A DNA stretch of 64,000 nt from Picochlorum sp. SENEW3 (taxonomy: Eukaryota). The notes under the pieces were generated by a model. That model was not told the DNA's origin. It ran no database searches and saw nothing but the letters and a program-made list of their open reading frames with translations. This document shows, in pieces, positions 1 through 64,000 of the stretch. How positions within the stretch are numbered: the stretch's first letter is position 1; every line of letters begins with the position of its first letter. The position numbers were made by a program, and so were the translations under genes. The stretch covers positions 186,001 through 250,000 of the forward strand of contig CP120458.1 in NCBI GenBank assembly GCA_034226945.1, read 5' to 3'.

Positions 1-3000
1 TTGGAGACGCCAACAGAAATTTGGCTGCGAAGTCCCTCCATGTCACCAGTCAGTTGGCTGCAGCAGTTGGCTCCCCCTTTGACAAGCTGGCGCATGCCAT
101 TGTTCTCGATCCTGCTATTGCAAATCTAGCAGATACGAAGAAGCAAGTCCGTGACGCTGTGGTAACTTTGCTAGACTCTTGGGGTAAGACATGCCCGCGT
201 GAAAGGTTATACCCAGCATTATTAGCAGCTGTTTCAAATCCAAAAGGCCACTCAGACGGAAAAGTGGCAGCATTGAAGTGGATGTTGGACAACTTCCAGT
301 CGAATAGCTCAAAATGTAGAGAAATATCGGCAAAAGCAGCTTCCTTTGCGTCAAAGGATAAAGTCGCTGCTGTCCGGGAAGTTGGTGGAGAATTGGGCAG
401 GCTTGCATCTGGTGCCCCAACAAGTACTCCAGCAAAGCCTGCACTGTCGCAGAAGCCAAGAATTCCAGTTACCGCTACACCAAAGCGGTCGAATACGACT
501 CTAGAGGCCAAGTCGGAGAAGGTGAGGGGAATTGCATCTAGAAACTCTGCAAAGAAAGTAGCTCCAAGAATGGCTGATGCTGAAGATGATGTTGATGATC
601 CTCTTCTTAGGATGGGGCACGGTAAAGGTGCAAGATTGAGGCAATTCAGACCAAAGCCAGGAGATTTTTTGCCTCCTACACTTCAAGAACGCAAGCAATT
701 AGAGGAAAGCATGCTCCCAGTGGTGTGTCCATCTCTTCACAAGCAAATGTTTAGTTCAGATTTCCAGGATCATGTTTTGGCTGCCGAGGCGTTGCTGAAT
801 GCCACCCCAACCCTCATGTCTGAGATATCAACATCGTTGGATTTCATATTCAGATGGCTTGTGATTGTTTTGTGTGATTCAAATACCCGTTCAACGGTCA
901 AATCGCTTGAACTGATCAAGGCAATTCTGGAAACTCTAGAAGATGATGGGTACAGGCTGAGTGATATGGAGGCCCATCTTCTGCTCCCAGGAGTTATTGA
1001 GAAGAGTGGTCAAAATCAGGACTACCTCAGGACATCTTACAGGAACGTCATCGTTCAAACATCGTCGGTGTATAATCCAGCGAAAGTAGTCGATTATATT
1101 GTCCAGGGGCTGAACTCAAAGAATTCTAGATCAAAGACTGAATGCTGCAAGGCACTCTGTGAAATTGTAGAGCGCCATGGTGGCAAGTGTATAGTGACAG
1201 CTAAACAGAGCCCAGTTCTGAGCCTTTCTGAGGTATGTTGGACATTCGTATGTTTTACCCACTTTTTTCGTCGCTAACATCATTGTGTTGCCTGTTTCAG
1301 TTTGCAATGGAGAGGGATGCAGCTTTGAGATTGTCTGCCATGAAAGCTTTGGAAGCAATACAAGACGCTCTTGGTAACGATACGTTTTTGACTCTGCTCA
1401 GTAAATGCGAGGAAAAGAACATGGACGTCATTCAAAGCAAGCTGGCCAGAAAAGATGTCCAGGACGAGGCACCAATGCCAGTAGAGACAATCACTCCTGA
1501 AGCATCTAAATATCTAGAGCAAGCAAATAAGACACAGTATAGCGCCCCAAAAGCCTATAATGCAATGGAAATTTCATATAGAGATGCATACACGCCACAT
1601 TCGCTGGGTCTGACTCCTGAAACTGAGACGCATGATGTTGATTATTCAGGCCATGCCCAAGCAGCTATGACTCCTGTCCCTGCAGATCCAATGCCGGGAG
1701 TCGATAGTGGTAATATTGAGACGCCAGTTCCACAAGACTTGAAGCTGACACCGGGTTTGCACGAGGTCGACCAGAGTTCCCCAAGTGTATCATCATATGA
1801 TGATGACGAAGTAGAAAACAGGCTGGAACAGTGCATAGAATCCATGTATTCAACGGATTTGTCTATTGCTGTCGAAGCAACAAAGCAGATTTGCGCTGAT
1901 ATCATGATGATATCATCACAGGATACTCGCGCTCCCTCGAAAAGAATTCTAGCAGTACTCTCAAGTTCTGCAGATCGCTTCTTCTTGGCTATTTGTGCTC
2001 AACTGGAACTCATCTTTGCAAAGGCGGAGGAGCAGACAGCCTCTGGAGGTGAGCCTCCATCATGCCGTGGCTGTAAATTTGCTCTTAATGCTTTACTTCA
2101 AGGCCTTCGTATTCCTGAGATTGCTCAGTCAGTCCCACAAGCAACACTCAGAACAACTATATCATTACTGCTTTGTAGCTTGGTGAATGAGAATGGACTT
2201 CTTTCATTTGAACAAGGGACCACGCTTGTTAGGGCAGTGAATGTGCTCATTGCCAATTTATTAGATGCATCTGATAAGAACTATGCCTTTGCAGCACTTC
2301 TGCATCTACTCAGATCTCCACCAAAGCAACTGGATGAAGACCTCATACAGAAATTCAATGACTTGCTGGTCAAGTGTTTGATCAAATTAACAAAAAGCTT
2401 GGAAACTGGTAGATCGAATATCGATATTTCAGCGCTGCTTCTCTCCCTTCATGATTATTTCATGTTTCTGGGTGTAGAAGAGATTCGCAAGCGTTCCGCT
2501 GCAGAGGACAAACCATTGCGAATGGTCAAGACAATTCTTCATCAGATTTGCAAATTGACAGGATATAATGTTTATCAGTATGCATCAGGGATTCCTGGAA
2601 GACATTCCCAGCCGCAGCCAATCATCTTCAGGTACATTGACATCAATTTGAAAATGCTCAAAGAAATGAACCAATTGCCTAGTGAATCTGATAACTTTAT
2701 GGAGCCAAGTAGCTCTCATGAACCTGATGGTGCATCGATACAACCTAAAATGGGCTCAGAGGCATTGTTATTGGAGGAAGAAGCACGGTTACGGCTGAAA
2801 GGTATACTAAGTAGAGTTACATCAAGGGACCCTGCTGTCAAAGATGCAGCTATGAAAGAGCTGCTGGAGATCAAGCACAAGCACCCAAAGATGCTGGCCA
2901 AATATCTGGCAGGCACTCAGGATCGCTTCAAAAGCTATATTGAAGAAAGTCTGCGCATTTTGGAGTCTAATGGAGGACTAGGCTCAACTGTGGCTCATCA

Positions 3001-3163
3001 ACCATCTCCACTGAACAAGACATCTCTGTCCTATGCCAGGGAGCGCCTTGCCAAGGAGACAACAGGGCTACCCGTGAGAAACTATCAAACTAATGCTAGC
3101 CATTCAGTGGATGAACTGGCACAACGAATGGCCAAGCTGCGCCAGCAGAGTGTTGCCAAGTAG
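1..3163 (+). CDS. MOR1: XMAP215/MOR1-family TOG-domain microtubule polymerase, 3' part (5' end outside window); intron 1233..1300
   Basis: HEAT/TOG-like ORF 21..1277 joins ORF 1235..3163 in phase via GT(1233)..AG(1300). Contains LVKCLIKL and GVEEIRKRSAAEDKPLRMVKT, typical of the plant/algal MOR1 C-terminal region. Confidence 0.9.
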
Positions 3164-3344
3164 CCATGATGCTGGCCTTGTTTGTTCAATAGAAGCATTA
3201 ATTGCATCAAATATCTCGTGTACAGCCAAAATATTTGTAATAAAGTCTCGAAAACGTGTAAGACTGCAAAATAAAGTTGTTATTGGACACATGCAAGCAT
3301 AACAAGACGGTTTCTCTTGGAAGAAGAAACTTGGCATCCAAACA

Positions 3345-4070
3345 ATGGGGCGTTGGGACGACCATGACGATGACGAGAGTGATGCTTGTGTCGATAAACA
3401 GTCAAAATATGGCTCTATACGACGAATGAGATATCAAGATGACCATAGGAATGAGGTGCGAGGGAAGGATACGACCAAGCGAGGGAGCAGGGAGAGGTCT
3501 CCCAGTCCGAGAGCTGAAAGAAAGCCCAGAAGCAGAGACAATGGGCAACATACGTGGGGTAAAATTGAAGATAGAAGTGAGGAAGACGCGGCTGTTGACG
3601 ATACGGAACCAGAGCCTGATTTTGGACTCTCTGGTGCCTTGGCCAAGGAGACAAACACAGTTGATGGAGTGGTGTTGAAATATAATGAGCCACCTGAAGC
3701 GAGCCTGCCCTCGAAGAAATGGCGCTTGTACATATTCAAGGATGGCAAGCCTTTTGATGAGCCGCTCATGCTTCATAAACAAACTGCATTCTTGTTTGGT
3801 CGGGATAGACGTGTGACAGATGTGCCAACAGATCACCCTTCATGCTCTCTTCAACACGCGGTTCTCCAGTACAGGACAACCGAAAAGAATGGAAAGGACG
3901 GTCTATCTAGAAGATCTGTTCGTCCATATATAATAGATTTGGGGTCGACTAACGGGACATTCTTGAATGGTGAGAGAATTGAGTCAGAGAGGTACTATGA
4001 ATTGTTTCCCAAAGATGTCCTTACATTTGGAAATTCATCAAGAGAATATGTTCTCGTGGCTGAATACTAA
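3345..4070 (+). CDS. SNIP1: FHA-domain protein of the SNIP1/Pml1/DAWDLE family (RES complex)
   Basis: RS-rich N-terminus, then PDFGLSGALA, KYNEPPEA, WRLYIFK and FHA motifs GRDR..DHPSCSLQHAVLQ and DLGSTNGTFLN. Confidence 0.92.
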   Translation: MGRWDDHDDDESDACVDKQSKYGSIRRMRYQDDHRNEVRGKDTTKRGSRERSPSPRAERKPRSRDNGQHTWGKIEDRSEEDAAVDDTEPEPDFGLSGALAKETNTVDGVVLKYNEPPEASLPSKKWRLYIFKDGKPFDEPLMLHKQTAFLFGRDRRVTDVPTDHPSCSLQHAVLQYRTTEKNGKDGLSRRSVRPYIIDLGSTNGTFLNGERIESERYYELFPKDVLTFGNSSREYVLVAEY

Positions 4071-4106
4071 ACTTGTATGTATTTGTTTGATATGCTATCT
4101 GTTCAA

Positions 4107-5445
4107 CTAGGAATACGACACCTTTCTTGTTCTTTTGCACCGCCTGTCAAACTCTCTCAGTGCTGGTTCCTGGACATCCTGCTCCATGCTCATAGAAAGG
4201 GACGTCATAGCTCCTTCACTCTCACTGATAGTATTATCCATGGTGGTTTCTACAACATCTGATGACGAAGCTTCCACCGTTGCATCAACAGTCTGTCCAC
4301 TTCTCCGAGCCTTTCCCAACTCTATCGGACCCAAATCATACTCTGCCAACGTGGCCCCACCCAGCTTTCTGAGGAAAATTTGCTGTGCTGATGTGAAGAC
4401 TGTATTCGAAAAATAGTACAAAGACAGCCCAGAGGGAAGATTCAGCGAAAACCAGCCAATCATGAGTGGCAATCCCCTGCAAAATAAAATTATGATATGA
4501 GAGAAGAAGAAGAAGAAGAAGAAGGCACACTTGACACATACACACGCACAGATATAATGCTTTCTGAACCTTGGCATTCTCGGCATTGGGATCAATCGGT
4601 GGGCTGATGATTGCTGATGAAATATATTGGGCCACGACAAGAGCAACTGGAAGTACTAGATACGCGCTTGCCAACTCCCAGCCGACTGGTGGGTGCCCGT
4701 CTACAAATGGAAACAACCATGCAGTTCCAGATCCAGCCTTTTGGGCAGCTACAGATGTGGGACCAGCCAAGGAGGGAATCCAATAAAATCCCTGGTTATC
4801 CAAATCTCCCTGCGAAGCAACAGATGTAAGAGATCTATACAATCCAATAAATATAGGAATAGTCGCGAGAGTTGGAAGACAACCAGCGAGCGGATTCACA
4901 TTGGCCTTTTCATACAAGGCAGCAGTCTCTCGTTGCACAGCATCCTTGTCATCCCCATACTTGTCCTTGATGGCGTCAATCTCTGGCTTCAATGCCTGCA
5001 TTGACATTGTGCTTTCGACCTGTGTCTTTGTCAAAGGAAATGTTAATGTCTTGACAAACAATGTAAGCGTCACAATACTCCATCCATAAGAATATGGAAC
5101 ATGATATCTATCAAACCCTGTCTGTATATACCTCAGCACAGTTTCCAATCCCTCCACTAGAGGTGTCAACCAACCATTATCAACGGCTGACTCCGCAGCT
5201 GAAGAAGATGACGCATCCAGTATCATCAAATAGCTACCCAGAATCGCATCTACTTGCTCCCCAGAACCATACAGGTGCACCAAGTCAACCGCAGTGGACG
5301 TGCTGCTCCTGACAGTCACTGTTCCTCGTCTACCACCACTGCATACCAAGTCAACTAAAAATATACTACCATGACATCATATATGTCGCAAAGACGTACG
5401 ATATGCGCCTGGGGCGCCCACAAGCACCGACAACGTCCCTTCCAT
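4107..5445 (-). CDS. ALB3: Chloroplast YidC/Oxa1/ALB3 membrane insertase; intron 4477..4549 plus a probable short 5' intron near 5.35-5.40 kb
   Basis: Motifs YSYGWSIVTLT, NPLAGCLPTLATIPIFIGLY, FYWIPSLAGP and, after splicing, LPLMIGWFSLNLPSGLSLYY. Start at 5445 is inferred. Confidence 0.9.
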
Positions 5446-5773
5446 GCTGAACACCGCAACTCCGGCTACCAAGGGGAATACCGACACCAATCATCGGTAT
5501 AAAACCACCTTTATACTGGTACAGAGCATTAATTATGTCAATCGAGACACCCAATCTATCGCAATGGGTATCTCTCTCCACCAGAGATATCCAGATAACA
5601 CACCATCCACCATTGCAATAATGTACCATGAAATGAATCCCTGGATGGGACATTGCTTTTATGCAATCAACATTGGCCTTTTAGCCACCCCATGCAGGTT
5701 TCGTGGTTCGAATTATTTCAAATACCTTTTGAAAAGAGGTATCAAAATCACATCCGAGTGCCACGTGAGCGAT

Positions 5774-6643
5774 ATGAGTATCGCCAAGGGTGTGCCATCC
5801 AGAGATTTGAATTGGGTACAGACCACACTTGCCCGCGTGCATCGTCCTCAGCAGGTACTATATTATCGCAAACACACACATCCGATATATCCATGGACTT
5901 TTAGGACGGATAGGACATCCATCCATACAGGATCCCTCCCTTCTCCAGACACAAGTAGTTTTGGTCTCAGTGAGGTGCTGCCCATACTCATTGGCAGCAC
6001 CAGTATTGGGTTTGGATTAATCAAAGTCATGGCATACTCTCAGTTGGAGGTGGTGAGAACTGCTATGCTGAGTCGCCATGTGCAGCAGGGAGGGGCACGG
6101 GTGCTGCAACTTGGAGGGACAACCAGGGACCTGTACTACTATCCATCAGGGACGGTCCAGGTTACTGTGAATGCCATAGATATAAACAAAGGGCTGTTTC
6201 AGCAGGCTGGCATGACTGTCGGGGTGCCTGTTGAAGCAACAGACCTTGATCTGAGAGAGTGTCTACAAAAGACACGGGATGGATCTGTGGATTCCGTGGT
6301 GAGCTTTGATCAATTTGGCAGCATCTCTTCTGCAACAGAGCTGTCCAACCTAGTTTCAGAAATACACCGAGTCCTCAAACCTGGTGGTACATTTGTCTTT
6401 TATCAACGACTCGCTCAGGGTGGTCTAGGCCAGTTGGGTGCTGGCAATACATGCCACCTCCCAGTGGGAGATGTCATCTCTGAGAACGAGGGATGGGACT
6501 TTTGCGAATGGGACACCGCTGCTGCTTCTTTAGATGCCCATGCCGTGGGCGTGTGTGTGAAATCAATCACCGAAACAGTCCCATCATCAGTAGATGAATC
6601 ATCTTTTGAGCAAATCCTACAGAAGCGAAAGAAGAAACGATGA
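5774..6643 (+). CDS. Methyltransferase type 11-like protein, probably plastid-targeted
   Basis: Motifs VLQLGG, DGSVDSVVS and EIHRVLKPGGTFVF. Likely start is ATG 5774 within ORF 5444..6643. Confidence 0.7.
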   Translation: MSIAKGVPSRDLNWVQTTLARVHRPQQVLYYRKHTHPIYPWTFRTDRTSIHTGSLPSPDTSSFGLSEVLPILIGSTSIGFGLIKVMAYSQLEVVRTAMLSRHVQQGGARVLQLGGTTRDLYYYPSGTVQVTVNAIDINKGLFQQAGMTVGVPVEATDLDLRECLQKTRDGSVDSVVSFDQFGSISSATELSNLVSEIHRVLKPGGTFVFYQRLAQGGLGQLGAGNTCHLPVGDVISENEGWDFCEWDTAAASLDAHAVGVCVKSITETVPSSVDESSFEQILQKRKKKR

Positions 6644-6792
6644 ATCCATTTGGGTTGTCAGTTTTATAGTATTTGTTGTAAATAATAATATGAGTGTACT
6701 AGTTGCCATGCCACCGAGTATAAGTCAAAGAGAGAAGGAAAACGCGACCATGAAATTGTTCCGATTGGCCCGACCATGATTGAAGACATACC

Positions 6793-9298
6793 ATGGATAC
6801 GTTGAATCTCAGAGTCAGAGTATATCATTTAAATAATTCTGGGACATGGGATGATGTTGGGACCGGAGAGGTTAATTTTGTTGACACTGGCACGGTGGGT
6901 TTGAACGAGACACGGTTGTTGTTATCAGATGGGTCTTGGACTGACTGTGTGTGTCATTGCAGGGTACGTTGAGGATTACTGTGAAGAGCGAAGTCGATGA
7001 GGCCGAGTTGTTGCGGCATGAGGTGGATCGGAAGATCCGGTATTTGATGCAAGGAGGTGTGTCCTTTGGTTGAGGATCATTGGTATGATGGGGATGTGTG
7101 CATTCTCAAAGGGGTGTGTGTGTGTGCGTGTAGGTGGTACGATAATTACTTGGAATGAACCTAGTGTGAAGACAGATGTTGCCCTGTCGTTCCAAGATAA
7201 GGAGACGTGTATTGAACTGTGGAGCCACATTGATCTGGCTCTGTCACCAAATGTGGATGCGACTGGGCATCCCATGTACATGCTTGATCAACATGGCAAT
7301 CCTTCCATGGGGTACTTGGAGGATATGTACGGGGCGAATGGTGTTCTGGAGTTTCCCGATCCGAGTTTAGATACGTTGCAGAGAATATCTCAAGCAGTTG
7401 TCGAGTGCTCCGTATTCCAAAGGGAGGTGGTGACACAGCAGCTTCTCAGGCCTGGTTATTTGAAGGAGATTTTGCATTGCTTTGAAATGGCTGAGGAGAT
7501 TGAGGACGCTGAGAATGTCAAGGCTGCCCATGAACTGATAAAGGCTGGGATACTGCTGAATGATACCAGTGTACTGGAGTTGATGTTCTCAGAGGAGCAT
7601 GTGGAAGGGGTTGTTGCTGCATTGGAGTATGATCCAACTATTCCAGAGCAAGCCCGAGTTAGGCACAGAGATTTTATACGAGGTAATATGGCGTTGAAGG
7701 AAATTGTTCCCATCAAGGATGCAACGTGCAGGGAAAAAATAATACAGGCATTTCGAATATTATATATACGCGATACAGTGCTGCCCAAGAGCTTGGATGA
7801 TGCGACATATTCGACGCTATCCTCCATGCATCTTTTCAACATTGTAGAGGTGCTGGTGAGCCTGAACAAAAATCCTCAGTTCTTTAAAGCTCTGTTTGAC
7901 AAGATGTCTGCGGCTGAGAAGTATTCAGAGGATTGGAGAGATCTCCTGTCGTTCCTGAAGCAGCTGATTTGTCTGTCCAGGCATCTTCAGTCAGCCCAAA
8001 GAAATGAGATGTTTATGCACCTGTGCAACTTGGGTCTATTTCCTGTCCTGTCTGATGTCCTCGGCAGTGACGATTTGGAAGCAAAATTGTGGGCGATTGA
8101 CTGTATTTTATCAACAACTGTGCATGATCCAGTACTGTTGAGATCATTTGTACAAAATAATAAGGATGGAGCAGTGATTCTTGACCAATTGATACAGGCG
8201 TTGCTCACTGAGAATTCTGGGGGTTTACAAGAGCAGTCTTTAGATATTCTCAAGATTTTATTAGATCCAGATGCACTCGGCAATGCAGATTCCAAGGAGA
8301 AGTTTGTGGAGGCATTCTATAAAAAGCACATGTCCAAACTGATGGATGTCATTGCAGTAGCAGTGGATACAGAGGAAGGGCCATGTCCTATCCCTACACT
8401 ACGCCTCATCATCGATTTCTTATCGTACTGTATCACACAGCATTCATATCGAGCCAAGTATTATATTCTGCAGTATAATTGTGTTGCTAAAGTTGCGGAT
8501 TTCCTGGAATATCCAGAAAAGTTGCTTGCTCTTGCTGCACTCAAGTGCTTACGAACCTGCGTGCTCATGAGGGATGAATTTTATGATAGATACCTAGAGA
8601 AAAATCTTCTCTTAGAAGAAGTACTGCGATATTATATCAATAACTACCAACATGATACCATTGTTGTGTCAGCATCAATTGACTTTCTATGGATGTTGGT
8701 GAAAGAAGATACACGTGGCCACCTTGCTCGGCTGATGGAGACTGATTACTGGACTCAGATAAAAGAGATCAATCACGACCCAGACCTGATTATTGAATTA
8801 GAGAAGGGTGAGCAGAGCAAACTTGAAGAAGAAGAAAAGTCAAGGGATCATGCATCCCTGGTGCACCAAGACATGTCAGGAGCGTCAAGGCATGCAGCCG
8901 CAATGCAGATCAAGGAAGAGAAGGAAGAAGATGCGCTTGAAGAAAAGTACTTTAGAGAAGAAGCGCCTAGTGTTCGAGAGATGAGTCCTCTGGATCACAT
9001 GGTTGCAGCAGTTGAGAAGGAGCAGGCCACAGCACAGATTGTCTTGGATGATTATCCTGCTCTACCTGAGATGCCTCCGCCTCCCCGAACTGACCGTAAA
9101 GAAGAGGATGATGAGGATACAATTCCTCTCACAGGTGCGTCACCATGGACTGTTGTACTACTCTCTCCATGTTGATTGTATACTATAATAATAATTCTCT
9201 TTACGTTCGCTTTTGCAGTGGTGCCCAAGTCCGTGAAACGAAAATCTCCCACAAATAGGATTACAATATTCGCAGAAAAAAGGCACAAAGACGAATGA
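6793..9298 (+). CDS. PP4R3: PP4 regulatory subunit 3 (SMEK/Psy2), multi-exon
   Basis: First exon reads MDTLNLRVRVYHLNNSGTWDDVGTG (EVH1-like). Main ORF has TIITW..DVALSFQ, ALEYDP..RHRDF and YIRDTVLPKSLDD. Last exon ends at TGA 9298. Internal splice sites are approximate. Confidence 0.88.
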
Positions 9299-9359
9299 TA
9301 CATGCTATTCCATTTCAGCACTGTGTGTTACAATCCAGACAAACTATCCAAGTGCAAAC

Positions 9360-9856
9360 TCATGCAACATCAGGTGTATGCACATTGCGCAATAAGCGAA
9401 AAGCGGGCCCATACTGCAGCCCAGACTCTCTCAACTGATCATATAATTGGACCGTATCCCGTGGCACAGTTGCTGAAACCCTCTGCGCGTCGATAGTCCT
9501 CTCCGCCATACTCTTGTTCATTCTCTCCACTCTCTTCTTCTCGGCCTACGATTATGGAACACATTTTATAAAATTAATCGTCAAACAACCAACAGATCGC
9601 ATGGATATCACCAGCAATGTAAATCTGAGAGAGAAAATCCCGGTCAACGTTGTCACTCGACACATACCTGGTACACCGACTTTAAGAGCTCTTGAAAGGC
9701 CTGGATATCATCTCCTTGTACAATTTCAAGAACATCTGGCTCCTCTTTGAGTGCTTCCATCTTGGCTGGGTCCTCCAAAAGTGCCTTTCTGAATGCCGCA
9801 GGATCCTTCGCGGTTCCATCCTCATTCATCGCAAATGCTGGGTTATCGGTAGCCAT
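9360..9856 (-). CDS. Small two-exon hypothetical protein (~124 aa); intron 9546..9667
   Basis: Exon 1 MATDNPAFAM..KSVYQ splices in phase 0 to AEKKRVERMNKSMAERTIDAQRVSATVPRDTVQLYDQLRESGLQYGPAFRLLRNVHTPDVA*. Confidence 0.75.
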
Positions 9857-10117
9857 GGTTATTATTATTTAATATAAAATCATATAATCTGTGTGGGAGC
9901 GGTATCCAAGGCTCAGCATGGATGTTGACAATGAGAGTCAACGGCATTCATGCCCAGTCTATTGTGGGTCAACATGGCCATGTTCCATGGAGTGCCACTC
10001 ATGATTAGATGCAAAGGATTTAAACGCTACGTATTTTCAAAATCAAAATATATCATTAGTAATAAATATGGACAACAAAATAAGGACGCTACATTGAATG
10101 AAATTGGTTGTCTGGTT

Positions 10118-11995
10118 TTAATCTTCCAACACCAGAAAATTGATATACCTGGCCAATGAATCCAGCCTGTAGGCATGTGCTTCTTCGATTAGATCACGAA
10201 CTGAAAATATCCCTCCCATTGTCACGTCCATTCCTGGAGGTCCGTAGATTGCAGACGAGATAACATGGCCAGACTGCCTGATCAAATTGTGCAAATGACA
10301 TGTTGGTATCGTGCACGCGTTCACCTCTGCAGCAATTGCTCTCCCCCAGTGATCATTTGGCAAGACCAGAACAGGAATAGATGGGGAAAGAAGATGAACA
10401 GTTTCAATCTCAACCTCCAAGCAACCTATATTGGCAGACAGAGACATAAAGCGCTGTGGTTGGTTGCCGTTGTGACGACGTGTGCCGAGTTGAGTCAAGG
10501 GCAACAGCTTCTCATCCTGCCTGCACACTGGAATGGAGTTTCTGTGGTCGACTTGCTCTCCCTCCAGACATATTGTAGATATCTCAGTGTCCAAAATGCA
10601 AATGGGGGTCACTTTAGTCAGGGTATTTGACATTCTGTAGCTGTGAATCTCTTCAGATACCTGGTCGACATCGCCAGAGAGGTGTATTGTTTTTTCATCA
10701 GAGGTGAAGAGAAGAAAACGATGGAGCTGCATCATTATCGCCTCGGATAAAGAAAAGTCCATCCAAAAATCTCCCAATTCCTCCAACTTGTTGTAATCAA
10801 AGCCTCCAGAGGATGTCATGACATCAAGAGTTACGGAAATGCGTCCTGGTCTTGTGTATGCTTTGATTTGCTCTGGTGTAACACCAAGTAAACTCGCCAC
10901 AGCATCCTTAATCCAATGGGGAAACCCGATGGTGGAGAAAGGATGATGGAGAAAGCTTATGCGCTCCAACGAGAACGTGGAATGCATATTTGCTGGTACT
11001 TCTTGACCATACCATTCAGGACTGTTGTGGTCCAAAAATGGATGAATTGGTCTCTGTCCCCCAAATCTTAGATTACTGAGTGAAGATAGGACATCGTCTC
11101 GAGAAATTCCATGGCTTTCAAATCCTCCATTCCCGTGTGTTTGAGGCATGGGCTCCCCTCCTATATGCAGACCCATCGTAGAAGTGTCAGGCCCTGTATT
11201 TTCTGGAGCCATGGTCCCCATGAGGAGGCGGCGCCCTGTCAATGGCGTCCCCGTCAATTGGTAATACTGATCCAATGCATCGCCGTCTTGCGACATACGG
11301 TGTGGATTGCCTGTACTCATGTCCACAACCCCAGATGGAACTTGCAGATTCACTCCCTGGGCTTGGTGGTCCAACACCGAAACAGGGTCCAGGGCATGTT
11401 CCAATTCTGAAGGGATCTGCAAGCCTTGATCCCTCACACCGTTCACTTGATGGATATTTCCATCCAGGGGCATATTTTGGCCATTGGAAGTTTCAACTTG
11501 TTGTTGGATGATTCTTATAGTGTTTGCCCTGGCCTTGCGCAGAGTGTGCAGTGCCTCTACAAGCTCCATCACATCATTATCAATCTGATCTGGAGTTTGA
11601 TGCGTCCCAACACCCACTCCGTTGGTTAGCATACCTGTCTGAACCATTACTTTGTAACTCAATAGGATATGAATACTTTCCAAAACTCGTATCGTGGCAT
11701 CATCTGTGAAACTGATGCCACGATGTGTCATGTTCTCCTGCACAGGTTCCTGCTCAGGCACCATGGAACTTGGTTGAGCACGTAACATGCCCATACTCTC
11801 CTGCTCGGTAATGTTGATATCACCGAAAGGTCCAGTTGGTGCATCCTGGGGGGTACTGACAGCAGTCCTTTCATGGAGCCGTCTTCTCTTGTCGCCTCCT
11901 GCTCCGTCTTCCGAGCGCCCAGGGCGATGGGACCAGACAAATAATGGGAATCTCTTATTCCCGATCTTCACGCCAAACTGATCACGATTGTCCAT
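10118..11995 (-). CDS. 625-aa protein with a region resembling the internal domain of large SPL/SBP-box proteins
   Basis: Long uninterrupted ORF. FPHWIKDAVASLLGVTPEQIKAYTRPGRISVTLDV resembles the SPL1/7-type 'FP..LR..I..WL...P...E.YIRPGC..LT' motif. Confidence 0.65.
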   Translation of the reverse strand: MDNRDQFGVKIGNKRFPLFVWSHRPGRSEDGAGGDKRRRLHERTAVSTPQDAPTGPFGDINITEQESMGMLRAQPSSMVPEQEPVQENMTHRGISFTDDATIRVLESIHILLSYKVMVQTGMLTNGVGVGTHQTPDQIDNDVMELVEALHTLRKARANTIRIIQQQVETSNGQNMPLDGNIHQVNGVRDQGLQIPSELEHALDPVSVLDHQAQGVNLQVPSGVVDMSTGNPHRMSQDGDALDQYYQLTGTPLTGRRLLMGTMAPENTGPDTSTMGLHIGGEPMPQTHGNGGFESHGISRDDVLSSLSNLRFGGQRPIHPFLDHNSPEWYGQEVPANMHSTFSLERISFLHHPFSTIGFPHWIKDAVASLLGVTPEQIKAYTRPGRISVTLDVMTSSGGFDYNKLEELGDFWMDFSLSEAIMMQLHRFLLFTSDEKTIHLSGDVDQVSEEIHSYRMSNTLTKVTPICILDTEISTICLEGEQVDHRNSIPVCRQDEKLLPLTQLGTRRHNGNQPQRFMSLSANIGCLEVEIETVHLLSPSIPVLVLPNDHWGRAIAAEVNACTIPTCHLHNLIRQSGHVISSAIYGPPGMDVTMGGIFSVRDLIEEAHAYRLDSLARYINFLVLED

Positions 11996-12616
11996 TTTTT
12001 GTAAACTGGTGATACGTTAAAATATTCAGTCACGAAGAACACGAAATCGCTCGAGAACAAGTAGTAGTATTAGGTGTACGGCAAAGATAGTCGGCAAAAC
12101 TACCAATAAAAAACGGCGCTAATACAAAAATGAAGCAACGTATATTCTATTTCAAATACTTTTGTTCATAAAGATCCATTTGATGTTGATGATGGAGAAG
12201 TTTTGGCATCATGCACATCAAGAATGTTGCGCGAACAACATCAAAGAAGGGGGTCGTATCCTGTCTGCCCATCAAAGGCCTTCGCGTCAGGGGCAAAGGG
12301 GAAAATAGGTTGGGGTTGGGAGCCCGAATCACTAGGGCTGCCCCGCGTTTCACTGATGAAATGGCATTCTTCGAGGTTTTTAAACAGTCTTGTATATATG
12401 TTTATATTACACGATCCCATCCTGACAGAAGCACCGCCGCCGATCGGACATCTCTTCTCTTGGGACTGGACTAGGTTGTTGCTTTGATTCTGATATACCC
12501 CGGTATATATAAAAGCCAACCAAAAAGGTTACACACACAGAGGTTCCACAGGGTTCTCTGATGCCCAGCGATACTGCACGACCTAAAAATCCAGCCATCG
12601 TAATCAGGATCGTGCT

Positions 12617-13390
12617 TCAATCAATTTGCCAATCCTCTGAAGCAAGATTCTTGGCTGCTGATTCAGTTTTCTCTGGAGTTTTGTGGTCAGTATATTCTGC
12701 AACTGTGGGAGTCCTGTGCATATTCACTGACTCTTTTTCCTCTCCTCCCTCATCAAATGCAATGTGAAGAATACGCCTCGATAGTTCTTTATTCTCTAAC
12801 GCTAGTGTCTCATTCAGAAGCCCGAGTTTCATATTCTCTTCCCTCAGTCTGGCAATTTCAATCTCCTCCATCAAGGCATACCTTTCCCAGGTTATGCGAC
12901 CATCCCTTTCAGTCGCAATTTCACTTATTGCACTAGTCTCGGATGCTGAACATTTCTCTTTGAGGTTGTCATCAACATGGCCAAGCACAGAATGATCATC
13001 ATTACTGCTTATGGCAGGGTTCACACAGGCTTGAATAAGCGAATTCAGTCTACTTTCTAGTGTCTCAACCTTTTGCTACAACGCAAACGCCTTGTAATTG
13101 AAGACTACACTGATGCCATACGATATCAACATGCAGGCTTCCTTTGTGAAAATGCATACCTGTAGGACACGGTGCATGGTCCACTCCTCTTCACGTGTGT
13201 CTCGACATTTGCTGGTCCCATCCCCTCCCGCACAGGCATACTCGGCACCAAAATCTCTCATCCAAGCGCAAACCTGCCTCACTGCCTTCCATCCGATCAG
13301 TAATGAGATCCAGAGTCTCGTATCAGCAAGAACCCCATAAGAAAACCCGACTCTGCTAGGAAAGGGAGACACAGCACTTGAATGAAACAT
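12617..13390 (-). CDS. Hypothetical coiled-coil protein, spliced
   Basis: ORFs 13076..13396 and 12617..13024 can be joined by a CAG|GTATG..TTGTAG intron. EIARLREENMKLGLLNETLALENKEL is heptad-like. Ends are uncertain. Confidence 0.4.
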
Positions 13391-13658
13391 CGCCACGCAT
13401 CTAACAATCTAGTGTTTTATGAAATATCAATTCTTTTTGTCTCACTGACCAGATTTCCTGGGTGTGAAAACGTTGGTTTTGAATTTTGGTAGTGACACTG
13501 GAGTGCAGATCTGAATGGACAAACTATTCGGGAGAAGCATTTTTCGGGACGGTCCTCGACCACTACTACAGGATATATCTCACACATCTCGCCTCGATAA
13601 ATTACTTTCTCAACATTTTGAAGTACGCTTGAATCAACCAAAGTACATCTGATTAAAA

Positions 13659-14411
13659 ATGATGATGTTGAGCGTACAGGGAGTTGTGGCTCAGCAGCCA
13701 GCGAGACATGCGGCGAAAGGAGTTGCCCACGTTGGGGCTGTACCAATGGCTGCATTTGGTCGCCCTAAGAATCAATTTGTTCAAAATGTGGTTAGATGCA
13801 AGGCAGCGGAAGGTATGTTATTGGCTATTCTCGACAATCGGGTTCTACTGCAGTCGCAGTGCGATGCAGGGCCTATTTCCTGAATGGGTGGGCATAAGGA
13901 TCCCTATCGTGACTCATAGTTCAAGTTGACCAATATATCTCTGGCTGATTGTGCCATGAGAAGGGTGGGATGCTCTGTCCACATTGAATAACGCTGCATC
14001 AGTGGACTTCTACAACCTGACTTTCGTGTTCTATCGTGTGCAGTTGAGTCTACATCAGTCACAAATAGCCCCAACCCATCGTATGAGGGAGTTGCTGACA
14101 CATACGCAGTCGTCGACATTGGTGGTCACCAGCTCATCGTGGAAGAAGGACGATGGTACAGTGTGAATAGACTGGAGGCTGAGCCTGGTAGCAAGATACA
14201 ATTGGGACGTGTGCTGGCACTCAAATCAGCTGGCGAGTTCAAGGTTGGAAAGCCATATCTTGAGGGTATCACCGTTGAAGCAGAAATCATGGAGGAAATG
14301 AAGGGACCAAAGGTTACTGTGTACAAGATGAAGCCAAAGAAGCACTACCGTCGCACAAATGGGCATCGTCAGCCATTGACTAAATTCTTGGTCACGAAAA
14401 TTGGACAGTAA
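13659..14411 (+). CDS. RPL21: Plastid ribosomal protein L21; intron 13813..14043
   Basis: Transit-peptide exon joins in phase to [40 protein letters not shown]. Confidence 0.95.
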
Positions 14412-14475
14412 GAAACGTTTCTGGATTTTAATACATTCGTTGTAGAAATAGTTACATTTAAATATACGCGTAGCG

Positions 14476-16295
14476 TCATGCTTTACTTGCACGCCAAGCC
14501 TGCAGAGGGTACTTTTCGAGTCTTCCAAGAACAGCCCTCAGCCAGAAGAGAAGCAGCAGTCCCATCGCACATGCTGCAAACGAGACAGTGTAGAATCCAT
14601 CTTGAAGGGTATTGCACGTCCCATTATCCTGCTCGCACGATCCTGGCGTCCCTGATGACGTGCCACAGACTTTACCTGGCATGGGGGTGCCAGTTTCCTT
14701 GTCAACACATTCCCTCCTCGTTGCAAAGTCAATCAATGCGAATACGAGAACTTTGGGCACCACGACGCCTATATTTGCTACTGTATTCAACATGGTAAGA
14801 TAGGCGCCGCCCATGCTTGGGTCACTGATTCGATTATAAAAATCTCCAAGGGCAGTAAACATGAGAGTTGATGAAAACGATGTCATGAGCCCCAAAGCTA
14901 CCAGAATACCAAATGCCACTGGAGCAGCAGATATATCTGAGGCTCCCATTGGGAATAAGAATACACAAAGTGTTGTCGCAGCAGCCATGACAAGGCGGAT
15001 TCTGTATCCCACAAGCCAGGGTCGCAGTGGGTGAGAGGATGCTGCCCATCGACCGGCAACTAAAGCTGACAGCAATTCTATGGGAAACTCGATCAAAACC
15101 AAGCTTGCTAGAGCTTCTTTACTAACACCTTTTTCTAACAACTTCAATGGCGCAGCGCTCTCTGCAGGAAGCATTCCTAAACGAGCAACAATCAACACAA
15201 CACACAGCATTTTCACAGGAGGAAGCCGCACTGTTCTCCACAACTGCGTATACGCATGCTTGATACTTTTATACGCGTTTGTCTGTTGTTCTTTCGATAC
15301 TTCCATTCCATTCTCTACATGAGACATTTTCCGCGTTACCATACGTTTGCTTGGCCGGGGACCCAGAGTTGGTGCTGCCTGGTCCACCACCACACTCTCC
15401 TCATCCTCCTCTCTCACAACAGACTGGTGCGACTGCGCATGAACAGGCCGTTCTTTCTTGAGCACACCAACAAAAAGCGTCACAACAAGGTATGCCCACC
15501 CCCAAATCTCCAAATACTGCTTCAGACTAACGAGAGGAGGTCCATTCTTGTCCATTCCAAAATAAGCTGCGCAAAAGGCAGGATCATTCAGAGCCAGAAA
15601 TATCGTAAACGATGAAAAGTATCCTATATTCATTCCAATAGTTTGACACGTTGCCGCATACCCCACATTCTTTCTCGACAAGAGCGTGAGCGCCCAACCA
15701 TCCACAGCTATATCCTGTGTTGCAGCCAACAACACCAGCACAAAGAAATACACAGTCACCTTGACTGCATCCCCACTAAACAGCATATGCTCCACCCAAC
15801 CAGCATATCGAATCATAATAAACCCAGAAATCACCTGCAAAGGCAAAATCCAACTCTTCCGCTGCCCGATCCGAGCAACATGAAGCGTGTCCACAATCGG
15901 ACTCCACAGCAACTTGAACGAGTATGGATACCCAGCCAGCGTGAAGATACCAATCTTGGTATACGACATTGTATTCCTCATCAAAAAAGGCCTACAGGCA
16001 TCAATCGTATGTATTCCGGTAAAAAGACCACTGCCTCGGAAGAAGAAGAAGAAGAAGATGAAACAACAAACACGCACATGCTCCCCATACTCAGACCCAG
16101 AGGCACCCCCTGAATCATGTACAATATCACCAAGAGCAACGCACTCTGCCACTCTGACTTCAACGAGTGACCCTCACCGTCATGAGATCCATCCAAAACC
16201 CCCTTCACACAACCACAACAACGTCAACTCGATTCCCTCCAGGTAGATGACACACTCCTCCAACGCACCCGTCGCCTACTCACACTCCCCCTCAT
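14476..16295 (-). CDS. SLC33A1: Acetyl-CoA transporter (SLC33A1/AT-1, AmpG-like MFS), multi-exon
   Basis: Motifs LYMIQGVPLGL, YPYSFKLLWSPIVD, ATQDIAVDGWALTLL and SDPSMGGAYLTMLNT. The 5' start is approximate. Confidence 0.9.
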
Positions 16296-16987
16296 ACTAC
16301 TTCGCTGACTATTCAATTTCTTTGCACCCTTCTGTATCACAGCACCCATGACGTGTATTCCTAAATAGCTATAGTTGATCAATTCCAATCCTGGCGATCA
16401 GCAACATTTTTCGATCAACAACAATCCTCATCATCACTACACCATTCCATTTGTATATATATCTTTTATTAAATATGAACAATACCATGGGAATATATAC
16501 CTTTCTATCTATGGATGTAGCCAATGACAACAAGTGTGCAATTGCCATTCGAGCCTTGCTTGCTCTAGTATGTACACGGGCACTAGTGTATGTATGAACA
16601 ACATCATCAACAACTACCAGATCTATGCTTCCATGCAGATTCTCCATCCCATTGAGTGCATGAATCAATGCCTTTTTCAAATCCATAAAGATGTATATAT
16701 CCATGGCCAATGGCCATGTTGGGTGAGCTATTGCATGAGGGTGAATGTACAAGTGAAATTGGATGCTCAATTCCATTAGAAAAACAGTATTCAGTCTTTA
16801 TGAAGTTTACATAAGTATGTAAACACTGTTGAGGGGAGAATGAAGTCCAAACGACGTGGACAAAAGACTCGAGACAAGGCAATCACCATGGTATGATGCG
16901 CTTTTTCTGTCTAGGCATTGCCAATACTTGAGCATCAGTACTCATATCATACTGTTATTTGTATTTTTATGATGAAATCAACAGGCT

Positions 16988-18259
16988 ATGCTTGGATCTG
17001 TGGCGGTGGTGATTGTGGCCTATCTAGTGCATAGTCTGTTTCTTCTTGGAAGAGACCCACAGAGTAGTCCAGAGACTAGGATATGTGCTAACATGATTGT
17101 GAAGGATGAGGCTCATACTATTGTGTCGACAATGGAGAATTTGGATCCTCACGTGTATCAGTATTGTATCTGTGATACTGGGAGTACAGATGAGACTGTG
17201 TCTTTGATACAGGATCACTTCCGTAGGAGTGGAAAGACATTGTCTAGAGTTCTTCATCATCGATGGAGGAATTTTGGGCATAATAGAAACTTGTGTTTGC
17301 GGGATGGGTATACAGCGATGAGGAAAGACTGTGATTATTGGCTAGTGTTGGATGCAGATCAACAGGTGTATAATGAGGGAGGAGAGAAACTGGTGGATCT
17401 TGCGTTGACGCATGATGCGTATCGTTTGCGGGAAGTGTCTCATGGGTCTGAATATCATCATCTGCGGGTGATTCGAGTGGGTGAGAATTGGAGGTATGAG
17501 GGGGTGATTCACGAGGTGTTGGATTCAACAAGACCGTTTCGCAGTGGGGACATTCCTACTTCTTTTTACACACTGCATGACACCAAGTTTAATAGAGGTA
17601 TGGAGAGGGATATTGAAATCATGGAAGATGAGCTGAAACGGGATCCTTCTAATTCCAGGCTGGCATTTCACCTGGCATTGGCATACTTTAATGTGGACAA
17701 GCCCAAGGCAGTCCCATGGTATGCACGGAGGATACAATTTGGGCCATCGTCATCGCAGGATGAAGAAGTGTTCTGGAGTACGTTTGCCTTGGCTCAGCTT
17801 GTGGATGTGGCGCATCGCACAAAAAATGCAGACTTGATACAAGCACTGCAGAAAGAGGGCATCTTGGACACAGACACTATTACAATACAAGAGGTGCAAA
17901 ATGCATACATGCATGCAGCAGATGTGAAACCGTACCGATTCGAACCTTGGTTACATGTAGCATCATTGTATTGGTATTATCCAGAACACAAGGATGCGCA
18001 CGCATGCTACAGATTTGCCTCCAAGGGTGTCAAGGCTGGACCTATACTGCCCCATACCTTGTTTGCACAAAACACCACAGAGTATTCTCTGAATCATTTA
18101 GCATGCGCGTGCGGTCTCGAGGCTGGACAGCCCAGAGAGTCTTGGATAGATTCGTGTTCAAAAGTTGTCAGTGACTTGAGCAAGATTAGCCATTTGACAT
18201 CGTATCAAAGTGCTCTCAAAACAGACTGTGAGAACATCATCAACAAGGCATCACCGTGA
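16988..18259 (+). CDS. GT2-like glycosyltransferase with N-terminal membrane anchor and TPR-like C-terminus
   Basis: Motifs MIVKDE, CDTGSTDET, WRNFGHNRN, LVLDAD (DxD) and WRYEGVIHE. Helical repeats follow (DPSNSRLAFHLA, PYRFEPW). Intronless. Confidence 0.85.
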   Translation: MLGSVAVVIVAYLVHSLFLLGRDPQSSPETRICANMIVKDEAHTIVSTMENLDPHVYQYCICDTGSTDETVSLIQDHFRRSGKTLSRVLHHRWRNFGHNRNLCLRDGYTAMRKDCDYWLVLDADQQVYNEGGEKLVDLALTHDAYRLREVSHGSEYHHLRVIRVGENWRYEGVIHEVLDSTRPFRSGDIPTSFYTLHDTKFNRGMERDIEIMEDELKRDPSNSRLAFHLALAYFNVDKPKAVPWYARRIQFGPSSSQDEEVFWSTFALAQLVDVAHRTKNADLIQALQKEGILDTDTITIQEVQNAYMHAADVKPYRFEPWLHVASLYWYYPEHKDAHACYRFASKGVKAGPILPHTLFAQNTTEYSLNHLACACGLEAGQPRESWIDSCSKVVSDLSKISHLTSYQSALKTDCENIINKASP

Positions 18260-18300
18260 TTGACGACAGGATATGAATGTATTTACAGCGTATTATTTTT

Positions 18301-18371
18301 TCATTGAATGAATCTGTTTTCTTCTTATGTAATATGACGACAGTAGTAGTAATAAAGGAAAAAGGGAGGGA
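18301..18371 (+). repeat. 71-bp direct repeat, copy 1 (copy 2 at 30905..30975)
   Basis: tcattgaatgaatctgttttcttcttatgtaatatgacgacagtagtagtaataaaggaaaaagggaggga; one mismatch to copy 2. Confidence 0.95.
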
Positions 18372-19980
18372 CAAGGAACGACTCGACTGTTCCAGGTGCC
18401 AGATATCTATTCAGTAGGAGATCAGGGACTTCCGCCATTGGTCTCAGCTTGCGACTGGTCACCAGATTTGTAAACAGTACTGCCTGCGCTGCTGCAGGAT
18501 GTATATACTGGGATAACTGCCTGTTTGCCCATCCACCTGCTGCAGAAAGGTTGTTCCCATTCTTGGGAAGTTCTTGGAGTCTGGCACCTGAGCGACAGGA
18601 TAAATGCCGCGTGATCTGTGTGGACCACCGAAGATTCAATTGACTGCACTGTGATGGATTTCAGAAGTGGTTCCAATTGCTTCGAACCATAGAATCTATC
18701 TAATCAGCTCTTGGTGACGCAGCGTGGCTCTTGCTGGGTCACATGCTCGTTTGTGTAGGCAGCTTGGTCCCTGATGGTGTTGCTGCCAAACTCGCATATG
18801 TCTGTGTTGCCAAACGCATTGGCCCATAATTTGGCTGGGCGTCTGTATGGATTTGCTCTGTGGAGGTCTTTGTATCACGCTGATGTGAGACAAAATTGGA
18901 GTCATCTTCCCAGAGAACCTGTTGGCTTTTTCCAGTTGTTGTTTCAGGATGCGAGTGCATGGCTGTATATCCGAATCTCGTGCTGAGCCTGTATTGGGAA
19001 AATATACCGAGCTAGTATGTACGTTGAATCCAGGTCCTCTAAACGTCCTGTCAGTATCACTTACAGAAAGGATGGTAGTCCCCTTGATTTTGGGTCGCTG
19101 ATTTCGTCGCGTACAGGGCGTTATATATTCCCGCTCGTATATATTATTGATCAGTGTTACAAATAGAGTATCTCGTGAAAATTTGACGCCAAATGGTTCG
19201 CGCAATCGGGAGTTCGCCTCTCGGAGGGATGTGCAGATGCGCTTGAAACTGAGCGTCTAAAAGGTGTGCTCTCGGCGGAACAACGCCGTTCCCAGGATAC
19301 AATATGAACTTTTAAGTATTAATGCAACTTTTTAGAGCGGCGGTAGTGCCTGAAACGGTCGCAGTACGGAGGATCGAGTCTTGATCATTTGGGTCTCTTT
19401 AAGTGCCTGCAGTGGATTTCTGCCAAATTTTCGCAGCCGGGTTGTATTTAATATATCTAATTACGACATCTCGTTGCTCGCCCCCTCCGGGGCTGCTCGA
19501 TTTTTTAATTCTTTTTACACGATACTTTACAATTCGATTTATTCATTGCTTTTCCACCAATGATCACCCCTTGTTGTGCCACTGTAGGCACTGGGGCGAC
19601 CATTGGGGAAAAACCGTTAACCGTCTGTTGCCAGACGGCGAGTCCTCTCCGTTTCACGTCTATTCACACCTGCACCACACATAATTGTCAGTTCTTACCT
19701 TTATTAATTGTTTGGCGACGTGATTGGAGGGACTCTATACCTGCAGGCACATATACAAGGGTGGTCGTTAGTGATGGATTGTCGTTGGTCACGCTGCGAG
19801 CGAGTCGCTCTGCTACGAATTTGGAACTTACATTAGAGTATATTGTTTATTTATTGATACTGTATCATTCTGAGGCTGTATGGGCAGTGCTAAATATTCA
19901 CTTGGAAAAAACAATACCCGTCCAACCCAACCGCCCGGCTCACTTGTGCATCTCCAGGGTGCCATGATGTGGGTCAATTC

Positions 19981-20579
19981 TAGGCTTGGGTCATCGGCAT
20001 AGCGAGCTCCCGGCATAGCGGCTCGCTATGCCATAGTCTATGCTATGCTATGCCGTTTCTTTTGGCCCGATATGCTATCTCAGAAGATCCTCCGATCGAA
20101 AGATGGGCTTAGTAGGAGGGTGAAAGAAGGCCATCTCCATGCTGCCCAACAGAATTTGAACTGCACTTCATCGAATCATCTGATTCGCTGGGTGAAAATG
20201 TGACATTGCAACGATCTTGATTGAATCCAAGAGCATGCACCAGGACAGTCGAAGGTGAAGAATTTTATTGATCAGGTTGGCATAACTGCCTACAGCCATC
20301 CACCTTTGGTTGGTCGTTAGAAACACTTTTGTAGCGGGAATTGTGTCTGGATCCTTGTCTGTGATATATATGGTTACTAATTGCATCTAGAATACGTTTT
20401 CAAAACAAATGGAGGCCCTCTGTGGCAGAATCAAGGCAAATATGCTGCAACTACGCTCCAGCATATCGATTTCGTGACAGTTGTGCCCATCAAAGGGGTC
20501 CTTTGACCCATCAATATGTTGAAAACGGCATATCATGCCGCTATGCCGTTTTCACCTTCCAGCATATTACCCAACCCTA
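19981..20579. mobile_element. Non-autonomous hAT-type DNA transposon (599 bp)
   Basis: Imperfect TIRs TAGGCTTGGGTCAT / ATTACCCAACCCTA (12/14). Perfect 8-bp TSD GTCAATTC at 19973..19980 and 20580..20587. Subterminal GGCATAGCG/CGCTATGCC motifs at both ends. Confidence 0.88.
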
Positions 20580-20580
20580 G

Positions 20581-21702
20581 TCAATTCTCTTTGTCTTGTG
20601 CATCCTCGAGAGGCCTCCGTCGCCTGGATGTCCCTGTGATATATGGTTTAGCGTATTCGTTGCCACAATCCTGCGTTCGTCGCTGCTTCGCACCACGCTT
20701 TGCCCCTGGACGTCTGCTCTTCAGTTGCTCCACCTCCTTCTGGAGTTCGGCCAACTGTTTCTTGAGGATATCCCTTTCTGCCTTGGCGTCATCCTCTGAC
20801 TTATCTTTCTTGGAAAGCAGTTTCTTCAACCGCTTGTTCTCCTCGTGTACATGTTTGACACTGTCGAGTGCTTGCTTGTGTATTTGTTCAGACATGAGAG
20901 CTTTAGCCTTCCCATCGAATTCAGGATGTTCCTCTCTGACTTTGTCAAGATCGTCGATGATAAGCGAATTTGAATCATTTCCAGAATTTTTCTTGGCCCC
21001 TGTAAAGATTAAGGAATACTTGTCTGGAGAAAACCACGCAGGGAGCTTTTGTAACACGAAGGGTCTCAGATGCTGCAAGTGCTCTTGGGTGGAAAACCTC
21101 TTGTCGCCTTCTGCCGCATGGTTCAGTCCATCTAGATACTCTCCAATGCAATCGATAAGATATCTTCCAAATTGAAGGTACCAGTGACGATCTGCATCCA
21201 TGTTTTTCCGGACACCGTCTCTGACATGTCTGTTGTGATTATTCCGGTGATTTGAGCTCAGGTATGCCATGAGTTTATCCCCTGTGTATGCCGAAACCTT
21301 GGCCAGTTCTCCACATTCTAGCATGACTTTTTCTTTGCATACTTCAAAAAGGAGTTCATGCGCTATGGGCATGCCTTTTTTCTGTGGCATGTATGCTTGG
21401 CATTGTTCAAAGTCACCATTCACAGGAGCCCTGGCCCAGTACTTCATGCAAGCCTCGCGGGCGTGCTTCTGTATATGCTTGTCCTCAACAAACAAAGACT
21501 CTGAGTTGTCATCGATTGAAATCTCGCTACTGTCGTCAATATCTACGGGAGAAGAGTTGTCAACTTCACCAGGAGGGTCTGCCTCGCACCAGTGTAACAG
21601 GTGTGTGACGTCGGGTTTCAGACAATGTGGGCTAACTCGTACTCCTAAATGCACTATGACACTAGACACATATATAGTAAAGCAAGGAACTAGCTTGTTC
21701 AC
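20581..21702 (-). CDS. Orphan ORF with C-terminal coiled coil and basic tail; possibly the 3' part of a decayed gene
   Basis: 373-codon open frame with protein-like composition (acidic patch, heptads, KRGAKQRR). No family recognised and true start unclear. Confidence 0.5.
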   Translation of the reverse strand: MNKLVPCFTIYVSSVIVHLGVRVSPHCLKPDVTHLLHWCEADPPGEVDNSSPVDIDDSSEISIDDNSESLFVEDKHIQKHAREACMKYWARAPVNGDFEQCQAYMPQKKGMPIAHELLFEVCKEKVMLECGELAKVSAYTGDKLMAYLSSNHRNNHNRHVRDGVRKNMDADRHWYLQFGRYLIDCIGEYLDGLNHAAEGDKRFSTQEHLQHLRPFVLQKLPAWFSPDKYSLIFTGAKKNSGNDSNSLIIDDLDKVREEHPEFDGKAKALMSEQIHKQALDSVKHVHEENKRLKKLLSKKDKSEDDAKAERDILKKQLAELQKEVEQLKSRRPGAKRGAKQRRTQDCGNEYAKPYITGTSRRRRPLEDAQDKEN

Positions 21703-23019
21703 ACGAGTAGATCGACAGCATCGACGCAGACGCCTCTAGAGCTGGCTTGAGATTATAGGCAGTGTGTCTAGACCGCTTCACAGAATCTTCAAGCCCTCGC
21801 AACAGCTTCAGCTCACCTCTATCTACAAACTCCCTTTCTGGGAGATCCTCATGGATACTCAGGTGAATGCTCAGAAGACACAGAAAGAAAAAGCATGTGT
21901 TTGTGGCCACTCAAATGCCACACCAGGTAGAAACCATTATTATGCCACAGAATGCAGCATTGCTTATAGCCTATATCAGCACCTTGCCACAGGTCTTGGC
22001 ATTCCAGTCACCCAGCCTTTCTCCCGGGTCGGTAGCTCAGATACGTCTCCCCATCATTCGTTGGCGAGATTCTGAGCACCGATGGGAACTTGCCAGATAG
22101 TGTGTGTTTACTGTAGTTCTTTTCCCTCTTGTCCTAGCTTCTTTTCCCCTCTTTCGGTTGCCTCATACCTCAGTATTTTATTGGACAGCTACTTCTCGCT
22201 GAAAAGTTGTGTTTTTATGGCACTCTGGATCAAGGTCGTTTATGACAGTTTTACCTGCTAGGGTTACTCTGATTCATGGATCGCTGGCCAGCGATTCGAA
22301 TGACACATCTATACTTTATTACATTGATTAATTAATCCCCTTATAAGGGCTGCGAGGAGATTTAGTACGCGCCAAGGGAGCTACATCGTGAAGAAATTTG
22401 GAAGCCTATTAACGGCCCTCTAACCACCCGTGGTACCTGCACATTGTCCATTTGACATATTTCTCTGGTATCTGCAGTGTTTTGTTTGAGCCAGTGTGGC
22501 AGGGTGAATAAAACAGATTTCTTCGGCCTTCAAAATGACGACTGCTCCTTATCAAGGATAGACAGAGCCCCCACAGCTGTGGGCCTGCAGGCCCGATACG
22601 GTGGTGATCCTGATATAAGCGCATGCGGCATTCACACAGCAAGTACTTTAGTTTTCAGACAGATCGGTCCTTGCGAGGGAGACCGCCGTAAGACGATCTT
22701 ACGAGCCTCTAAAATAAGGCCCGCATCTCTGCATGTCCACTTGTCCTTGGAGAAATCCGACTTCTTTCCAAATGGCAGGAGCCCGAGGGAGGCCAACTTG
22801 TGTAGGAAGCACTGTGCCGGTCTGTCACGTGAGAGACCTCAGTCTGACACGAAAGTGTACAGTCCACCGGGGACAATCACATGTCAGCAGATGGTTTCTA
22901 TGAGTCGCAAACTTTTTCTAGTAATATTGTTTAATAAACAATAGTTTCTAATAAATTCATACACGCACAAGTCCTTGGTGAATTGGATTGAATTCGCGAC
23001 GGTAATTTGCTGGTAGATC

Positions 23020-23646
23020 ATGTCCTATACACGTCACGCCGTTGCATTGACCCTTGCTCTCCTGGGTGTATGTGCCGACGCCCGCACGATGGGAATACTC
23101 ACGTATGTTGTCTTGTGTCTCTTGTTTGATGATTCGCTATGTAATCTATCTTATGATCGCATATTGTGCAGGGACGAGACCCTTCCCGGGATGGCTCCCG
23201 GACCCATATTGAGTGAACCTACCTTTGCAGTAAAAAGAAATACGTCTCTGAACGCGACTTCAGCCCAAAGATTCAACCCGCTAAACTTACCGGACTACGC
23301 ACAGTTCGCATTGAATGATAAATCTTATGGGAACTACTGCGGGAGAGACGTCGGTTCGGGAATACCCATCAACGATCTCGACGAATGCTGTGAAGACCAT
23401 GATAGGTGTCATAAGGGCAACTGCTACAGAAATTCAAGAAATTGTAGATGCAACCAAGCTTTCAGGTCCTGCGTCTCCAGAGCGAAGAATTCTTGCAGAT
23501 GGTGGCAATATTTCACTTCATATTGCAGTAATGCCCGTGCCATATATGATTATGCTGATAATGCAAGGAATGGTGCGTGTTACGGTGAGGTGACGAATGG
23601 ATTCTTTTACTTTGTGTGTGGCGGAGAATGGGGCAAAGGCACCTGA
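23020..23646 (+). CDS. Secreted phospholipase A2-like protein; probable in-frame intron 23103..23171
   Basis: Signal peptide, Ca2+-loop YGNYCG, catalytic DLDECCEDHDRCH, Cys-rich. Confidence 0.85.
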   Translation: MSYTRHAVALTLALLGVCADARTMGILTYVVLCLLFDDSLCNLSYDRILCRDETLPGMAPGPILSEPTFAVKRNTSLNATSAQRFNPLNLPDYAQFALNDKSYGNYCGRDVGSGIPINDLDECCEDHDRCHKGNCYRNSRNCRCNQAFRSCVSRAKNSCRWWQYFTSYCSNARAIYDYADNARNGACYGEVTNGFFYFVCGGEWGKGT

Positions 23647-23807
23647 TCTTTTACTATCCAAGGTGGCAAGTAAGTGTTCTATCTGCCTCTGAACAAAGTA
23701 CCACTTGCTCGGAGTGCTGAGGGACAAAGGCAGACCTGCATGCATTAACATATTAGTTCATGAGCGACTAAATTTTACGCTTTTAAACCGTGTACAATAC
23801 ATATTTT

Positions 23808-23913
23808 ATTAATATATAAATTTCATTGAAAAGTGGTAGGGAGAGCATCAGAGCAGAGGCTGATGGACAAGACTATGGAGATGAGTGTGAGCTGCTGTGG
23901 TTTTTTGCACCGG

Positions 23914-23958
<45 letters not shown>

Positions 23959-24750
23959 CTGAGGTGTTGAGCTTGCATTGTCATCATGTCAGCATGAATT
24001 CTCTCGTTACTATTAAACATAGAGTTGCATTCAAGAAAGAAGAATACTAAATGAAGAGGCCCTCGTGTGGCGTAAATGATTGTCCTGTAGCGTTGCATAT
24101 ACACTGGCAGACATTTTGTTGCATGTAGTGGCCTCCTGTTTGACCGCTACGTGATGTCAACTACGAGTGGTCTTTCATTACTTTATCTTATGATCATACC
24201 TAGAATGTAAATATTAGTAGCGTCAAAGCTTGATAATGTACTCCATGTGTCCTCTCTTCTCTGAAAAATGTCAGCCAGACCAAGGCATCTGCAAAATTTC
24301 CAGTGATTCTAGCCTTCCACATGCCATATTTGTGAGAAAATATCAATTTATGTATTCAGAAAATGCCTCTACTACGAATTTGGCATGTTGGTTTTGAAGA
24401 ACTCTGGTCAAAGTTGAATCTGAAGATTTTGGAAATTTTTGGGCAAAATTGGCCGAATAGAACTCTCAATTCATGGTATCGCTTCAAAACTATATAATGG
24501 AGCTATTTTGATTCTCGGGAACATTGCATCCATCGGCCTCCTGATTGGTACGTATCCTGAATGATGGTCTGGCCCTGCTCTGCACTTCATTGCAGTTCTG
24601 GTTTACTGCAGCAGAGAGTCAATTCAGGGGAATCCTCTCGATGAGATTCTTTGCGAAGTATCATGATACTAAAATTACAATGAGAGAGACCAAGTTGCTG
24701 TATGCAACGCTCTCCTCGGGAGTACTGGCCTTGTTTCCGTTCTCATCTAC
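23808..24750. repeat. ~0.95-kb dispersed repeat, copy A (decayed coding/mobile sequence; copy B ~44473..45425)
   Basis: Colinear similarity by eye, e.g. gcagaggctgatggaca, agagttgcattcaagaaagaa, cctgtttgaccgctacg, gaatttggcatgttggtt, ggagtactggcct. Confidence 0.9.
23919..23954. repeat. (TA)18 microsatellite
   Basis: Directly visible. Confidence 0.97.
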
Positions 24751-25795
24751 CTCAAAATTATGACGCGGGGTATCATGAACTCCTTCAGAACACAGTGGGT
24801 TACAATACTGTATTTTGGCAGGTAATTGTCTTATATAAGTGAGATACGAAGATTCAGACGAGCCGTTAATCACCATGCTGGATTCAGATCACGATATACG
24901 TTTGTGCCATAAGATAACTCGTTGATAACCCACTGGGATAGAGAGAAAAGAAAAATATTAGGTGAAGTAACACTGTAGCAGTTTTATCTCGAACAGAACT
25001 GGGGATCCCGAGCAATTGGCAACAACATGATTCATCTAGATAATTAAGAATGTTTCATACATGCTGGCAGAGCAGTAAATCCTTATATTTGCTGAGAAAG
25101 GACCCCCTGGCTGTTGCCAAAAAAAAGTGAAACTCGCAGCATAGTTTGCCACAACAACATGAGTTTGAAAACCTTGTTTCGCAGAAGAACAGGTTTTGAA
25201 GATTATTTTATGTGGTAATTTAGCCAGCTTGAGGATCCTAGAAGGCTTCCATTCGATTCTGGTCCCACTCTCAATTGTTCCTCATCAAATGCTCTTGCTC
25301 CTTCAATTGCAATTGAGAGGTCCCTACACCAGGCGCCGACGGCGACCCACTGAGCCATTCTGTGGTTATATTATATTCAATCAAAAGACGTGACGTGAAC
25401 ACAAAGATGGAAAGGTGCGAATAAATGCATTTAAAGTTGCCAGCGCCTCCCTCCTTCCCATGCCTGGAACTCATCTTCCAAATTTGCAAATTAGTTTGAC
25501 CCCTGGCATGATAGATTGATCAATCTCTCTGGGAAAACGGTTACCCCAGAAGAACGTGCTGTTATTTTAAAGACGGGCTTGGCTTTCCATGGCTTTTTTT
25601 GAGTTGCCACGAAAAAGATTGCTATCCGTCAATATCGAGTTCTGCGACGTAGATCATGTCATGACGTAGAGCAAGTCCATCAACTTGTTACCCATGCTTG
25701 GACCCATATGGGCACGATGTCTGGTGCTGTAACCCACACTAATTAATTGTCTTCGGATAGATATTTATTGTTGGAGAGTTATTACAGGAGAATTA

Positions 25796-28700
25796 CAGTA
25801 GTCCGAAAAAAGATAACCCAAATTCACCGGGAACACCTTCATGAAGTGGAGGTATTTCATTTTTGTGATCACTGAACGCGCCATATCTCCCTACCCAGCG
25901 AGAATTAGACCCTCTAGTCTCTGCCACAGGCCTCTACAGGCTCCAATCTATCCATCCGTCCCTAGAATCGACATTCCATGAGATGTCAACAATCGCATCC
26001 TGTCTGTTTCAGTCAGGCATCACCAGATCTAGTCATCTGTCATTAAGCCGATACATCCATGTATTGATCATTCTTTTATTGATTGATATGGTTTAAAAGT
26101 CAAGATAGACTATCTAGATCGCTCATACATAGTTCTGGAGGTGATTTTCTCCTTGCTGCATTTTCAAAATTCTGGTGACATTTTCAAATGGGATCTGTAA
26201 AGAAACGACGCAGTGAATCTGATTCACGTCGCAAGAATAAACATAAAAAGCGCAATAAATCTGGTAGAGAAAATGAAGGGGTCAAGTATCTCGGGCATGC
26301 TGGGAAAGAAGTGAATGTTGTGTTGGGCAACAACGCTTCGCCGGGAAGCATCCGTATCAACATCCATCAAGATCAGAGGGTTTCAAAGAGCTCAACCGTA
26401 GAGCGAGAAGATAGAAGGAAGAGAGCGAAGGAAAGGGCGAGAAAGAAAAGGAAATACGAGTCTGCAAAGGGACAGGAAAGGCTTCAAAAGAAGGCCATGA
26501 AGAAAGCTCAGAAGAGAATAGAGAAAAGGCGGAGAAAGTATGTCAGACAAACTGGGAATGATGTATCATTGGATGAATTTAAGAGTCTGGAAAAGACCGA
26601 GAAAGAGCAAATGGCCCAAAGGGGGAAACAACAGGTTGACCCCAGCAGTGGGATGGCACCAATATCTGCATATTTTCTCCCCAGAGAACCAGAGGAAGAG
26701 GAAGAAAACACGGCTGCTTCAAGCCAATCAAACGTTGATATCGTTGTTAGAATGTTTAAGCAGTTATTACCAGGTGATCGTGAAGAAAGGACAGAAGATA
26801 CATTGCCTCCTGAGACTCAGTCAGAGGAACATAATAATAGCACTGAGACGAGATTGATGTATCTCCGTCTCGCATATCTGGATCGTCGTAAGGTTAACAA
26901 AATGAGGAAAACTCCAGCAGCAGACTTCATACGAAAGACTGATCTGATTGGACCTGTTTTCATTGAGGGAATGATTGGCCGAAGCATCGCTAAGATTGAC
27001 CAGTCTGAGTTTCTCAAATTGAGTGATTTTGACTTGAGGAAAGCAGGAAGAAATATTGGCCGTATGAAGTTCAAATCTTTGAAAGATTCTTTGATTGACG
27101 CAGAATGGAAAGTTGATGTGAAATATCTGTCAAAGAGAAACAGAAAGGGAGATAACAATGCCTGGACACCCGAGCAAGTCAGGCTGATCATTGACGCTGT
27201 GGAGGGACGAGAAAACTCATTTATGGGAAAAGGTAAGGCACGGAGTTTCAATCAGGCAGCCTCTTATCTAAAGGAAACACTTAAGAAGAAAGAAGGATTT
27301 AACTGGGATACCATCAACAAAGAGAAAGTCAAATATGTTTACAGGAATAAGGATCAACTCCTTTGCCCATCAACCAAGTGCAAGCGAGGTAGACCCACAT
27401 TGCTTTCTTCAGAATGTTTAGAAGCTATTGAAAAATTTGTGCACGAGACGCTCGACGGCAAAATCAGTTACAGACTGAGCTATTACCTTGATCACATGGA
27501 AAGGATTCTTCAAGAATTCAAGGAAGATGAGCTTTTTTATGATGCTTGCAGAAACCCAGACATCTACCTTCGCACCCTCATATACAAAAAAGGAGGGGCT
27601 ACAAGAAAAGTAACAACATATGGAGGCAAAGATTTATCTGACGAGGAGAGACTCTTGAATACTGAGCAAAATTTCCAGCGCCTTGCATTCCTTGTCCAGA
27701 AGTATGGTCTACACAAAAACGACGTGTACAACTTTGATGAAACAGCTGTAAGGTTTCACGAAGATGCAAGTGGCACGGTAATTACACGCAGAGGAAGGAA
27801 AGTAGTCAGAGGGGAAGCTTATGAAGGATCTCTAGATCACAGACTTTGCTGTACATTCATTCCAATGGTCAGCTGTGCTGGTGAGAAATTTGATCCTGCC
27901 GTCATATTCAAGGGAACAAAGATGCAAACAGGAGCTATACCAGGCCATAAAGAAGATTTTAAGACTTGGCAGGAATTATATGATGAGGAAGGGGAAAATG
28001 AGATCTGTTTCATGCAAAACAAAGGCAAGTGGTCCACCAATGATACTATGGTCCAGTGGTTCAAAGAGCATTTCATTCCACGTGTTCATGTGGCAAAATC
28101 AAGGAGAAGATTGCAAGGAGAAATCGTATCTAATAAATATGTCGTTATCCTCGATGGCGTGAGCACCCACTGCCTCTCACAGAAAAGTGGGACGACTTCT
28201 TGGATAACAGAGCTTCAGGGACATGATCCTGATCTGATTTTACTTTGGCTTCCTCCCAACATGACGGGTGATCTACAACCCTTGGATGTCAATTTCAATA
28301 GACCTTTCAAATCCAAATTCAGGCCTATATTGGCAACATTAAAGAAGAAGAGGAGGGATATGGATGAGTCCAACCCACAGGTGGACAATACTTCAAGGGA
28401 AAATTCAGCTGCTTATAAATTGAAGGCTGTCGTGATCGAGGGGATTATAAATGCATACAAAGAAATTCCAGAAACTCAAATTGAAAAAGGATGGACAAAG
28501 GCTGGCAAGTATGTATATGAGGATAATGACAAGCCTCATGATGGTTCTGGCTATTACTCAGCATGGGACACAGACACCCAAAATGATGCTACAACTCAAT
28601 ATGCCGCAGGGACATTGTTTCACCAAGGTATGAGTGGTGGTATATCGGACATTGGGGGGAATTTACGATTCATTCCCAAGGCTGGAAGGAAGAAGAAACA

Positions 28701-29108
28701 GACCACAGAGGAAGAAACAGACCTGGACCCCGAAGATATGGAGGAAAGCGTTGAAGAGACTGAGGCACCCACTCAACAGTTTTCAGAATATGGGACCTCG
28801 GAGTGTCCAGATGAATTTGTTGATGAAGAGACCGCTGAAGATATGATAGTTGACCCCATTTCTGATTGAAGCACTTGGCCTGTGGGTGGTGGGGGGGCCA
28901 TATGGCATCTCATACCCAATGACGGCCCCATATCGACTCGAAATCACTGGAATCGATATAAGATCCCTTTGTATGACTTCTACTAGGTCTACTTCGTTTA
29001 GAAACCTACAATTTGATGCAAATAAACGAATTTTGTGATTTGGGTTATTTCATTTTGGACTACCGGCACCACCAACAAAAAGCGGAGGTATCTTTTTTCG
29101 GACTACTG
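25796..29108 (+). mobile_element. pogo-like (Tc1/mariner superfamily) DNA transposon, 3313 bp
   Basis: Perfect 20-bp TIRs CAGTAGTCCGAAAAAAGATA (25796..25815) and its reverse complement (29089..29108). Left flank TA, right flank CA. Encloses a DDE transposase ORF. Confidence 0.92.
26188..28869 (+). CDS. pogo/CENP-B-like DDD transposase (893 aa)
   Basis: KRGRPTLL linker, VYNFDETAV, PAVIFKG, VVILDGVSTH and LPPNMTGDLQPLDV..NRPFK. Basic N-terminus and acidic tail; ORF uninterrupted. Confidence 0.92.
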   Translation: MGSVKKRRSESDSRRKNKHKKRNKSGRENEGVKYLGHAGKEVNVVLGNNASPGSIRINIHQDQRVSKSSTVEREDRRKRAKERARKKRKYESAKGQERLQKKAMKKAQKRIEKRRRKYVRQTGNDVSLDEFKSLEKTEKEQMAQRGKQQVDPSSGMAPISAYFLPREPEEEEENTAASSQSNVDIVVRMFKQLLPGDREERTEDTLPPETQSEEHNNSTETRLMYLRLAYLDRRKVNKMRKTPAADFIRKTDLIGPVFIEGMIGRSIAKIDQSEFLKLSDFDLRKAGRNIGRMKFKSLKDSLIDAEWKVDVKYLSKRNRKGDNNAWTPEQVRLIIDAVEGRENSFMGKGKARSFNQAASYLKETLKKKEGFNWDTINKEKVKYVYRNKDQLLCPSTKCKRGRPTLLSSECLEAIEKFVHETLDGKISYRLSYYLDHMERILQEFKEDELFYDACRNPDIYLRTLIYKKGGATRKVTTYGGKDLSDEERLLNTEQNFQRLAFLVQKYGLHKNDVYNFDETAVRFHEDASGTVITRRGRKVVRGEAYEGSLDHRLCCTFIPMVSCAGEKFDPAVIFKGTKMQTGAIPGHKEDFKTWQELYDEEGENEICFMQNKGKWSTNDTMVQWFKEHFIPRVHVAKSRRRLQGEIVSNKYVVILDGVSTHCLSQKSGTTSWITELQGHDPDLILLWLPPNMTGDLQPLDVNFNRPFKSKFRPILATLKKKRRDMDESNPQVDNTSRENSAAYKLKAVVIEGIINAYKEIPETQIEKGWTKAGKYVYEDNDKPHDGSGYYSAWDTDTQNDATTQYAAGTLFHQGMSGGISDIGGNLRFIPKAGRKKKQTTEEETDLDPEDMEESVEETEAPTQQFSEYGTSECPDEFVDEETAEDMIVDPISD

Positions 29109-29270
29109 CATATTTTCTCGAATTTACTATTTTTGCGTCGTCTCGATGAGATATTATATCTACCGCAGTAGCAGCAGAAACCCTATTGGCTAGGTCGCCG
29201 ACGCCTTCAAGACGAATTAAGTGTTTGGCCGCATATTTTATACATTGTTACACAGCTGAACTGGTATTGG

Positions 29271-30865
29271 ATGGAGGATTCCAGCGAAGGGGGAACAATG
29301 AAGGAGTACGAGGGGACGAGCTCTCAAAACTACCATACAGTGCCCGGAATGGCTAGCATGCAGCACGGAGCAACCATGTACGCTAATGCCGGTCCTTATC
29401 AAATACATCCATATATGTATTATGTAAATTGTGTACCATACCCACCATGGTACGCATCAGAGTATCAGGGGTCGCTGCTGGAAGATCACAATGCCAGTCA
29501 TACAGTGCTATTGCCAGTGGCGGTGATCAAGAGAAGGGTGCACGATCTATAAAATGTCGACCAACGAGGTCTTCAAAATCTATTATTGGCGCTCCGAATC
29601 TCTTGAGAAGTGAGAAGTCAGCTATTTCATCGATTATTGGCCTCTCTATTCCAGATAAAGAGTTTCAAATGCGTGAGCAGGAATTTCAGATGCCTCTGCA
29701 TGAGTCACTATCTATGGAGGCGGCCCATTATAAATTTATTTCTTTGGAAATATATAAGAAGGGCAGTGAAGATATCAGTAGTGTGGCGTTGAATGGCGAT
29801 GTTAGAAAGTTGGACCGTGATGTGGTGCGACGACTGGCATTTCACCAGGAAGGGTCCAAGGCACTGCAGAGAATGATCCTATCGCATGTCAAGGTACATG
29901 AACTATCAGAAATATGTCGATCATCTCAAGGGACGGAACCTACACCACCAAGAGATGAATCACAGCAGTTTATTAATCAGATGTATGATGCCCTATCCAA
30001 AGATATTGTGAACTTATGCCTGGACATGTACGGCAATTATACAGTGCAGTGTTTGCTGATGCATGCATCTCCTACTGTTGTAGCAAGCCTAGGAGACATG
30101 ATAGTGACACACGTTGTGCCACTCTCTTTGAACTTTTATGGTTGCAGAGTGGTCCAGTGTGCCATGGAACATCTGCCCATGGAGTATAGATCTAAAATGT
30201 GTGACGCCTTAGAACCACTTGCATTACACTGCCTTCAAAGTCAGAATGCCAATCATGTGATTGATGGTCTTCTGACGTTACCTTGGAGAGACAGACCAGC
30301 TCATGCAGTGCAAATACATGCGTCCATATGTCGCCATGCCCCTCTCTTGGCGACGCATAAGTACGGAGTAACCGTATTAGACACTGCATTGGAGTCTGAT
30401 ATTGCTAAGAATGTATCGAAAGAAGCCACCCAGCGTCTCCTTCAGATATTGGGTGACCTAATCTATGACGAGTTTGGGAATTATCTGATCCAGAATTTGA
30501 TACAATCGAATCTATACGGGACCCGTCGTGCTGTACATGAATTTCTGTTGCATTGTCCTCTGTTGACACTGTCCTGCGATAAATTCGGCTCAAATGTCTT
30601 TGAAACTTCTCTTTCGAACAGTACACAAAAACAGATTGATGCAGTAATCACCACATTCCTTCAGCAATGTCAGGCTGCAGGGCAGATCGATGAGGTAGTA
30701 GCCAATGTATCTATGGATAGATATGGAAACTATATCGTTCAGAAGATGCTGGCGATGTCATCATTTAGACGTCAGATGTTGTCCAGCCACCTGGCACCAC
30801 ATAGTGCCATGCTGATGGAAAGCAAGCATGGTAGGCACACTGCCAAGCAACTCCTCGAAATGTGA
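29271..30865 (+). CDS. Pumilio/PUF RNA-binding protein (8 repeats); 5' end ambiguous
   Basis: Repeats HQEGSKALQ, DMYGNYTVQ, NFYGCRVVQ, SQNANHVID, HKYGVTVLD, DEFGNYLIQ, DKFGSNVFE, DRYGNYIVQ. Confidence 0.88.
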
Positions 30866-30904
30866 TCCACCAGACTAACATCCTTGTTGCACAATGGTGT
30901 TTTC

Positions 30905-30975
30905 TCATTGAATGAATCTGTTTTCTTCTTATGTAATATGACGACAATAGTAGTAATAAAGGAAAAAGGGAGGGA
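30905..30975 (+). repeat. 71-bp direct repeat, copy 2
   Basis: Matches 18301..18371 at 70/71. Confidence 0.95.
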
Positions 30976-31041
30976 AAGGACAATTAGGAAGTAAGAAGAA
31001 GAATGCAACGGTGGTTTGTGAGTTGATCGAAATCCAAAGCC

Positions 31042-33106
31042 ATGACGACACTGAGTCTTGCAGCTGCTGGCACTGCGGTGGCCTTGTACTACTACTCAAA
31101 TAGTAGAGATGGTAGACAAGAAGAGTTTGAGACGCATGCGAATGCGTACAGAGCACCAAAGTCGTTTTTTGAAGATTTGTATTTTTTCGCAGAGGCGTTA
31201 CGGTATGGATTCGATTCTTCTTCATTCTTCTTCTGAATGTCGTCTGACAAGTCATTCATGACTATGATGTAGGTATATGTATGGCGAGACTCTGTATAAA
31301 TGGAAAACGGCAGACTTGTTGTTGGGTCTGTACTATCTGTGTAGCAGGACACCAGAGGTGCATCCTTTGGAGGATATTGGTCGACATGGGTCTGTGTTTG
31401 GGGTTGGGATAGAGGATCCAGGTGCGAAGCAAAAGGCTCGGATGGAGTTGCAGGCGATTGAGCGGTGTTTTGTGTACAATAGTTGTCTTCGGGAGAGGAG
31501 ACCAATTTATCGGAGGAGGAGGATCCTCGAGGTGATGGGGATTCGGGAGGAGGACTTTTTAAAGCAAGCTGTGAGTGCGGGGATATTGAAGCCGTCGTAT
31601 GTGTTGGTAAAGGATGAGGAGATGAAAGCCATTATTCTTGCGATTCGAGGAACGCATTCTGTCAAGGATGCATTCACATCATTGACTGGGGCATCCAAGC
31701 CTCATCATGTGGTTGATTCTAATGGTGTTACCCTGGGATATTCTCATTTTGGTATGCTTGCTGCGGCGCGATGGATGAAATCAGAAGTTGGAGAGGATTT
31801 TAGACATGCACTGGAAACCAATCCAGAGTATCGTCCTCTTGTGATTGGTCACAGTCTGGGTGGAGGGACGGCAGCCATGTTGACGATGATGTTACGGGAA
31901 CAGGGTGGCGTGTTTATGGATGCCACGTGTATATCTATAGCATGCCCGGCGTGTATGACGTTGGAATTGGCTGAGAGCTGCAAGGATTATGTGACAACAA
32001 TAGTGAATGGCTGCGATATCATTCCCACGATATGTGCAGGGTCTGCTGATATATTGCGAGAAGAAGTCACGCAGAGCTCGTGGTATGCTGACTTCAAGAC
32101 AGATATGCGGTCATCACGAATATTTAGGGCTTTTGAGAGTGGTATTCGGGGGGTTGGGACTGCAACGTCATGGACTGCCATTCGGTTGAGTGCGTGTTAT
32201 ACAAGAAGAAAGGAGGGTCATCATAAGAGGCGAAAGGTAGAATCTGATGACCATAGCAATGGATCAGCATCTGTTAGTGGTAGCAGTGCAAATGCGTTTA
32301 GAAGGCGTAAGATTGATGAGAATAGTCGTGATGATAGAAGATTGAAAGGTGGGAATAGCTGGTGGGTGTTACCTCGGTATTTGTCAAATACTGCGTCATA
32401 CGTCATGTCGTCTTTGGGAAAGAAAGAAGATTCCTCAATACATGAGAAACAAGGGGCTGACGATCGAATAGATTTGGAAGAGTCACGCGCCATTGACGAT
32501 CTGACACAGGAAGACGGGCACGACAGTCTGTCTGCAGAGGCAAATTTTCGAATGAGGGCAGTGAAGGATGCGGTTCACGATGCTGAGATTGAGGAAATGG
32601 AGCATGAGAAGCATGCCAGTGCCCATGAGGATGCCGTGCCCTCTATTATTCGGCCCGGGGCATATGGGAATGTTTCTCCCAGCAAGAAGAATTTGGGATG
32701 GAAGAGATCAATGTATCCTGCTGGCAGAATCATGCATTTTGTTCCAGCATCTGTGGTGCCTGGGTATGAGAATGCGTTTGACGATTCAAATGATGATGAA
32801 TTGAATGGGTGCGTGTTCGAGGACTCATCACATTCGAGAAGGGTCTCAGAGTTGAGCTTTGATGATTTTCTGGGAGTTGATGAAGCACTGGGAGCCAGGT
32901 CATCACTCGAAGCCAGGTCACTGCAGGAGCCATTGCCACAACTAAAACCTGCTCCAGGTCCAGCACCGAAGAACATGGTATTGCTTGATCACATTCCTCA
33001 ATCGTTATATGGACGGATTCGCCTCTCGTCCTCTATTTTGTCAGACCATGTGATCCCAAATTATCTGCGGTCGTTGGAATCTTTCAAACAGAATTTTGAT
33101 ATTTAA
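31042..33106 (+). CDS. Lipase class 3 (DAG-lipase-like); intron 31203..31272
   Basis: Motifs LAIRGTHS, YSHFGMLAAARW, GHSLGGG and MYPAGRIMH. Exons join in phase. Confidence 0.9.
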
Positions 33107-33221
33107 ATACGATTCATTTACAATGATCAGTTGTTTGATTTTATACTCTTAGTAATAAATATTAAAACAGAGCATTATGTCTACATATCTCGTGATCCAA
33201 AGATGTGGCTGCCCTCTGGCT

Positions 33222-36200
33222 TCATGCCATGTATCCTTGCTCCAATGTGGCTGCTTGAATAATAGAAGGCAGTCTTGCATTTATCAGTTTTGAAGCTTGT
33301 TCTCCGCATCGATTCATCAGAATATGGGCAATAGATTTGGATTCTGTACAAAGTAGAGGAGCGGGTGTCGTATCTGCTTTCTGGTTGATGAGCGCTGACC
33401 AACGAGATGTTCCCGTCCTGATGGCATGCAATTCGATAGCCAAGGTATTGCTTATTTTGCTGTCTTGCCTTGAATCAAGAGCCTTTAAAATCGCTGACAT
33501 TGCAGTCCTTGCTTCACCTCTGCTTTTTTCAGATTCTTTCAGCTTCTCGTCGAGATGTTGAATTGCTGGCGCCAGGAGTTTCTGCAAGTACTGCTCTGAA
33601 ACCATGATGTCATTTGTCTGAAGGCACTTAGCTGCCATGTATGCCATACGCAGCTGTTTATATCTATTTCTGCAGCAGTCTTTCGACCTCAATTTCCCTT
33701 TTCTAGAAGCCGCAGCGCATGAAGCAACAGATGTAGCAGCACATCCAGCTGCAAGTGCACCAGAAGCAGTATTCCAGATAAAATCCTCTCTGGTCTCGCC
33801 ACTATTAAGCAAGATTGACACGACTGTAGTGAGCACCAAATCTTCCATAGCATCCCAAGGGAACATCAGAACCTTTCTCGCATTCTCCACAGTGGTGGAA
33901 TCTGGCTTCGCCTCTGGCTCCACGGCAGGCTGTGTCGTGCTTGGTCCCTCGTGGACAGTGTCAACCTTTCGAGGTCTCCCAACCTTGCCTCTCTTTGGAG
34001 CCTCGGGAATGTTTAGCAACATCTGCTGCTCTAACCATACAGCTTCTGCTTCAGCTCTACGCTTCTCCTCTTCTTCAGCGGCCCGAATCTGCTCTGTGTA
34101 TGCCTGGTTTGCTGTCATCTGATCCCAATCTGAGACAGCATTTGCCTCTTCATCATCATCAATGTCAGCCTCCTGCAAGACAATCAAACACAATCAATGA
34201 CGTTAGCAAATCTATTATCAGAAGAGTAATACGTTGTACATCGCTGAAATCACCCATTGACGCACCCTTTCTTCCTCAGCCTCTTCAATGGCCTCAATGT
34301 CAAATTGCTCCACTTTGTATGCAGCTTCCATCTCTGCTGTGAGAGCATCTTTATCTATTTTTCCTGAGTAATTTTCAATAAATCTGACAGCATATCGCTC
34401 AATTGGCCGGAGAGCATTATCGAGGGCTTGCATCGGGTCGTGGGATTGGTCATCCAGATGTGCCATTCTCACAACTTCCTTCATGACTTCATCGTCCTCC
34501 TCTTCTTTTGGCGCTGTCTGCTCAGTATTGCCCTCGCTATCCTCTTTGCTCTTTTCTTCCTCTGAAGGTGCCACTGCAGGAGGAATATCACGAGTAAACT
34601 CTTCCATCTCAGCAGCAGTCTCTTTTTCTGCGGCAGCTGCAGCCGCAGCATCTCCCTCATCCTCAGCAGCCCGCATAGCCTCTTTCCAGACCTCTTGATC
34701 TTCCGTTTGTCCAGAAGGCAAAAGAGTCTTATTTATCTCCTCTCCATACAATATATCCGTTGTAAAACCTCCAGATTGTATTGCCAAGAAGTCTAGTTCT
34801 CTTTTCTGATCACTTTTGCGCAAGATGTTCTCCTCAATAGTGTGCTCACTAATCAAGCGATAGATGTGTACCTCACGGGTTTGGCCAATCCTATGGCATC
34901 TATCCTGCGCTTGCGCATCCATTGCTGGATTCCAGTCGGAATCATAAAAAATAACTGTATCAGCACCGGTAAGATTCATTCCTACGCCGCCACTTCGTGT
35001 CGAGAGTATGAAGCAGAATATCTTTGGGTTTGTATTAAACCTTTGCATCAGCATTTGGCGAGCTTCTGGTTTTGTTGCTCCATCAAGCCTGACATATGTA
35101 TGTCCATGAATATTCAAAAATGCCTCTAAAACGTCAAGCATTTTACTCATTTGGGTGAAAATGAGTGCTCGATGTCCTCCAGATTTGAGCCTGGTCAGCA
35201 AGCGAGCAAGCTCCTGAAGTTTCCCACAGTCATACTGAATCAATCGTTTATCTGGGAAGAACAGTTGCTGGCGAACCCTTGGAACATGCAGCAAGGCAGT
35301 AGATGAGGTAAATTGGTTCCAAAGATGTTCTCTCTTCGCAATCATTTCAGTGATTGATACTGGCTGCGGACTTCCAGAAACGAGCTGAGGCATGGCTGAC
35401 CTTGCCTTTGGTATGACAAAAACAAAGTTTTTTAGAATACTGTTCATCTCATTTGATCGGTCCTCTGGAAGTTTGACTGCATTCAATAAATTGGAAGATA
35501 AGGATAAAGCATTTGGATGATTCCATCGCTCGTGAATGCTGACAGGATGAGATACAATGCATAGCTCAGAGCGCAAACTTTGACCAAAGGCTGTCGGCAG
35601 CTCTTTCATTCTGGACAAACTCAAGTCCCCTAGACTCTTTGCTCTGTCTTTCCTCCACTCTTTTCTCTTTTGTGCAATATCTCGCAGAAATTTGGATACA
35701 AGAGACAGTGATTGAGCAGATGGGGTTCGACCTAGGGATCCCAACAATGACACATGTGCACTACCAAGAAGGGCAAATAAATCCTCCTCTGCTGTTGTTT
35801 CTGGCTCCAAAAAGGTGTTCTTTTCCTCAACTAGCTCGAGAGCATCTTTTTCCCAGGAGCACATCTCGGATGCGTCCTTCAAATGCAGGATTTCTAGTTC
35901 CTCCCTGGAAATTCGAAGTGCATCCTTTATCACGAGTGAAGGCATCCTGATCTCTAGCCCATCCATATCAAAAGCCGAAATGATGGGCCGACCTTCGAAC
36001 AGATCTGGATGATTACATACTTTCCGCAGCTGCATCAAACAGTTCATGATTCCCAAGAAATTTCCTGAGGCAAGGACATTCCTGGTGTCTGATTGGGACA
36101 CATATTCCTCGTAGAGCTGCCTTTGGCGCTTTGAAAGCCTACACTTGATGACATGCTCATGCTTTGCAGGAAGCTGTTTTTCGACATCTTTCTTCAAGCG

Positions 36201-38615
36201 TCTTAGAAGGAAGGGGCGCAACACTGAATGAAGACGGTGGACAATCGCCTTGTTGTACTCTGCAGATCCCTCAACCATTCCTGTCAATGGATTTGAGAAC
36301 CAATCTTTGAATTGGGCATGAGATGCGAACACTTGAGGCATCAAAAAGTGCATCAGGGACCATAACTCCATTAAATCATTTTGCAGAGGTGTACCAGTGA
36401 TGAGAAGCCGTCTCTTGGAGTTGAAATTCAGCAGTGTTTGCCACCTCTGGGATTTCCAATTCTTGATCATATGCGCTTCATCTAGAATCAAATACTTCCA
36501 TTTCTTGCGACGAAACATCCTAGCGTCCTGAAGGATCAGAGTATACGAGGTAATGCACACATGAAAGGCATTAGGTTTGGACCAGCCCTGTCTCTTTGCT
36601 GCCCTTTCCTTTGGAGTTCCGTAATATGTCAGCAATTTGAATGCTGGACACCATCTCTTAAACTCCATTTCCCAATTGAGCATGACCGAGGTTGGAACTA
36701 CGATTAAATGAGGGCCCCAATCTCCACGTTCACATGCAAGCCAGGACAAGAGGGCAATGGTTTGGATCGTTTTCCCTAAACCCATCTCATCTGCCAAGAT
36801 GCCATTCAGATGCTTGTGATATAATGTGACCAACCAGTCTAATCCAATATGCTGATATTCTCTCAACTCTCCCTTCAGCAAGAACGGAATTGGCGTCTTT
36901 ACATTTGCTGTCGCAAGAGTGTAACCAGTTGGCTGGGCAGCAGCCATTGCCTCTAGAGCACCAGACATGCCTGTGTTTTCCTTCTCATCCTCTGCATTCT
37001 GTACGCTTGTTTCTAGACCTTTAATATCCTGTCTGTCATTGTATGTCTGTGGTCGATATCCTTTATATTTGGCCAGCAGCTCCTCCAATGGCAAGTCAGC
37101 ATCCTCTTTTAAACCAGCTGCCTCTTCTGCTTGCAACTGGGTAAAGCTCTTTCCGCTCTCTGCCAATGCCATCCTTTCTTCCTCTTCTAACGTTTCTTCA
37201 TCATCTGCATCATCATCCTCGCCTGACCGATACTCATCCTCTTCCAAGTCCACAACAATATTGTCTTTTGTAAGCATTTCTAAATCGCTTTCCTGATTCA
37301 GATCCAAATTTTCACTCATCTGGTCCTCACTGTTGTGTAACTCTGGCTTGTAACCTTTGTACCGTGCCAACAAATCTTCCAAAGGAAGATGGGCATCATC
37401 TTCAAGGCCTGCTCTTTCTTCTGCATGCACCTGAGCAATATCTTTACCACTCTCAGCCAAAGCCAGTTGCTCCTCCTCCTCTAGAGTTCTTTCGTCATCA
37501 GCATCATCGTCCTCATCGCTTTTATATTCATCCTCATCCATGGGATCTACTGCATCTTGTACGTCTATATCGGGCAACTCACTAAATTCTTCAGCTAGTC
37601 TTCTACCTCCATTTCTAGAGGATACTAAGGGTGCTGACGACTGTCGAGACGGCCCAGCTTGATCAGAAAGTTTTGCACGCTCCACAGGATATCCATATCG
37701 CTCCAGCAATTTCTCCAGGGGAAGCTCGGCATCCGCTGCCAAACCAACATTCTCATCCATCTGCTCTTGACGAAACTTTTCACCAAACTCAGCTGCAGCC
37801 ATCCTCTCTTCTTCTTCCAGGGTAGCCTCATCATCGGCATCATCATCCTCACCACTCCGATAGTCCATACCATCATCCTCGTCCATGTACTCGTTCTCTG
37901 AGAGACCATCCTCACCAGTGACACCACCACCAGCAGTCGTACCTTGTGACACATCTTCAACCTGGCCTGCCATGCCATTCTCTCCCCTCAACCTCTCTGC
38001 CAACAAGATGCTATATTTATGAGTCTGCTTCAACAGCACATCCATCTGTTTATCCAACACTTGCTTCTTCCTAGCATCAATCTCATTCTTCACCTTGAAT
38101 GCAACCACTTTGTGTGCCTTGTTCCATAAAGCCATCACCTCCTTTGCAATCCACGCAGCCCTCTTCCTCAAGTTCTTTTCCTCCTCCTTCTCCCGAAGAA
38201 CATTGCGACTCTCTACATCCATATTCGACCTCTGTGCACTCCCAGCAAGCCTCTTCGCACTCTGTATCTTCCACCGCCTCTCCTTTTGAAATTCCTTCGC
38301 CAACCATGACATTTCCTGAAGCATATTATCCCAATGCGTCTTACCCCTCTTTGGCTCTGGAGCTGCAGGAAGCCTCATCTTTGACACCTCCTGCTTGATC
38401 CTCTCAGCTCTCCGCAACACCTTATCCTCCTCCTCCATTTCCCGTTGCAGATGATACTGCAATTCTTCAATCGTCCATTTCTTCTGGATCACCGCATCAC
38501 CCTGGCTCTCATCAAAACCACCATCTTCTTGCTTAATGTCCACCACCTCCTCCTCCTCTTCCTTCTTCAGTGCCTTGACACTCGAGGACTCTGGACCACG
38601 TCGCCTCGCACCCAT
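33222..38615 (-). CDS. PIE1: SWR1/PIE1 SNF2-family chromatin remodeller; intron 34173..34265
   Basis: HSA domain (KTHWDNMLQEMSWLAKEF), NGILADEMGLGKT, LILDEAH, split ATPase with insertion, [23 protein letters not shown] and a SANT-like C-terminal exon. Confidence 0.95.
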
Positions 38616-39129
38616 CTATAACCCCTATAAATATGTTAATATGAAAATAGGGTACTCCCAAGCCCCTCTCCAAGCGCATCCAAGGAATGCTGCCGAATTC
38701 TTTTGAATGGTACGAATCCCAGTCAGAGCACCTGCTATTGGTGTATAGAGCCCTTTTTAAGTGGCAGTACTGTACCATATACTAATATAAATACCAATCT
38801 GCATGCACAGAAGGAGCGTCGTCATCATTAGTCGTAGAATCATTTGGACAACCAGTTCCATGCCAGTCTCTGGCCCAACCATCCAATCAATCATACCTGG
38901 TAGTCCCATATAGCGTATATAAATATCTCCGATACTGAGACTGTGCCACACATGCAACCTTATAGGCCACCCAGTCTGCAGTCGAGATCTGCAGATCTCT
39001 GATTAGATCTTTATAAAGATCTCTCGAGAGACGAGCTCGTCTCAACCAGAAGAATTTAACCCATTGATGGTTCATGATCAGGGCAGCGCAGAGGTTGGTT
39101 TTATTTATCTGTCTACTACTAAAGATTTC

Positions 39130-39909
39130 ATGGATGGAATTATGTTTCAATCAGTTCGAGGAGTACCGACAAGGACAGTGGCGAGAGCAGTGGTATCGTT
39201 GAATAAAACTCATACCCAGCAAAGACCCTTCAGTGACCATCCTTTTCGCCTTGGCATTGGACATTTGAATAGAAAGACGACACCTGATCTATCTGTGATG
39301 GCATCAAAGGCTGATGATGTGAAAGGAGAGATGTTGGAGCCAAGTGTTGCGAACAAGCCACTTGTACGCTTTGCTGCTTTGGCTGCCATTGTTGCTGCCT
39401 CGGCCAAGGCCACTGGGTTTCTTACGGTGAAATCGATTGGGTTTATTCATATGATGGCATTTGGGGCGTGGTTTGGGACCTTGGTGTGGACGTCTTTCAT
39501 CTTTGGTCTGGTGGCCTTCAAGACTCTTGCAAGGCAGACATTTGGCAAGCTTCAGTCCAAGCTATTCCCCAAGTATTTTGCTCTTACTGGGGCAGCTCCT
39601 GGGTTGATGCTGGCGACGTTGCATTACTTGGCTGGTGGGGCTCCTCCAGTGACTGAAGTGAGGTTGCTGGCTATATCTGTGGCATGTGCTGTTGCCAACC
39701 TCTTGGTGGCCGAGCCTGCTGCGACATCGGTGATGTTTGAGCGGTATGCTTTGGAGAATGCAGAGGGTGAGAGGGATGAAGGTCGTATTGCGGCGCTGAA
39801 GAAGATGTTTGGAAAATGGCATGGGATTAGTTCTCTGTTGAATTTGGTGGTGTTGGTGTGTGCAGTGGGGCATGCATATTATCTTGGTGGACAGTTATCC
39901 TTTATGTAA
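39130..39909 (+). CDS. DUF4149/TMEM205-family membrane protein
   Basis: Motifs W..FIFGLVAFKTLARQTFGKLQSKLFPKYF and FGKWHGISSLLNL. Confidence 0.85.
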   Translation: MDGIMFQSVRGVPTRTVARAVVSLNKTHTQQRPFSDHPFRLGIGHLNRKTTPDLSVMASKADDVKGEMLEPSVANKPLVRFAALAAIVAASAKATGFLTVKSIGFIHMMAFGAWFGTLVWTSFIFGLVAFKTLARQTFGKLQSKLFPKYFALTGAAPGLMLATLHYLAGGAPPVTEVRLLAISVACAVANLLVAEPAATSVMFERYALENAEGERDEGRIAALKKMFGKWHGISSLLNLVVLVCAVGHAYYLGGQLSFM

Positions 39910-39910
39910 T

Positions 39911-40867
39911 TCAATTTAATGATTCATTCGATTGGCCTGGAGATACCTCCATGATGAGGCCCCATGCGAGAGATACAGGGCTTCGAGTATCTGCTTGAAT
40001 GACAGCTTGCATTGGGGGGCTTTGTAAAAATGACTCGACTGCACTGGAATCCTGTGGGAAGCGAGCTATGAATATTGTATCGCATCTGAATTGATCATCG
40101 CAAGAAATGCATTCTTTTTCTTTTTCTGGCTGGAGCGTATGATTTATAACGCTCAACACTGGCCCATGGGCTGCTTGGACTGCCCCAAAGGCAGACGATG
40201 ATGCCAGCCCCTCTGTCAACCTCAGAAATTCCTCTACATCATCCGTTGATCCATCTGCAGATCGATCAAGTCCTAGTATCAATTCATATCCCTCCTCCCA
40301 CTCGGCGCCTCGCCTAAATATTGATTCCAATTCATTTGGAATAGATGTCATGAATGTCACTGTGGCCACCCCCGCACTCGTCTTCTCCTTTGCCACGTCA
40401 TCCAGCATGTATTTTGTTTTCAGATGATTCAAAAAGTCTTGCATACTCTTCTCGGATGCATATCGGAACAGGATACAGTTGTTAAATTGCTCCAGGCTGG
40501 TTGCTTTGTGTGACTGTGTACCAGATGGGACAAGGCCAGTTATGACTGGGCCTGCTGATCCACACACAGGGCCCCGCACCATGTACTGGAGTGACCAGCA
40601 TGTGTCAATAACCTCTGATATTTGTTCATCATCCAGATCCGGTGTGAGAGAAAACACTGTTAGAGATTCTGCTACCTGGCATGTGTCTGCCGATGCAACA
40701 ACTCTTCCCCTCTTTCTTCCTGTCTCTGTGGCTATGGACTCCATATTGTTTATTTTTGTTGATATAGAGTCGTAATAATGCCTTGGTCCGCTGATCTGAC
40801 TGTTCCTCTGACATGTCGCTGCGCGAGAAGGAAACAATTGGAAGATCGTTCCGATTTGTGAGGCCAT
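39911..40867 (-). CDS. Stress-responsive A/B barrel (Dabb)-like protein, probably plastid-targeted
   Basis: Transit-like N-terminus, then two alpha/beta repeats (TVFSLTPDLDDEQISEVIDTCWSL; ILFRYASEKSMQDFLNH). Family assignment is from pattern only. Confidence 0.55.
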   Translation of the reverse strand: MASQIGTIFQLFPSRAATCQRNSQISGPRHYYDSISTKINNMESIATETGRKRGRVVASADTCQVAESLTVFSLTPDLDDEQISEVIDTCWSLQYMVRGPVCGSAGPVITGLVPSGTQSHKATSLEQFNNCILFRYASEKSMQDFLNHLKTKYMLDDVAKEKTSAGVATVTFMTSIPNELESIFRRGAEWEEGYELILGLDRSADGSTDDVEEFLRLTEGLASSSAFGAVQAAHGPVLSVINHTLQPEKEKECISCDDQFRCDTIFIARFPQDSSAVESFLQSPPMQAVIQADTRSPVSLAWGLIMEVSPGQSNESLN

Positions 40868-43189
40868 TGGCACACACTGGCTATGATTTCCTCCGTTTCT
40901 TACTTATTGAATCCACAATAGTCAATGTACTACAACTGTTTTGATAATATGGGGCTGGTTGCGTTTGATTTGACTGTCTTCTCCAGACCATATTTTAGGA
41001 CAGACTCGGGGTACATTCAAACGTATGACATCTGCGATGAACTTTTTTGTTCGATTGATAGCATGTCGAATTTCATTGGAGCCATGTATTGCTTGGGCAG
41101 GTATTCTTGAAGAAATGGGCCTTCTCCAATCGTCAGAAGGCCAGGTGGGATGCTTTCAGATTTAGGACCAGTCATCAGGGTGGAACCATTCCATCCACTG
41201 TCTTAAATGGCGATTGGTCCCACAGGCCGATTGAGTAGCTCCAGGATCATTGGAGGTACGAAAAGATTGCCATGGTTCCATCAAAGATTTTGCGATGTAC
41301 AGATTATACTCTGTAGAATGTGGCGAAAGATGCTGATAGGTTTCTCCCATCGTCCGGGTCTGTGATGGGAAGGTAGAATATATCCCTAAATGACATGCCT
41401 CTGATTTGACCACGGGTTCAAAATACTTATGTTGAATCGATTCCATATGGATCAGCATGCTGACTGCGCAGTCTAACTTAAGACCGACGAACTTTTTTAA
41501 ATATGTAAGAAATCTCGAATCGACCCCGGTTGGTCCTAATTAGGACCACCAGGTTGGCAAACCGTGGATCCAGGTACAAAAGGTGCTCCAGATCCGGAGC
41601 CTACATACATAAATCGCATAGCCCCCAATGGACTGCACCATTTCCATATATTCTCTACATGGGTGCTCTTCTGGCTACCAAATATAATGGATGAAAATGG
41701 GCAAAATTTGCGTCGCTGGAATTGTTTGTTCGACCCAGGGGGTTTCTGAGGTATGGAAGAGGCCTTAAATAAGACCATCAAGAGGCTCGACCAGGAAAAC
41801 GTCCTTTCGCACCTCGTGACCGTTCAATAGCGACTTCAATGCTTTGGAATGTCCACCTTCGAATTGAATTTGTCAACCGATGCTTCTCCAGCAGTGCTCA
41901 TGATTATTCGTGCTGGACGGATTCCCGAATGCCCGTACCGTGTGTTGCAGAGTGGGTCAGTCTTTTTGTGTATTGATTGACCATTAATGGAGCTACAGGA
42001 AAGGAGAAGGGACATTAGACTGTCCATGACTGTCGTCTGAGATGTATATGACGTCGTCCTCTTCATAGCTCGCGTTCAAAGGATGATCTACCCCATGCTC
42101 AAGATAAAAAAGGAGGTATCTCCACTGTGCAAGTGTGTCCTCCTTGTGTGGCACGTCTTCTGGCTCTTAGAGTTCCAACAGTACTTTGGATTTGATTCCC
42201 TGTCGTGATTGAATCTGTACCCCTTCGTATAGGTCGTTCTGTCCTGTAGTTCACAGTAAAGTCTCCATCCTCCTCTCATTTGGAGTTCCACATGACCAGT
42301 CTTACAATATCAAACACCACTATGAAAAGGCTACATCTTTTAGCATAAACATTCCAAGTATCAAACAGTCACTGGAACGTCTCTCTGTAAAGTGTCATCT
42401 GGTCAACTCATCACATCATAGCAGCACGTTGACTCTCCTGTCACAGGTGGTGTTCAGTCAACCCTTGAGGTCAAGGTCGACTATCGCGAATATTAGTAGC
42501 AATATCTTCCTCGTCTTTGAGTCTATCAGTAGGTCTTTAGGAAAAAACATTTTGTTATTTCATCTTCTTGTCATTTCGTCCACCAGAAGAAGCCACAGTT
42601 CAACTTGGTACAATCAGAAATTCGTCCAAATCACCGCATTTCCACCTTCCGCCAGTCCCCGCGAGACGAGTTTTGGACCATTCGACGCAGAACAGGCTTC
42701 TTAGTCGAATTAGGCCCTCGGAATTAATTAGGCAGGCACAGGCCCGGCAGGCGGCGAATTAGGCCACAGTGCAGATTCGGGATATAAGGAGCCCCAATAA
42801 GACCATGTAGAGAATCGACCAGGAAGCATCATGATGATCATCTTTCGCACCTTTCGTAACTCTTCCAATAGAAATTTTGATATCCTGGAATATTCGAGAA
42901 CAAAGGTGCTGCTCCCGCTGTGCTGAATGTCACTGTTATTCATACTGCATGGTTTGCCGGTAATGCCTGTCCACTCGTACCGTGAAATTTGTGGTCCATA
43001 TCAATAGTGCAAATTGGTTGCCGTCCACAGGAGCGTTTGACCCTGGAAGGTCATCCAGATGCTACAAGATGTCCGCTTCACACACAAAATATAACAAATG
43101 TATGGTTGAAAATAGTCTTCGTCATATGTTTCGACTGTATATTATATTAATCCGCCTACCGAAAACATACATCTCCAGAAGGTGTAGTA

Positions 43190-44119
43190 ATGCATTGTAC
43201 AACCGTCGTCTGTATTTGGCTAGTTTTCCAGACTACCAAGGCTTTGTACACTGATGCCCGCAGACAAACAGACAAGCATGGTGACGTCACCAATCTGCCC
43301 ATAAATAAAATGAATCGGAATACGTCAACATCAAAAAACTTGTTACAAGACGGTGCTTGTGCAATTGTGGACGCATTCGAGCAATTTACTCAACAATGCA
43401 CATGGGGCCAAAACTGTGGCGGAGGATGCGCCCAGTACGCAGATTCTGGCATTGAAAAATGGAATGACCCACTGGACAAGGCATGCTTGGATCATGATAT
43501 TTGTCTTTGCAATGCAAAAACGGTTGCACAGAAAAGATATTGCGACAGAACACTTGCTGATGCTGCACGAGAAATATTCGAAAAAAATGATAAATGCACA
43601 GGATGGAATGTTTTGAATCCATTTTGCTGGGAAGACCCCATCGTGTGTGCCGCTCAAAACATCGTCATTGCAATGGAGGCATTTGGAGGCTCTGGGGATG
43701 ATTTGAATAGCAATTGTTATAATAATCGGAGCCCACAGCCAGAACCACGCCCCGAATCACAGCCTGACCCAAATTTGCAATCTTGCCTGGCAAAGTTCAA
43801 AGGAGGGTGCATGTTTGATGAAGATGCAGGGATCGAAACTTCAAATTGTGGAATAGATTGCTCAACAATGTCATACAGGGATGGTGAATACTATGGTTAT
43901 GTGAAGGACGAGTCGAGCAACATATACCCTCCAAGCAGGGCAGACCGTTGTTGCTGGGAGCATAAGGTATATCTTCACCAGCAAAATGTTTTGGATGGCT
44001 CTAAACAAGCTTGTGAGTCTTATAATCAAATGCTTCGTTGTATGATTTCAAAGCAGTCGTCTTGGGGACAGGCAATGACACGAGAAATAATGGCTTGCCT
44101 CGGTTGTCAAGGAACACAG

Positions 44120-44180
<61 letters not shown>

Positions 44181-44452
44181 CACAACGAGAAAGATGCGAC
44201 TATGAATATTTGAAAGAGTGGGCTCCAGTATGGGGAAATATTTGGGGTAAGAAGTACAAGAAAGTATCCTCTCTGTCAACCTGTGCAAAGCTCTGTTGTG
44301 ATAGTCCAACGTGTAATACATTTGATTGGACTAAAAAGAAGAAAAGAGGTGACAGCTATTGTTATCTTTTCAGATATTCGTGGTCAGAGTTGCCCAAGAG
44401 GAGGAAGAAAGGGAATCGATACGGAACGACTTATGTCGGATATCTAGTATAG
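43190..44452 (+). CDS. Secreted multidomain PLA2-like protein: PLA2 + degenerate PLA2 + (PE)10 linker + PAN/apple-like domain
   Basis: WGQNCGGG..DPLDKACLDHDICLC; second domain SNCG..ADRCCWEHK; C-terminal SLSTCAKLCCDSPTCNTFDW..CYL. Confidence 0.75.
44120..44182 (+). repeat. (CCAGAG)10 coding tandem repeat (Pro-Glu linker)
   Basis: Directly visible. Confidence 0.97.
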
Positions 44453-44472
44453 GTGAAATTTATGCATAGTTA

Positions 44473-45425
44473 ATTTATATATAAATTTTATCGAAAAAAT
44501 GGCAGGGAGGGCATCAAAGCAGAGGCTGATGGACAGGTCTGTGGAGATGAGTGTGAGCCAGTATGGTTGACTTTTCTGCTCTGGGTGATGTATCAGCTGA
44601 GGTGTTCAGCATGCATTGTTCTCATATCAGCATGGATTTCTCTCGTTACTAAGCGTAGAGTTGCATTCAAGAAAGAAGAGTAAGTAGTAAATGAAAAGAC
44701 GCTCGTGTGGCGTACATGATTGTTCTATGGCGTTGCACATGCATTGGCAGACATGTTGTTGCATCTATAGCGGTCTCCTGTTTGACCGCTACGTTATGGT
44801 TGCCAACTATGAGTGATCTCTCATTATTTTAGCCTATGATCATACCTGGAATGTAAATATCAGTAGCGACAAAACTCCATAATGTACTCTATGTTTCCTC
44901 TCTTGTGCTCAGGAAAAGTGCCAGTCAGAGCAAGGCATCTGCAACCTTTCCAGTGATTCTTCTAGCCTCCCTCATGCCATATTTGTGAGCAAAGATTAAT
45001 TTATGTATTCAGAAAGACTGAAATAATAAATAGAAAATACCTCTTGACGACGAATTTGGCATGTTGGTTCTGAGGAACTGTGCTCAAAGTTGCGTAAAAG
45101 TTTTGGAAACTTTTGAGCAAGACTGTCCGCATTGAATTCCCATTGCATAGTACTGTTGAAATATTATATAATAGCGCTTTTTTCTTCTTGGAGAACATTC
45201 ATTGGCCTCTTGATGAACGTGAGTCCTGAATGATGGCCAGGCCCTGTTCTGCACGTTCTTGCAGGTCTGGATTCCTGCAGTAGAGAGTCCATGCAGGAGA
45301 TTCAATCCCATGTGATTCGCCGCAATGCGTCATGATAATAACGTTTGAATGGCAGGGACCAGTTTGCTGCATGGCTGATGCAATCCTCTCCTCAGGAGTA
45401 CTGGCCTGGGTACCGTCCTCAACAG
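44473..45425. repeat. ~0.95-kb dispersed repeat, copy B
   Basis: Same orientation as, and colinear with, 23808..24750. Confidence 0.9.
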
Positions 45426-46488
45426 AACAACAAGGTGATACAGCATTGTAGTGACACAGCATGGTCGCCACTGAATGTCGTTGGGCGTCTGCCACTTGCT
45501 TCATGGTATGATATGATGCGTTTGATGCCATGACAAGGGTAGAATGTGCTTTACGGAGACCTTGGATTGGACGTGGCCATGGTGTGTTGTCCTGTTGTGA
45601 TGCCATGGCTTGACTCAGCAGTTTGGACAAGTTCACCTTGGATATGTGCTTGTCTGGGCTATATGATCGATGTAGTGGATTTTGAGATGCCTTATAGGTG
45701 TATGGAACGACCACGGATCGAGAGAATTGGCGTATGGAGTCCAACAGCACAGAGTGGAGCTCATCAGTAACAGGAATGTTGGCCCCGCCCTTCCTGTGTG
45801 ACACCTTGTCGTGCTGGATCAGAATGAGAGCCTTGTCCGATGTGAGCACAAGGCGGTTTTTTCATGGAGATACCGTGTCAACGCTATCAATGATGGACAG
45901 CGTCGCGCAATCTGCTCGGAGCGGTGGCTGCATGGTGTACAAGCACAGGGCAAACCATTGCCAGTAGTCAGTGGTGTTCGCTGGGTCGCTGTCGATCCTG
46001 CGTTTGATGGCATCCCTGCGACAGCAGATCTCTTGGAACGTTTTAAAGTCTTTACCTTGGACGTTGTGGGCTGTTTCCTGGGTGGCTTGGATGCATAACT
46101 CGTTGGCTTCCTGTCTCCACTTGTCTGTGGTGGGGTGATGGAGTCCAAGCTCCTTTCTCAGGACGGAAACCACGGGAAGCATTATGGACGACAAGACAGA
46201 TATATTGGTATATGTTCGTTTCATGTAGCGGTATATATCTTCAATCTTGGGTATGAGCCACAAAGAGTGCTGTTGGACCTTGGCAGCATCAATCTTGGAC
46301 CGTTTCTTGAGGCCATGCATGACTCTGTAGAGCGTTTCCAATTTGGTTCTGTACGATCGCACATCCCAAGGATTGTCGACATAAAGTTGTGTTGTTCTCA
46401 TACATGGGGAAAGAGATAAAAATTTGGAAATTTTGCGCACGGTCATTCTGCACATTGCCACGTACGTTGGGAAGAGTGCATCCTGCAA
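45199..46488 (-). pseudogene. Tyrosine recombinase (virophage/PLV OLV11-like) interrupted by one in-frame TGA at 45862..45864
   Basis: ORFs 45862..46488 and 45199..45849 are in the same frame. Motifs LYTMQPPLRAD (Arg I), HDKVSHRKG (Lys), QGLRKAHST (Arg II) and VADAQRHSVATMLCHY (His, Tyr). Confidence 0.8.
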
Positions 46489-46490
46489 TA

Positions 46491-47036
46491 ATGACAGAAA
46501 TTGGATACGAGGACTGCGACTATGTGAGCCATGAGACAGGCTGGAAGTTCTGGCCGAATACTTTCCAACACTGGAGCGTTCCTATCGAGTTACATATTCC
46601 ATGCAGGGATCCAATATCGCATTTGATGTCCATGTGCAACTTCAAACAAAGAAAGTTCAATTGCACAAATAGTCTTGAAGTGGAAATAAAAGGGTGCCTC
46701 CTGCAGATGGATCGGGTCTCATCCAAACTAGTAACCGATTACACAAACATTGAAGCAAAATGTTTTGAAGCCCAGAAAATCGACGAGTACATTGAGTATA
46801 TGAGCAGTAAACTACAGAAGAAGAGATTTCCAGCTGCAGACGTTTTCAGGGCAATGAATGCCCCAAGATCTGAAGAGGACGAATGCATTTGGAAGAATAA
46901 GAGTGCTTTATCCTTCACTGAAAAGTACATGAATAATATGGAATACTATCAGTATTGTATGGCTTGCCTGGGCTCCGAGATGGATCTGTTGAAAGATCTT
47001 TCATCTAGTCTAGATGAAAGATATTGCAGCTCATGA
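46491..47036 (+). CDS. Sulfotransferase-like fragment, apparently 5'-truncated
   Basis: IPCRDPISHLMSMCNF resembles the 3'-PAPS-binding 'RDP..R..S' motif. No 5'-PSB motif or anchor is visible. Confidence 0.45.
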   Translation: MTEIGYEDCDYVSHETGWKFWPNTFQHWSVPIELHIPCRDPISHLMSMCNFKQRKFNCTNSLEVEIKGCLLQMDRVSSKLVTDYTNIEAKCFEAQKIDEYIEYMSSKLQKKRFPAADVFRAMNAPRSEEDECIWKNKSALSFTEKYMNNMEYYQYCMACLGSEMDLLKDLSSSLDERYCSS

Positions 47037-47165
47037 CCCTCATCTCAACATTGCTTTGTTAGACCAAAACCCCCACCATTCTTTCCTTATTGACAAAACT
47101 TATATTGTATATGAGTTACATATCCTCCTAAAGTATTGGATTGTACATCAAATTTATCCAAGAAA

Positions 47166-48566
47166 ATGTCGAAAGTTGCCATGTCAGCCAGAGGACAAGC
47201 ATTCCTTTCCATCTCACCGTGGAAATACTCTCAGCCAAGGCCATGGAAGCAACAAAACTGTCCCATTATTTGCTTTCATGCGAATCCCAACCCATATACT
47301 CCAAGTTCAGGGACGCTGAGTACAGATGGTAATATTCCCGAGGGACATCAGCAATTGCACGAAACATTGTATGATGGGAACGAATCTGCAGCACAGGTTC
47401 ATCAATCCAAGGAAAAATATCGTTTTATTGATGGAGAGGACGATGGATCATCCCTTGTTCCTCTGGGAGAGTTCTTGGCCAAGAGGAGTGGCTCAGAGAG
47501 AGCACCTCCGGTGGGAGTGTACGCAATCTATGATGCTTCTCGAGCTCTTCAGTATGTATCATACTCTAGAAACATTGTGCTGGCAGTGAAGAGCCGTCTT
47601 GAGGCTGTAGGAGAGGAGAAGTGTGCCTTTGTAAGGAATATGGTGTTTGCAAACACTGCTATGCAGACTCGGCAGGCTTTGGAGGCACAGCAATCGAATT
47701 GGATCAATGAGCACGGCACTGTACCACCTGGGAACGGTATAGAAAAGGACATATGGGATGTTCCCTTCAATGTGACAGCCATGTCGGACAAGGAGAGGAA
47801 TGTGTACCATGCCAAGAGGGAAAAGATGGTTGCTGCCATGGGTGAGGTGTCATCATCAGAGTCTTCTTCTGATTCTTCTTCTTCATTGAAAAACGCAGAC
47901 GAAGATTTTTCGAATAGAGAAAGAGCGGCAGATTTGAAATCAGCTGTTGAGGAGAATGATTGGAGTGCCGTGATTGAGCAGCAGACAAGGGAGGCCACAG
48001 GGCAGGAAGAACAAGGTACAATCACAACTCCTTTTGTTGGAGCTCATGTGCATCGGTCGATTGGATCTTCCACAGACGAATTCGTTGAAGAAATGAACAA
48101 GGAAAGTGTGCATGCAGCATTGGATGAGGTTCGCCCTTATTTAATGGCTGATGGTGGAGATGTGGAAGTGGTTGCCGTTGAAGATGGTAGAATATTGCTT
48201 CAGCTGCAAGGTGCCTGTGGCAGTTGTCCTGCATCTTCGAGTACGATGAAAATGGGTATTGAGAGGTGCCTCCTTGCAAAATTTGGTGATCAGGTCAAGG
48301 AAGTGATTGAAGTAGGAGGAGGGGTTGAGAAGATTGAAGCCACAGTGGCAACAGTGGATGCTCACATCAATGGGCTCCGAGGTGCTATTGACGCCTATGG
48401 TGGAGCAGTAGAAGTTCGCGCAGTCAATCCCCCTACCGCAGAGTTACTGTATACTGGACCTAAACCATTAGCATATGGTCTGGTCGCGGCAGTCAAAGAC
48501 AAATTTCCTGAACTGGGAGATATTCGGGTGATTGATGCGGAGACTGGAGAGAAAATCGAGTTCTAA
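47166..48566 (+). CDS. NFU1: Plastid NFU Fe-S carrier with N-terminal GIY-YIG-like domain
   Basis: GVYAIYD..LQYVSYSRN (GIY-YIG-like), LDEVRPYLMADGGDV..LQGACGSCPASS (NFU CxxC) and a second Cys-less NFU domain. Confidence 0.88.
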   Translation: MSKVAMSARGQAFLSISPWKYSQPRPWKQQNCPIICFHANPNPYTPSSGTLSTDGNIPEGHQQLHETLYDGNESAAQVHQSKEKYRFIDGEDDGSSLVPLGEFLAKRSGSERAPPVGVYAIYDASRALQYVSYSRNIVLAVKSRLEAVGEEKCAFVRNMVFANTAMQTRQALEAQQSNWINEHGTVPPGNGIEKDIWDVPFNVTAMSDKERNVYHAKREKMVAAMGEVSSSESSSDSSSSLKNADEDFSNRERAADLKSAVEENDWSAVIEQQTREATGQEEQGTITTPFVGAHVHRSIGSSTDEFVEEMNKESVHAALDEVRPYLMADGGDVEVVAVEDGRILLQLQGACGSCPASSSTMKMGIERCLLAKFGDQVKEVIEVGGGVEKIEATVATVDAHINGLRGAIDAYGGAVEVRAVNPPTAELLYTGPKPLAYGLVAAVKDKFPELGDIRVIDAETGEKIEF

Positions 48567-48685
48567 AGATGGCATGTATTTTTGTTGTTATTATTCGTTG
48601 CATTTGCTAATAATAATATAAGTATATTCTAATGATACGTTCACGTGTGCCCTTGAGGCATCCTTGGGTAGATATATACATCACA

Positions 48686-49261
48686 TCATGGTGGGCTGAC
48701 ATCACCACTAAACACTGTTGCACTTGCTACGGCAGCCCCTGTAGGATCTGCAGCCAGAGCAACGCCTTCTTCAGCATTTGCTACAGCAACCCCTGTGGGA
48801 TCTGTAGCCAGGGCAACGCCTTCTTCATCAATTGGCAATGCTATTGAATCATTCGATCTACTCGCAGTGCATCCACAAGATTCGATGATATTATTTGGAC
48901 TCACAATAAATCCTGCCAGACCAGTCCGACCAGAGCACACACAACTTTCTACAGTGGCCCAATCATACTTGACCAATGCTTGGCAGCAAGCATCCATACC
49001 TAACGGAAAGACAGATAGTGGACACCAAAATAATAAATCAGCCTGAAGAGCTGCTAAATCGACACGTGGAAGGGCATTGCACAACTGTCCTCCATCACTT
49101 GACTCACAGGAGGAACACTGACTCAGGCTCCTCCGCTGATAATGAAAGCTACTGTCCTCACTCTGTTCCGACAGTATTCGCCCAAAAGCACTGTATCTAG
49201 GTGATGCTACGACTAGAAAAAGCATTACGAGGATGCATCTCGTATATTGGTGAGCCAGCAT
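48686..49261 (-). CDS. Secreted Cys-rich protein with two 18-aa C-terminal repeats
   Basis: Hydrophobic leader, RRSL processing-like site, C..C..CC..CxC..CxC pattern. 54-nt-period tandem duplication at 48724..48827. Confidence 0.7.
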   Translation of the reverse strand: MLAHQYTRCILVMLFLVVASPRYSAFGRILSEQSEDSSFHYQRRSLSQCSSCESSDGGQLCNALPRVDLAALQADLLFWCPLSVFPLGMDACCQALVKYDWATVESCVCSGRTGLAGFIVSPNNIIESCGCTASRSNDSIALPIDEEGVALATDPTGVAVANAEEGVALAADPTGAAVASATVFSGDVSPP

Positions 49262-49781
49262 AGTCACAAAGGCCAAAATATTCAACGGCTGACGAAACAC
49301 CAGTTTTCTGTGCTGAACTGGTAGTATATCTTTAAAAACTGATTATTGATAAATCTAACAGGTAAAATAAGCAACCACAGAGCAACTTTGAGGTATGCTA
49401 TGACAAGAAACACCGCGTTCTTGTCTGCTTGGTCAACGTCTCGTCAATTCTAGTGCGCTACCAATTCAAGCTATCAATACAATCGCTTGAAACTTTGTCC
49501 ATGTGATATTTAATGGTGATACAGAATGAAAGAGTGGGTGTATATGGAAAAAGCTGGCACATTGGAAAATCGATCGGCAGGACCAAGAGTCGCATTTTGC
49601 CACGTGGATAACACTCGGATTACCCATGGAGTTGTGTGTCTGACAGAACCGCCAATGATGGCATGGCGATGATGATCGAGGTTTGTCTTACAATGATACA
49701 GTCAAATTGATCGAGTCTATAGATCTGCTGTGAATGGTCATGCAAAATGATTCTTGCATCACTCTCAGAGCACAAGGCAAC

Positions 49782-51506
49782 TTATGCAGCATTCATATAT
49801 GCTTGTGGTTCAATGTGGTCAGGAAGTTCCTTAATATCCACATCGAATCTTTCTTGGACATTGTTCAAGACTTCGCTGTCCTGTGGACCGCTCACAAAGG
49901 TGATGGCCAAACCTTTTGTTCCAAAGCGACCAGCTCTGCCTACACGATGCAAATATGTATCTGCTCCATTTCCATGCTTCTCATCCGTCTCTGGCATGTC
50001 ATAGTTGATCACAATATTGACTCTCTCGATATCAATACCTCTTCCAACAAGATCAGTGGCTACCAAAATACGCTTTGCTCCTTCTTTGAATTCTTTGTAG
50101 ACCTTGAGGCGCTGCTCCTGGTTCATACCAGCATGGATGGTTGTAGATGGGAAGTTGCATTCATTGAGCAATCTGTTGAGCTCTCTGGCCCTCGCAACAC
50201 TCTTGACAAAAATAACCACTTGATTAAAGTCCAGAGCATCCAGTAGGTCATTGAGTTTTCTATTCTTCTGCTCCTCGTTCAGCATGACGTAGTGCTGAAC
50301 AAGGCCATGAAGGGTCAATTTTGCTTCATCATCCACATAAATCTCCATTGGCTGCACACAGGACAAGAAATACATACAAGCATGAAGATTAGCTTTATAA
50401 ACCATGATAGGATATTCTTTAATGAAAATAAAAAAGTACGTACGTCTCTCATGAATTTCTTGCATACAGGTCTGACATCTGCAGAAAGTGTGGCAGAGAA
50501 CATCATGACCTGCTTATCGTGAGGAGTCTTTTTGAAAATGGCCTGCACATCTGCACGCATATCAATGGACTCGAGGCACTTGTCACATTCATCCACCACG
50601 AAATGCCTGATGTGAGTCAAATCCAAACTCTTCTCTTCGGCCAACGCCTTGATACGACCTGGTGTTCCCACGATAATGTGAGGGCATTTTGCTTCATCCT
50701 TGAGCATCTCCCTGTGTTGCTTGATTGGAAGTCCTCCGAAAAAGTTGCCAACTCGCACATTCTTCATGTATGTTGTAAATCTCTCATACTCGTGACAGAT
50801 TTGGAAAGCCAACTCTCTTGTGTGACACAAAATAAGAACAGAAACTTGCCCATCCACAGGCTCCAATTGCTGGAGGGTTGAGATGACAAACACGGCAGTC
50901 TTTCCCATACCTGACTTGGCTTGGCAAATGACATCCATACCAAGAATAGCCTGGGGAATACACTCGTGCTGAACTTCAGAGGGATGTTCGAAACCGCAAT
51001 CCTGAATGGCCCTCAACAGCTCTGGCTTGAGCAAAAAGTCTTTGAAACCAGAGGAATGGATGCCCACAAATCCTTTTTTGGTGGATGCCTACAGGTCAGT
51101 CAACAGAAATTCCAGTTACTTTTAATTCGTTCCATTCAAAGATAGTATCCATGCTCGAACACAGCATGCACACAATATTCTGCGCTCTCACACAATTGGT
51201 GCATTGATTGATTGATACACCATGTTTCTTCCTGGGGTTCTTCCCTCCAGCGTCCAGGCAACATCTCCATGAGCCACAAATGCCACCAAATCCAACAATA
51301 TATCAATGATATGGGACATGCCATTCGTGAACGCGCAGCCATGTGCCCTGTACCGTGGAAAGTCAACTGTGCGACTCCAATCAGACATGTGTCATCAAGC
51401 TCACCTGTCCTCCCTTGCCTGCTTCTGCCTCAGCAACCTCCTCTTCTTCATAATCCACCAATTCTTCAGCAGCATCAGCTGCAGCGTTCTTCTCAGCAGC
51501 AGGCAT
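49782..51506 (-). CDS. UAP56: DECD-box RNA helicase UAP56/SUB2; introns 51089..51404 and 50352..50443
   Basis: Motifs [40 protein letters not shown] and [12 protein letters not shown]. Confidence 0.96.
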
Positions 51507-51882
51507 GTGTATTTTCTTCGAAAGAACTTTGAAGATCCGAATCAATCAGTTCGCGAAGACTGATTACTATTGCTATAATGATGGCACAAGATACAACGCA
51601 GTGGTTATATATTGCACTAATCTAGTGGCGCTGATTTAATGACTCGAATATGTATTTATGTGGTCCAAAGAGACAGTGCAGTCGCAGTTTAAACCTTTGC
51701 TCGGCTTTCGCAGTACCACTAAATTGGTACTGCGAATATGGCTGTTTGAACATGGCAATTGATCTGAGGATAGCCCGGGCAAACCCTATTATAAAATCAA
51801 TAACTGACAAGTAAATTATTAGTAGCGCTGTCGTAAGGAAGATCATTGCCCTTGCCTGCGTCAACAAGGTATTCGTGCTGGC

Positions 51883-52707
51883 ATGCCTCTTCTGAGAAGA
51901 TTGATTTCGCATAGAATGGCCATGGGATCATTGCTAAAGAGCGTAAAGTACCCTTTTTGTAACGATGTGGTCAGGATGCGGACCGGATCTGTGCATACGA
52001 TGTCAATGAAAGCATTAGACACTCGTTCACAACAAGCAGCAAGAGCCTTTGGTGCAGAGTTTCGTGGAGCATCTTTGTGTTGGAGAAGAAACCTTTCAAC
52101 GACATTTGCTTCGAGGGCAGGAGATGACGATGTGGTATCGACAGCTAGCATCAAGAATGTATTCAAGAAGGAATGGGAGCATGAAAAGAGCACATATGAA
52201 CCTCCAGAGGAATTAGCCCAAGGGCCTCCTGAACCATTTACATTGACAGAGACAAAGGGAGACACGCTCCTGACTCTCACCCGCTCATACGGCAGTGATG
52301 AGACTGTCATGGTTGATGTCATGGTAAATGATCAAGACGAAGAAGAACCCTTGGCATTTGAGGATGAGGATGGAGAATTGGATGCTGATGTGTCAATAGA
52401 ATTTGTTGTGACGGTTTTGAAAAAGGACAAGGACGAGGAGCTTGTTTTCGAGTGTTCTTCTGATGGTAGCTATTTGGAGATTAAAAACCTGTCTTTGGAG
52501 CCTTCAGACGAGGACGAGTTGGACGAAGCTTTGTACACAGGGCCAGTGTTTGAAGAGCTTGATGACGAGGTGCAGGAATCCCTGTATTCGTTTCTTCAGG
52601 AGCGAGGGATCACACCAGACCTCGCCGAATATCTATTGAACTTGGTCCATGATAAAGAACAGAGAGAGTATATGGACTGGCTGCAAAAGATGATTACATT
52701 TTTGTGA
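51883..52707 (+). CDS. Mitochondrial acidic glycoprotein MAM33/p32 family
   Basis: Arg/Ser-rich presequence, acidic body, YTGPVFEELDDEVQ..FLQERGI and KEQREYMDWL. Confidence 0.9.
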   Translation: MPLLRRLISHRMAMGSLLKSVKYPFCNDVVRMRTGSVHTMSMKALDTRSQQAARAFGAEFRGASLCWRRNLSTTFASRAGDDDVVSTASIKNVFKKEWEHEKSTYEPPEELAQGPPEPFTLTETKGDTLLTLTRSYGSDETVMVDVMVNDQDEEEPLAFEDEDGELDADVSIEFVVTVLKKDKDEELVFECSSDGSYLEIKNLSLEPSDEDELDEALYTGPVFEELDDEVQESLYSFLQERGITPDLAEYLLNLVHDKEQREYMDWLQKMITFL

Positions 52708-52709
52708 TT

Positions 52710-53383
52710 CTAATTGTCCTTCTTTTCCTTTTTGTAAAGGTCATAGTATGTAGCAATGAACCTATCGTGGTATTCCTTGTACTTTTCATCCTTTGTCACT
52801 TTCTCTTGCATCGCTAAATACGCAGCCCGTCTCGCCAAATCCTCCAACTGCGCCTCCTTGTCTTCCTTGGACACGGCCACATTGGGAAGCTCCTTCATTG
52901 ACATGACCTTCTTCACTGCTGCCAAGTCCAACTCATCAGGCACCGATGCCTGAATATCAGATTCATTAAGCGTATCTTTGAACAAAGCAAAGAATCGCCT
53001 CTGTTTCTGAGACATTTCTGCTGCAAGAGGTGCGGGTAAATTCTGCTTTCGCTCCTCCAATTCATCAGTCGACATGAGCATGGCTGCCTGGGCAGCGTTT
53101 GTCACACCTTGCAGGCTGTCTAGGGATTCGACTGGTGCACTCGGCATGGCTCCAAATTTCTCCTACACATCAAAAGAAGGTATAGTTCAGTATCGAGCAT
53201 GCCGGAATCCTTCTCGGCCAACAGGGTCGGTCCAACCCTAGAAGGTCGCCCAAGGACATGTATTTGCAAAATCTTCCGTGGTCGTACCTCAGAGTTGATA
53301 TTGTCCAGGAATTCATCTTCATCTCGATCAACAGGTTTATTGAAGAGTTCCAAGACCTTTCGGGGATCGTTATTGAGAACCAT
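52710..53383 (-). CDS. Two-exon hypothetical protein; intron 53163..53287
   Basis: MVLNNDPRKVLELF..NSE splices in phase to EKFGAMPSAPV..KKDN*. Confidence 0.65.
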
Positions 53384-53584
53384 GTCGAATTGCGTCTTTC
53401 GACAGGTGGGTGTTTGAGTAAAATAACACACACGGTACCAAGTTTGGTATCTAGGACGTATTTTATAACATATATTTCTATTGTAATACATTATACTCGC
53501 CTTATCATGATGGATTTGGACACTTGAGTCCCATGAGGGATCTACCCAATCCAGGCTGGAGCGAATATTCCAAGCATCTTGGGA

Positions 53585-54804
53585 TCACTTGCGTACCAGC
53601 CAGAATTGATTCATCTTATGGCCAAACTCTAGCTTCTCTAGGCTCTTGAAACCTGCTTTGAGAAGTTTCTCTCTCAGCAGGCTCTCTGTGAGCCCCATGG
53701 CTCCAAGAGCAGCAGGGTGAGGACCCTGCATCGCTGAGGGCAAACAGACATGGCAGGAAAATCCATAGACCATTGGAGCTAATGGATTCTTGTGGACGTT
53801 CTCTCCATGTGTTTCGAGGCATTTCATGTCTCCAATCACCCAGATCCCTCCTTCTTTCATGGCCTTGCAGACATTCTCCATCACTTCAAATGGCTGACTC
53901 ATGTCATGGACTGCATCCTGACTCAACACAAAATCGTACGTATCCTTTTTCATGCCACCCTCTTCCAGTCCTGGATTGATAAATTGTACATTAGATAACC
54001 CTTTTTCTTTTGCTGCCGCCCTGCCTCCCTCGAGGGAAATGTCGGCAATATCATATCCATGCACCTGAGATTTTGGAAAGGCTTCTGCCAACAAGTTGAC
54101 CGCGAAACCATATCCGCACCCTACATCTGCTGCCATACAACCATTTTCCAACTTTTGAGCAACATCTGGTACAGATTTCAAGCTCTTCACCAGGAAATGA
54201 CGCTGCCAGACTGACAGGATCCGACACACACCACAGTTGCAATTCACTCCATATCCATCAAAGTCCAATCCCTTGCCTGTTTTGTACATCTCTGGAAGTC
54301 TCTTTGTCGCAGTTTCAAAATTTGGCTCCAACATACTGAGCGCTCCAATGGCATAGAACGGAGATGTCTCATCTCTGACCAACACATCCTTTTGGTATTC
54401 ACTCAACCAATATGTCTCTGCCTTCTCGTCAGTCGATATGATCTTGTTTGCAGCCTGATGTCTCAGCCATTCTTCAATGTACCTCTCATTCAACGACAGC
54501 CCAGCAGCAATCTCTTTGCCAGTCTTTGGACCATGTTCAGCTATATATGTATAGAGCCCAAGTTTGTCTCCCAAAACCTGCATTCATCATCATCATGCAA
54601 TGTATCATTGGCTAGCAAACCACCAGCATTGGATTATAACCATATACACATGCATACCATGAGATTCCCAGCCATGGAATTCACCAAGTACCCCATAACC
54701 TTTTGCTGCAACTCCCCAGCCAGCTCTGCATCTGTCTGAGGAGCAGATGCCTTTTCTGTAGACTCTGTCCCTTTCCCTGAGAATAGATTCTGTAAAAATC
54801 TCAT
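53585..54804 (-). CDS. SAM-dependent methyltransferase with winged-helix N-terminus (Rv2258c-like); intron 54578..54657
   Basis: Motifs LGDKLGLY, GLSLNERYIEEWL, DVGCGYG, AEAFPKSQVHGYD, DAVHDM and YGFSCHVCLP. Confidence 0.88.
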
Positions 54805-55037
54805 CGTTGTTATAATAATCAGACAGGAAATGGGATGAATGAATGGATCTATTCCGCCAGAGCAGCAAGCAAGCAAGCAAATGTTGTGATCTGTACACGT
54901 GTCACGCGGTGTCGATATCTATGAGATTGAACACTATCTATCCCTGACTATTGCTAAGATATTATTACAGTATTTACTTTCTTTTAATAATAACTACGGA
55001 ACCTCTGATACCAACGGAGGAATACATTACATTGTTC

Positions 55038-55913
55038 TCACCAAGCCCCTACAGCCTTGGCTGTTGGATCTTTGAACAATGCATAATCCCACTTTGTATC
55101 CAGACTGAATGGTTCACTGATATCCACACCATCCTTTGTGATCTTTGAGATCTGGAACTTGTTCACAGAGACTTTGTCCCTATAATAACACACTCGCAGG
55201 CAATCATGCAGCAATTCCATGGCAGCCTTCTCATCCATGTCAGGACTATGCCTCTCTCTCATCAGCGGTCGAGCGAGATGGTTTCCAAACCCAGTCGCTA
55301 CAGTATCATCTGTGTAGTTTGTACCTATCATTCCGACTGTTCCGAGGAATGGTGTCCCCCGTTGCAACCCTCCAACCACAATAGAGTTCCACAGCGGGTC
55401 AAACTTGTTCCTTCTATTATACATGACTCTAGTCAGATAAGAAAATACCTCAGAGGGTGTCATCCGATGCCCATCATCCATGCAAAAGTCCTCGGTGGCC
55501 AGTTCGTCCAGCATCTTGACAATCTGCTGGTAGTCTGACAGCTCCCCTCCTGCACCCACCACGCAGGAACCATTCACTTTTGTCAATCTCTGGATGGATT
55601 TATAACGCTTTGTAGATCCATATGCCCCCAACATATCACACGCCATCAACACCCCATCTTTATAGGTGACCCCAAGAACTGACGTTCCAGTCACATATGG
55701 ATACTGGGTATGACTCTTGTGGCCAAGGCCAGCAGGATCTACCACCAGCCCTTCATTCCCTGAAGAAGGAATCAACACACTGTGTGGTTGATGTCCCCCA
55801 TGTAACTTGTACTTGAGTTGCTCTTCCTGTGTCACTCGTTCGGGGTGGGCCAGGGGACCACCTGTCACTCCTGGTCCTATCGCCCTTGCATGAGAACTCT
55901 CTCGTGCTTGCAT
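55038..55913 (-). CDS. PBG1: 20S proteasome subunit beta-7 (PSMB4/PBG1)
   Basis: Motifs TQYPYVTGTSVLG, MYNRRNKFDPLWN, ATGFGNHLARP and RVCYYRD. Confidence 0.95.
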   Translation of the reverse strand: MQARESSHARAIGPGVTGGPLAHPERVTQEEQLKYKLHGGHQPHSVLIPSSGNEGLVVDPAGLGHKSHTQYPYVTGTSVLGVTYKDGVLMACDMLGAYGSTKRYKSIQRLTKVNGSCVVGAGGELSDYQQIVKMLDELATEDFCMDDGHRMTPSEVFSYLTRVMYNRRNKFDPLWNSIVVGGLQRGTPFLGTVGMIGTNYTDDTVATGFGNHLARPLMRERHSPDMDEKAAMELLHDCLRVCYYRDKVSVNKFQISKITKDGVDISEPFSLDTKWDYALFKDPTAKAVGAW

Positions 55914-56176
55914 TTCTCTTATTTTTGTTTAATAATACTAATACTGTTGTTGGTCTAAATCAAAGATGTATTCGTATCGATGATCTACACTCAGAACGTG
56001 ATCAATCAATCAATCGAAGAAATGGGGAAATACCCTATATTTATCAACAGCAGAGGCACTATGTGGTAGGTATTCCTTCAATACTTAATACAGTACTATT
56101 TTTGATATAATTATTGCCAAAATCCAATGACCAAGGCATGGGAAATATGAGACAGAAGGAAAATGCCAAAATTCAT

Positions 56177-56566
56177 GGAGAACGGAATTAAAAACAAGTC
56201 TCTCTGGACTACTTTGTCTCAACTAAAAGATGCCAATGCATTCAGTATTGTTCCTGAAATGCTATCCATATTTGAGGAGGATGAGTTGCTATTATTACCG
56301 TGTGTACGCAACCTGGATGGGGTTTCCGACTTCTCCAACCCCGTTGAGAAGGAGGAAGAGTTGCTGCAGTTGTGGACCTCGTAGACTGGCCTCTGGGAGA
56401 ACAACTGTGGGACAGGTGTACTCGAACCCTTCTGAAGAGACTCCTGGTGTGGCAGAACGATCCAAAGTGCCTTCATCGTCACCAATGGATGCATTCATGT
56501 TCAACCTTGCAGAGATGCTGGGCATTGTTGTAGGTGCGGATTTATATCAATGGTTTCTGGTAAGCT
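56177..56566 (+). pseudogene. 390-bp duplicate of the 5' part (upstream region, exon 1, partial intron) of the gene at 59847..60719
   Basis: Ungapped, highly similar direct repeat of 59794..60183. No exon 2 follows. Confidence 0.9.
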
Positions 56567-56569
56567 AAG

Positions 56570-57060
56570 AGGTGGGGTTGTAGAAACGCTCAATCAGGGA
56601 CACGGCTGTGGACTTGCCGCTTCCAGACTACCCAACAAGGGCCACCGTCTGCCCCGCACGCACGAGACGGGTATGCAAAGCACACATTCTGAAACTCAAT
56701 CTCTCCAGTCACAGAGTCAAGCTCCTCATCTCCAGCCGCAATATTGATAGTTGGCTCGCTCCATGATGGAATAAAGTCTCGATGCAGACTGTCGTACTGA
56801 CTGGAAAGCACTCCAATTGGGCACTGCTTGTCTCAATGCAAACCAACCAATAAGGGCTGAAAGCAGTACATTCACAACATCCCCTCTGGTGTATCCATGT
56901 GGGCCAACTTGTGTCGCGCCATTCCACTCCAATCGTCAGTCCATTAAATATTCCCTGCTTGGTACCGACGTGTTCAGGGAATTTCAATGCCTCATCATAT
57001 GCACTGATCGTTCGCTCCTGTCCATTGAATGCAAAAGGTCGCTGCATGGTGATTCCAGGG
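56570..57060 (-). pseudogene. ABCB/MDR P-glycoprotein fragment with frameshifts, deletions and a stop
   Basis: Pieces AFNGQERTISAY, GDVVNVLLSALIG, GEIEFQNVCFAYPSR and GQTVALVG*SGSGKSTAVSLIERFYNP lie in different frames. Confidence 0.88.
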
Positions 57061-57096
57061 GTGGTCTTCCCGGGTAAACAGTAGTAGTATAGGGTG

Positions 57097-58128
57097 CTAT
57101 TTCAGCAGAGCATTCATCCGAGCCTCTGCGAATCTATACATGATCTCATCTGCTTCATCAGTAAGACCGTGCTTTTGTATCATATTCAACAGGATGTCGT
57201 AATACCGTGAAAACGTGGAAGGTCTCGTGTTGTCATAGACTGTATCAGAGTAGCTTCCACCAAATAACCTTTGCCAGAGATGTACAGACTCATTCCACCT
57301 CCCTGTCAAACCTATAAAGGCAAACTTATTCAATCGTTCAAGGGCGAGATCAACCTTGCCCAATGACATAACTGGAGTACCCTGGTATTTGGACGGTGAC
57401 AGCGGATATGGGACATCTCCACACCACTCTCCAAGAATCATCTTGGTAGCACACCCTGCCACACAGTTCCAATAGTACTTTACAATTGCCCCCACAATCT
57501 TCTCACCTGCCTTTTCGAACAGATATGTATAATTTGGACGATGGCCCATAACGTTCTCAGGATTGCGCACACCTGGGTACAGCCAGGGATACTTTGCAGC
57601 AAACGAACTCATGTTGCATGAGTGAAACCCATCCAAGAGTCCAGACACAATCCTATCTGTAGGCTCCCTTAGGAATGTAATCACATCATACCGCCCCTTG
57701 CTGAAAAAAACATCCTCTTGATGTGTAGTACTATCTATTTTGGGAAGAGGGTAGTGACCACTATCAAACCTCTGAAGCACATTCCCACAGTACTTTTGCC
57801 GATCCAGTCCCTTGCCAGAACCTGGAGGATATTCAATCGCGCCTGGCTCTTTCACGGTAATATTCTTCGCCAACCCGGGGCAAGCATACTGCACAATCAG
57901 AGTTGCAAAACTACTACCACATTTAGGAACATGCAGGTAGAATATTCTATCCAGGATTAGGTGACCATCCAGCATAACAGGACCACAACCACCACCACCA
58001 TCGGTCCTCTTATGTACAATTCGAACACTAGCATATGTACCACTGGACATCAGCAGTATATAGATAACCAGAATCGTCATAAACGACACTAACAGTACCG
58101 TTACAATAGAAAACCCTGTCAAGGCCAT
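57097..58128 (-). CDS. Golgi-type (type II membrane) sulfotransferase
   Basis: N-terminal TM, 5'-PSB YLHVPKCGSS, 3'-PB ITFLREPTDRIVS, FAFIGLT..W.ES and D.IMY.FA. Intronless. Confidence 0.85.
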   Translation of the reverse strand: MALTGFSIVTVLLVSFMTILVIYILLMSSGTYASVRIVHKRTDGGGGCGPVMLDGHLILDRIFYLHVPKCGSSFATLIVQYACPGLAKNITVKEPGAIEYPPGSGKGLDRQKYCGNVLQRFDSGHYPLPKIDSTTHQEDVFFSKGRYDVITFLREPTDRIVSGLLDGFHSCNMSSFAAKYPWLYPGVRNPENVMGHRPNYTYLFEKAGEKIVGAIVKYYWNCVAGCATKMILGEWCGDVPYPLSPSKYQGTPVMSLGKVDLALERLNKFAFIGLTGRWNESVHLWQRLFGGSYSDTVYDNTRPSTFSRYYDILLNMIQKHGLTDEADEIMYRFAEARMNALLK

Positions 58129-59093
58129 GTTGTTTCAATCCTCTCCAACCATCATCAGTCATTCACCATGACGACATGGAATTTTCTTGGTAAAAAGATA
58201 TTACATAGTCCATGACATTGTCTACTATCAATTAACCAAGAACCTCAACGCACGTTTCTTCTCAAAACACCGTTATGTTTGCTTGGAGGGAACGAAAATG
58301 ACCATGCCAGCCTATCCAAGGGGTCCTGGGACCGAAGACGACGACCCCTCTCAAAACCGACGCCCACGACCCATCGGAGGGAGCCCACGACGGACGGTCT
58401 CGACGAGACACGCAAACGACCTTGAAATCGCCTTTCTCGATAGGGACCGAAACCATTAAAAAGGTATGCCAAACACGTATTCATTTGATGTATATTCTAT
58501 TACTATGACCGGAGAGGAGGAGCAACGAGGCTCGTGCGCAAAAGTGCCAGTCAACTGCCACATTCGTATCGTGTTTTGACCAACTTCGGGCGTGTCTCGC
58601 ACACATGATTCTTGGGCATCGAAGGACACGAACAAAAAAGAACACCCGGCTTCTCGGGGACGACTGGGAGGCCAGGGAGGAGAGTGACGAGCACCAGTCA
58701 CCCAAGAAGCAACATGGCAGAGGCTCTGCTCGGTTCCCCCAGAAGCGTCCCGTCGTGCACCAGACAACAAAGAGGACAGAGATATCCTTGCAGATCTGAT
58801 GACGCATTTGATCCAAAAGAACTGGTATGTAGAGTAAGCCATGGGCGGCCTCGGAAGGTGGGCCTGGTTACCTTCTGTAAAACAGGCAAGAGACTGCTCA
58901 TGACCAGAGTCCCCCTGTGATGTGAAACCAAGTTGTTGGTATACCAACAACCATACGTACGCTTGCAGATGATCGAACCTTGTCTTCTCCAGGCATGCTA
59001 CCATCCGCGGGATTTCACACTATATCAGGGATAGGAACGGATCATCTTCTCCATGAACCATGGATCTTCATCAAAATGGACATCTTGAAGAAC

Positions 59094-59720
59094 TTACTCT
59101 GCTGCTGTAGTCTCAGCAGCCTCACGTAAGGTTGGTGATCCTTTGAATGCATTATTTTCCTGACTTCCCCACTCGATCAGCGACACTTCATCATCACAAC
59201 ACCCTTCAACGTCTAGAATGGAATCCTGGGATTCTTCTCGTGCCAATGCAATACCAGATGAAGCCAAAATAGATAATGGTGGCAGATCCAATTCAGCTGT
59301 GTCACATGCAATGTGCTCCTCTACCACTGTGCTGTTTGCTTCAGTAGCGTCTTTGTCGACCGGATCACAAACCTCACTGATTGGTGCACTAGTATCGCCC
59401 TTGTCTGCACGAATATCATTCAACACATCACTGAGGTGTGCTTCAAAAGACTCCTTCTAGCCTGGGGAGCCTACAATCTCCACAACCTCTCCAGCAAAGA
59501 AAGCGAAGGAAAGTCATTAATGACTAACAAACGCCCACTACATCACCGAAAGCACGCACCATGCACCTGACAGCTCCTGTTCTATCTGAGAGCTTTGACC
59601 AGCAGCACATACTGCCCACCTTCAAACGTGGACATCTTTCATCTACCCAAGGTGTGCTCAGCAGATTTGAGGGGCTCGATTCCCTTGAAAGAGCCTTTAC
59701 TCATCCTCACCACTAAAATG
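59094..59720 (-). pseudogene. Decayed coding fragment of unknown origin
   Basis: Acidic protein-like frame 59094..59426 continues upstream and downstream through stops. Confidence 0.35.
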
Positions 59721-59846
59721 TTATAATTGATTGATTGCAAACAATGATATACCGGTAGGAAATAATATGGGACAAGAAAAATGCGAAATTCGAGGAGAAC
59801 GGAATTAAAAACAAGTCTCTCTGGACTACTTTGTCTCAACTAAAAG

Positions 59847-60719
59847 ATGCCAATGCATTCAGTATTGTTCCTGAAATGCTATCCATATTTGAGGAGGATG
59901 AGTTGCTATTATTACCGTGTGTACGCAACCTGGATTGGGTCTCCAACTTGTCCAACCCCGTTGAGAAGGAGGAAGAGTTGCTGCAGTGGTGGACCTCGTA
60001 GACTGGCCTCTGGGAGAATAACTGTGGGACAGGTGTACTCGAACCCTTCTGAAGAGACTTCTGGTGGGTCAGAACGATCCAAGGTGCCTTCATCGTCACC
60101 AATGGATGCAGCCATGTTCAACCTTGCAGAGATGCTGGGCATTGTTGTAGGTAGGGATTTATATCAGTGGTTTCTGGTAAGCTTTTGATACATATATGGC
60201 ACTCATGGTGTATGTGATGTATATTTAGGTGATGGCAATGCATCTTCTACGCGAGAGAATGATCGTGCTATTGTCACATCTGTTGAGGATGCAAAGGAGA
60301 GGATTACAGGTTTGTATGAATCCTCATACTTCTTTTCTGGAGAAGGACGTCAATCAGATTGGGATGTATTTGATGATGAATGTGAATTTATAGACGGTTT
60401 CAGTAGTTTTCGAGGCACAGGTCGTTTCCGTAGAAATGTGAGCAACTTTGGAAAGGTTTTGACAGAACCGACATGTTCCTTGGTTGCATTGGACGTCTCT
60501 GAACATGACGACACAAAGACATTGCTGGTTGCCTCGTGGATATTCAAAGCCAGGGTAAAGTGGATTGGTGGTTTGCTGGCAGCGTCGGGTGATACAACCT
60601 ATGTACTACAGAGAAGCTTGGATGGCATGGAGTACAGGGTTGTTCAGCATGACGAAAGGTGGAAAACCTCAAAATCTGCAGTGTTGAGAAATATGCTCTT
60701 CAATAGAATAAAAGAATAA
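59847..60719 (+). CDS. DUF2358/SnoaL-like protein; intron 60151..60228
   Basis: Phase-1 splice joins exon 1 to SYFFSG..VFDDECEFIDGFSSFRGTGRFRRN..VVQHDERW. Confidence 0.75.
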
Positions 60720-60772
60720 TAGTATATCATTGCCAAAATATATCAAATTCTACTGCATTCATTAATTATCAA

Positions 60773-63364
60773 TTAATTCTGATGTGAAAGTGTCTTGGAT
60801 GGTACAGGGTCAAGCGTGTCGGAGGAGTACAGAACTGAATCCTTCTCCACCGCAGGGACATGCTCGTGTTTGGATGCCAACACAAGTTTGCATCGACATT
60901 CACCATCGTTCCAAACAATTGGTTTGGACTTTTCTTCCGCACCCTGTGGATTCAAAATCAACTTGACCTTTTCCACTGCGGATTCTGGAATGACATAATA
61001 TCCCAAAAGTATCATTTGCAGTGACGCGCAGCGGCTTTGTAAGCATGCGTAACTGATGGCTTCTCCTTCAAAAGCAAAGGTTGAAGAATCTTGAACTTGC
61101 AATGCGCATGACTGATCCACATTGCTGTATATCTCGATTGAACCTGGAATCAGAGCTTCCTGCGCCAAAGACTTTGCAGAGAATGATGCAGAATTGATTG
61201 CTGCACCAATTGGCAATCTCTCTCTGTCTTCAAAGCGCGTCTGTTTACTCTCTCCAGAAAGCTTCTCAGCTATTATGCTAATGTCTGAAAAGCCTGTCTC
61301 TTCGTTCAGGTACCTAATGTTCAACTGACATGTAAGTATCAATGCATCCATTCTCATCATTTCAGGGGACGACAGGGCAAACCCAGAAATGTTTCTATCC
61401 ACTATCCATTTTGTGTCACTCAACACAATGGCTGCAGAGAATTCTCGAATATCCACAGCGCTTCTCAATTCATGAATATTCCTAGGGTCGCACTTCTTGT
61501 GAACCACTGTAATGTTGTTGAGGCCACCCCGTAGGCTGTCCAAGATTCCTTCTATTTCTGCTTCTTCATGCAAATTTAGAATCGTAACACTGCCACCATC
61601 TTCTAACCCCAGTTTCGAATCCAATGCTTTGATCAATGCCATGGAGTAACTATTTCCTGGCCAACCACAGATCAACACATTTGGACAAGAAGCAGTCCTA
61701 TCCTGATTTTCCAAGAGAGCAAAGAATCTCGTCGTCGACTCGTCTGAGGACGATGTCGATCCCCAATGAGAATTAAATCTGCCCGATAGAGATCTAGGAT
61801 CCCGCTGATAGACAGCAGACACTTTTCCAGCATTGGCCATGAACACATCAATGTCCCACGTGTCTTCCCCAGACTTGAACGATATGAATGGTGCCTCAAG
61901 AGCTTTGGTTGCAGACGGATGTACAGATTGAAGAAGAACAATCTGCTCACCTCGACCCATAACCCGATCAGGGTCTGGGTTCAAATCAAATTCCATCAGA
62001 TCCGTTCTCCCAAATCCAAAAGGCGTTGCATATTCAAAGTATTGCATTATTTCAGAAATCTTCTTCCCAACAAATCGCTCCCGTGTGTCGTGATAAATTC
62101 CGATGAAGCAAGGAGAGTTGTGATCAAACAAGTTGTGAGACACAACGCTGGCAACAGGATGTCTCAGCAAGCGAGCAGTCCTGAGGGTGTTGATCTTTGT
62201 TGTAAATATTGGTCGAACCGACGACGAGCACGAATACTTAATCAGCTCCAGTCCATCTTCCGTCTGCATCTCTGCAATAATAAGAGGTTTTTCATAGGAT
62301 GAATGGACAGCCTCATCCATGAGGACAGCACTGCGAAGAACTTGTGCATCAGATTCTCTGCACCGCTGGCTGTAATCACCAGCAATAATCACCGCCTTTG
62401 CTTTTTGAGCCGCGATTAAATCCAACGCCAAAGGATCCAAAGGCGATCCTTGTCGAAAGACGAGCCTGCATCCATACCTCAAATGCTCTGGCACTGCTGT
62501 TTCAAACAGTGACTCCATACCCAATTTCTCCTGCCCCTGACAGAGCACTGCAATCGCCACACCACCAGCAGTATTTCGATGCGATCCACAAATCTCTTTG
62601 ACAATACGAATTGCTTGATTCAGGTCCCGTGACGATTCCCCCCAGCAGAGCAGCACATAGTGCCCTTCTTCCATCACTGCCGACCCCTTCCTCACATTGC
62701 CTTCTAAAACCTCCAAAACAACCTGCTCTATCAGAGCCAATATCAACGCAAACGATGCCAAACCAATCACCGCAATCGTCACTGCGAAAATCTGCTCCGC
62801 TATCGCCACACCAGTTTCCTCTGGCAAATCTTGGCCCAATATAATTTTAAGTATTGAATACAGTGAATTCCAGAAATTAAAGACACCTCCGTTAATTTCT
62901 CCCTCCCCAGGAGGCACCATCTGCCCCTGTATAACTCCTCCAAGTAGTAATAAGAGCGTGTTGATCACCATGAATAACTGCAAATCACTCCACGTATCCT
63001 TCCTCCACAGAAAGTACTGATACAACAGCGTCTGCCAAAACTCATCCCACCCACCAGCCTTCTTTTCCCCCTTTCTGGATACTTTCTTACGAATCCAATG
63101 AACTTTCTGTGCTACAGATGTATCCTGATCAGATAATCTATTACGGTTTATCGACGGAGGAGCCGTGTGACGAGTATCTGATCCATTGTCATCCCTTCTT
63201 GCCCTCATAATTGGTCTATGGATCTGTCTCTGGACTCCTTTGTATATATTTATATTTCTCTGAACTATCAGTGGCCTTGTATGCCGAGGATGAGCGGTAC
63301 CCTTGTCCAACCCTACCAACCCCCTCCGCATGGCACATGGAAATGTTGTTGCTAGAGAAAGCAT
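60773..63364 (-). CDS. CASTOR/POLLUX (DMI1)-like ion channel with RCK domains
   Basis: TM segments, then FALILALIEQ..NVRKGSAVMEEGHYVLLCWG, RQGSPL..AQKAKAVII and NVLICGW. Confidence 0.8.
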   Translation of the reverse strand: MLSLATTFPCAMRRGLVGLDKGTAHPRHTRPLIVQRNINIYKGVQRQIHRPIMRARRDDNGSDTRHTAPPSINRNRLSDQDTSVAQKVHWIRKKVSRKGEKKAGGWDEFWQTLLYQYFLWRKDTWSDLQLFMVINTLLLLLGGVIQGQMVPPGEGEINGGVFNFWNSLYSILKIILGQDLPEETGVAIAEQIFAVTIAVIGLASFALILALIEQVVLEVLEGNVRKGSAVMEEGHYVLLCWGESSRDLNQAIRIVKEICGSHRNTAGGVAIAVLCQGQEKLGMESLFETAVPEHLRYGCRLVFRQGSPLDPLALDLIAAQKAKAVIIAGDYSQRCRESDAQVLRSAVLMDEAVHSSYEKPLIIAEMQTEDGLELIKYSCSSSVRPIFTTKINTLRTARLLRHPVASVVSHNLFDHNSPCFIGIYHDTRERFVGKKISEIMQYFEYATPFGFGRTDLMEFDLNPDPDRVMGRGEQIVLLQSVHPSATKALEAPFISFKSGEDTWDIDVFMANAGKVSAVYQRDPRSLSGRFNSHWGSTSSSDESTTRFFALLENQDRTASCPNVLICGWPGNSYSMALIKALDSKLGLEDGGSVTILNLHEEAEIEGILDSLRGGLNNITVVHKKCDPRNIHELRSAVDIREFSAAIVLSDTKWIVDRNISGFALSSPEMMRMDALILTCQLNIRYLNEETGFSDISIIAEKLSGESKQTRFEDRERLPIGAAINSASFSAKSLAQEALIPGSIEIYSNVDQSCALQVQDSSTFAFEGEAISYACLQSRCASLQMILLGYYVIPESAVEKVKLILNPQGAEEKSKPIVWNDGECRCKLVLASKHEHVPAVEKDSVLYSSDTLDPVPSKTLSHQN

Positions 63365-63473
63365 ATTACCAGCTTTGATATTCAAATACGCATGCGTATT
63401 TTATAAAAACATTCTCATTATCTAATACAACTATCTGCTAATATTATATGGATTGGTTGAAATTACGATTGCT

Positions 63474-64000
63474 CTATGGAGCCCTTGATGCAACAGACCG
63501 ACGGGTCACTCTGGACTGATTCTTCTTTGTCTCCATATTAGTGACGTTATCATCATCCCTTAAATCATCAGATGATGCGCTTACATCTTTCTTGACTGCA
63601 TTGTCTGCTGCTTCACTCCAGTAGAAGAGCGTCTTTGCTTCTCCATTCATATAGGCATGTAAAAAGGTTGTTGCCAAGACGCTTGGGACAATGTACAACA
63701 GGGCTGGCTGGGCAGCCTTGAAGACATTCATCACGACAATTGTCGCAACAACACCAATCACATATCCCAAAAAACACGAGTAGAACAAGCGTGGCTTTCC
63801 TGTGGATGCCTGCTTGGGTGTCACCAGGTGCTTCTGGACATCATACCTCAAGATGATGGCAACCATGATTCCTGGAATAACAATATCTCCGAGACCTAGC
63901 ATGGAAAATTCTGCTGCTGCCAGCTCCTTTGGGAAGAGCAATTTGATGGGAGCATCAAAGGACTTGGCCACAGAGACCATGACAGGGGTGCAAAAGACCC
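63474..64000 (-). CDS. SPP: Signal peptide peptidase (GxGD aspartyl protease), 3' part
   Basis: Motifs TPVMVSVAKSFDAPIKL, LGLGDIVIPG and AAQPALLY. Confidence 0.93.
   Translation of the reverse strand, partial: VFCTPVMVSVAKSFDAPIKLLFPKELAAAEFSMLGLGDIVIPGIMVAIILRYDVQKHLVTPKQASTGKPRLFYSCFLGYVIGVVATIVVMNVFKAAQPALLYIVPSVLATTFLHAYMNGEAKTLFYWSEAADNAVKKDVSASSDDLRDDDNVTNMETKKNQSRVTRRSVASRAP

What the first reader, a model, noticed from the sequence alone, without database searches (positions are those of the whole stretch)
23020..45425. Recurrent module: diverged secreted PLA2 gene tail-to-tail with the same decayed element, one copy fused to the recombinase
Seen: 23808..24750 and 44473..45425 are colinear homologues about 20.7 kb apart. 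Each starts just after the stop of a + strand PLA2-like gene (about 160 bp and 20 bp). The repeat keeps matching minus-strand peptide remnants (ASTPEE; AEQG..IIQD; KLIF.HKYGM..AR.ITG..ADAL). In copy B it is continuous in frame with the YR C-terminus. The two PLA2 proteins share only motifs (signal-DAR, RNTS, NCG, LD..C..HD.C) and differ in architecture, so they look more diverged than the flanking DNA. Inference: a mobile unit carrying or capturing variable secreted PLA2 effectors (toxin, defence or membrane-entry role), possibly with YR-mediated cargo exchange. I know of no described algal system like this.
Basis: partly seen in the sequence, partly recalled or inferred. Interest (0 to 1): 0.8.

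Follow-up and report, generated by a model that had tools for sequence, protein, structure and literature searches.

The report
Algal transposon carrying swappable surface genes
The repeat next to two phospholipase genes is the tail of a jumping element in a small green alga that combines virus-derived replication and recombination genes with ordinary transposon ends and seems to carry a different secreted or cell-surface gene in each copy, phospholipases being only two of them.

Summary
The repeat is real (74% over 1,007 columns) but not PLA2-specific and not fused to anything. It is the 3' end of a tyrosine recombinase (YR) gene plus its non-coding 3' region, found at 10 loci; only 2 of 10 neighbours are PLA2. 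Long copies read: left end, spliced ORF, PolA-like TVpol/D5 helicase, Cre-fold YR of virophage/giant-virus type, a variable convergent gene, right end (6-10 kb, no capsid gene). The ends are asymmetric, shared with a 212-bp mini-element and flanked by 8-bp target duplications, the same pattern as this genome's KDZ transposons. In 4 of 10 loci, including copy B (right end at 41748), the right end lies beyond the neighbouring gene, so that gene is cargo; one unit on C3 has a perfect duplication and an empty site. Cargo is mostly secreted or membrane-anchored (PLA2, fn3 protein, methyltransferases). Copy A is an old stump with no ends found. Best reading: a KDZ-ended composite element with a virophage-derived core and a variable cargo slot, inserted by a transposase acting in trans. 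Which enzyme moves it is untested.

The parts
41748..41804 (-). Right terminus of the element that contains copy B (subterminal palindrome, ends in CATACCTC)
   Evidence: Exact match to the family's right end, G000:C6:227748-227762; profile score 33.3 bits
41951..42805 (.). Unrelated repeat lodged between two right-end-like sequences
   Evidence: 84% to G000:C6:579678-580522 and further copies; joins at the centre of the end palindrome
42796..42870 (-). Degenerate inner copy of the right subterminal sequence, about 320 bp upstream of the PLA2-B start
   Evidence: 26 of 30 bases match 41768-41797, E 7e-4; weak
43190..44452 (+). PLA2-B, 420 aa: N-terminal hydrophobic leader, PLA2-like domain with His-Asp, second Cys-rich domain with HK in place of HD, PE repeat, PAN-like domain; occupies the cargo slot
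   Evidence: 63% to a PLA2/RNase T2 fusion on C3 with no element within 5 kb
44462..45198 (-). Copy B: conserved non-coding region 3' of the YR, ending in an AT-rich palindrome
   Evidence: 83-91% to six other copies, 81% to A; gaps not in threes
45199..46401 (-). Copy B: tyrosine recombinase gene, interrupted by one stop at 45862-45864; element truncated just upstream
   Evidence: 91% aa to the uninterrupted C3 copy, 1 TGA; Cre-like fold of the C3 copy
46491..47036 (+). Unknown ORF abutting the truncation; a decayed paralogue lies just inside the right end of the C1 copy
   Evidence: no Pfam hit
23020..23646 (+). PLA2-A, secreted-type PLA2 with probable 69-bp in-frame intron (23103-23171); in the cargo position of copy A but no enclosing end found
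   Evidence: PF00068 E 1.6e-4; PDB sPLA2 hits from E 3e-6; Atlas top hits plant PLA2, 0.85-0.87, lead only; intron read from the sequence
23797..24530 (-). Copy A: non-coding 3' region with a (TA)n expansion at 23914-23957
24531..24745 (-). Copy A: decayed last ~70 codons of the YR, with stops and frameshifts; nothing further upstream
   Evidence: 50% over residues 358-415; frames
58957..59669 (-). Fragment of the element's first, spliced ORF, same orientation as copy B, 12.5 kb away beyond housekeeping genes

Best explanation
A family of 6-10 kb composite DNA elements. SHOWN: order left end (CATACAGAGAAG...) - spliced ORF of unknown function - TVpol (PolA fold) fused to a D5-type SF3 helicase - divergently transcribed YR - about 550-750 bp non-coding 3' region - one variable convergent gene - right end (...CTTCCATACCTC); 8-bp target duplications; a 212-bp mini-element with the same ends; purifying selection on the YR; at least one unit (C3, 5,993 bp, with a captured gene fragment) inserted in one step. 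INFERRED: the TVpol-helicase and YR came from a virophage or polinton-like virus and were captured between KDZ (Zisupton-like) ends; a KDZ DDE transposase encoded elsewhere (or now lost) does the insertion; TVpol-helicase copies an excised form and the YR resolves or excises it at the terminal palindromes, which is why both stay under selection; cargo is picked up when a left end pairs with a right end lying beyond a neighbouring gene, or by exchange between copies. PLA2-B is such cargo; PLA2-A is probably former cargo or a neighbour of an old stump.
For: Architecture in C2 (whole), C6:737k, C3 and C6:753k. TVpol-helicase: VIA-align Z 13.2 (rmsd 4.2, 280 aligned) to pol theta and 12.2 to Klenow for residues 12-350, Z 28.3 (rmsd 5.7, 403 aligned) to vaccinia D5 (model of homologue P0166, 88% to the C2 protein). 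YR: R, K, R, Y invariant in 31 homologues; Foldseek best hits Cre (E 5e-5) and giant-virus proteins (E 2.5e-10); 6 of 13 IMG/VR loci with a YR relative also carry an ORF matching the TVpol-helicase profile and 4 carry virophage capsid Pfams. dN/dS 0.14-0.32 in all 15 pairs of 6 YR copies. Duplications of 7-8 of 8 bases at 9 of 12 short copies, 8 of 8 at C3 with an empty-site duplicate, 6 of 8 (3-nt offset) at C2. Three KDZ-type families with defined ends all end in CTC, two start with CA, and 6 of 6 copies have 7-8 of 8 duplications. 4 of 10 long-element right ends lie under 3 kb beyond the YR 3' region in the right orientation; chance 3e-10 if uniform, 1.5e-3 if all 22 ends are crowded into 0.6 Mb. 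A metagenome contig has a left-end-like motif joined to a 79%-identical YR (L131).
Against: No KDZ gene was found between these particular ends, and the three KDZ families with defined ends have different end sequences; trans-activity is assumed. Only C3 has a perfect duplication around a cargo-bearing unit, and its cargo is a truncated ORF. Copy B and C1 lack a left end, so their duplication cannot be tested; 6 of 10 loci, including copy A, show no right end beyond the neighbour (one search scanned all six). No fully intact copy: the C2 TVpol has one stop, C6:737k has a deletion, C3 and C6:753k lack TVpol. No two copies share the same cargo, so no cargo gene is shown at two insertion sites. 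Most copies sit in repeat-rich regions where ends and surface genes are both common.
Confidence: 0.55

Rival explanations
1. Same core element, but no real cargo system: the neighbours are resident lineage-specific genes in variable islands; right ends near them are leftovers of separate short insertions, and only the C3 unit moved once with a bystander fragment.
For: 6 of 10 loci have no right end; 12 short elements and several orphan ends are scattered in the same regions; PLA2-A is flanked by fragments of other repeats on both sides; intergenic gaps in this compact genome are short, so tail-to-tail closeness is cheap; a further repeat lies between PLA2-B and its outer right end.
Against: On C1, C2 and C3 the only family-type right end of the whole contig lies within 3 kb beyond the YR 3' region, correctly oriented; C2 has a 6-of-8 duplication around the whole 9,857-bp unit.
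Confidence: 0.2
2. The YR is the transposase, Starship- or Crypton-like: it excises and integrates the element and the mini-element through the terminal palindromes and swaps cassettes there.
For: The YR is the only recombinase found between these ends; three uninterrupted YR frames exist while mini-elements up to 100% identical show recent movement; each end holds an inverted pair around an AT-rich spacer; foreign DNA is joined at the centre of that palindrome at two places, window 42795 and C6:580512.
Against: Duplications of unrelated 8-mers imply a staggered cut with no target homology, which is DDE chemistry and not known YR chemistry (established knowledge); end grammar matches the resident KDZ families; the two palindrome junctions involve one repeat and may be its own target preference.
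Confidence: 0.17
3. One reading: a PLA2-specific effector module.
For: 2 of the 3 PLA2-like genes found in G000 (searches are insensitive) sit in this slot, 20 kb apart and in the same orientation.
Against: 8 of 10 slots hold other genes, three of them methyltransferases; the third PLA2-like gene has no element near it.
Confidence: 0.05
4. Old local segmental duplication of a PLA2 gene plus a dead element.
For: Same contig, same orientation; A is marginally closer to B (81.1%) than to other copies (76.6-79.8%).
Against: B is 88-91% identical to copies on other contigs; A is a long separate branch (basal support 82, unrooted); PLA2s are 27% alike while the repeat is 74%; no other shared flank.
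Confidence: 0.03

Closest known systems
KDZ (Kyakuja-Dileera-Zisupton) DNA transposons
   Same: 8-bp target duplications (PMC11343200, passages seen); large elements with extra ORFs that the authors liken to cargo; same end grammar as the KDZ families of this genome.
   Different: No KDZ transposase inside; carries TVpol-helicase and YR instead; ends are short, asymmetric, with subterminal palindromes.
Polinton-like viruses and virophages with TVpol-S3H and an OLV11-like YR (PgVV, Organic Lake group; PMC4642659, passages seen)
   Same: Same two enzymes; structural neighbours of the YR include an Aureococcus anophagefferens virus protein and a Qinghai Lake virophage protein; the pair co-occurs in virophage contigs.
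   Different: No capsid or packaging genes between the ends; 6-10 kb rather than 15-30 kb; 8-bp duplications; host-type cargo. OLV11 itself was not compared directly.
Transpovirons and Tlr1 (PMC5499653, passages seen)
   Same: About 7 kb, capsid-less, derived from PLV-like ancestors by gene loss.
   Different: Those encode an SF1 helicase fused to an inactive pDNAP and end in inverted repeats; this has TVpol-SF3 plus YR.
Starships (PMC11162782, passages seen)
   Same: Eukaryotic element with a YR and variable cargo.
   Different: YR has no DUF3435 hit, is internal rather than first, element is far smaller, and flanks are random 8-bp duplications.
Cryptons and the composite MarCry-1_FO (PMC3212892, passages seen)
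   Same: YR-encoding DNA element; MarCry is a precedent for a YR element enclosed by the ends of a DDE transposon. The left end read backwards ends in TATGG, as CryptonS termini do.
   Different: Cryptons have fixed 4-6 bp terminal direct repeats and, in those passages, no helicase; here the right end lacks the TATGG repeat and true duplications flank the element.

Membership tests
KDZ transposon | 8-bp target site duplication | tested here: met
   9 of 12 short copies 7-8 of 8; C3 8 of 8 with empty site; C2 6 of 8
KDZ transposon | KDZ transposase (PF18758) with CxC domain inside the element | tested here: not met
   No such hit in the element's ORFs; KDZ genes lie elsewhere with other ends
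KDZ transposon | Terminal or subterminal inverted repeats | tested here: met
   About 21-bp subterminal inverted repeat, 8-9 bp inside each end
KDZ transposon | Mobilised by a KDZ transposase | not testable with these tools
   Inferred from end grammar only
Polinton-like virus / virophage | [quoted passage not shown] | tested here: not met
   The C2 copy has both ends and its ORFs are accounted for without these genes; the genome-wide searches were empty but inconclusive
Polinton-like virus / virophage | TVpol-S3H replicase | tested here: met
   PolA fold Z 13.2 plus D5 helicase Z 28.3; PDB profile hits E 1e-31
Polinton-like virus / virophage | OLV11-like YR | tested here: inconclusive
   Viral structural neighbours and virophage contigs; OLV11 not aligned directly
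Tyrosine recombinase superfamily | R-K-(H)-R-(H/W)-Y catalytic set and Cre/Int fold | tested here: met
   R178, K215, R299, Y334 invariant in 31 sequences, RH motif before the Tyr in most; first His replaced; Foldseek Cre E 5e-5; no Pfam or PDB sequence hit
Starship | DUF3435 captain YR as first gene | tested here: not met
   No DUF3435 hit in 31 members; YR is the third gene
Starship | Variable cargo inside the element's ends | tested here: met
   4 loci with 4 different genes; perfect duplication only at C3
Crypton | Fixed 4-6 bp terminal direct repeats, no TSD, YR as sole enzyme | tested here: not met
   Variable 8-bp duplications and a replicase gene
Transpoviron | SF1 helicase fused to inactive pDNAP; linear with TIRs; packaged by a giant virus | tested here: not met
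   Helicase is SF3 with PolA domain; packaging not testable
Secreted PLA2 | His-Asp dyad and calcium loop (YGxxCG) | tested here: met
   A: YGNYCG and CCEDHDRC; B first domain: WGQNCG and CLDHDIC; A aligns to solved sPLA2; B has motif evidence only
Secreted PLA2 | Calcium-dependent sn-2 hydrolysis and secretion | not testable with these tools
   No assay; leader peptides judged by eye

The most novel reading that the evidence does not exclude
A capsid-less, virophage-derived, self-replicating element in green algae whose own tyrosine recombinase acts on the terminal palindromes to excise it and swap gene cassettes, shuttling cell-surface and secreted genes (three of them with a TA/GA slippage tract right after the membrane anchor, as in bacterial phase variation) and so varying the alga's surface against giant viruses: an algal counterpart of Starships built from different parts.
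Probability: 0.15. Interest if true: 0.88.

Novelty: new variant of a known kind. Interest (0 to 1): 0.62.

Why it matters
Cargo-carrying elements in eukaryotes are known mainly from fungi (Starships). This one would show a second route, in a streamlined alga: viral replication and recombination genes captured between DDE-type ends, moving surface and secreted genes. It has short defined ends, a mini-element, uninterrupted YR frames and resident KDZ transposases, so 'which enzyme moves it' is directly testable. I found no description in nine literature searches; 'Picochlorum' with 'tyrosine recombinase' gave 0 papers. The library lacks most subscription journals and Repbase was not available, so absence from print is not shown.

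Tried and rejected
Pfam, PHROGs and PDB sequence searches did not recognise the YR; a phage-collection tblastn was empty; only the fold search did. Crypton-type TATGG direct repeats: present at the left end only, rejected. Replitron or Helitron-type ends (PMC10288648, PMC3627910, passages seen): no HUH gene, fixed 8-bp duplications, rejected. A second coding ORF 3' of the YR: rejected. Right end near copy A or five other copies: none above noise. An autonomous KDZ with these ends: not found in 18 KDZ matches or their fetched flanks; ends of one KDZ family stayed undefined. Capsid and A32 searches in G000: empty, with no or one positive control, so inconclusive. Left-end motif in viral contigs: 5 hits, all without further similarity, chance. 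TVpol in viral contigs by word search: none. ESM Atlas for the first ORF: no usable hit. Reads (4 of 24 runs, contigs only): runs X10 and X22 cover both flanks and the YR repeat but not 42863-44311, X5 covers part of PLA2-B thinly; no contig bridges the gap, so this is not evidence of an empty site, and expression could not be judged. The joint 41764-46592 in X1 is best explained by the C1 copy, not excision. Parent genes for cargo: C3 fragment and C1 methyltransferase are single-copy; the C2 fn3 gene has 8 distant paralogous matches at 33-57%; no recent source copy. A 6-of-7 likeness between the window's right flank and the C6:753k left flank is within chance. In the tree the leaf named LINE is mislabelled: its neighbour is a 218-aa unknown ORF next to a LINE-like insertion. 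Supplements of the Picochlorum genome paper (repeat table S4) and of PMC11633385 (table S6, viral regions in Picochlorum genomes) were not seen and may list these repeats.
Full report
Setting. The window is G000:C6:186001-250000 of a 13.85-Mb, 14-contig genome. The closest named homologues of its proteins are from Picochlorum, so it is a compact trebouxiophyte alga.

1. Observation. Self-BLAST finds 23797-24745 against 44462-45421 at 74% over 1,007 columns. Both follow the stop of a PLA2-like gene. PLA2-A (208 aa, probable 69-bp intron) has the calcium-loop and His-Asp motifs, a sub-threshold PF00068 hit and PDB sPLA2 hits from E 3e-6. PLA2-B (420 aa) has one motif-complete domain, a second Cys-rich domain without the Asp, a PE repeat and a weak PAN hit. 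They share 27% over 112 aa. B's only database relatives (2 of 67 candidates) are PLA2/RNase T2 fusions, matching a paralogue on C3 (63%, dS saturated) that has no element within 5 kb.

2. What the repeat is. It matches 10 loci (13 pieces); the YR protein adds 2 more; counts are lower bounds. It consists of the last ~70 YR codons and the region 3' of the stop. There is no fusion: three uninterrupted copies end the same way. The 3' region is non-coding. Neighbours at the 10 loci: PLA2 twice, methyltransferases three times (PF13578, PF08241, PF05050), an fn3 protein, an unknown membrane-anchored protein, a truncated membrane-anchored ORF, an unknown 218-aa ORF, and at C11 a non-convergent secreted-type gene. 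Nine of 10 are convergent; the eight measured stops lie 10-151 bp from the repeat.

3. The whole element. On C2 the repeat extends 7 kb: a spliced ORF of unknown function (conserved in frame), an 850-codon gene with one stop, and the YR. A model of homologue P0166 (pLDDT 83.8) has a PolA fold at the N-terminus (Z 13.2) and a D5 SF3 helicase behind it (Z 28.3): the TVpol-S3H fusion described for Sputnik and some PLVs (PMC4642659, passages). The YR has no Pfam hit, but R, K, R and Y are invariant in 31 homologues, its model (pLDDT 84.4) matches Cre and, better, giant-virus proteins. Of 13 IMG/VR loci with a YR relative, 6 have an ORF matching the TVpol-helicase profile (all 87 ORFs of 200 aa or more); 4 show virophage capsid Pfams (39 of the 87 ORFs, from 11 loci). 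dN/dS among six YR copies is 0.14-0.32.

4. The ends. Four long copies and two stubs begin sharply at CATACAGAGAAG (25 hits, control 1). Eleven 212-bp copies and one 52-bp copy share this end and reveal the other one, CTTCCATACCTC, with a subterminal inverted repeat. Nine of these 12 have 7-8 of 8 bases duplicated, two with three extra bases. The genome's KDZ transposons (PF18758 confirmed for two families; two more by 42-60% identity) behave alike: 6 of 6 copies have 7-8 of 8 duplications, all three families with defined ends finish in CTC and two begin with CA. 8-bp duplications are the KDZ signature (PMC11343200, passages). None of these families has our end sequences.

5. Cargo. One search gave 27 hits (control 10): 12 belong to short copies, 8 to longer units, 7 look like chance; two more degenerate ends came. 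Of these 10 long-unit right ends, 4 lie within 3 kb beyond the YR 3' region and past the neighbouring gene: window 41748 (PLA2-B), C2 (fn3), C1 (methyltransferase), C3 (truncated ORF). On C1, C2 and C3 they are the only family-type right ends. Chance is 3e-10 under a uniform model and 1.5e-3 under a crowded one. The C3 unit (5,993 bp) has an 8-of-8 duplication and a nearby duplicate of the host DNA shows the empty site. The C2 unit (9,857 bp) has 6 of 8. Against this: B and C1 have lost their left ends; six loci, including A, show no right end; no cargo recurs; another repeat lies between PLA2-B and its outer end.

6. Copies A and B. B is a truncated member with one stop in its YR; a piece of the first ORF lies 12.5 kb further on. 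A is among the oldest copies, a long branch and not B's sister, set among fragments of other repeats and a DDE_1 element. Their closeness is not a duplication. Two PLA2s among ten slots is more than a random draw from all genes would give, but fits a bias toward secreted and surface genes; this is inference.

7. Mechanism. Shown: anatomy, ends, duplications, selection, one unit insertion. Inferred: insertion by a KDZ transposase in trans; copying of an excised form by TVpol-helicase; resolution or excision by the YR; cargo capture by pairing of distant ends. The rival, a YR that does everything, explains why the YR is the only recombinase inside the ends and why foreign DNA joins at the palindrome centre twice, but not random 8-bp duplications. 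MarCry-1_FO is a precedent for a YR element inside DDE ends (PMC3212892, passage).

8. Novelty. Each part is known; I did not find the combination described. Passages of a Picochlorum genome paper (PMC11092101) report 4.99% TEs and repeat-rich arms, with 0 occurrences of 'recombinase'. PMC11633385 (passages) reports D5 primase-helicase and other viral markers in a Picochlorum genome and correlates the genus with giant viruses, a virophage and PLVs. Verdict: PLA2 module not supported; a new variant of cargo-bearing composite element is; interest 0.62.

Noticed in passing
G000:C3:554674, C4:1172919, C6:665616 (L147-L149): The pattern TATATATATAGAGAGAGA occurs at 5 places genome-wide (6 matches); 3 are inside the genes in the element's slot, in frame just after the predicted membrane anchor (YIYIYRER); the other two look intronic or intergenic. 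A degenerate form is in the C1 methyltransferase. Could be frameshift switches.
   Followed up: partly
G000:C3:152174-153769 (L039:3675-5270, minus): Secreted-type PLA2 domain fused through a PE repeat to RNase T2 (E 2e-14); also in another Picochlorum (P0213).
   Followed up: partly
window 56144-56566 and 59764-60183: 423-bp direct duplication (94.6%) flanking a weak sulfotransferase-like membrane gene (57097-58134, E 1e-3) and the fragment of the element's first ORF; C3 has a similar 930-bp duplication around its element.
   Followed up: partly
window 25791-29106: DDE_1 (pogo-like, name recalled) transposase ORF 26179-28869, E 1.6e-13, with a 90% copy on C4.
   Followed up: partly
window 18374-22548: Stack of fragments of several multi-copy elements upstream of PLA2-A; ORF 20581-21735 belongs to one of them.
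   Followed up: partly
G000:C6:540000-843000 and C4:968000-1186000: Repeat-dense regions with KDZ, Pif1-helicase, SWIM/RNaseH-like and RT-like elements interleaved with methyltransferase and glycosyltransferase genes; 20 of 25 left-end hits are on C6. Recalls the virus-resistance outlier chromosomes of prasinophytes (recalled, untested).
   Followed up: partly
G000:C4:984810-984870 and C6:579219: One KDZ copy sits next to an inverted repeat of its own target duplication and a head-to-head right end; another inserted exactly at the left edge of a 212-bp element.
   Followed up: no
G000:C2:1164188-1165429: The C2 YR is a mosaic: N-terminal half like the C6:741k subfamily, C-terminal half like the C3 subfamily, so copies recombine.
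   Followed up: partly
G000:C6:563180, 567878, 602370, 622570, 770863, 77450: Solo 12-14 bp left-end stubs, one flanked by a 12-bp duplication; possible footprints of aborted or one-ended events.
   Followed up: no
G000:C6:616293-618581 (L036): An FkbM methyltransferase gene lies between the tail of one copy and the head of the next, followed by a 52-bp element made of the two ends only.
   Followed up: partly
L132:3269-6573: In a metagenome contig the YR start abuts two membrane-anchored genes, one weakly sulfotransferase-like.
   Followed up: no
G000:C6:24174-27854: Long tandem array with a period near 99 bp.
   Followed up: no

Follow-up and report, generated by a model that had tools for sequence, protein, structure and literature searches.

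A probable recombinase-only mobile element of about 2 kb, interrupted by an in-frame stop, in the green alga Picochlorum sp. SENEW3

To our knowledge, the tyrosine recombinase (YR) integrases of virophages, Polinton-like viruses (PLVs) and algal giant viruses have so far been described from sequence alone, and neither their sites nor their origin is known. OLV11-like recombinases have been described from PLVs, Organic Lake-type virophages and PgVV, and the recombinase of Aureococcus anophagefferens virus (AaV) was published as OLV11-like (Yutin et al., 2015; PMC4642659, available part). Among the elements of cellular genomes, Cryptons carry a single recombinase gene and have neither a reverse transcriptase nor long terminal repeats. 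According to the available text of PMC9977147, a Crypton, CryptonF-1_cRei, is active in the green alga Chlamydomonas, copies insert near genes and the insertion of Cryptons is thought to use site-specific recombination at short terminal sequences. The Picochlorum genome, in the available part of PMC11092101, is small and reported to be poor in repeats, most of which are unclassified. A literature search, with subscription journals outside its coverage, yielded no publication connecting Picochlorum with a tyrosine recombinase, and in the portions of text that it reached, green-algal elements consisting solely of an OLV11-type recombinase were not described.

Here we describe a locus of Picochlorum sp. 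SENEW3 that is probably a recently inactivated copy of a compact, autonomous, recombinase-only mobile element of about 2 kb from the nuclear genomes of Picochlorum-like green algae, and that is best read as Crypton-like in layout and virus-like in enzyme. With Cryptons it shares the single gene, the lack of a reverse transcriptase and of long terminal repeats, the green-algal host, the closeness to other genes and, as proposed below, insertion at short terminal sequences. It differs in that it is smaller, in that the detectable kin of its enzyme, in searches of viral, algal and solved proteins, are viral, and in that neither the window protein nor 96 relatives matched Pfam DUF3504, a mark of Crypton-derived genes, or GCR1_C. 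DUF3435 and RT likewise gave no Pfam match, and it is on these Pfam results that the contrast with DIRS and Crypton YRs drawn in the initial annotation tentatively stands. The GCR1_C domain is shown with Cryptons in a figure legend of PMC9977147, and in the available text of that source the Crypton has a 5-nt motif, whereas the ends of the present unit are A/T palindromes of about 20 nt together with a block of 105 nt. The differences from DIRS, Ngaro and PAT elements are that a unit of 2 kb is too small for RT and RNase H, and that repeat searches found no direct or inverted repeats framing the gene other than short palindromes.

The window (the whole 64-kb stretch of DNA that was analysed) holds two minus-strand ORFs, 45862..46581 and 45199..45861, which are joined by a single TGA and form one frame, as the initial annotation had proposed; the read-through translation P0001, in which X marks the stop, agrees with this and contains all four of the peptides that had been quoted as the catalytic set (LYTMQPPLRAD, HDKVSHRKG, QGLRKAHST and ADAQRHSVATMLCHY). 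Alignment with homologues puts the start codon at the ATG 46401..46399 (MRTTQLYV), not at 46488, and the gene finishes in a TGA at 45201..45199, which gives an intronless minus-strand frame of 400 codons plus stop (45199..46401) that is interrupted once, by the TGA at 45862..45864 (tca on the plus strand). This TGA is residue X209 of P0001, whose numbering is used below, and codon 180 of the gene. The frame has 21 matches among database proteins at E ≤ 0.001, and 13 of these reach 1e-120 or better; among the 21 are intact proteins of 400 amino acids, up to 90% identical, two of which are named as Picochlorum sp. SENEW3 hypothetical proteins. One of the intact proteins, P0002, maps with its residues 1-400 onto 46401..45202 at 90% identity in tblastn. 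Since there are these 21 matches and homologues have Gly at the stop column (10 of 15 aligned, as in ..SPGQNHLVL..), the frame is not a chance ORF.

The stop itself seems to have arisen by a recent point change that created the TGA, judged from the homologues, from the codons of relatives at this position (GGA, GGT or ACT) and from assembled contigs of sequencing runs, and the recent inactivation that had been offered as one possibility is thereby favoured. A C in place of A at 45864 gives a Gly codon in every contig of three runs (6/6 in X7, 4/4 in X5 and 1/1 in X17). In X1, the run that best holds the locus and perhaps the source sample, one contig with a depth of 14 covers 45798..46106 and has the TGA, its single difference from the window lying away from the stop, and a second contig, 87% alike, has the Gly codon. 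Across the wide family the stop column is variable and, in the structure model, sits in a loop preceding a strand. The window gene has dN/dS of 0.31, 0.22 and 0.25 against L008, L011 and L014 respectively, values that indicate that the recombinase protein is under purifying selection, and the L008 copy has a premature stop of its own, differing from that of the window copy.

By its predicted fold the window protein is a tyrosine recombinase, in keeping with what had been read from its motifs. The structure model (pLDDT 86.6, pTM 0.76) has two domains of the tyrosine recombinase type, a helical core-binding domain and a catalytic alpha/beta domain, and in a VIA-align comparison with 48,161 PDB representatives each of the best 28 is a tyrosine recombinase, a type IB topoisomerase or a telomere resolvase. 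Cre aligns at Z 13.9 with 263 residues over both domains (42..371), followed by XerA (Z 13.7), Tn1549 Int (Z 11.8) and lambda Int (Z 11.7), so that the lambda-integrase fold, on which the annotation had asked to be checked, is matched; Foldseek gives Cre at E 6e-5, and a first, poorer model led to the same structural families. The N-terminal helical domain, residues 38-141 (46066..46377, minus strand), resembles the core-binding domain of Cre, XerA and lambda Int in model m8f516599470e; its pLDDT exceeds 90, and the alignments of Cre, XerA, Tn1549 Int and lambda Int begin at residues 36-42. The catalytic domain comprises residues 142-355 (45424..46065, minus strand), and to these the lambda Int core, XerD, P2 and HP1 Int and the type IB topoisomerases align at Z 8.5-10.5. 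Residues 356-429 (45202..45423, minus strand) form a subfamily-specific C-terminal extension, modelled as a helix, two strands and a helix at pLDDT 58-84, which is listed as present in P0002-P0007, P0013 and P0017 and as absent in P0008-P0015. It found no usable match in the ESM Atlas and shows a weak pairwise likeness (E 8e-4) to a separate small ORF in L012.

Five residues, conserved in order across 140 family members, make up the R-K-R-H-Y set that had been looked for, and we infer that they carry out catalysis. All are encoded on the minus strand. The proposed first catalytic arginine, Arg191 (LYTMQPPLR; 45916..45918), is R in 137 of the 140; the proposed general acid, Lys228 (HDKVS; 45805..45807), is K in 139 and lies in the model on a beta hairpin between strands E220-224 and E236-239; the proposed second arginine, Arg312 (GLRKAHST; 45553..45555), is R in all 140. 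His338 (AQRHSV; 45475..45477) is H in 109 and otherwise T, N, S or Q, and the proposed nucleophile, Tyr347 (MLCHY; 45448..45450), nine residues past it, is Y in 139. In a weak hhalign match of the family to Cre (E 0.033), Arg191 falls on ..NTLLRIAEI.. and Lys228 on the K of ..GRTKTLV.., its first-Arg and Lys stretches; the match to lambda Int was not significant. The solved recombinases Cre, XerC/D, lambda Int and Tn1549 integrase thus share with the window protein the modelled two-domain fold (Z 11.7-13.9), the order of catalytic residues and the His-to-Tyr spacing of 9. They differ from it in sequence (about 10-13% identity), in that the window protein has no arm-binding domain and a nuclear, eukaryotic host, and in the position three before the second Arg, where the 140 family members have D, N or Q in place of His. 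Type IB topoisomerases use an R-K-R-H-Y pentad, and the D, N or Q of this family resembles that arrangement.

At E ≤ 0.001 the family to which the protein belongs numbers 1748 database representatives, a figure that falls to 447 at 1e-10, and, judged from profile searches, this large recombinase family lies outside the coverage of Pfam. The window protein matched none of the Pfam families at E ≤ 10, and PF00589 (Phage_integrase) was found in none of 96 relatives at E ≤ 0.01. In 4 of 10 further, viral-type relatives PF00589 appears below threshold, at best in P0267 (E 1.2e-5, 25.5 bits vs a cut-off of 27.1). A PHROGs search of the window protein gave one chance-level match, and PDB sequences, searched both with this protein alone and with two profiles, gave chance-level matches only.

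The nearest viral structures are uncharacterised giant-virus proteins. In BFVD the best matches come from Hokovirus (3.4e-10) and AaV (6e-9), then from Tetraselmis virus 1 and Pyramimonas orientalis virus, with further matches from HaV and Qinghai Lake virophage; the highest-ranking entry that bears the name Integrase, at rank 4, is again from a giant virus (Harvfovirus), and phage integrases follow only from E 1.4e-4. A scan of viral contigs with the close family found no relative, and one with the broader alignment found seven loci that encode relatives. These lie on contigs of 16-26 kb with primase-helicase, GIY-YIG or A32 ATPase genes, and on giant-virus contigs: in L001-L003 the relative is accompanied by a DUF5906 helicase and a GIY-YIG nuclease, in L006 by a PrimPol-helicase, an rve-chromo integrase and an A32 ATPase, L004 and L005 are overlapping pieces of one 26.5-kb contig carrying the same genes, and the relative of L007 comes from a 258-kb contig. 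L001 was not called a PLV on capsid evidence, because its candidate capsid ORF met only unnamed viral clusters in the ESM Atlas. Two viral-type relatives had no match at E ≤ 1 in the phage collection (tblastn).

An HMM of the algal clade matches the recombinase ORFs of the viral contigs at 3e-11 to 4e-5, and a comparison made by eye only, with RED1_13 and SAF1_03 from the supplement of PMC4642659, shows a likeness between these genes and a protein that bears the label Yrec(OLV11) there; RED1_13 resembles P0267, P0179 and the L001 ORF, the three matched by the algal-clade HMM at 3e-11. Kinship with the virus-borne OLV11-type recombinases is therefore supported, but only indirectly, the link being this comparison by eye and the published statement on AaV. 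The family is alike in being divergent and missed by Pfam, in its motif order (LY..P.R.(D/E)Y, NYL, (D/Y)K, LR..Y(I/L)(T/S), M.H(S/T)....Y.K) and in having an AaV protein, which may not be the one named in PMC4642659, as its second-best viral structure match. It differs in that OLV11-like recombinases are carried by viruses, whereas the window gene stands alone in a 2-kb nuclear unit with no viral gene, and in that the algal proteins, 16-27% identical to viral-type members, form in the tree a separate, well-supported clade with no member from viral contigs. Of the initial description as an OLV11-like YR the kinship is indirectly supported, by way of the AaV structure match, the PLV- or virophage-sized contigs and the likeness to Yrec(OLV11), but the algal proteins are a clade of their own.

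The gene fills a repeat unit of about 1971 bp (copy A, 44470..46440, minus strand). Similarity to five kinds of independent copies starts and stops sharply at 44470 and 46440, and the other copies sit in unrelated flanks. Over 44453..46405 the contig depth in run X7, which is a sum over contigs and not a copy number, exceeds the flank depth by a factor of about 3-10; contig counts in the same run are 4-10 in the flanks and 6-24 in the unit, with overlapping ranges. The recombinase gene is the one long ORF of the unit, and there is no RT and no LTR or long TIR. At the 5' end (46417..46440, minus strand), about 15 nt upstream of the ATG, lies the motif GTGCGCAAAATTTCCAAATTTTTA with inverted AAAATTT/AAATTTT arms; these 24 nt occur once in the window, where chance alone predicts 0 occurrences, and are conserved in four independent flank contexts (the window, L009, L010 and L012/L013), outside which the sequence is unrelated.

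Downstream of the gene is a non-coding part (44576..45198, minus strand) which is shared with a truncated copy, has indel variants among the copies and is unalignable to copies of the L012 type. Although the stretch between it and the gene is unalignable there, a terminal block of about 105 nt (44472..44575, minus strand) is 75-76% identical in L012, L013, L016 and L017; it has no Rfam match and finishes in the palindrome AAAATTTAT..ATAAATTTT. The 3' terminal palindrome AAAATTTATATATAAATT (44470..44489, minus strand), our proposed core recombination site, contains a 16-nt self-complementary match in the window copy (blastn) and is perfect over 26 nt in L012, L013 and L016; it has one match in the window against 0 expected, and flanks diverge directly past it in four contexts. 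Both ends thus carry an AAAATTT-type palindrome. The lox, FRT and dif sites consist of inverted arms around a short spacer, and the proposed sites of the element are likewise built. Being A/T-rich, the ends might also represent a promoter and a signal for 3' processing.

Genomic copies with shared ends, which the annotation had proposed to look for, were found within the window and elsewhere. Copy B (23797..24745, minus strand) is 5'-truncated and decayed, and retains only the C-terminal extension, the 3' region and the terminal block, at which its similarity stops; blastn aligns it to 44462..45421 at 74% over 1007 nt, and the mean column identity of a two-sequence alignment is 83%. In L017 a truncated recombinase gene lies directly next to one terminal block, and several diverged variants (L008, L009, L011 and L015) occur in one metagenome. 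Host genes directly abut the unit in the window, a PAN-domain gene and a NifU gene being its neighbours; the gap between unit and host gene is about 18 nt at the 3' end and about 50 nt at the 5' end. A PAN/PLA2-like gene at 43151..44452 was rejected as cargo of a larger island, because the copies are alike only as far as 44470 and homologues of the gene are known in Picochlorum. Of the 33 ORFs in the window with 200 amino acids or more, 29 were scanned with Pfam, whose coverage of PLV capsids is weak, and yielded host genes and one DDE_1 transposase, with no capsid, A32 packaging ATPase, PolB or primase-helicase; the annotation, too, had seen no capsid, packaging ATPase or polymerase nearby. 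In this the locus differs from an integrated PLV or virophage. Of the two origins that it had offered, a capsid-less YR transposon is favoured by the sharply bounded unit and its copies, and the relic of an integrated virus is not supported, because the gene fills that unit of about 2 kb.

The possibility that the gene belongs to an immobile host family, as a domesticated recombinase or duplicated cellular gene, would make the ends a promoter or 5' UTR and a 3' end signal and the interrupted copy A an ordinary pseudogene. We consider this unlikely. Selection on the protein, the closeness of the 5' motif to the ATG, the A/T-rich ends, a GC content like that of the surroundings and the lack of a transposition footprint in contigs of the sequencing runs would all fit a host gene. 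However, such a gene would not be expected to keep a block at 75% identity far downstream of its stop across unalignable sequence, with palindromes exactly at the edges of similarity, nor to have a 5'-truncated copy 20 kb away, a terminal block that adjoins a truncated gene in L017, independent stops in different copies, diverged variants in one metagenome and relatives carried by viruses.

It is very unlikely that the gene is the last survivor of an integrated PLV, virophage or giant-virus fragment whose other genes were deleted. The family does occur on viral contigs and in giant viruses, and integration of PLVs into the genomes of algae is documented (PMC4642659 and PMC10120064), but independent copies have identical 2-kb boundaries, the algal clade has no viral-contig member, host genes lie within tens of nucleotides of a unit which is not within a virus and has no GC difference, and the 29 scanned ORFs, of 33 with 200 amino acids or more, hold no viral gene. 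Decidedly unlikely, too, is an intact gene, in which the TGA would be a sequencing or assembly error, or be decoded by selenocysteine insertion or readthrough, with full-length recombinase made. Any residue is probably tolerated at this position, because the column is variable and in a loop, the frame downstream is still open and conserved, and Picochlorum keeps some selenoproteins (PMC11092101, available part). Against this stand the X1 contig with the same TGA, from what may be the source sample, and relatives with ordinary Gly or Thr codons. Selenocysteine decoding was rejected, since the region 44300..46700 matches neither SECIS nor any other Rfam family at E ≤ 1 and relatives have Gly.

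For the inactivated copy of a recombinase-only element, which we prefer, mobility, present-day activity, the role of the ends and a circular intermediate are proposals drawn from the layout of the unit. Recombinase subunits would bind the inverted arms at the element ends, Tyr347 would cut and rejoin strands through a 3'-phosphotyrosyl intermediate, and the element would leave as a circle and re-insert elsewhere by site-specific recombination, as proposed for Cryptons. Because the recombinase family is also carried by giant viruses and by genomes of virophage or PLV size, the element would be either a free-living form of the viral integration module or its source. A bolder version, possible though doubtful, sees in the 2-kb units a class of eukaryotic DNA transposons that has not been described before and that represents, in free-living form, the module by which PLVs, virophages and algal giant viruses integrate; in these units, circle formation would put the 105-nt 3' block and its palindrome upstream of the ATG, so that the block would be both recombination site and junction promoter. 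The start codon has only about 40 nt of upstream sequence of its own, and a circle would place the 3' block directly before it; with the block acting as a promoter at the junction, most of the recombinase would come from the excised element.

Picochlorum is used in biotechnology, and a recombinase-only transposon family would be added to its genome. A cellular element of 2 kb with only a recombinase and conserved palindromic ends is a minimal, tractable system in which the recombination site could be located and integration and excision tested, and which could help to decide whether the viruses obtained the module from transposons or the reverse. If the element is a free-living module, exchange between algal genomes and viruses would explain how capsid-bearing elements gained integration repeatedly.

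Contigs of four sequencing runs showed no excision, circle, empty site or target duplication. One contig has a joint that goes back from 46663 to 44566, which was rejected as a circle because it does not fit the element ends. None of the four runs covers the stretch 42934..44452, an absence that carries no weight as evidence. A contig of X5, 96% alike, covers the right flank from 46470 on and carries 2168 upstream letters that do not map to 42500..46470, which fits a copy difference at this locus.

The initial annotation had described a virophage/PLV-type tyrosine recombinase split by one TGA. The two minus-strand stop-to-stop frames, 45862..46581 and 45199..45861, do prove to be a single frame interrupted only by the TGA at 45862..45864 (tca on the plus strand), and every peptide quoted in that annotation is present in the read-through translation. 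The start, placed by homology, is the ATG at 46401..46399 (MRTTQLYV), and the gene comprises 400 codons without an intron, because 46401..45202 matches an intact 400-aa homologue, P0002, over its full length (90% identity). In a word-indexed search 21 proteins match the recombinase at E <= 0.001, including intact proteins of 400-422 aa and two Picochlorum sp. SENEW3 hypothetical proteins.

At the stop position Gly is found in 10 of the 15 covering homologues of a 17-row alignment, the column varies throughout the wider family, and the structure model places it in a loop with a short helix before and a strand after. Contigs from four public sequencing runs (X1, X5, X7 and X17) were placed on 42500..49000, and those of three runs all have C at 45864, so that the codon reads Gly (X7, 6/6; X5, 4/4; X17, 1/1). 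The best-matching run, X1, has several contigs 100% identical to the window and may be the source sample of the assembly; one of its contigs (45798..46106, depth 14) keeps the TGA, and a second, 87% alike, reads a Gly codon. The metagenome copies read GGT (L008) and ACT (L011) at this codon, and no SECIS element or other Rfam family was found in 44300..46700 at E <= 1. We read the TGA as a probably recent point substitution, private to the window copy; it might also be an error common to the assembly and X1, if both are the same data.

The protein matches no Pfam family at E <= 10, and PDB sequences gave no match with the single protein and chance-level matches only with profiles. An exhaustive profile search collected 1748 cluster representatives at E <= 0.001 (447 at 1e-10), and Phage_integrase had no match at E <= 0.01 in any of 96 scanned family members. 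A first structure model, poor at pLDDT 59 and based on 17 sequences, already matched Cre, Tn1549 Int, TelA, XerA, XerH and lambda Int. A second model, from 140 sequences, reached pLDDT 86.6 and pTM 0.76, and its ranks 1-28 among 48,161 PDB representatives are held only by tyrosine recombinases, type IB topoisomerases and telomere resolvases: Cre (Z 13.9, 263 residues aligned over model 42..371), XerA (13.7), MRSA integrase (12.1), Tn1549 Int (11.8), and lambda Int and XerH (11.7 each). Foldseek likewise matches the model to Cre (E 6e-5), which bears out the assignment to the tyrosine recombinases, with structural matches to a helical core-binding domain (residues 38-141) and a catalytic domain (142-355). 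In the 140-row family alignment R191 is conserved in 137 rows, K228 in 139, R257 in 132, R312 in all 140, H338 in 109 and Y347 in 139, and D, N or Q stands three residues ahead of R312; in most recombinases His is the usual residue three before the second Arg. An hhalign comparison of the family with Cre is weak (E 0.033) and sets R191 and K228 on the stretches of the first catalytic Arg and the Lys of Cre; that with lambda Int is not significant. Among ten scanned viral-type relatives, four have sub-threshold PF00589 matches (the best is P0267, with 25.5 bits for a cut-off of 27.1 and E 1.2e-5) and two have matches to N-terminal SAM-like integrase domains; these relatives provide a sequence-level bridge to PF00589.

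Giant viruses of protists make up nine of the first 13 predicted viral structures matching the model, among them Hokovirus (3.4e-10), Aureococcus anophagefferens virus or AaV (6e-9), Tetraselmis virus 1 (8.1e-9), Harvfovirus ('Integrase', 1.5e-8), Pyramimonas orientalis virus (5.6e-8), Hyperionvirus and Heterosigma akashiwo virus ('Tyr recombinase domain-containing protein'); the remaining four comprise Virus NIOZ-UU159 and three nameless entries. A protein of a Qinghai Lake virophage matches at 2.2e-3, and the first phage integrase only at 1.4e-4. Scanning IMG/VR with the broad alignment yielded seven loci encoding relatives (L001-L007). L001-L003, on contigs of 16-21 kb, encode a GIY-YIG nuclease as well as a DUF5906 (D5-type) helicase protein; L006, on a 25-kb contig, encodes a PrimPol-helicase, an rve-chromo integrase, a SET protein and an A32-like ATPase. 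L007 lies on a 258-kb contig, and the same genes are found on a 26.5-kb contig of which L004 and L005 are overlapping pieces. When an HMM is made from the algal clade only, its matches among 126 ORFs are exactly the viral-contig recombinase ORFs (2.6e-11 to 4.3e-5).

Yutin et al. (2015; PMC4642659) assign an AaV protein, which may be the one in our structure match, to the OLV11-like recombinases, and entries in supplementary file 1 of that paper are labelled Yrec(OLV11), including RED1_13 and SAF1_03. Compared by eye with these entries, the RED1_13 N-terminal ..NLDFLK..KV... recurs in P0267, P0179 and the L001 ORF, which also share with it LY..YPLR.DY.N.KII, NYLVV, DYKT.K, LRKSYLS and MGHT....Y.K; SAF1_03 appears more distant. 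The detectable relatives of the window enzyme would appear to be virus-borne OLV11-type proteins, the OLV11 link being drawn by eye. In a FastTree phylogeny of 140 rows, a single clade holds the 14 algal proteins (support 100), and together with five metagenome proteins they make up a clade of 19 rows (support 99). None of the four viral-contig rows falls within it; the tree, being unrooted, does not say which way transfer went. Many K/N-rich viral-type relatives have a conserved C-terminal tail of ~70 aa (..KKYYE.NKD.VLRKKIL.NLN.G....P....I.KY.L.YD.....W; alignment A2, columns 500-628), outside Pfam coverage and absent from the algal clade.

Close relatives are encoded on ten metagenome contigs (L008-L017), and blastn of these against the window gives two separate similarity islands, the coding part up to 46440 and a 105-nt block equivalent to 44472..44575, the latter in L012, L013, L016 and L017, where the stretch between gene and block is unalignable. 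Similarity ends sharply on both sides of the ~1971-bp unit (copy A, 44470..46440, minus strand). With four independent kinds of flank the 5' boundary reads GTGCG(C/T)AAAATTTCCA.AA.TTTT, and the 3' boundary reads ..AAAATTTAT(A/G)(T/C)ATAAATT(TT) in four contexts (copy A, the second copy B, the L012 type and L017). The L012-type 3' end is a perfect 26-nt palindrome, of which 16 nt of perfect palindrome remain in the window copy, and the 64-kb window contains a single match to each end motif vs 0 expected. Both ends thus consist of inverted AAAATTT arms flanking a short spacer, which is the core-site layout of tyrosine recombinases (lox, FRT, dif); being A/T-rich, they could also be regulatory. 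A conserved ~230-nt module 3' of the gene, encoding a small ORF (..LQRKISRLPRGE..WTLY..), has one orientation in the L012 type (L012 2730..2955, L013, L016) and the opposite in L009 (1717..1942), L015 and L017, and is possibly an invertible or shuffled segment; in the window subfamily the recombinase bears a fused C-terminal extension, which the small ORF weakly resembles (E 8e-4).

Copy B (23797..24745, minus strand) is decayed and 5'-truncated, retaining the C-terminal extension, 3' region and terminal block at 74% over 1007 nt to 44462..45421. X1 holds two variants across 44931..45264 and across 45798..46106, and metagenome PJEL01 (a contig-name prefix) holds four, 63-91% identical to the window protein. 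In X7 the summed depth, a contig sum and not a copy number, is 9,000-29,600 over 44453..46405 vs 1,800-4,300 in the flanks, with contig counts of 6-24 in the unit vs 4-10 in the flanks. A 3567-nt X5 contig matches 46470..47870 at 96%, the 2168 letters ahead of that match are found nowhere on 42500..46470, and the contig would fit a related genome lacking the unit at this site. In L017 (176..606) the terminal block and palindrome directly adjoin a recombinase gene without its first two-thirds; at the breakpoint the sequence of the intact L010 gene, 94% alike, is unrelated, and the L017 arrangement is either a nested insertion or a product of recombination at the palindrome. The L012 copy lies beside or inside a retroelement, because its 5' flank (325..1272) encodes a retropepsin-like stretch (..VDILVDSGAYLSF..). 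The dN/dS of the window gene is 0.31 against L008 (342 codons), 0.22 against L011 (262) and 0.25 against L014 (195), and L008 has a premature TAA of its own; the picture is of a family maintained by selection on the protein, with dead copies scattered.

These data fit a compact autonomous element with the recombinase as its sole gene and a window copy recently disabled. Its architecture is like that of Cryptons; neither the window protein nor the 96 relatives scanned with Pfam match the Crypton families DUF3504 and GCR1_C. Passages of PMC9977147 describe Cryptons as active in Chlamydomonas and inserting via recombination of a short terminal motif with a like target. No footprint of movement was seen in the contigs of the four runs over 42500..49000; the only back-joining contig (X1, depth 234) runs from 46663 back to 44566 ('goes back 2098'), does not fit the unit ends at 46440 and 44470, and may represent another locus, with a truncated copy beside sequence like 46491..47036. 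The literature search found nothing combining Picochlorum with a tyrosine recombinase and, among the listings and selected passages, no recombinase-only elements with an OLV11-type enzyme in green algae. For Tetraselmis, passages of PMC9356565 report no OLV11-type or rve integrase. Passages on the SENEW3 genome give 4.99% transposable elements, largely unclassified (PMC11092101), and this family may figure among the unclassified entries of that paper's supplementary repeat table.

The genes around the unit are ordinary nuclear genes and GC is flat across the window (0.42-0.475). The Pfam scan covered 29 of the 33 window ORFs of >= 200 aa, the other four being the two recombinase halves, 50..682 and 20507..21175. 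Neighbours are an SNF2 ATPase (34218..38615), a DUF4149 protein, a secreted PAN-domain protein (43151..44452, plus strand), a NifU-domain protein (47115..48566), a DEAD-box helicase and MAM33; TOG, FHA, Oxa1-type insertase, PP4R3, Acatn, PUF, lipase and proteasome genes lie further away. Between the unit and the NifU-domain gene, 46491..47036 (plus strand) is a ~180-codon open frame divergent from the recombinase gene with no Pfam match, and a single X1 contig spans 46378..48574 unbroken. At the PAN-domain gene, 42934..44452 has zero contigs in the four runs, with both sides covered, and may be strain-specific, fast-evolving, unexpressed or filtered. The convergent genes 43151..44452 and 23017..23646 (both plus strand), one beside each copy, encode Cys-rich secreted proteins with a C.DHD.C motif, phospholipase-A2-like by eye and 27% alike over 113 aa (E 0.002), and the 3' palindromes of copies A and B lie ~20-150 nt from their stop codons; is this target preference, or chance? 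The 43151..44452 protein additionally has a PEPEPE repeat, and its partial Picochlorum homologues carry RNase T2 domains. The window also holds a mobile element of another kind, an 896-aa open frame (26179..28869, plus strand) that lies 1.4 kb from copy B and has a DDE_1 (pogo/Tigger-type) transposase domain (E 1.6e-13).
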